Of a stretch of DNA of 24,000 nucleotides, positions 1-24,000 are shown piece after piece. The notes beneath the pieces are model-generated. The model saw only the letters and a program-made list of their open reading frames with translations, did not search any database and was not told the origin of the DNA. Within the stretch, counting starts at the first letter, position 1. Each line of letters starts with the position of its first letter. The translations under genes and the position numbers were made by a program. The stretch is from Candidatus Saccharimonadales bacterium (GTDB taxonomy: Bacteria > Patescibacteriota > Saccharimonadia > Saccharimonadales > CAIOMD01): contig JBBRSL010000006.1 of NCBI GenBank assembly GCA_038245435.1, positions 1-24,000 of the forward strand, in the 5' to 3' direction.

Positions 1-910
1 TGCCGGAGGTTTTTTTGGTTTTTGGTTTTTTAGGAGCTGCTATTACTTCGGCTTCTGCCGGTTCGTTATCGACTATGGCTATCATTTCTTGGCTATCTTT
101 GCGGAGTATATAAGTTTGTTGCGCAAGCGCCACAAGGCCACCTACAAGCCAGTATAACGATAATGCTGACGGCAAGTTAACAGATACAATAAAGATAATG
201 AACGGGATAAAAATAAGTGTAAATCGGCTGGTGGCTGCTTGGATTTCAGACTGGTCTACCTCTTTACCGGCAGCGCTGTCTTTAAATATCTGTCGCAAAC
301 CACGCTGTTCTTTGTTGGTGAGCATGAGTTGTTTGCTTTGGAAGAACTGCACAATAACACTACCGATAACTAGTATCATTGCCGGTATGTACAAACCTTT
401 AGGGCCGAGTGCTGGCTGTGCAAGGTTAACGAACCCTACAAGTGTTTCGTCAAACGACTTAATGTTCTTTGCGAGCTGTTCGAGATATGGCAAGTTCTGT
501 ACCCAGCCATAGGTGTTGGTGACAATAGCTTCAGGGTTTTTAACAATTTTTGTAATGCCTTGGTACAGCGCAATAAGAATTGGTAGCTGCACAATAATTA
601 TGCCAATTGAGCTAAATGGGTTAACGCCCTTTTCTTTGTAAAGCTCCATCATAAGCGCTGATTCTTTTTGCTTGTCGCCAGCGGCCGCTTTTTTTATCTT
701 TTTCATTTCTGGCTGCAGCTTTTTCATCGCTATAGCGTTGTGTAGCTGCTTGCGCAAAAGCGGATACATAGCCGTACGCACTAAAATCGTAAAGATAATA
801 ATAGCGACACCAAAGTTATGAAACGGCAAAAATGCCAATATAAGAATTAACAGATTAAATATCGGCTGAGCAATAAGCGCATTAAATAGGTTGCCAATGA
901 AGCTAAACAT
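1..910 (-). CDS. yidC: Membrane protein insertase YidC/Oxa1 family (3' end runs off the left window edge)
   Basis: The minus-strand frame opens at ATG (cat at 908-910) and stays open to position 2. It is absent from the ORF track because it has no stop in the window. Hand translation gives MFSFIGNLFNALIAQPIFNLLILILAFLPFHNFGVAIIIFTILVRTAMYPLLRKQLHNAIAMKKLQPEMKKIKK...MELYKEKGVNPFSS...LSLYWLVGGLVALAQQ, followed by a basic tail KKPKTKKTSG. This is the typical YidC core. The yidC-rnpA-rpmH-dnaA synteny supports the call. Confidence 0.85.
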   Translation of the reverse strand, partial: MFSFIGNLFNALIAQPIFNLLILILAFLPFHNFGVAIIIFTILVRTAMYPLLRKQLHNAIAMKKLQPEMKKIKKAAAGDKQKESALMMELYKEKGVNPFSSIGIIIVQLPILIALYQGITKIVKNPEAIVTNTYGWVQNLPYLEQLAKNIKSFDETLVGFVNLAQPALGPKGLYIPAMILVIGSVIVQFFQSKQLMLTNKEQRGLRQIFKDSAAGKEVDQSEIQAATSRFTLIFIPFIIFIVSVNLPSALSLYWLVGGLVALAQQTYILRKDSQEMIAIVDNEPAEAEVIAAPKKPKTKKTSG

Positions 911-1006
911 AGTTGATATTAGTGTATCACAAGGGGTTAATAGACGATGGATTTTAGACTATAGATGTTAGACAACAGCGAAAAACCAACCTTACAGCAA
1001 CTAAAA

Positions 1007-1348
1007 CTAGTTTTCTTTGATTTGCGAAAGAAGCCGAATAATTATTTCTTGGAGTTCGCTGTGCTCAATAGATGAAAGTCGACTATCAAATATCGTTATA
1101 ACGACATCTTCGTTTGTGAGGTAACCAGAAGCCTGCAGCCGGACGATTTCATAAACACGCCGGCGAATGCGGTTGCGCTCTGGTGCGCTTTTGGCAACTT
1201 TTTTGCTAACCACCACTGCAACACGGAACTCAGTGCGCTTACCGCGAGTAAAACGAGCAGCACAAAACTGGCTGCGCACAGTCACGCCTTTTTGATATAC
1301 CCTTGTAAGCCCTGCCGGCCCTTGAAATCTATGTTTTTTGGTTAGCAC
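1007..1348 (-). CDS. rnpA: Ribonuclease P protein component
   Basis: A 113-aa basic ORF (MLTKKHRF...FRVAVVVSKKVAKSAPERNRIRRRVYEIVR) with the RnpA RNR-type motif. It sits immediately downstream of rpmH, as in most bacteria. Confidence 0.85.
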   Translation of the reverse strand: MLTKKHRFQGPAGLTRVYQKGVTVRSQFCAARFTRGKRTEFRVAVVVSKKVAKSAPERNRIRRRVYEIVRLQASGYLTNEDVVITIFDSRLSSIEHSELQEIIIRLLSQIKEN

Positions 1349-1415
1349 TAAGAATCCTAGTTATTTAGGTTACTTACATTGTAGCGTGAAAATCGATCGA
1401 ACTGAGTACGAAAGT

Positions 1416-1553
1416 TTAGTGGCTTAAGCGGACGCGACCTTTAAGTCGGCGGAGCTTTAGTACGAGCTTACCTGCTCGGGTGGCCATGCGCTTCATGAAG
1501 CCGTGCTCGCGTGAGCGACGTCGCTTCTTTGGTTGATATGTTCTTTTAGGCAT
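1416..1553 (-). CDS. rpmH: 50S ribosomal protein L34
   Basis: Hand translation of the minus strand from ATG at 1553 gives [45 protein letters not shown], with stop TAA at 1416-1418. This is a canonical L34 sequence, too short for the ORF track. Confidence 0.9.
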
Positions 1554-1561
1554 TGCTAGCT

Positions 1562-1590
1562 AGTATAGCTCAAGAGGTGGAAAACTTCAA
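1562..1590 (-). promoter_or_regulatory. Candidate sigma70-type promoter of rpmH-rnpA with leaderless geometry
   Basis: The minus strand reads TTGAAG (1585-1590), a 17-nt spacer, TATACT (1562-1567), then 8 nt, then the rpmH ATG at 1553. There is no SD sequence. The spacer contains a DnaA-box-like TTTTCCACC. Confidence 0.45.
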
Positions 1591-1826
1591 GACAGAGGCG
1601 CGATAATATCTCATTCTGAGTCCTAAATTGCATTATAGGTTGTAAAAAGCACAGGGGTTTCTGACATATTCAACATTTTTATACACACCTGAGGGCTAGT
1701 TATCCACTGTTTGACAGATTAAGTATTTTAATGTGTATAAACCCTACCGCTGTTTGGTCGATTTTTGATTAAAAGCCGGGTGATGTAAAAAAACCTGTGG
1801 AAAACTCTGGGTTTGTTTTGTATAGT
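1576..1826. promoter_or_regulatory. DnaA-box cluster in the rpmH-dnaA intergenic region (left part of oriC and dnaA control region)
   Basis: Matches to TTATCCACA were read by eye. They are GGTGGAAAA at 1576-1584 (rc TTTTCCACC), TTATACACA at 1679-1687, TTATCCACT at 1700-1708, TGTGTATAA at 1732-1740 (rc TTATACACA) and TGTGGAAAA at 1796-1804 (rc TTTTCCACA). A possible dnaA -10 TATAGT lies at 1821-1826, and the last box overlaps its -35 position. A strong SD AGGAGG at 1881-1886 precedes the dnaA ATG. Confidence 0.55.
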
Positions 1827-1898
1827 TAATAGCAAGTACGTCCGCGTGGTGAGCGAACGAAAAGTATCAACACATATATAAGGAGGGAGTAACAAGCA

Positions 1899-3287
1899 AT
1901 GCGCGACGATACGTTGTGGCAAGCCGTCTTAGGCGAAATCGAGCTGACGGTATCGCGCGGGAGCTATGTTACCTGGTTTAAGAACACTCGTATCTTACGC
2001 CGTAATGATGAGCTTATTATTGTTGGCGTGCCTAATATATTTGCCAAACAACAGCTCGAATCAAAATACCGTGAACTTATTGAAAACCTGCTCACAAAAA
2101 ATGGTATCGAAAACACCGTCGTTGAATTTAAGATTCATTCAGCAACTGCTGCGAACAACAGACGAAATACAAGTGAAGCTGACGTAATCATATTGAGCCA
2201 ACCTACTGCCCCACAAACTCAAACCACCGTAGTGACCCCAAGTGGCGCGCCTAATGTTATGCACTCATATAGGCAAGGCTTGAACGAGCGCTATACGTTC
2301 GATTCGTTTATTGTTGGATCGGGTAACGAGCTGGCCTATGCAGCGTGCCAAGCAATCGCCGTAAACCCGGGCACTAAATACAATCCACTCTTTGTATATG
2401 GTGGTGTTGGACTCGGTAAAACACACCTTATACAAGCAGTTGGTAACGGTATTGTAGCCAATAACCCTAAGGCGCACGTCGTATATGCAACCAGTGAACA
2501 GTTTGTGCAAGAATTTTTAGATGCAATTCGCTACAAAAAAGTAACTGACTTTGCGGGCCACTACCGTAATGCCGACGTATTAATTGTTGATGATATGCAA
2601 TTTATCGCAGGCAAAGAAAAAACCCAAGAAGAGTTTTTTCATACTTTTAACGCCCTACATCAAGCAAACAAACAAATTATTATCAGTAGCGATAAGCCGC
2701 CAAAAGCGATACCAACCCTAGAAGAGCGCCTCCGAAGCCGCTTTGAATGGGGCATGATTGTCGATATTGGTTCACCTGACTTTGAAACACGAAGCGCAAT
2801 TCTACAAAATAAGGCTGCCGGTAATAACATAGTGTTGCCGGCTGACGTTGTAGAGTTTTTAGCCAATCAAGTACAAACGAACATTCGTGAGCTTGAGGGC
2901 GCGCTTAATCAACTGCTGGCTTTTTGTGAAATGCGCGGCATTCAGCCTGATCTACAAATTACCCAAGGGCTATTCGGTACACATCGCTCACGCCCAAAAC
3001 ATGTTTCTGCCCGCCAAGTGGTCGAAAAAACAGCTAAACATTTTCAGATTAATGTTGATGAAATACTGAGCCCAAAGCGAGATAAAGATATTGTAGTACC
3101 GCGCCAGATTGCGATGTACCTACTCAGGAGTGAGTTGCATTTGAGTTTTCCAAAAATTGCCCACGAGCTTGGCCGTAAAGACCACACCACTGCCATTCAT
3201 TCTGTTGATAAAATCGAGAAAGAAATGCATTATGATGCGCTGCTTCGTGACAATATTCGCGAGATCAAGGAGCGATTATATGTATAA
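1899..3287 (+). CDS. dnaA: Chromosomal replication initiator protein DnaA
   Basis: 462 aa. It has Walker A GGVGLGKTHL, Walker B ADVLIVDDMQF and the domain IV signature KDHTTAIHSVDKIE. An SD lies upstream, and the dnaA-dnaN-recF synteny supports the call. Confidence 0.96.
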   Translation: MRDDTLWQAVLGEIELTVSRGSYVTWFKNTRILRRNDELIIVGVPNIFAKQQLESKYRELIENLLTKNGIENTVVEFKIHSATAANNRRNTSEADVIILSQPTAPQTQTTVVTPSGAPNVMHSYRQGLNERYTFDSFIVGSGNELAYAACQAIAVNPGTKYNPLFVYGGVGLGKTHLIQAVGNGIVANNPKAHVVYATSEQFVQEFLDAIRYKKVTDFAGHYRNADVLIVDDMQFIAGKEKTQEEFFHTFNALHQANKQIIISSDKPPKAIPTLEERLRSRFEWGMIVDIGSPDFETRSAILQNKAAGNNIVLPADVVEFLANQVQTNIRELEGALNQLLAFCEMRGIQPDLQITQGLFGTHRSRPKHVSARQVVEKTAKHFQINVDEILSPKRDKDIVVPRQIAMYLLRSELHLSFPKIAHELGRKDHTTAIHSVDKIEKEMHYDALLRDNIREIKERLYV

Positions 3288-3303
3288 ATTTATGTCATAC
3301 ATA

Positions 3304-3526
3304 TGTGGAGAAGCTGCTCATAAGTTTGGGTACAAAAGTGTGTGTAACTTACCGACTTTTACACATAACCCACTAAATACTTTTTTGGCTGATTTTTTGA
3401 AAAGTTATACTCAGTTTTATACAAGTCTTTATAACCCTGCTTATACACATAAATGTATGCAATTTATACCTGTTAAATCGCAGTTTTACACACTATACAC
3501 AGGCCCTACTATAACTACTACTTTAA
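3304..3526. promoter_or_regulatory. oriC (right part): DnaA boxes followed by a GC cluster and a DnaA-trio-like run in the dnaA-dnaN spacer
   Basis: Boxes are TGTGGAGAA at 3304-3312 (rc TTCTCCACA, 8/9), TTTTACACA at 3357-3365, TTATACACA at 3441-3449, and an abutting pair TTTTACACA at 3484-3492 plus CTATACACA at 3493-3501. Next comes GGCCC at 3502-3506, then top-strand CTA CTA TAA CTA CTA CTT TAA at 3506-3526. Read 3'->5' on the bottom strand this is GAT GAT ATT GAT GAT GAA ATT. AT-rich sequence follows up to the dnaN start. Confidence 0.6.
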
Positions 3527-3551
3527 ATAACTAACTAATAAGGGAACGACC

Positions 3552-4640
3552 ATGAAGCTCCAAGTCACACAAGAAAATTTCGCCAAAGCACTCAACGACG
3601 TTGCTCGTGTAGCTGCAGGTAGCCGTAATCAACTACCTATTTTAAATAACGTTTTACTGCGAACTGTAGAAAATCGTTTAACTGTTTCTGCTACTAACCT
3701 TGAAATCGCGATTACTGAACGTATTGGTTCAAAAGTACAAACCGAGGGCGCTATTACGGTGCCTGCACGTTTAATCCAGGAATATGTTTCGAGTTTACCT
3801 AGTGGAGTGCTTGATTTAGAGCTTGAAGACCATAAACTTCACATCAGCACGGACCAATACAAATCGACAATTAATGGGGTATTAGCAGATGAATTCCCTG
3901 TTTTGCCAGAAATTAATAGCGAAATACGATTTAGCATCCCTACAAAAGATTTAAAAAAGGGCTTACAGCAAGTTGTTTTTGCTGCCAGTGGTGATGAGAC
4001 TCGACCTGTTTTAACAGGGGTTTATCTACATACACACGAAGGCTTTTTGTATGCAGTTGCTACCGATAGCTACCGTTTAGCCGAAAAGCAGCTTATTAAA
4101 ACATCTCAAAACATCTCTCTGCTCATCCCTGCAAGCTCACTTCAAGATTTACTGCGTATATTGCCTGATACAGTAGAAACCGTAGAAGTGTTTGCCGATA
4201 GCCAACAAGCATTATTCACAGCTGGCGATATAGAGCTTGTGACACGTTTAATCGATGCTACCTATCCTGACTATCGCAAACTAATCCCAGGCAGCTTTAC
4301 AACGACTGCTAAGCTCGCACGTGATGAATTTATTAACATCACTAAGGTATCAAGTTTGTTTGCCCGTGAAAGTGCCGGAAGCATTACGATTCATGTTGCT
4401 GACAATAATATTAGTATTACCTCAATTGCATCACAGCTTGGCGAAAACACCTCTAGTGCAGCTGCTGAGGTTGAAGGTGAAGGCGATGTAACGCTCAATT
4501 CTCGCTATTTACTCGATGCGCTCAATGCTTTTAGTACCAAAGATACAAGTATTAATTTTAACGGCAAGCTTGAACCATGTGTGATTAAAAGCAGCGAAGC
4601 CGCAGATTACACACACGTTGTTATGCCTCTTAAAAGCTAA
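3552..4640 (+). CDS. dnaN: DNA polymerase III beta sliding clamp
   Basis: 362 aa. The N-terminus MKLQVTQENFAKALNDVARVA...LPILNNVLL...LTVSATNLEIAI is typical of DnaN, and the C-terminus is ...VVMPLKS. Its position after dnaA supports the call. Confidence 0.94.
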   Translation: MKLQVTQENFAKALNDVARVAAGSRNQLPILNNVLLRTVENRLTVSATNLEIAITERIGSKVQTEGAITVPARLIQEYVSSLPSGVLDLELEDHKLHISTDQYKSTINGVLADEFPVLPEINSEIRFSIPTKDLKKGLQQVVFAASGDETRPVLTGVYLHTHEGFLYAVATDSYRLAEKQLIKTSQNISLLIPASSLQDLLRILPDTVETVEVFADSQQALFTAGDIELVTRLIDATYPDYRKLIPGSFTTTAKLARDEFINITKVSSLFARESAGSITIHVADNNISITSIASQLGENTSSAAAEVEGEGDVTLNSRYLLDALNAFSTKDTSINFNGKLEPCVIKSSEAADYTHVVMPLKS

Positions 4641-4660
4641 TAGATTACAATAAACAGTAA

Positions 4661-5740
4661 ATGTCCCAATTTACACTTACTGCGCTGCGCCTGCGTCAAT
4701 TTAGGTCTTATAACGAATACGCCATTGAGCTTTCTACCGGGGTTAATATTGTAGTTGGGCCAAATGCTAGTGGTAAAACAAATCTACTTGAATCGATACT
4801 ACTCATAACTGGATCACCTTCGTTTCGCGCCCAATTTACGCATGTCATAGAGCAAGGTACTGAATGGGCTCGCATTGATGGTGAATCTGGTGATAAAAAA
4901 AGAACACTAAAAATTGAACAAAATCAGCAGCTCACAAAACGAACCTACGAACTTGATGGCTTAACAAAGCACCGCTTGAGTTATACAGATACCATACCAG
5001 TAGTAGTATTCGAACCCGAGCATATGAGGCTACTCACAGGCTCTCCTGAGCTGCGTCGCTCGTTTTTCGACACAATACTCGCAGAGCTTCATCCTGTATA
5101 CCAAAAGGACCTTACAGCCTATAAGCGGACGTTGGCCCAGCGCAACCGATTACTTAAAACAAAACCAGCGAGCTTAGAACAACAATTATTTGCCTGGAAT
5201 GTACGCTTATCGCAGCTTGCGGGGCTTCTTGTAGGCCGTCGACTCGAACTTATAACAGATATAAACAAGCAACTAGCAAGTATTTATAGCGAGATTGCTC
5301 AAAAACCAACCGATTGTGCGCTCGCCTATCAAACGCCGCTTAATATCGATAACTACGAAACAAGCATGTTAAAGAAGCTAGAAGCAGATATTGAAAAAGA
5401 TATTCTACGTGGCTTTACTGGCGCTGGCCCCCACCGTGAAGATTTCACCGTGCAAATTCGCGGCCAACAAGCCGACATTACTGCATCGCGCGGCGAAACG
5501 CGCACGCTCGTATTGGCGCTTAAATTATTAGAGTTACAATTTCTAGAGCAAGCTCGGGGTAGTAAACCGCTATTACTACTCGATGATGTCTTTAGTGAAC
5601 TGGATGGTTCGCGCCGCAAAGCACTCACTCGCTACCTTCAAAACTACCAAACTATCATCACAACAACTGACGCCGATGTCGTTGTGAAAGATTTTTCTCA
5701 GCAAGCAAACGTCATTGCGCTTAGTTACCTTCAAAACTAG
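4661..5740 (+). CDS. recF: DNA replication and repair protein RecF
   Basis: 359 aa. It has Walker A GPNASGKTNLLE, an ABC-like signature region and Walker B LLLLDDVFSELD. Its position after dnaN supports the call. Confidence 0.9.
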   Translation: MSQFTLTALRLRQFRSYNEYAIELSTGVNIVVGPNASGKTNLLESILLITGSPSFRAQFTHVIEQGTEWARIDGESGDKKRTLKIEQNQQLTKRTYELDGLTKHRLSYTDTIPVVVFEPEHMRLLTGSPELRRSFFDTILAELHPVYQKDLTAYKRTLAQRNRLLKTKPASLEQQLFAWNVRLSQLAGLLVGRRLELITDINKQLASIYSEIAQKPTDCALAYQTPLNIDNYETSMLKKLEADIEKDILRGFTGAGPHREDFTVQIRGQQADITASRGETRTLVLALKLLELQFLEQARGSKPLLLLDDVFSELDGSRRKALTRYLQNYQTIITTTDADVVVKDFSQQANVIALSYLQN

Positions 5741-6191
5741 GGCCAGCAAGGAGTGATTGGTATTGCTGATAGGTTTGGAGTGGATTTTTTTCGCCACTTG
5801 CGGTAACTTGTATCCATAAATTTTGTTGGTGCTGAACAGTAATAACTATATTTTCATTATTCGCCTGTACTATAAATTTATAAGTGTAGACATCATTGTC
5901 AGAGGTACTGCCGACGGGCTTATTTGCTGTGTTTGCTTCTGGATTTTGAGTAGGGTTAGTGAAATATTTTTTTAAATAAGTATCAACAACTGTATTAATA
6001 AGTTTCTGTTCTTCTATATCTGTTGTTACTGCACTTAGGCTCTTTACGGTTGCCGATTGAAGGATTAATTCAGCCTCGTTTGGTGGTATATATACAAGCT
6101 TTCCCGAATCGGCGTTATTATTTGAAATTAATATAAATAGACCAAAGCTTATAACTATTAAAATAATGAGTGGTGTGTATTTATTTCGCAT
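5721..6191 (-). CDS. Hypothetical bitopic membrane protein, last gene of the T4SS-like operon
   Basis: 156 aa with an N-terminal TM helix (PLIILIVISFGLFILI). The remaining ~125 aa look like a helix followed by a beta-rich ectodomain, which could be VirB8/TcpC-like NTF2. That fold assignment is a guess. Its ATG at 6191 overlaps the upstream gene's stop by 11 nt, and its stop overlaps the recF 3' end by 20 nt. Confidence 0.55.
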   Translation of the reverse strand: MRNKYTPLIILIVISFGLFILISNNNADSGKLVYIPPNEAELILQSATVKSLSAVTTDIEEQKLINTVVDTYLKKYFTNPTQNPEANTANKPVGSTSDNDVYTYKFIVQANNENIVITVQHQQNLWIQVTASGEKNPLQTYQQYQSLLAGPSFEGN

Positions 6192-7608
6192 TTTTTACCG
6201 CCACAAAATATTGACCATGACTAATAAAATCACTTAAATCATAGTACCGGTCTTTTGGACTATTGTCTTCTGGGTCTGCTACTAAAACCTTATCATTTGA
6301 ATCAATTGAACGAAGTACAATGATGTGGCTATCAAATCTATACGGCCCACCTCCACCGCCACTAATAACCATTGCGCCAGCATTAAGTGCATCGCGAATT
6401 GCGGCTTTATTGTTCGCGAGCCGTTCGTACGGCAGGCCGAATTTAGTTGACCCCCATTTTGCCATTGTCTCACCCCGATATCCTGCAATTGAAACGTTTT
6501 CAGTAAAGCTATCTTTAGCGAGTGACTTTGGAGTAATTGCCGTATCTTTTTTAAATGTTGCCGCGATCATCGAATACGATGTTAGGCCGCAACCAGCGCT
6601 ATCGATATCGCTTCCACCGGAACCGTTATAGGTATCACTTCCCCACTTAGAGTCGTTTTGGCTGTAGAATACAAAATCACCGTTCGTTGGCTGGGTTGCA
6701 TCGCTTGCTGCGCATGTTGAGCCAGCTGCAGCTTGCGTGGTTGAGCCCGTTGCACTACTTGATACGCTCATACTTTTATATGTTAGTAAATCTTTTCGGT
6801 AGATTCCCTCTCTTTGCTCAAGTGCAGAAGTTCCAATAACAATACCGCCATATGCCGGGTAATTTTTACTGACTTGCTCAACAAGCGCTAGTCGGCTCTG
6901 GTAGTATTTTTTATCATTTGGCGGCAAAGAAGCGGTTGCCCACATGAGGTTGCCTTTATAGGTACTGTAGTACGTTAAAGTGTACATAAAATTTTGCGCG
7001 GTAGATGCCGGGTCGCCTAGTACAGCACCGATTCTGGTTTGGTTACCCGTAAAGAACTGGCGAGCATATAACTCGACACCTGTATCAAAACTATCATAGC
7101 CTCGGCGCCCGTCAGACCCTGAACCACCCCAAACAGAACCACTCTGCCCTATCCAGCTTGGGCTCATACCGCCGTTCATAGGGTTGAATAAGCTACTGTT
7201 GGCTATGTCGCCGCCTTCGCCAATTGCAAAAGTAACAAGTGCAAGGACATGCTCTTGAGTTACGAAATCGGATTCTGGCTTGCCGCTAATTTGTGCCATG
7301 CGCTTAAGAATACCAATCATGAACTGCTCCAAAATATACGGTGAAGTGAGCCCGCTCTTGTATTTACCCTGAATATTTTTTATTTCGGCTGCAGTATATG
7401 TTGCGCCTCCATCACCAGGACATTTATTAAGGACTCCATCATTATAGAAATAAACCCCAGCTTTATACTCGCGAACCTGTTCTGCAGACTGAGCAAAAAT
7501 CGTGCCATTAATAGATATGGCCACTACAAGCGTTACGAACAACCAACCAAGATTACGTAGCTTAATCAAGAGATATGCTCCCTGCCGCGCTAGTATAGGC
7601 AGCCGCAA
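6181..7608 (-). CDS. Membrane-anchored or secreted protein with a C-terminal papain-like (C39-like/CHAP/NlpC-P60 superfamily) cysteine peptidase domain; putative cell-wall hydrolase
   Basis: 475 aa with an N-terminal hydrophobic anchor (WLFVTLVVAISINGTIFA). A Ser/Thr/Ala linker precedes FYSQNDSKWG...DSAGCGLTSYSMIA, which holds the candidate nucleophile Cys. A later DSHIIVLRS...VLVADP holds the candidate His/Asp. The N-terminal ~250-aa domain is unassigned. The start is uncertain, since TTG at 7569 would reduce the 47-nt overlap with the upstream gene. Confidence 0.6.
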   Translation of the reverse strand: MRLPILARQGAYLLIKLRNLGWLFVTLVVAISINGTIFAQSAEQVREYKAGVYFYNDGVLNKCPGDGGATYTAAEIKNIQGKYKSGLTSPYILEQFMIGILKRMAQISGKPESDFVTQEHVLALVTFAIGEGGDIANSSLFNPMNGGMSPSWIGQSGSVWGGSGSDGRRGYDSFDTGVELYARQFFTGNQTRIGAVLGDPASTAQNFMYTLTYYSTYKGNLMWATASLPPNDKKYYQSRLALVEQVSKNYPAYGGIVIGTSALEQREGIYRKDLLTYKSMSVSSSATGSTTQAAAGSTCAASDATQPTNGDFVFYSQNDSKWGSDTYNGSGGSDIDSAGCGLTSYSMIAATFKKDTAITPKSLAKDSFTENVSIAGYRGETMAKWGSTKFGLPYERLANNKAAIRDALNAGAMVISGGGGGPYRFDSHIIVLRSIDSNDKVLVADPEDNSPKDRYYDLSDFISHGQYFVAVKNAK

Positions 7609-8137
7609 TGGAATCTGGAAGTACTGCTATATCGTCGCTCAAGGTATCGTTGCTTGGGATAATCTTTCGTATTTGCCACTCACCATACACATATTGAATC
7701 GCCGCTACGTAATATGCGCCACCATCAGTGGTTCTAAAAGTACCAACATACCAACTACCGTTTTCTAAAAACTCACCAGAAGTTACGGTATAGTCTTTGG
7801 CGTCGCTTGGTGCATTACGGGCATTCACAAAAGTGTCAAATGGTTTTATGGGATCTAGTTGGATCGTTACTGGTACGAACGGTAGTGAGTATATTTTTTT
7901 CTGATATGGTGCGGTATCTTTTGTAATGACTCGTACGCTATAGATTCCCGGGCGTAGCTTAAGTTCTTTTGTATCTGAGAAGCGATTATTATTTATGTAA
8001 AATGTAGCAGTATCTTTATTGGTGCTAATGGTGCTGAATCCAAATAAAAGATAGACCACCAAAAATACATTTAATACTAAAAAGAATATAACCCAAGTTC
8101 GTATTTGTTTTAAGGTATTCGGAATTAAAATATTCAT
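7562..8137 (-). CDS. Hypothetical bitopic membrane protein (beta-rich ectodomain, possibly PEGA-like)
   Basis: 191 aa with an N-terminal TM helix (WVIFFLVLNVFLVVYLLFGF). The segment FYINNNRFSDTKELKLRPGIYSVRVITKDTAPYQKKI resembles a PEGA-type beta-sandwich. It starts 3 nt after the upstream stop. Confidence 0.55.
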   Translation of the reverse strand: MNILIPNTLKQIRTWVIFFLVLNVFLVVYLLFGFSTISTNKDTATFYINNNRFSDTKELKLRPGIYSVRVITKDTAPYQKKIYSLPFVPVTIQLDPIKPFDTFVNARNAPSDAKDYTVTSGEFLENGSWYVGTFRTTDGGAYYVAAIQYVYGEWQIRKIIPSNDTLSDDIAVLPDSIAAAYTSAAGSISLD

Positions 8138-8140
8138 TTG

Positions 8141-11100
8141 TTATGCCTTTGCCGGTTGTGCTGAACATTGCATATAATCTTTGCCGCCATTTACATATGT
8201 AAGTGGATTCAGTATTTTTCCAAGACCCATTTGGCTGTATTCAAAGACGTTAGGATCGGTTGTAATGCCGAAGTGGAGGTGAGGCGCGGTAGCTCCAACA
8301 GAGCCTGTTTTGCCGATTACATCACCTTTTTTCACTGATTGCCCCGGCGTTACAGATATTGAACTTAAATGTTCATAGACTGAGTAAAGGGCGTCGCTGT
8401 GCTTGATTTTTATAATACCAAAGTTGCCTCCAACATTGCCGTACACGGTTCCGTCGGCAATTGCTATTACGGGCAAAGGAGTCCTTGCGCGTAAATCTAA
8501 ACCAGGATGTAGCCCCTTGCTCAGTGGCTGGGCAAAGCAAGAGTTTATAGTGATTGTTCCATTAAGTGGCCACACCCAGCCTTGAGTTGCGGGTACTCCC
8601 GCTGCTGTACCGATATTATTAAATGCAGCATATAGTTCGGGCTGTATGTTTATGAACCCGAGAGCCTTGCATAAATCAGGTGTTTCGCGGGCACATGCTC
8701 CACGGAAGTCGTTTTTACGGTCGGTCGCATCTATGTGGAGGTGTGCAATACCGTCACCCTGCGCAGCACCACCAGACGTAGCAATGATTTGTCCCGACGT
8801 TACTTTATCACCTTCTTTTACTTTTTGACTGTTAGGCTGCAAATGACCATACCAAAATACAGTTCCCTTGCCAATACAAGTGAGCTTGGTACCAGTATCG
8901 TCGCAGTCATTCGCTTTAATAGTTATGAGCGCTTCTGTTGCGCTACCGGCTTTATTTGGTGAACTAGGCTTTACGTTTACAACAACTCCATCAGTGGCAG
9001 AGACGACTGGGACACCGGCTTTTACAAAGATATCCGAAGCATAATAGCCGTAACTTTCGGTACCATGACAAGTAACGTCTTGAGTCTTGTAGCACCAAGC
9101 AGGCTTATTGCTTGTTATGGTATCTTTATTAACTTGTAGCGGAAATATAAAAGGGCCAAACCGACTAGCCGTTGGAGACGTAGTTGAGCCATCAGAACTG
9201 CTATCTGAACCTCCCACCTGGTCGTTGCAATAACCGTTATCTAGGAAGTCATTAGTGCATTCTATAATACCTGTATCAAGTCTAAAAGCGCGGAAGCGTT
9301 CATGAAGACCAATCCGCACCGTTGGAGTATTGCTGGCCGCTGTTGCTTTTTGGGAGAATAATTTGCTAAAGAAACTTACCGTACTTGTGTTGCTATTGGC
9401 CGGATTTGCAACATACCCAGTTGTGGTACCAGCGTCGAAACATTCTGATGTGAATTCACTTACGTAGTCACCTTCGCTAAATAAAACACTGACTTTATCG
9501 CCTTGGGTACCATCTTCGTCGTTAAAACAAAACTTTGTATAGTCGGCAAAAACGCCAAGTGGCTTACCGTCACCGTCAACATAGCCGTTATCTTGCATCC
9601 AAATCATGTTTTCTATCGGGTCTATTTTATCGAGCTCATCATCTGTGTTGCCCATAATTGGGTTACAAAAACCATCGGTTTGAATATTGTTAGCTACAAT
9701 GTCTTCATCGGTACAAGCTGGGGTTTCTTGGCTTGCGGCTTTTGCGTTCAAATTACCAAAACTAAACAGTGATTTTGGAATACTAGCAATCGTGCCAATA
9801 ATGCCCTTATTTTGTATCATAGCCACACCACTCATACTTTTATAAGCAACGGAGTTTTGGTTTTCGCTACTTAAGATTTTTTCTTTTAAGGGTAGCGCAT
9901 TAAATTGAGTGGCCTGGTAAGCGAGATATTCTTGTTTTTGAGCGGTAAATTGGCTTTTTGTGAGTGGTTTAAAGCCGCGTGAACTAGCATTTAAGGCTGT
10001 CATTGTACCAGCACCAGATGAAAAGGCATCGCCCATGCGCTCACCTTTTTCTGCGCCACTTACAATGGTGCCAGTTGCCGCTTTTACGCCAAGCTGTGTG
10101 GCGTAGCCAATAATAAACTGTTTGCCGAGTTCAATTGCGGCTTGTGCTGGAAGTTTAGCGGCCGCTTCTGCACCACCGGTAAAGATGGCGGCACCAATAC
10201 CAAGAACCCCACTCCCTACCTGGATAAATGGGTTATTAAGGGTACCGCAAGTTGTTTTTACATTGCTTTTACCGCCAACAAGCCCATAGAACTTATCTAA
10301 AATATTTTTAATTTCACCGCTTGTGCCACCACTTGAATTATACGTAGTAGTGTAGGCGCCCGTTACCTGTTTATGGGTACTTAATGTTTGCCAACCAGCC
10401 GATGCAAAGAAGCTTTTACCTGTTTCTGGGTCGGGCTTATTCATTGCTGTCATCATCTCGTTGAGTGATTTACTATCAACCTTACCTGCTTTAAGGCCAT
10501 CAGCCATAGATAATATTAAAGAGGAATACTTAGCGAGTTGGAGTGCTTTTTGGACTCTCGAAACTTTCGATATAGTGTTAGCCGCCGAGATGCCTTGGCA
10601 GGCTCCATCAATTGGGCCGGTGATTTTTATAACATTGAGGATGCCTTCTGCAAAAGCCTTACCGGGCTTAATTGCCAAATCCGGTGATTGTGGATTACCG
10701 GCCAGTGGTGCTGTTTCTGTACCACTATTAGCAGCTGCATACTCCTCTTGAGCGGCGGCATCAATCCCATCTGCTAGTTCGCCGGCAGCAGTATTTGCTT
10801 TTTGACCTGCTGGATCGGCCGTACCATCCTGTTTTTTATCGGGCACTGGGTCTACTTGGCCGTTTGCGAGCACTGGCTTGTTCATAGTATCGCGTATTTT
10901 TTGTTTTAATCGTTCTTCGGCGCTCGCCAGCTTACGGGTGGCAGCGTTATCTGACCACCATTTTCCGCGTACTAGCCCGTAGCGAGCATACATCTTTGAA
11001 GTTTGCTTGCTTCGCCACAGTGCCGTTTTTGCCGGGTACACGTCATTCATGGCTGTTCTGAGCGCAGAGCGTCGCTGCCATAGACTATCGCCGTCATTAA

Positions 11101-11761
11101 TCACTTTACCGTCAGGACCAATAATTTCTTTAAACCTACCAGTGTAGTTACCGTTTGCATCGAGCTCCGGTTTTATTTTATAGCCACGTGTTTCAAGATC
11201 AGCCACTATTTTGGTCGACTTACGATTTTCTACAAATGAAAACATTGAACCACGCGCTTTATAGCCGTCGAGTTTTCCGTCTCTAAAAAAGTACGCACGC
11301 GTCATTATTCGCATGCGCCGTTTATCCATTACTTGTTCTTGAACACCGCTGAGTTCTTGTACGGCGACTTCTTTGATGTGCAAAAGTTCGAACGGTAAAA
11401 ATGCGCTAAAACCAGCGATAATAGCGATAATAATAACACCCACAATACCACCGCCAATGCCAACGCTTTTTTTGTTGTTACCAACGTTCGCGTAAAAGCG
11501 CGAAAAGGCCCCTTTAGCAATAGCGGCTGTTGGGTTATACATATCGGTCGGTTGAATAGGCGGTTTTAGGGGAGATTTACCCGGGCTAATTGAATCGAGT
11601 GCAGATTGTTCTTTGCTTTTTGAAGGATGACCTTCGGGATATTCTGCATCTTTTGCACCAAAAGAATCTTCGAGCCCACGTATATTGTCAGCTGTTGAAT
11701 TATCTCCGTCGTTACCTGGAGTAGATTGCTCTTTTTCTTTTTCTTGGTCGTAAACCGACAC
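8141..11761 (-). CDS. Large membrane-anchored protein with two C-terminal M23 (LytM-type) peptidase domains; putative T4SS-associated peptidoglycan hydrolase
   Basis: 1206 aa, starting at GTG 11761 with AGGGG 8 nt upstream. A ~100-aa acidic, low-complexity N-terminus is followed by a single TM helix (GIGGGIVGVIIIAIIAGFSAF) and ~750 aa of unassigned ectodomain. M23 domain 1 reads GYYASDIF...GIAHLHIDA, with AHLHID encoded at 8729-8746. M23 domain 2 has canonical GLHPGLDL ... YEHL ... APHLHFGI, with HLHFG encoded at 8267-8281. Confidence 0.8.
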   Translation of the reverse strand: MSVYDQEKEKEQSTPGNDGDNSTADNIRGLEDSFGAKDAEYPEGHPSKSKEQSALDSISPGKSPLKPPIQPTDMYNPTAAIAKGAFSRFYANVGNNKKSVGIGGGIVGVIIIAIIAGFSAFLPFELLHIKEVAVQELSGVQEQVMDKRRMRIMTRAYFFRDGKLDGYKARGSMFSFVENRKSTKIVADLETRGYKIKPELDANGNYTGRFKEIIGPDGKVINDGDSLWQRRSALRTAMNDVYPAKTALWRSKQTSKMYARYGLVRGKWWSDNAATRKLASAEERLKQKIRDTMNKPVLANGQVDPVPDKKQDGTADPAGQKANTAAGELADGIDAAAQEEYAAANSGTETAPLAGNPQSPDLAIKPGKAFAEGILNVIKITGPIDGACQGISAANTISKVSRVQKALQLAKYSSLILSMADGLKAGKVDSKSLNEMMTAMNKPDPETGKSFFASAGWQTLSTHKQVTGAYTTTYNSSGGTSGEIKNILDKFYGLVGGKSNVKTTCGTLNNPFIQVGSGVLGIGAAIFTGGAEAAAKLPAQAAIELGKQFIIGYATQLGVKAATGTIVSGAEKGERMGDAFSSGAGTMTALNASSRGFKPLTKSQFTAQKQEYLAYQATQFNALPLKEKILSSENQNSVAYKSMSGVAMIQNKGIIGTIASIPKSLFSFGNLNAKAASQETPACTDEDIVANNIQTDGFCNPIMGNTDDELDKIDPIENMIWMQDNGYVDGDGKPLGVFADYTKFCFNDEDGTQGDKVSVLFSEGDYVSEFTSECFDAGTTTGYVANPANSNTSTVSFFSKLFSQKATAASNTPTVRIGLHERFRAFRLDTGIIECTNDFLDNGYCNDQVGGSDSSSDGSTTSPTASRFGPFIFPLQVNKDTITSNKPAWCYKTQDVTCHGTESYGYYASDIFVKAGVPVVSATDGVVVNVKPSSPNKAGSATEALITIKANDCDDTGTKLTCIGKGTVFWYGHLQPNSQKVKEGDKVTSGQIIATSGGAAQGDGIAHLHIDATDRKNDFRGACARETPDLCKALGFINIQPELYAAFNNIGTAAGVPATQGWVWPLNGTITINSCFAQPLSKGLHPGLDLRARTPLPVIAIADGTVYGNVGGNFGIIKIKHSDALYSVYEHLSSISVTPGQSVKKGDVIGKTGSVGATAPHLHFGITTDPNVFEYSQMGLGKILNPLTYVNGGKDYMQCSAQPAKA

Positions 11762-11765
11762 GAAA

Positions 11766-11790
11766 TTACCCCTGTTGTTTTCAGGGGTAA
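11766..11790 (-). promoter_or_regulatory. Perfect 9-bp inverted repeat (RNA hairpin) covering the SD of the M23 gene; an extended -10 lies immediately upstream
   Basis: The minus strand reads TGGTATAAT (plus coordinates 11790-11798). It is followed by TTACCCCTG-AAAACAA-CAGGGGTAA (11790 down to 11766), then TTTCG, then GTG at 11761. The 3' arm contains the AGGGG SD-like element. Confidence 0.45.
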
Positions 11791-11843
11791 TTATACCATT
11801 TTAGTTATGCTAATTAAAATAAAAAGAGCGTATTTTCAAAATA

Positions 11844-13745
11844 CTATCTGTAATTTATTTCGCCAGCGCCAGAGCCATTGAGTGGAATCTGTCCTTGTTG
11901 TTCGATGGCTTTGACAGCATCGGGATTCGTCGTGATAAGATTTGTTTCGCTTGGGCTCGGCGTAATTTGAATGTGCACGTGGTTTTGGCCGGCAAAAAAT
12001 AGCCCTTGCCCAACCGGGAACTGGCTAAGGCGCTTACGCTCTTCACTCGTGAGCTTGAAAACGTCTGCAAGCACGTCAACGGCCGATGGGGATTGCTTAA
12101 GAAGTAGCTGCATACTGGCGTTTGCCACGATAGCTCGACCCATGCGTGAACCCATAAAATCCTCAACGTCTTGTGTGATTGTTGTAATACCGAGGTTATA
12201 CTTACGTGCACGCTTAGCAAGGCTAAAGATAAAGCTGGCGCTATCTTCGTACTTCATAAACTGCCAGGCCTCATCGATTGCTAAGATGCGCTTTTTCTTA
12301 TCGCTTTTAGTTTTGTTCCAAATAAAGTTGAGGACAATATACATAGCAACTGGGCGGAGCTCATCTTCGAGATCGCGGATATTGAATACCACGAAAGGAT
12401 TGTTAATGTCGATGTTACTTTGCTGGCTAAAGACGCCCGCAAAGGTACCAGTAGTGTACTTGCGAAGCCGTTGAGCAAGCTGTGGACCGGTGCCGCCCAT
12501 ATGTAGGAGCGTGTCGTATAAGTCGCTAATAGTCGGGGGTGGCGATGTGTGGGTTAGCGGATCGTTCGTAATCCCGGCTTTGGCGTACGTTTCAATAAGC
12601 GCTGCGTCGAGGTCAGATTCTTCGACAGGGCTGAGTGCCGGCATGGTTTGACTAGAGTTGCCCTGCATCTGTGCCTGGGCACCACCCATCATAAGCCTAA
12701 ATAGGCCATGAAGTGTAATAAGGTTACTTCGCAGCGCGTTGTCGGCTTCTTCGGTGTCGACAACTTGTGGTAAATCAAACGGGTTAATGCGCGTTGGCGA
12801 GTTGAGGCTGAGCTTAACGTATGCACCACCAACAGCTTCACATAATCGTTGGTATTCATTTTCTGGGTCGAGTACGAACACTTCTGTGCCGGTCATAAGG
12901 CTACGTAAAAGCTCTAATTTAACGGCAAAACTTTTACCGGCACCAGACTTAGCAAAGACAACGCTGTTGCCGTTTTCAAGGCTGAAGCGGTCGAATAAAA
13001 CGAGGCCGCTATTGTGCATATTAATACCATACAAAATGCCGTGGTCATCTGTTAAATCGGCACTTGTAAACGGAAAGCTGGTACTGATTGCGCCAGTGTT
13101 CATGTTGCGGCGAATCTGTAGTTGATCCATAAACTGCGGGATGGTGCTGTTTAGTCCTTGCTCTTGTTGCGCGCTCGCAGGCTTTGAGTACACAAGCTGT
13201 TGCCCGAGCATGGATTCAATCTTATGGCTGACAAATTCGAGCTCGTCCATGCTGGTACCGTAAATGGTGAAGTATAGACCAAACCTAAAGAAGCGCTCTT
13301 CGCCTACCTGGAGTTTATCGCGCATTTCTTCGGCATCGATAATAGCTGCTTGCTTGCCTGGGTCGCGAACACGACCTTTTTCGGCATCAATCTGTAAACC
13401 AGCTTCGAGCTGTCCGACCTTTTTGCGTAAATTTTCGAGCACGACTTGGCTTTCTACGGGGTACACATATATAGACATGTCCATAACTTCATCAATATTG
13501 ACGAGGCCGCTTAACCAGCCAGTGTAAATTTGGCGAGGATAACCATAGACATAGTATGTTCGTGCAAAACGTGTACCGATTTGAAAGTAACTACTGCTAA
13601 ATTCGATACTACTTGGCGCAATAAAGTCACGGAGCGCGGTAACGCCTTTTTGAAAGGCAGCATGCACTTCTTGTTGCTCTCGCTGGCGTTGCTGCTCTGC
13701 TAAAAGCACTGGGTCGATAGGCTGTTGTTTTTTACCAAATGCCAT
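11844..13745 (-). CDS. virB4: VirB4/TrsE/PrgJ-type type IV secretion ATPase
   Basis: 633 aa. Walker A VVFAKSGAGKSFAVK is encoded at about 12930-12950, where the reverse complement reads AAG TCT GGT GCC GGT AAA AG. Walker B is KRILAIDEAWQF. It also has ITTITQDVEDF and a C-terminal QFPVGQGLFFAG..HVHIQI, typical of VirB4-family ATPases. The N-terminal domain reads APSSIEF...RTYYVYGYP...GWLS. An AGGGG SD lies 10 nt upstream of the ATG. Confidence 0.9.
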   Translation of the reverse strand: MAFGKKQQPIDPVLLAEQQRQREQQEVHAAFQKGVTALRDFIAPSSIEFSSSYFQIGTRFARTYYVYGYPRQIYTGWLSGLVNIDEVMDMSIYVYPVESQVVLENLRKKVGQLEAGLQIDAEKGRVRDPGKQAAIIDAEEMRDKLQVGEERFFRFGLYFTIYGTSMDELEFVSHKIESMLGQQLVYSKPASAQQEQGLNSTIPQFMDQLQIRRNMNTGAISTSFPFTSADLTDDHGILYGINMHNSGLVLFDRFSLENGNSVVFAKSGAGKSFAVKLELLRSLMTGTEVFVLDPENEYQRLCEAVGGAYVKLSLNSPTRINPFDLPQVVDTEEADNALRSNLITLHGLFRLMMGGAQAQMQGNSSQTMPALSPVEESDLDAALIETYAKAGITNDPLTHTSPPPTISDLYDTLLHMGGTGPQLAQRLRKYTTGTFAGVFSQQSNIDINNPFVVFNIRDLEDELRPVAMYIVLNFIWNKTKSDKKKRILAIDEAWQFMKYEDSASFIFSLAKRARKYNLGITTITQDVEDFMGSRMGRAIVANASMQLLLKQSPSAVDVLADVFKLTSEERKRLSQFPVGQGLFFAGQNHVHIQITPSPSETNLITTNPDAVKAIEQQGQIPLNGSGAGEINYR

Positions 13746-13808
13746 TATTTTTTACCCCTGGCAAAAACTGGACGCTGGAAAACGCCGAAAGGTAAGCACT
13801 TCGTGACT

Positions 13809-13842
13809 AATCCAGCGTCTAGAATCCAGCGTCTAGAATCCA
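13809..13842. repeat. Tandem 14-bp direct repeat (2.4 copies) with an inverted partner at 13771-13779
   Basis: AATCCAGCGTCTAG occurs at 13809-13822 and 13823-13836, with a partial copy AATCCA at 13837-13842. GACGCTGGA at 13771-13779 is the reverse complement of the TCCAGCGTC core present in both copies. Confidence 0.9.
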
Positions 13843-14715
13843 TCATGATAGTTCCCTGTCGAGGTTTGGTTGGTAGGCTTGGCCAACACCTTTAGTTACG
13901 ATAGGCGCTGCTAGGTCATCAAAGTTTTTAAGCGGTTGCCGTGTTGCGGTATCGGGGTTGTAGACATCGTAGTAAAGTTCAATAAGTTCTTGAGTATCAA
14001 GTGGTAAGCCCTGTACGCCACATTGCATGAGGCCGCTGAGTACGAGCTGTACGCGATTACGAAGCTCTGTTTTTGCTGCTTCGAGTGTTGCTTCGTTAAT
14101 AGTGACGGATGCCTCTTTCTTGCCAAACGCACTACCAAAGAAGCTTTTGCTTGCCTGCACGGCTTTTTGGGCGTCAACTGTCGGAAAGAACGGAATAACT
14201 ACATAAAACTTTTTATCCATAATATTAGTTTGTTGAGCAAGGTTATCCATGTACACGATGTAATCTTCCATAAGTAAAGCAAGTAGCATATTATCGTGCT
14301 CTGCACGGATTTTATCGAGCTTTTCAAGGTATGGGCCTAAATCAACACGCGATGAGTGTACGGAAATCTGAATTTCGAAGTAGAGCGAGTTTAGGAATCC
14401 TTGGTATGCGTATTCGACACCGTCGCGTTCTTGCGGGCTCATAAGATCGAAGTTAATACTTTTAACCATTACGACACTCCGGAACGAGCCATCATTCATA
14501 ATAACGACACCGTCGCGAATTTCACTGATAAGCAAAGTGTTCTGTGTGCTGTTTGGGTTACTCTTTGGCGCTAAGCCTTGCGCTTGTGGTACAACGCCAG
14601 GTTGTTGTGGAGGATATGCGCCTTGAGGGACGCCTGCAGAAAATTGTTGCGGCATTGCGCCCGGCTGTTGAGCATTTGTTTGAGACTGGTAGTTTGGTTG
14701 TGTGTTTGGATCCAT
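13843..14715 (-). CDS. Hypothetical soluble protein: P/Q-rich N-terminus followed by a domain resembling the N-terminal (non-ATPase) domain of VirB4-family proteins
   Basis: 290 aa with no TM segment. Residues 1-60 are P/Q-rich (MDPNTQPNYQSQTNAQQPGAMPQQ...). The segment LLISEIRDGVVIMNDGSFRSVVMVKSINFDLMSPQERDGVEYAYQGFLNSLYFEIQISVHSSRVD follows the pattern seen at the N-terminus of Gram-positive VirB4 homologues. The following KKFYVVIPFF follows the same pattern. No Walker motifs are present. Confidence 0.6.
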   Translation of the reverse strand: MDPNTQPNYQSQTNAQQPGAMPQQFSAGVPQGAYPPQQPGVVPQAQGLAPKSNPNSTQNTLLISEIRDGVVIMNDGSFRSVVMVKSINFDLMSPQERDGVEYAYQGFLNSLYFEIQISVHSSRVDLGPYLEKLDKIRAEHDNMLLALLMEDYIVYMDNLAQQTNIMDKKFYVVIPFFPTVDAQKAVQASKSFFGSAFGKKEASVTINEATLEAAKTELRNRVQLVLSGLMQCGVQGLPLDTQELIELYYDVYNPDTATRQPLKNFDDLAAPIVTKGVGQAYQPNLDRELS

Positions 14716-14756
14716 TAAACGTTTGGTGTATCGCGTTTTGGCGATACGGTTCCACC

Positions 14757-15860
14757 CTAGTGCTGAATGCGAATCTCGCCCTCGTTCTGGTTAGCTTTTA
14801 TCTTATTTTTGGCCATTCCAGAAATCGTGTCGAGCTTTAAATCTCGCGCATTCTTTGCAAGTTCTATATTAACAGGGTTTGGCGGGGGTGTCACCGCTTG
14901 TGCTTTAGCAGCTTCTGCTTTTTGTTGTTCTGCGGCCTCTATAACTAGTTCTTCGGGCGTTTTAATTGTTTTGTGGTGAGGGTTTCGGTTTTGAGTTGCG
15001 ACTAGTTTATCGTGGTGAATTTTGTCGAGGAGTGCTTGCTCTACTGTGTCAATTGGTTTTTGTGTTTCGTCTAAGTAGCTTTCGGCCGTAGTCGGCTGTG
15101 CAGGTGTAACTATAGGGTCAGCAGCAAACACTGTTTGCCCGGTAGCTACCGGTATACCGGGCTTTGTGATAAATGAGTAGTCAACTGGTGCTTGTTGAGT
15201 GCTTGCGCTGCGGGCTGCTTGCATACGAGCTATAGCAGCATCTTTTTGTGCTTGGCCACTTGCTTGCACCATTTGCTCAAAGTGTTGAGCTGTTGGATTG
15301 TTCGCTGCATCTAAAATATCATCTGCGGCTGTTATGGCTATGTCGGGGACCGATTGCGGCATACTTGTCGGATCTACGAGCCTATCGCTCGAAAAGCTAT
15401 CATATGCAGGCACAGTCGCAAGATTAACATTGGCCTGCTTAATCGCCCAACCACGGCTGTCTATGGTATCTGCGAGTGCATTAAGCCTATTGCGAACCTC
15501 TTGTTGTGTGAGACCATCAGTATAAATGTGCTCGAGCTTTTTTGGTACGGTAATAGTCACAAGTTCTTTGAGGCCGGACTGATCCCAGATACGTTTGCGT
15601 GGTTTTAAAAAGAATCGTATTTGCGCTGCCAGCCAAATTTCGGTTGGTTGGTCGCGCCCTAGCGGTGCCGCTAAAATTGCCGGCACTAATATAAATGGAA
15701 TAAATGGTATAGCGGCATAAATGGTTGTTTTGCTAGCAACTAAAAAAGCCAAAAACGTGAGACCTGCCGCAGTACCAGCAAAAATAAACTGCTTTAAGCT
15801 GAGCGGCCCAAAAAGCTTATCGTCTGCTTCTATATCTTGTATTACTTTATATGTGCCCAC
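14757..15860 (-). CDS. PrgI-family/VirB3-like T4SS membrane protein with a long A/Q-rich C-terminal extension
   Basis: 367 aa, with GTG start at 15860 sharing one base with the upstream TAG (TAGTG). The N-terminus MGTYKVIQDIEADDKLFGPLSLKQFIFAGTAAGLTFLAFLV plus a second TM helix (IPFIPFILVPAILAAPL) matches the PrgI-family pattern. Confidence 0.6.
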   Translation of the reverse strand: MGTYKVIQDIEADDKLFGPLSLKQFIFAGTAAGLTFLAFLVASKTTIYAAIPFIPFILVPAILAAPLGRDQPTEIWLAAQIRFFLKPRKRIWDQSGLKELVTITVPKKLEHIYTDGLTQQEVRNRLNALADTIDSRGWAIKQANVNLATVPAYDSFSSDRLVDPTSMPQSVPDIAITAADDILDAANNPTAQHFEQMVQASGQAQKDAAIARMQAARSASTQQAPVDYSFITKPGIPVATGQTVFAADPIVTPAQPTTAESYLDETQKPIDTVEQALLDKIHHDKLVATQNRNPHHKTIKTPEELVIEAAEQQKAEAAKAQAVTPPPNPVNIELAKNARDLKLDTISGMAKNKIKANQNEGEIRIQH

Positions 15861-18682
15861 TACATGTATTCATTATTTGGATTACTAGATGTTCCTGAAG
15901 GGCTTGGTCCTGATCCAGCTCCAGGCCCAGAAACCGGAGGTGTCGAAGTTTGAGCCGGCACTGCAGTGAACACGCTTGTTTTTGTTATTGGATCAAACGT
16001 ATGTTGTAATTGCAATGCTCCGTCGCTTGATAATACTTGCTTTACTGCAGGGTGACCCATATCTTTAAGGCCAGAGATAACTTCTGGTGGAATGCCTGCT
16101 TGTTGGGCAGTCTTGCTAATGCTATTAAGCTGAACCAAGTAGTTATCGAGCTGTTCTTTGTTGCTTGTTGCCAGTGCTTGTTCAATATCTTGCACATATG
16201 CACCTTTTGTTACACTGCCATCATTATTTTTCTTAATTTGAAACCTGCCCTTTTCGACAGTGCTAAAAGCAGTAGGGCTAAGTTGATGCGACCCTTTGAT
16301 TCTCTTGCCACTAGCTGTAACAAGTTTGTCGGGTGTAAGGCCATTAATCTCGGCGTAGTTCTCATCTTGCAGTAGTTGCCATGTATCCATGTCTGTTGAT
16401 TGCAAATGCTGTGCAACCCTATCTGCGTTAGCTGCCTGCTTTTGTTTAAGTAGCTGTGAATGTGCAATGGCTTGCGCATAGTGGTCTGGCTGGTAAACTT
16501 GCCCATTTTTGCCCGTTACTTCCAGCCCCATTGCGATAGTTTCTAACTGGTTGAACTTATCCTCACCATATAGGCCATTAATAGCATTGCCGACGAGTTG
16601 TTGAGCCTCATCATGTTGTAGTTTCTTACCCTGTGAGACGGCAAGCTCTGTTCTTCGACTGTAGGCAGACTTTGTTGTTGGTAGGATTGCGCCACCCATC
16701 GTATTGGTCCGCCATCTATCAAGAGGCGTGCCTTTTCCAGCTCCGATTCTGTTATAAGCATTTCGATTCTTTTCTTCAGTAACAGCTTTTCGCGAGGCAT
16801 CGCGTTTTTCTCTGAGGCCAAACATTTTGCCACCCTTCATCTTTGAGCCTGCACCGTTAAGTGCGCCGGTAATGCTACCAAATATGCCACCCGCAAACTT
16901 AAAAGTTGCGGGAATCAAAAACAGTGGAGCAAAGTACGCGATAATCACTAAGACTATTTTAAGACCCCCTTCAGCGGTTGAGCTGCTGCTGCCTTTCGCC
17001 GTAATCGCCGCGAATATTTGTCCAGCCGCAAAAAGTAATGCAATGAGCGGGAACATAATAAGTAACTTGCTAAATAGCTGCCACCACGAGTTCCAAAACT
17101 TTTGAGTGTTTGGCAGAATCCATGCGACAAGCGCAATTGGCGCAAGTATAAGGAGCGCAATAATAAGAAGTTTTCGTATTATGAGTGTTAGGATTACGGC
17201 TGCTACCGAAATAATGACACCGATTGCCACAAGCGCAATTGTCATAAAGAATCCACCCGATAAGACGGTGCCCACCACGAATGCTGTTCCACCAATAACG
17301 AGCCCACTACCAGTAAATATAGTTGCGGCCCCGATGTCTTTAGAGGATTGAGAGTTGACGATATCAACGATATCGCCGCCTCCATTTGCCTGGAAAGGAG
17401 CGGTAATAAGCCAGTTTAGACCGTAGCCAAGTGCGTTGAATAGCTCAATCATTGTAGTAAATATAAACCAAGAAAGCTGAATAAGAATCACGGCTATAAC
17501 AAGGCGTGGCAACACTTTTTTTACGGTGTACGCATCAACAAAACTAAAGTTAAATATTTGGCTCGCGATCATAAAGAGTGCTACTAAAACTAAGAGTGTA
17601 TTTGCGACACCGCGGACCGCCGCCCAAGATGCTTGCAAGCCATTAGAAGAACTGCTGGTTAATTCTGGTATGGCCAATAAGCTAAATACTGAACTTCGAA
17701 GGAATCCATAAATTCCATCGGCAAGATCAAGCATTGGGCAAAGTATCCACCCAAAAACAGAAATACCGCTATAGCAGCCATCGTTAGTATTCGTTGTGCT
17801 ACTGCTGCTTGTTGTAGTTGCACCTACGGCAGATGTATCAAGGCCAAGTATGGATGTGTAGGCAATAGCTAAATCTTTATTTTTAAGTTTGTCAGAAAGT
17901 TCTTGGCAATCTGCTTTTCCGGCGCCTTGTGTGCCAATACCATAGCCAACAGATATTATTACTCCTTTACCCTGCTCGCCTTTAAATATGTAATCTTTTA
18001 TATCGCCGTTCTGTTGCACAGTAAATATTCTGTAGGTGTTGTCGTCGGTATTTGCTTGATTGATTTCGTTTTGCGTGGCGCCTTCTGGTGCTGCAGGGCC
18101 TATAGGCTTGAATGGTGTAGCTTTACAGCCAGTCACAAAGTTTTGGTAAAAAATGTAATACAAAAGTGCACTATCGGCCGAGCTGCGGTTTGTAGTAAAG
18201 AACATACGTGCAGGTATTGCTGCCCTGAGCTTATCTGCGCTGTAGGATTTTTGTACATAATTGTCGCCATTTAGCTCGTAGCCGATATTTTTTAGAAAGT
18301 TCGCAGTATCGCCGCCCGTCCAATTTTGTTCAACGAGTTTAAAAGCTTGGTTACATGGCACAACGCCCTTTTCGGGGGCTGCAACTGTACCTACACTTAC
18401 ATCCGACTCGCTTGACACTTTACCGTCGTTCACGTCTTGCGTGCTAATTGTCTGTTTAAACCGACATTGGTCTTCGGCAAAAGCGCTTAAAATCGACCAC
18501 GAAATAGCTCTGTCAGCAATGGGCGCAAGCTCTGCACTCGTTTTTGGAGTTATGGTACCACCACCAGTTACGGGTGCGGTTACTGCAAAAACCACACCGC
18601 CAACACTATTAAAGGCAAATATAAATAAAGCTGCCAGGAGGGCAAATGACTTAATTTTGCTAAATATTCTTTTTTTTTCCAC
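15860..18682 (-). CDS. VirB6/TrbL/TcpH-like polytopic T4SS membrane protein with a large N-terminal ectodomain and C-terminal cytoplasmic domain
   Basis: 940 aa, starting at GTG 18682. A signal or anchor segment (FALLAALFIFAFNSVGGVVFA) is followed by a ~270-aa Cys-containing ectodomain. A block of about 7-8 hydrophobic helices spans roughly aa 320-610. A ~330-aa hydrophilic C-terminal domain ends in a Ser/Pro/Gly tail. The architecture and its operon position with VirB4 fit VirB6-like proteins of Gram-positive T4SS. Confidence 0.65.
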   Translation of the reverse strand: MEKKRIFSKIKSFALLAALFIFAFNSVGGVVFAVTAPVTGGGTITPKTSAELAPIADRAISWSILSAFAEDQCRFKQTISTQDVNDGKVSSESDVSVGTVAAPEKGVVPCNQAFKLVEQNWTGGDTANFLKNIGYELNGDNYVQKSYSADKLRAAIPARMFFTTNRSSADSALLYYIFYQNFVTGCKATPFKPIGPAAPEGATQNEINQANTDDNTYRIFTVQQNGDIKDYIFKGEQGKGVIISVGYGIGTQGAGKADCQELSDKLKNKDLAIAYTSILGLDTSAVGATTTSSSSTTNTNDGCYSGISVFGWILCPMLDLADGIYGFLRSSVFSLLAIPELTSSSSNGLQASWAAVRGVANTLLVLVALFMIASQIFNFSFVDAYTVKKVLPRLVIAVILIQLSWFIFTTMIELFNALGYGLNWLITAPFQANGGGDIVDIVNSQSSKDIGAATIFTGSGLVIGGTAFVVGTVLSGGFFMTIALVAIGVIISVAAVILTLIIRKLLIIALLILAPIALVAWILPNTQKFWNSWWQLFSKLLIMFPLIALLFAAGQIFAAITAKGSSSSTAEGGLKIVLVIIAYFAPLFLIPATFKFAGGIFGSITGALNGAGSKMKGGKMFGLREKRDASRKAVTEEKNRNAYNRIGAGKGTPLDRWRTNTMGGAILPTTKSAYSRRTELAVSQGKKLQHDEAQQLVGNAINGLYGEDKFNQLETIAMGLEVTGKNGQVYQPDHYAQAIAHSQLLKQKQAANADRVAQHLQSTDMDTWQLLQDENYAEINGLTPDKLVTASGKRIKGSHQLSPTAFSTVEKGRFQIKKNNDGSVTKGAYVQDIEQALATSNKEQLDNYLVQLNSISKTAQQAGIPPEVISGLKDMGHPAVKQVLSSDGALQLQHTFDPITKTSVFTAVPAQTSTPPVSGPGAGSGPSPSGTSSNPNNEYM

Positions 18683-18784
18683 GTGAAATTTTATTTAAAC
18701 TCTTATGTATTACTTTACCATAGTAACTACTGAAGTTTAATAAGCTAAAATTGCAGCAATTGATATTTTTTAAAAAAGTTTTGT

Positions 18785-18793
18785 TGCTATAAT
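18785..18793 (+). promoter_or_regulatory. Candidate extended -10 promoter of the pilin operon
   Basis: TGcTATAAT at 18785-18793 lies in the AT-rich divergent region between the VirB6-like gene and the first pilin gene. There is no good -35 at 17-nt spacing. Confidence 0.4.
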
Positions 18794-18810
18794 GTTTGAA
18801 AGAAGCAAAT

Positions 18811-19194
18811 ATGAAAATAATTCAAAGAGTACTACTAACATTGATTGCCGTTACGGCCCTACTCGTGCCTTCAGTTCCTGCTTTTGCTGCAGGTACGGCA
18901 ATACCTGCGCCTACAACGGGTGAATTCCAGTGCACGGGTGACTTGCAAACATGCACCAAAAAAAACCCAATAATTCAGTGGGTTAATTTTTTTGTTAATG
19001 CCCTTGCGGTGATAATTTTTGTCGGTGCTACTGCAATGATGGTTTTTGCAGGTATTCAATATATTACTGCTGCAGATAACGCTCAAAAGATTCAGGATTC
19101 GAAGAAACGCATAACAAATGTAATTGTCGGCCTAATTGCGTTCTTTTTTCTGTATGCATTTATGCAATGGTTGATTCCCGGGGGAGTATTTTAA
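18811..19194 (+). CDS. T4SS pilin-like protein (VirB2/TrbC-type architecture), paralogue 1 (divergent)
   Basis: The ATG at 18811 (MKIIQRVLLTLIAVTALLVPSVPAFA/AGT) is preferred over the ORF-track TTG at 18796. A signal peptide is followed by a Cys pair (FQCTGDLQTCTK), a TM helix, FAGIQYITAADNAQKIQDSKKRITNVIVGLIAFFFL and a second TM helix. Confidence 0.7.
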   Translation: MKIIQRVLLTLIAVTALLVPSVPAFAAGTAIPAPTTGEFQCTGDLQTCTKKNPIIQWVNFFVNALAVIIFVGATAMMVFAGIQYITAADNAQKIQDSKKRITNVIVGLIAFFFLYAFMQWLIPGGVF

Positions 19195-19970
19195 TGGTAG
19201 TAATCATTAAAAAAACTATTCTTCTTTTGGGCCTTATTATTGTTTTTACAGGTGTGGCTAGCCCGCTTGCATTTGCAGCTTCTGGGGCAGCCCAGCCAAC
19301 TTCGCTAAACACTACGAGTACTGCCCCTACGCTCGTAGCGGCTTCAGGGTCAACGACATGCACAAAAAGCTTTTTGGGGTTCCCCACATGGTACAAATAT
19401 CTACCAATTGGCCCCGCACCACAGTGCACGATTATTACGAAGGATATTGGTGGTCAAGTTGCGGTACTAATATTAATGGCGGTAATAGAAATAATGCTTT
19501 CAGCTGCCGGAATTATAGCCGTAGGCTTTGTAATATTTGGTGCTTTTAAATTTATAACGTCACAAGCAGATCCTCAAAAAATAGCTGGTGCTCGTACAAC
19601 TATCGCAAATGCACTCGTCGGCTTAGTAGTTGCACTCGTTGCATCAAGAGTTATTGCCTTTATTGGTAACAAGCTATCTGCATCTGCAACTAATACTGCA
19701 GTAAATAACGGCGCATTAGATGGCGCGAATATTCCGCAAGTGACTGCTAACACGGCCCAAGTACAAGATTTGCTAAGCTTCGTATTCGTACTTGCTGGCG
19801 CCATAGCTTTGCTTGTAATTACCATTGCAGGATTTAACTTTGTGACATCACAGGGCGAACCGCAAAAGGTCGCAAAAGCTCGAATGACGATATTGTATGC
19901 AGTTGTTGGACTCGTAGTAGCCATATTTGCGTTTGTAATTGTAAAATTTATTGTAGGCAATATAGGATGA
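19194..19970 (+). CDS. Tandem (double-domain) T4SS pilin-like protein, paralogue 2
   Basis: The ATG at 19194 overlaps the upstream stop (TAATG), with GGGGAG 8 nt upstream. It is preferred over the track start at 19167. The signal peptide reads MVVIIKKTILLLGLIIVFTGVASPLAFA/AS, and there is a Cys pair (TTCTK...PQCTI). Two pilin modules follow: FGAFKFITSQADPQKIAGARTTIANALVGLVVALVA and AGFNFVTSQGEPQKVAKARMTILYAVVGLVVAIFA. Confidence 0.75.
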   Translation: MVVIIKKTILLLGLIIVFTGVASPLAFAASGAAQPTSLNTTSTAPTLVAASGSTTCTKSFLGFPTWYKYLPIGPAPQCTIITKDIGGQVAVLILMAVIEIMLSAAGIIAVGFVIFGAFKFITSQADPQKIAGARTTIANALVGLVVALVASRVIAFIGNKLSASATNTAVNNGALDGANIPQVTANTAQVQDLLSFVFVLAGAIALLVITIAGFNFVTSQGEPQKVAKARMTILYAVVGLVVAIFAFVIVKFIVGNIG

Positions 19971-20368
19971 GACTCTTGAGATACCTCTTGCTGATGCCAG
20001 CATTATTTTTAGTTCTGCTTTTTCCCGTAACGACCTTTGCGAGTACGCAGAGTGAAGTTACGGCCGCTTGTGCAACTGCAGCAAAGAATGACGGTGAAAT
20101 GCCTTCATATTGCCAAACCACGGGCACAACTAAGGATCCTTTAACGGGCCCAGACGGCACGCTTACAAAGATTACTAATATTGTAGGTTTTGTTGCAGGA
20201 GCAGTAGCCGTTATTATGATCATAATTGGTGGTTTTAGATTTGTTATAAGCCGTGGTGATTCCGCAAAAGTTGTTACTGCGAGGCAAACAATTCTGTACT
20301 CAGTGGTTGGTCTTATCGTTATTGTTTTTGCGCGCACAATAGTAATATTTGTTCTGAGTAGAATATAG
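19967..20368 (+). CDS. T4SS pilin-like protein, paralogue 3
   Basis: 133 aa, with an ATGA overlap onto the upstream gene. The signal peptide ends ...FPVTTFA/STQ. There is a Cys pair (AACATAAKNDGEMPSYCQ), then GGFRFVISRGDSAKVVTARQTILYSVVGLIVIVFA. Confidence 0.8.
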   Translation: MRLLRYLLLMPALFLVLLFPVTTFASTQSEVTAACATAAKNDGEMPSYCQTTGTTKDPLTGPDGTLTKITNIVGFVAGAVAVIMIIIGGFRFVISRGDSAKVVTARQTILYSVVGLIVIVFARTIVIFVLSRI

Positions 20369-20378
20369 AGGAGTAAGA

Positions 20379-20828
20379 ATGATTTCTAAAAGTAAAAAAT
20401 TAATACTAGCAACAATAACAAGTCTGCTGTTGTTTGGTGGATTTTCTGTTGCCTTAACACCTTTAGTATTCGCAGCGCCTGCCCCTGAACCTGCGGCTAC
20501 CACGACTTCCGCTACTACCAATTCTGCTGCAGACCAGGTGTGCCAAGGTTTAAGCCAGGCAGATGGATCAACTGGTTGTGACTCAAAAGGTACTGGTAAG
20601 ACAGCAACGAGCCTCATAAATACCATCATCAACTTATTTTCTTGGGCTATCGGTGTTATCGCCGTAATTATGATTATATTTGGCGGTTTTAAGTTTGTGG
20701 CGAGTACTGGTGATAGCGGTAAGGTGGCGTCTGCTCGTTCGACTATAATCTATGCGCTTATTGGTTTAGTTGTTGTGGCGCTTGCACAAACAATAGTAAA
20801 ATTTGTGCTGGGGCAGTTTATTAAATAA
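20379..20828 (+). CDS. T4SS pilin-like protein, paralogue 4
   Basis: 149 aa, with SD AGAGGAG at 20367-20373. The signal peptide ends ...ALTPLVFA/AP. There is a Cys pair (QVCQGLSQADGSTGCDS), then GGFKFVASTGDSGKVASARSTIIYALIGLVVVALAQTIVKFVLG. Confidence 0.85.
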   Translation: MISKSKKLILATITSLLLFGGFSVALTPLVFAAPAPEPAATTTSATTNSAADQVCQGLSQADGSTGCDSKGTGKTATSLINTIINLFSWAIGVIAVIMIIFGGFKFVASTGDSGKVASARSTIIYALIGLVVVALAQTIVKFVLGQFIK

Positions 20829-20859
20829 TTTCATTAGCTGTTTTGTTTAGGGCAATCTA

Positions 20860-20888
20860 TTGCAAGCTTGCCCCAGTGGTGATATAAG
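20860..20888 (+). promoter_or_regulatory. Candidate internal sigma70-type promoter for the last pilin gene
   Basis: TTGCAA at 20860-20865, a 17-nt spacer, then extended -10 TGaTATAAG at 20880-20888. This lies about 30 nt upstream of the ATG at 20918. It overlaps a 10-bp palindrome GCAAGCTTGC at 20862-20871. Confidence 0.45.
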
Positions 20889-20917
20889 ATAAGTAACAAA
20901 AGTAACTAAAAGGAATA

Positions 20918-21355
20918 ATGTACATGAAAAAACTTAAGTTCTTAATTACGATGATTTTCGCTATGAGCCTTAGCTTGGTGCCGGCTACTTTGCTTGCTGG
21001 TTCTGCTATGGCCGCAACTTCGATTCAAGACTCTACTTGTCAGGGCGCATCTCTAGAGGCCCCAAGTGGTTCTAACACGGGTGCTTGTAATACTAATAAC
21101 GCTGATTCGGCAACTAACGTTACAAAAATTGTGACCCTTGCAGTCAATATCTTTTCATGGGTCATTGGTGTTGTTGCGGTGTTCGCAATCATCTACGGTG
21201 GCTTTAAGTACATTACATCTGCTGGCGAATCAGGCGGCGTAACCTCTGCAAAGAACACAATTTTGTACGCCATTATCGGCCTCGTAATTGTCGCCCTTGC
21301 GCAGGTAATCGTTAAGTTCGTACTTGGCAACGTTACGGGTAGCGTTTCAAACTAG
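20918..21355 (+). CDS. T4SS pilin-like protein, paralogue 5 (candidate major subunit)
   Basis: 145 aa. The start could instead be ATG at 20924. The signal peptide ends ...LLAGSAMA/AT. There is a Cys pair (STCQGASLEAPSGSNTGACNT), then GGFKYITSAGESGGVTSAKNTILYAIIGLVIVALAQVIVKFVLG. It has its own candidate promoter upstream and a strong terminator downstream. Confidence 0.85.
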   Translation: MYMKKLKFLITMIFAMSLSLVPATLLAGSAMAATSIQDSTCQGASLEAPSGSNTGACNTNNADSATNVTKIVTLAVNIFSWVIGVVAVFAIIYGGFKYITSAGESGGVTSAKNTILYAIIGLVIVALAQVIVKFVLGNVTGSVSN

Positions 21356-21380
21356 TAAGTATTTCAAAACTAGCTAACTT

Positions 21381-21405
21381 CCCCGCTCCGGCGGGGATTT
21401 TTATT
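21381..21405 (+). terminator. Rho-independent terminator of the pilin operon
   Basis: CCCCGC (21381-21386), loop TCCG, GCGGGG (21391-21396), followed by ATTTTTATTTATT. Confidence 0.8.
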
Positions 21406-21428
21406 TATTGTTATTTGCTATGGGTAAT

Positions 21429-21460
21429 AAAAAACTCCCACAGTTGTGAGAGTTTTTTAT
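21429..21460. terminator. Bidirectional terminator-like hairpin between the pilin operon and hsp20
   Basis: AAAAAACTCCCAC-AGTT-GTGAGAGTTTTTT is an 8-bp stem with one C-A mismatch. An A-run on one side and a T-run on the other flank it. It lies 18 nt downstream of the hsp20 stop on the minus strand. Confidence 0.6.
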
Positions 21461-21477
21461 GCTGACAAGTTTGTCTA

Positions 21478-21957
21478 TTAAAGAATCTGAATCTTCTTGA
21501 CTGAATCTTGCTTGAGCTTAGTAAAGCCAATAGTTAGAACACCATCTTTTAGTACAGCTTCGATTTCGTCTTCTTTCACTGGTACTGGTAATGCGATAGT
21601 ACGGCTAAATTCGCCCCAATAGCATTCTTGTAGGTGATAGTTTTCGATATCTTCTTCGTAGCCTGCGCTGAGTGTGCCGCGGATCGAAAGTTGGTTATCG
21701 GCGATACTAACATCGAGGTCGTTTTTATTAACGCCTGCGGTACGAGCCTTTACGATAAGCTTTTCTTTCGTTTCGTATACATCAAGTGCTAACTGGCCCG
21801 GGAGTGCTTCTGCACCCTCGTCGTCCCAATCGTCTCCACTTGGTTGCTGCGGTTGCTGCTGGCTGTCATCTACTTGACCAAAATCATCGTCGCCTAGAAA
21901 CGCAGCGGTTAGTTCTTCTTCCATTAACAGATCATCATCTGCTGAACGTCGTGCCAT
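21478..21957 (-). CDS. hsp20: Hsp20/alpha-crystallin family small heat-shock protein
   Basis: 159 aa. An acidic N-terminus is followed by the alpha-crystallin domain GQLALDVYETKEKLIVKARTAGVNKNDLDVSIADNQLSIRGT...FSRTIALPVPVKEDEIEAVLKDGVLTIGFTK. SD GGAGGG lies at 21967-21972 on the minus strand. Confidence 0.88.
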   Translation of the reverse strand: MARRSADDDLLMEEELTAAFLGDDDFGQVDDSQQQPQQPSGDDWDDEGAEALPGQLALDVYETKEKLIVKARTAGVNKNDLDVSIADNQLSIRGTLSAGYEEDIENYHLQECYWGEFSRTIALPVPVKEDEIEAVLKDGVLTIGFTKLKQDSVKKIQIL

Positions 21958-22026
21958 GTGTGTTACCCTCCACGCCTGTCTTTATATGAGATTAATAAAA
22001 CAACTCTTGTTTTTGTATTCTGAACA

Positions 22027-22055
22027 GATTATAACCTTGTAGCGAACACGCGGCA
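22027..22055 (-). promoter_or_regulatory. Candidate hsp20 promoter
   Basis: The minus strand reads TTGCCG (22050-22055), a 17-nt spacer, then TATAAT (22027-22032). This predicts a ~60-nt 5' UTR. Confidence 0.4.
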
Positions 22056-22382
22056 ATAAAGACTGGTGTCATTTACAACATATTTTATACAACATGAGCG
22101 TAATAAATATGTATCTAAGGCTTACTGCGTCACAAAATTATAGAGGTCATGTGGCTGTGGGTTTCATTATCCGCCGATGTTGCGTTGATAAATAATTATT
22201 ATTTTACCAACCAACTTTTGTTTTATTTGTGGCAAGTAGAAGGTTGACTTTAACTATTCGAAAAGTGAACCATAAAGTCGAGGTTAAGGGCCTGTACATG
22301 ATATTTTTTGCTTGAACGGAAGAATAATCATAAATAGTATTTCCAAAAGTATCGGCTAACTCTTTTAAATCAACGCCTACGC

Positions 22383-22391
22383 TGTTATAAT
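22383..22391 (+). promoter_or_regulatory. Candidate extended -10 promoter of tRNA-Ser(GCU)
   Basis: TGtTATAAT at 22383-22391 ends 12 nt upstream of the mature tRNA 5' end. Confidence 0.5.
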
Positions 22392-22403
22392 TTGAATCTG
22401 TTT

Positions 22404-22496
22404 GGAGGGGTACCCAAGTGGCTGAAGGGGATGGTTTGCTAAATCATTAGTGGGGAGCAATCTCCAGCGAGGGTTCGAATCCCTCCTCCTCCGCCA
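22404..22496 (+). tRNA. tRNA-Ser (anticodon GCU), class II with long variable arm, CCA encoded
   Basis: Hand-folded. The acceptor stem is GGAGGGG/CTCCTCC with one G-T pair. The D arm is CCC..GGG. The anticodon stem is ATGGT/ATCAT with loop TTGCTAA. The long variable arm is GTGGGGAGCAATCTCCAGC. The T arm is GAGGG-TTCGAAT-CCCTC, with discriminator G and then CCA. Confidence 0.9.
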
Positions 22497-22502
22497 AACA
22501 AA

Positions 22503-22533
22503 GAAAGTTCTGCCGTAAGGTAGGACTTTTTTG
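22503..22533 (+). terminator. Rho-independent terminator-like hairpin after tRNA-Ser(GCU)
   Basis: GTTCTGCC (22507-22514), loop GTAA, GGTAGGAC (22519-22526). The stem is 8 bp including two G-T pairs, followed by TTTTTT. Confidence 0.55.
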
Positions 22534-22595
22534 TTTCTGTTAGCCCTAGTTTTTAAATATTTTTGGAAGCTTGACCGAGCTGTATAATTACTGAT

Positions 22596-23594
22596 ATGAG
22601 AATAAAGCCAACAATCCAAAGTTCGACACTTCTGTTTAATGAACTAAAGTTGTTAGGATATGATGTAAAGCATATCGCTGCAGAAAATAATGTTACTGAG
22701 CGTACGGTTCGCGATTGGCGACGGGGTGCTCATTCTATTTCCCAGGAAGTATTTGAGCGGCTTGTGGTCTTATCTGGACTGCCGATAGATACGATCCACT
22801 ACGACATAGTCGATGAGATAGCCCAAAAGAGTAAAGCTGGTAGATTTGGCTTTGCATCACAAAAACAAAAATATGGCGAAATTGCGACAAATGAAAGCAG
22901 ATCCAAGGGCGGTCATTCGTCTTATCGTTCCCGAAGTGGAAATCCGGCTGATATTTTTACGAGAAGTGTAATAAAAAAACCAAAAGTTAACACTATGCTT
23001 GCAGAATTTGTTGGAATTATGATTGGCGATGGTAACATTGCGCCATATCAGGCTTCGGTATCGGTGAATATGACTGATGATGCAGAGTACGTACCATATA
23101 TCGCTCGACTATTCAGAGAGCTTTTTGGAGTAACTGTCACGGTAAGGAATCGGACCAATAAGAACTGCACTGTTATTGTTGTTTCGTCTGCTAATTTGGT
23201 TGATCACCTGGAATGCTTAGGCTTGCCCATCGGTGATAAAATAAGCCAAAAAATCTCAATACCGGAGTGGGTTAATAATGATCCAGAACTTTTATCTGCT
23301 TGTTTAAGGGGAATATTCGATACTGATGGTTGTATATTTCAAGAGAAACATAAGATAAAGGGTAAAATATATGCTTATCCGAGACTGTCATTTGTAAGTC
23401 ACTCGCCAGAGCTAATTACATCCATGGAAAGAGCCCTCCTGGGCCTTGGCTACGCCCCAAGAGTGCGTGGAGGCCGGAGGGTAAACCTAGAACATTTTAC
23501 AGATATAGAAAAATTCTTTAGAATAATCGGTAGTAGTAATCCAAAGCATCGTAAAAGATACAAGGACTTTATGGAGAGGTCGCATAGTGGTTGA
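22596..23594 (+). CDS. Free-standing LAGLIDADG-family homing endonuclease with an N-terminal HTH-like domain
   Basis: 332 aa with two LAGLIDADG motifs: FVGIMIGDGNI and LRGIFDTDGCI. The N-terminus DVKHIAAENNVTERTVRDWRRG looks HTH-like. A perfect TATAAT at 22583-22588 lies 7 nt before the ATG, and there is no SD. The last 22 nt, including stop TGA at 23592-23594, overlap the 5' end of tRNA-Ser(UGA). Confidence 0.85.
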   Translation: MRIKPTIQSSTLLFNELKLLGYDVKHIAAENNVTERTVRDWRRGAHSISQEVFERLVVLSGLPIDTIHYDIVDEIAQKSKAGRFGFASQKQKYGEIATNESRSKGGHSSYRSRSGNPADIFTRSVIKKPKVNTMLAEFVGIMIGDGNIAPYQASVSVNMTDDAEYVPYIARLFRELFGVTVTVRNRTNKNCTVIVVSSANLVDHLECLGLPIGDKISQKISIPEWVNNDPELLSACLRGIFDTDGCIFQEKHKIKGKIYAYPRLSFVSHSPELITSMERALLGLGYAPRVRGGRRVNLEHFTDIEKFFRIIGSSNPKHRKRYKDFMERSHSG

Positions 23595-23662
23595 GTGCCC
23601 CGGTCTTGAAAACCGGTAGGCCGGCAACGGTCTCGAGGGTTCGAATCCCTCCCTCTCCGCCA
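23573..23662 (+). tRNA. tRNA-Ser (anticodon UGA), class II, CCA encoded
   Basis: Hand-folded. The acceptor stem is GGAGAGG/CCTCTCC. The anticodon stem is CCGGT/ACCGG with loop CTTGAAA. It has a long variable arm. The T arm is GAGGG-TTCGAAT-CCCTC, with discriminator G and then CCA. Confidence 0.9.
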
Positions 23663-23680
23663 AACTACTACATCAGTAAA

Positions 23681-23703
23681 GCACCCAAAAAGGGTGTTTT
23701 TTG
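23681..23703 (+). terminator. Rho-independent terminator after tRNA-Ser(UGA)
   Basis: GCACCC (23681-23686), loop AAAAA, GGGTG(T), followed by a T-run TTTTTTGTTTG. Confidence 0.7.
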
Positions 23704-23746
23704 TTTGATGACATAACAAACCATAAGAGTGATACAATATTGGCAA

Positions 23747-24000
23747 ATGGATCCGCAAAATCAACAGCAACCACCACAAGTTTTTACGCCTGGCCAACAA
23801 CCTGCCTCTCCAGAACCACCTCAGCAGCCGATTGAACTACAGCCACCCGTTGCGCAACCTGTCGAACCACCCCAGCCTGCGGCTTCTGTCCCGCTTTCGT
23901 ATAATTCAGGCCAGCTCGAGCAACAACAAGCACCAGATTTTTCACAAGGAGTTGCAGAACCTTCGCATGGCGATGCTGTTAGTTGGACGGCATCTGAGTT
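23747..24000 (+). CDS. Hypothetical protein with a P/Q-rich N-terminus (5' part only, runs off the right edge)
   Basis: The frame is open from ATG 23747 to the window end. Hand translation gives MDPQNQQQPPQVFTPGQQPASPEPPQQPIELQPPVAQPVEPPQPAASVPLSYNSGQLEQQQAPDFSQGVAEPSHGDAVSWTASE. An extended -10 TGaTACAAT at 23730-23738 lies 8 nt before the ATG, and there is no SD. Confidence 0.55.
   Translation, partial: MDPQNQQQPPQVFTPGQQPASPEPPQQPIELQPPVAQPVEPPQPAASVPLSYNSGQLEQQQAPDFSQGVAEPSHGDAVSWTASE

Follow-up and report, generated by a model that had tools for sequence, protein, structure and literature searches.

[quoted passage not shown] Quiñonero-Coronel 2025 (PMC12102498) described MPF-FATA-like loci with TrsD, PrgI, VirB6 and VirB2 arrays, no relaxase and a position near dnaA; McLean 2020 is among the earlier published descriptions that support the same interpretation, and a 2026 preprint reports tubular structures at a parasite-host interface that may be T4SS pili. 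The interpretation of the present locus is correct but already in print (PMC7427843, PMC10633639, PMC12102498, PMC12857230), and points added here are marked as such below.

The window analysed is a stretch of 24,000 nucleotides, in which 13 ORFs in two divergent units occupy positions 5721-21405, directly 3' of dnaA-dnaN-recF (Table 1). All are present where the initial annotation had placed them, and the identities of dnaA, dnaN and recF were confirmed by Pfam and NCBIfam profile searches; rpmH, rnpA and yidC lie beyond them on the far side, and DnaA-box-like clusters lie at 1679-1804 and 3304-3449. GC content is flat across the window, with no compositional break, as had been noted. The tightly linked gene junctions TAGTG, TAATG and ATGA and an 11-nt overlap are each seen in the sequence; the 47-nt overlap also reported between the C39-like gene and g191 hinges on the TTG start of the longest ORF. 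With an alternative TTG, at 7569, the overlap shrinks to 8 nt and the signal anchor looks more normal; the gene of a close relative is 448 aa long. A product of about 462 aa, starting at 7569, is probable. Past the pilins, at a distance of 1-2 kb, are two tRNA-Ser genes and a LAGLIDADG ORF; the 3' end shared by the two tRNA-Ser genes is the only meaningful repeat in the window.

Table 1. Positions and strands of the features of the locus within the window
Feature	Position	Strand
g156, small bitopic protein	5721-6191	-
C39-like protein, 475 aa by longest ORF	6181-7608	-
g191, small bitopic protein	7562-8137	-
Double-M23 protein, 1206 aa	8141-11761	-
VirB4 ATPase, 633 aa	11844-13745	-
TrsD-like protein, 290 aa	13843-14715	-
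PrgI/VirB3-like protein, 367 aa	14757-15860	-
Extended VirB6-like polytopic membrane protein, 940 aa	15860-18682	-
Divergent intergenic control region, VirB6 / pil1	18683-18810	
Five pilin genes	18796-21355	+
pil1	18811-19194	+
pil2, two-module fusion	19194-19970	+
pil3	19967-20368	+
pil4	20379-20828	+
pil5	20918-21355	+
Intrinsic-terminator-like hairpin	21380-21397	+

The motor of the system is encoded in two pieces. The 633-aa protein scores 360.9 bits against conju_CD1110 (NCBIfam cut-off 325), covering model positions 179-735 of 752, and also matches Pfam P-loop_TraG (1.4e-30), AAA_10, DUF87 and the VirB4 C-terminal domain of PDB 4AG5 (3.5e-48). Its Walker B motif, ILAIDE, was found by motif scan; its Walker A motif, AKSGAGKS, was read by eye, a strict G-first pattern scan having given no match. 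Profiles and motifs together identify it as a VirB4 ATPase of the monoderm CD1110 family, as annotated. It is without the initial ~180-220 residues of full-length VirB4 proteins, its residues 34-610 aligning only with PrgJ 221-796 (2e-47). The neighbouring 290-aa protein, which bears a P/Q-rich N-terminal tail of ~55 aa, matches TrsD (NCBIfam, 3.4e-6), the N-terminus of conju_CD1110 (model positions 11-119, 1.3e-4) and VirB4_CagE (18-170, 2.5e-4), all below curated cut-offs. A homologue on a Pontibacillus plasmid is found at 3.2e-31, that of a close relative carries a precomputed PF26593 (TraC-like) assignment, and the family is highly conserved among related loci (median identity 69%, 87 invariant columns); hhalign of the family against the single PrgJ sequence gave no match. 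These similarities support the annotated VirB4-N-domain-like protein, a free-standing counterpart of the VirB4 N-terminal domain that takes the place of the part absent from the 633-aa motor.

Two proteins are candidates for the membrane platform on which this motor would dock. The PrgI/VirB3-like assignment stands: Pfam PrgI is matched over residues 5-91 with 41.2 bits (gathering score 27; 2.4e-10), two N-terminal transmembrane (TM) helices are followed by a C-terminal extension of ~270 aa without family match, and of 80 related loci, 73 encode the protein, with a median identity of 45%. Its GTG start and the VirB6 stop overlap (TAGTG). In the 940-aa protein, an N-terminal TM or signal segment precedes an ectodomain of ~300 aa that contains Cys; about six further TM helices (352-597) lead to a C-terminal, hydrophilic domain of ~340 aa. 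It finds no sequence match in Pfam, NCBIfam or the PDB (the 290-aa, 191-aa and 156-aa proteins are likewise without a direct Pfam match), and the VirB6/TcpH-like label is less secure than the initial annotation suggested. The family profile (A1) matches a 753-aa protein of an Embleya plasmid (hhalign probability 97.2%, E 2.8e-11), which itself, with 26.1 bits, narrowly misses the TrbL_4 gathering score of 27, and more weakly Tn916 Orf15 (76.7%); the homologue in a close relative (L081) has PF19590 (TrbL_3) as a precomputed assignment, and the gene lies directly upstream of the PrgI gene, as does prgH of pCF10. This weaker, transitive evidence suggests a VirB6-like protein.

Each of the five pilin genes scores above the gathering threshold of T4SS_pilin, which upholds the five VirB2/TrbC-like pilins of the initial annotation as genes but not as modules: pil2 contains two matching stretches, and its halves match separate 174-aa and 101-aa genes of a related locus (L001), so that it is a fusion of two pilins, a point added here, and the five genes hold six modules. 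Of 52 related loci, 38 have six pilin ORFs, which is the modal count. TrbC is matched weakly, and the Mbov_0395 pilin-like model gives 34.9 bits against an NCBIfam cut-off of 40. Each pilin has a signal peptide and a hydrophobic hairpin of two helices, as well as a variable region that contains two Cys. The ATG at 18811 is probably the start of pil1, and an extended -10-like TGCTATAAT can be read just 5' of it, at 18785-18793; as a consensus promoter scan across the locus did no better than chance (32 found, 32.1 expected), this element is only a lead. The hairpin that closes the pilin unit (7-bp stem, 6 GC pairs, then a T-run) lies 25 nt past the pil5 stop and precedes a convergent hsp20 gene. 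VirB2, VirB3, VirB4 and VirB6 plus hydrolases are what pilus biogenesis needs, and the divergence of the six modules, like the rapid evolution of extracellular parts, points to recognition at the surface under diversifying pressure; a pilus serving adhesion or host recognition only, with nothing transported through it, is nevertheless improbable, for two type IV pili already cover adhesion and motility in Saccharibacteria (PMC11623550) and the essentiality of every component, hydrolases included, would be hard to explain.

Between virB4 and recF lie the annotated double-M23 and Cys-peptidase hydrolases and the two small bitopic proteins, each of the four with a single predicted N-terminal membrane anchor. 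In the 1206-aa protein, a single TM helix (97-129) separates a cytoplasmic tail of ~95 aa from the ectodomain, which comprises a conserved module of ~650 aa without family match and, C-terminally, two M23 domains (Pfam Peptidase_M23 twice, 1.3e-31, with matches to M23 enzymes in the PDB), the second with canonical HPGLD and HLH, the first without a canonical HxxxD. Its N-terminal module is common to all 44 positional homologues (jackhmmer, E <= 6e-34) and recurs in 444 cluster representatives (E <= 0.001), while the C-terminal 320 aa vary (VanY, M23, GDSL, GDPD, M14, EEP, M74). The C39-like protein ends in a papain-like Cys peptidase domain (Peptidase_C39_2, residues 311-446, 1.2e-6, 29.5 bits against 24), with no family match for its N-terminal domain (about residues 40-300) and none of the whole protein to PDB sequences; in homologues the Cys-peptidase domain is paired with N-terminal Phage_lysozyme2, Amidase_3 or Amidase_2. 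Two points are added here from comparison of homologues: the ~1000-aa protein 3' of virB4 joins a conserved N-terminal module to an interchangeable C-terminal enzyme domain, and the entire virB4-recF interval is a hypervariable hydrolase cassette.

This arrangement, a conserved carrier module with swappable enzyme domains beside virB4, resembles polymorphic effectors. Non-peptidoglycan activities (GDSL lipase, GDPD, EEP) occur in some species, and by analogy with the bacteria-killing T4SS of Xanthomonas and the Ptl system, proteins, possibly the variable hydrolases themselves, might be injected into or onto the host bacterium; effector delivery has been proposed by McLean 2020 and Wang 2023. 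Such export is somewhat less likely than not here, however: no coupling protein is present for recruiting cytoplasmic substrates, the variable proteins with their N-terminal TM anchors look Sec-inserted rather than T4SS-translocated, and most of their domains are peptidoglycan peptidases, which plain VirB1-like wall remodelling would fit as well.

The two bitopic proteins are near-orphans, another point added here. g191 has only 4 close homologues among 5.8 billion proteins; its AF2 model (pLDDT 75.7, built from a 4-sequence alignment) predicts an N-terminal TM helix, a PEGA/transthyretin-like beta-sandwich and a four-stranded sheet with a helix. Foldseek returned nothing at E <= 0.001 in the PDB, the top match being the transthyretin-like domain of carboxypeptidase D (E 0.038, 79 columns), and PEGA-domain proteins are seen at similar positions in 6 related proteins and, in S. 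epibionticum, as SEML1_0005. g156 ends the minus-strand operon; it shares 11 nt with the C39 gene and, at its other end, 20 nt with the convergent recF. It has only 3 homologues among the same 5.8 billion, all at the same position in close relatives, and gave no hit in 80 related loci, also by profile search; its low-confidence model (pLDDT 53.4) predicts a four-stranded sheet and one helix after the N-terminal TM helix, with no significant fold match. No VirB8 fold was demonstrated in either AF2 model by Foldseek.

Pfam and NCBIfam searches of the locus matched no VirB7-, VirB9- or VirB10-like domain; together with the CD1110 VirB4, PrgI, the TrsD-like protein, the VirB2-like pilins and the anchored hydrolases, this agrees with the monoderm type proposed initially, and the locus falls within the Patescibacteria clade of MPF-FATA-like monoderm systems. 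VirB4 relatives occur in at least 588 species; the 80 best matches, at 81-91% identity, come without exception from Saccharibacteria, and the annotation's guess at the source lineage is right. The gene order (hsp20, pilins, VirB6, PrgI, TrsD, VirB4, variable region, recF, dnaN, dnaA, rnpA) is the same in dozens of Saccharimonadales species, and the locus is therefore a core locus rather than an integrative conjugative element, as first suggested. The absence of mobility genes also extends beyond what had been noted: searches of the window, and of 1.5 Mb around virB4 in 83 related loci, turned up no homologue of a relaxase, coupling protein (T4CP) or integrase, and the window has no att-like or flanking direct repeats. 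T4CP and relaxase lie within about 10 kb of virB4 on pCF10 and on a C. perfringens plasmid, and directly adjoin it on an Embleya plasmid, whereas neither is near virB4 here; a T4CP could be encoded elsewhere in this genome, by analogy with S. epibionticum, whose T4CP is distant from the T4SS locus and non-essential.

An ordinary integrative conjugative element or a decayed plasmid transfer module, near oriC by chance, would account for a VirB4 of a conjugation-associated family, for nearest plasmid relatives that are conjugative or conjugation-like, and for the nearby tRNA-Ser genes and LAGLIDADG ORF. It is largely refuted, and scarcely credible, given the lack of mobility genes and repeats, the flat GC content and the identical recF and hsp20 flanks in dozens of species; moreover, VirB4 has a median identity of 83%, above that of DnaA between the same genomes, the remaining point added here, unlike a decaying mobile element.

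The gene set is sufficient for pilus biogenesis and not for conjugative DNA export, which, with no coupling ATPase or relaxase, argues for a pilus-like conduit as the primary product. Component identities, architecture, the lack of mobility genes and synteny are results of the present analysis, and essentiality comes from published work on a relative; pilus formation, transport direction and cargo are what we infer: the split VirB4 would dock on the PrgI/VirB3-like and extended VirB6-like platform, which would extract Sec-inserted VirB2-like pilins from the membrane and polymerise them into an extracellular tube; the anchored M23 and Cys peptidases would open the peptidoglycan for its passage, and g191 and g156 may be accessory factors on the wall or periplasm side. 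A ComB- or Ced-like machine taking up nucleic acids or nutrients for an auxotrophic epibiont is a tentative possibility. ComB, which serves DNA uptake in H. pylori, is one of the T4SSs without T4CP, the organism is without nucleotide biosynthesis, ComEC competence is dispensable in S. epibionticum (PMC11665869), and the 2026 preprint ties host-RNA feeding to the putative T4SS pili; the similarity of VirB4 to CedB and CedD, however, is weak (50.8 bits against an NCBIfam cut-off of 700), and no gene for DNA binding or processing lies in the locus. Import has a slight edge over effector export. Taken jointly, the locus is very probably the vertically inherited, origin-proximal T4SS of a Saccharimonadales bacterium (Patescibacteria), whose pilus-like conduit at the epibiont-host interface would give the epibiont access to host material.

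The whole interpretation of the locus next to the replication origin is already published; the initial annotation had picked out a real feature and read it correctly and with care, but what it describes is a known system. McLean et al. [quoted passage not shown] Wang et al. [quoted passage not shown] In Quiñonero-Coronel et al. 2025 (PMC12102498), a Patescibacteria VirB4 clade is placed next to MPF-FATA; the catalogue there comprises TrsD, PrgI, VirB6 and VirB1-like proteins together with VirB2 arrays, each of 2-11 genes, relaxases are almost absent, and closeness to dnaA, dnaN, rnpA and rpmH is reported. The window itself yields a parts list and a topology, lacks genes for DNA processing and shows that the locus is inherited vertically; essentiality for epibiotic growth was established elsewhere and is known only in a relative, S. 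epibionticum ML1, by Tn-seq (PMC10633639).

The rnpA/rpmH/dnaA/dnaN/recF stretch is a replication-origin region with the canonical neighborhood; DnaA-box-like clusters occupy two of its spacers, and one-mismatch DnaA-box matches number 12 versus 5.7 expected. The secretion locus follows as two divergent units. Among its gene junctions, TAGTG, TAATG, ATGA and an 11-nt overlap are all present in the sequence as annotated initially, while the 47-nt overlap exists only with the longest-ORF TTG start of the Cys-peptidase gene; starting from the TTG at 7569 instead shortens the overlap to 8 nt, and the gene of the closest relative encodes 448 aa. A promoter/terminator scan of the locus returned counts equal to chance expectation, its only leads being the hairpin that follows the last pilin gene, pil5, and one extended -10. 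Past the locus, an ORF of 332 aa that combines an HTH with a LAGLIDADG_3 domain is lodged between tRNA-Ser(GCU) and tRNA-Ser(UGA), running into the start of the second tRNA gene with its final 22 nt; the 3' ends of the two tRNA-Ser genes form a 32-nt direct repeat (94%). Because a homologue occurs in only 1 of 80 related loci, this ORF is a candidate for the insertion of a free-standing homing endonuclease.

Features of the origin region, the secretion locus and its downstream flank
Feature	Position	Strand	Remark
yidC-like gene, partial	within 1-1553	-	origin neighborhood
rnpA	1007-1348	-
rpmH	1416-1553	-
DnaA-box-like cluster	1679-1804		rpmH-dnaA spacer
dnaA	1899-3287	+
DnaA-box-like cluster	3304-3449		dnaA-dnaN spacer
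dnaN		+
recF		+
Minus-strand unit	5721-18682	-	eight genes, directly after recF
virB4-recF interval	5721-11761		hypervariable
g156	5721-6191	-	small bitopic protein
C39-like protein	6181-7608	-	475 aa
g191	7562-8137	-	small bitopic protein
Double-M23 protein	8141-11761	-	1206 aa
First M23 domain	8700-9000	-	residues ~925-1018
VirB4	11844-13745	-	633 aa
TrsD-like protein	13843-14715	-	290 aa
PrgI-like protein	14757-15860	-	367 aa
VirB6-like protein		-	940 aa
Divergent pilin unit	18796-21355	+	five genes
pil2	19194-19970	+	267 aa by longest ORF
GC-rich hairpin and T-run	21380-21397	+	closes the pilin unit before convergent hsp20
Region of the HTH/LAGLIDADG_3 ORF and two tRNA-Ser genes	22404-23662
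P/Q-rich ORF	23740-24000	+	extends past the 3' end of the window

VirB4 scores 360.9 bits against conju_CD1110, a monoderm VirB4 family with an NCBI curated cut-off of 325, and also matches P-loop_TraG, AAA_10 and DUF87 in Pfam, other VirB4/TraC models and PDB 4AG5, the solved VirB4 C-terminal domain (3.5e-48). Its Walker A motif reads AKSGAGKS and a motif search located Walker B as ILAIDE; a strict, G-first Walker A pattern search on VirB4 gave no match. A VirB4-family ATPase with both Walker motifs intact thus places the locus among VirB4-based type IV secretion systems. The alignment to conju_CD1110 covers only model positions 179-735 of 752, and the stretch of the pCF10 VirB4, PrgJ, that aligns with the window protein is residues 221-796. 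The missing N-terminal part may be encoded by the neighboring gene: the TrsD-like protein, for which the local Pfam library gave no match, scores below the curated cut-offs against NCBIfam TrsD (3.4e-6) and against the N-terminal stretch of two VirB4 models (1.3e-4 and 2.5e-4), and a precomputed Pfam match, "TraC-like", is available for its counterpart in a close relative. Aligning the TrsD-like profile by hhalign to the single sequence of PrgJ, a full-length VirB4, was negative. The truncation of VirB4 is complementary to these weak, sub-cut-off matches, and the arrangement is kept in 78 of 80 loci; taken together, the N-terminal matches and the shortened ATPase support a predicted split of VirB4 into a TrsD-like N-domain protein and a truncated VirB4. 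The TrsD-like protein also bears a P/Q-rich, low-complexity N-terminal tail.

The PrgI-like protein, encoded one gene upstream of virB4, reaches 41.2 bits against Pfam PrgI (gathering score 27) and has two transmembrane helices, as expected of the VirB3-like PrgI of an MPF-FATA-like T4SS; beyond this, some ~270 C-terminal aa extend the protein and match no family. Assignment of the 940-aa protein as VirB6-like is the weakest of all and depends on transitive links. This protein has no Pfam, NCBIfam or PDB sequence match, the PDB having been searched with a 29-member profile, and only 2 of the 29 homologues match TrbL, at 0.007. In hhalign the family reaches a probability of 97.2% with a TrbL_4-like protein of an Embleya plasmid, 76.7% with Tn916 Orf15 and 0.1% with PrgH, and the homologue of a relative has a precomputed TrbL_3 match. 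The original VirB6/TcpH-like call, a tentative one, is carried by a topology that fits an extended VirB6, by gene position and by these indirect alignments, while a direct profile match is absent.

All five genes of the divergent unit exceed the T4SS_pilin gathering score, pil2 matching twice, which gives six modules; their TrbC Pfam matches fall below the gathering score. A signal peptide, a hydrophobic helical hairpin and a variable region in which Cys occurs exactly twice are present in each pilin. The sequence architecture is that of VirB2/TrbC pilins, a signal peptide followed by two hydrophobic helices with a short basic loop, from which pilus assembly is predicted. The array beside the core genes is divergent, the other modules sharing 17-24% identity with pil1. 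In related loci the modal number of pilin ORFs is six, and pil2 corresponds to the separate second (174-aa) and third (101-aa) genes of the six-gene array of relatives; in its sequence the two genes are fused, either by a genuine gene fusion or through a stop codon lost in the assembly. A December 2025 preprint (bioRxiv 10.64898/2025.12.18.695078) describes VirB2-like pilins, for example PrgF, in Gram-positive conjugative T4SSs, and the pilins of the window are therefore no longer an anomaly.

A species scan with one genome each returned at least 588 loci with a VirB4 relative; the best 80 of these, used for comparison, all come from Saccharibacteria/Saccharimonadales metagenome-assembled genomes and have 81-91% identity. 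In nearly every sufficiently long locus the order is hsp20, pilin array, VirB6-like, PrgI, TrsD, VirB4, a variable stretch of 4.5-8.5 kb, recF, dnaN, dnaA and rnpA. Across the 26 loci carrying all markers, median identity to the window proteins is 83% for VirB4, 73% for Hsp20, 70% for DnaA, 69% for TrsD, 61% for DnaN, 49% for RecF, ~46% for the pilins, 45% for PrgI and ~32%, over partial coverage, for the VirB6-like protein; the hydrolases are detected in only 8-18 of the 80 loci. Choosing loci by VirB4 similarity biases these identities slightly, but the 13-point gap between VirB4 and DnaA is too large to be explained in this way, and VirB4 is conserved above DnaA. Strong conservation of VirB4 and TrsD is consistent with essentiality and is not a test of it.

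The alternative to a chromosomal core apparatus is an integrative conjugative element. Profile searches found no relaxase domain in any window ORF scanned; phmmer searches with three relaxases, with three T4CPs (the VirD4/TcpA-type coupling ATPase) and with a tyrosine integrase had no match in the window or in 83 related loci (1.5 Mb); a repeat search of the window gave no att-like flanking direct repeats; and GC content runs flat at ~39-49% along the window, with no break. By comparison, a T4CP and a relaxase lie within ~10 kb of virB4 in pCF10, a C. perfringens plasmid and the Embleya plasmid, directly adjoining it in the last. Since conjugative relatives keep these genes near virB4, whereas the searches found none in the window or the 83 related loci, and since the flanks are conserved across species, the reading as an integrative element is rejected. 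Distant, non-essential T4CP homologues are reported for some Patescibacteria (PMC12102498). Profile searches of all 13 products likewise found no Pfam or NCBIfam family of a VirB7/VirB9/VirB10 outer-membrane core, which agrees with the monoderm-type system proposed at the outset.

The wall-facing side of the locus includes N-terminally anchored peptidoglycan hydrolases encoded next to virB4, with M23 domains twice and C39_2 once, in the place of a VirB1 analogue such as PrgK, TraG, TcpG or CwlT. The 1206-aa protein has one transmembrane helix and two C-terminal M23 domains (Pfam, with PDB M23 matches); the second has the canonical HPGLD and HLH motifs, and the first retains HLH, lacks the canonical HxxxD zinc-ligand motif and may be degenerate, LytM-like and non-catalytic. 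The 475-aa protein joins an N-terminal anchor to a papain-like C39_2 domain, and its N-terminal domain has no family or PDB match. Positional homologues of the hydrolases bear domains of the lysozyme, SLT, CHAP, amidase and NlpC/P60 types, and homologues of the C39-like protein pair the Cys peptidase with lysozyme or amidase domains.

The gene that follows virB4 specifies a protein of ~800-1600 aa in every case, and in all of the 44 species examined the N-terminal parts (without the last 320 aa) are homologous (jackhmmer, E <= 6e-34). This N-terminal module of ~650 aa has conserved Cys residues and no family match; an exhaustive search of representatives traced it to 444 cluster representatives, the similarity stopping near query residue 750. 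The last 320 aa of the positional homologues tell another story, with VanY in 10, M23 in 4, GDSL lipase in 2, GDPD in 1, M14 in 1, EEP in 1-2, M74 in 1 and no recognized domain in about half; an independent sample of 49 representatives has 10 M23, 10 VanY and single M14, Amidase_2, M74, CHAP and NlpC/P60 domains. Relatives that share 48-54% identity with the protein of the window already lack the M23 pair. This large protein consists of a conserved N-terminal carrier module and an interchangeable C-terminal enzyme domain. Among the 95 proteins of the remaining interval genes, Phage_lysozyme2 occurs 24 times, GDSL 10, SLT 9, M23 7, C39_2 6 and PEGA 6, alongside glucosaminidase, CHAP, amidase, GH3 and NlpC/P60 domains. 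In the window and 40+ related loci, the virB4-recF interval is a hypervariable set of wall- or envelope-degrading domains at a fixed chromosomal position between conserved virB4 and recF flanks. Neither this variability nor the carrier/variable-domain architecture of the ~1000-aa protein is described in the available portion of PMC12102498.

The two small bitopic proteins of the interval, g156 and g191, are near-orphans, either extremely fast-evolving or lineage-restricted accessory proteins. Only 3 homologues of g156 and 4 of g191 are detectable among 5.8 billion clustered proteins, those that can be placed on a contig all lying at the same position in close relatives, and neither protein is detected in any of the 80 related loci. 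The AF2 model of g191 (pLDDT 75.7) has a PEGA/transthyretin-like beta-sandwich and a small alpha/beta unit; the fold search against the PDB gave no match at E <= 0.001, the VirB8-like OrfG appearing only at probability 0.06. The g156 model is of low confidence (pLDDT 53) and its fold search uninformative. Homologue searches, AF2 models and fold searches therefore yielded no VirB8-like (NTF2-fold) assignment for either protein, and phmmer with PrgL and PrgD had no match in the window or the 83 related loci.

In terms of known systems, the closest is that of ML1 and TM7x, which occupies the same position, with dnaA-dnaN-recF directly ahead of it and hsp20 and tRNA-Ser behind (PMC10633639, PMC7427843); synteny with SEML1_0001-0022 was established against the published gene table. 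ML1 shares the order of small exported proteins, lysozyme/Cys-peptidase, large peptidase, VirB4, TrsD-like, PrgI and VirB6-like proteins, followed by six divergent pilins, and neither locus contains a relaxase or coupling protein. ML1 differs in having two VirB6-like genes (0011 and 0013) where the window has one, a TAT-signal NTF2-like gene (0012) of its own, a PEGA-like protein after the hydrolases instead of between them, a DD-peptidase fold in place of the two M23 domains at the end of the large protein, and no pilin fusion; between species, the extracellular components have no recognizable sequence likeness. With the Patescibacteria-clade T4SS of PMC12102498 the window shares an MPF-FATA-related VirB4, TrsD/PrgI/VirB6 by virB4, VirB2-like pilin arrays, lack of a relaxase and proximity to dnaA, dnaN, rnpA and rpmH, with no essential difference.

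The MPF-FATA prototype is the conjugative Prg/Pcf T4SS of pCF10 from Enterococcus faecalis: its order prgF/G (small membrane proteins), prgH (VirB6), prgI (VirB3), prgJ (VirB4), prgK (multi-domain wall hydrolase) and prgL (bitopic) is mirrored, and its VirB4 is 25% identical over 612 residues. A full-length VirB4 (796 aa), the T4CP PcfC, the relaxase PcfG, adhesins and the VirB8-like PrgL are found in pCF10, whereas in the window VirB4 is split and there are six pilin modules, no T4CP or relaxase and no detectable homologue of PrgL or PrgD. A look-alike locus sits on a Bacillota megaplasmid, the 898-kb plasmid of Pontibacillus sp. ALD_SL1 (NZ_CP062975, 351.8-361.4 kb; L084, the extracted locus, 7483-17036), beside flagellar genes and with no relaxase or T4CP annotated within 12 kb; two T4SS_pilin genes, a TrbL-like protein of 779 aa, a PrgI/TraL-like protein, TrsD (3.2e-31), a short VirB4 (36% identity, 3.5e-126) and a hydrolase (1050 aa, NlpC/P60+M23) follow in shared order, the pilins being co-directional with the core genes, unlike those of the window. 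The plasmid of the actinomycete Embleya sp. NBC_00896 (NZ_CP108778) carries a pilin ORF (7577-8104 in its extracted locus, L086; T4SS_pilin 3.3e-20) that is missing from the PLSDB gene table, then TrbL_4-like, PrgI and VirB4 genes; a T4CP and a replication-relaxation protein come straight after virB4, and the locus looks conjugative. This pilin ORF agrees with the recent claim of VirB2-like pilins in Gram-positive T4SSs. Both loci belong to non-Patescibacteria monoderms and are plasmid-borne, and the Saccharibacterial carrier module is undetected in their hydrolases; its profile had no match among the Pontibacillus, Embleya, Miltoncostaea, C. perfringens and pCF10 proteins.

As a mechanism, the TrsD-plus-VirB4 motor would sit on the PrgI/VirB6 platform, extract Sec-inserted pilins and build a tube; the anchored hydrolases would open the wall and the tube would form an epibiont-host conduit. 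With no coupling protein, the gene set would be enough for pilus biogenesis and not for classical substrate recruitment, and we infer that its primary function is that of a "pilus-conduit builder". In a review of 2025 and a perspective of 2024 the T4SS is described as having an unknown function, with delivery of effectors or import of host molecules among the ideas raised; a 2026 preprint reports tubular structures at the parasite-host interface that may be T4SS pili. Of the two putative directions of transport, uptake of host material is slightly favored over effector export.

Among T4SSs, that of Saccharibacteria was the first to be reported as essential for its carrier bacterium; the window is one more well-preserved example, of comparative value. 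A near-invariant motor (VirB4 and TrsD) stands against wall-facing parts that change domain content between species, namely the hydrolases, the small bitopic proteins, the variable regions of the pilins and the VirB6 ectodomain. Enzyme domains are swapped on the carrier and its neighbors reshuffle lysozyme, amidase, Cys-peptidase and lipase domains, whereas the cytoplasmic motor is steadier than DnaA. That the virB4-recF interval serves as a "breaching cassette" matched to the host, and not as a housekeeping VirB1 analogue, is a tentative and rather doubtful reading; if true, the variable enzymes would act on the host envelope at the pilus contact and help to set host range. The contrast between motor and wall-facing parts points to the components most likely to decide host specificity and to a carrier module of unassigned fold.
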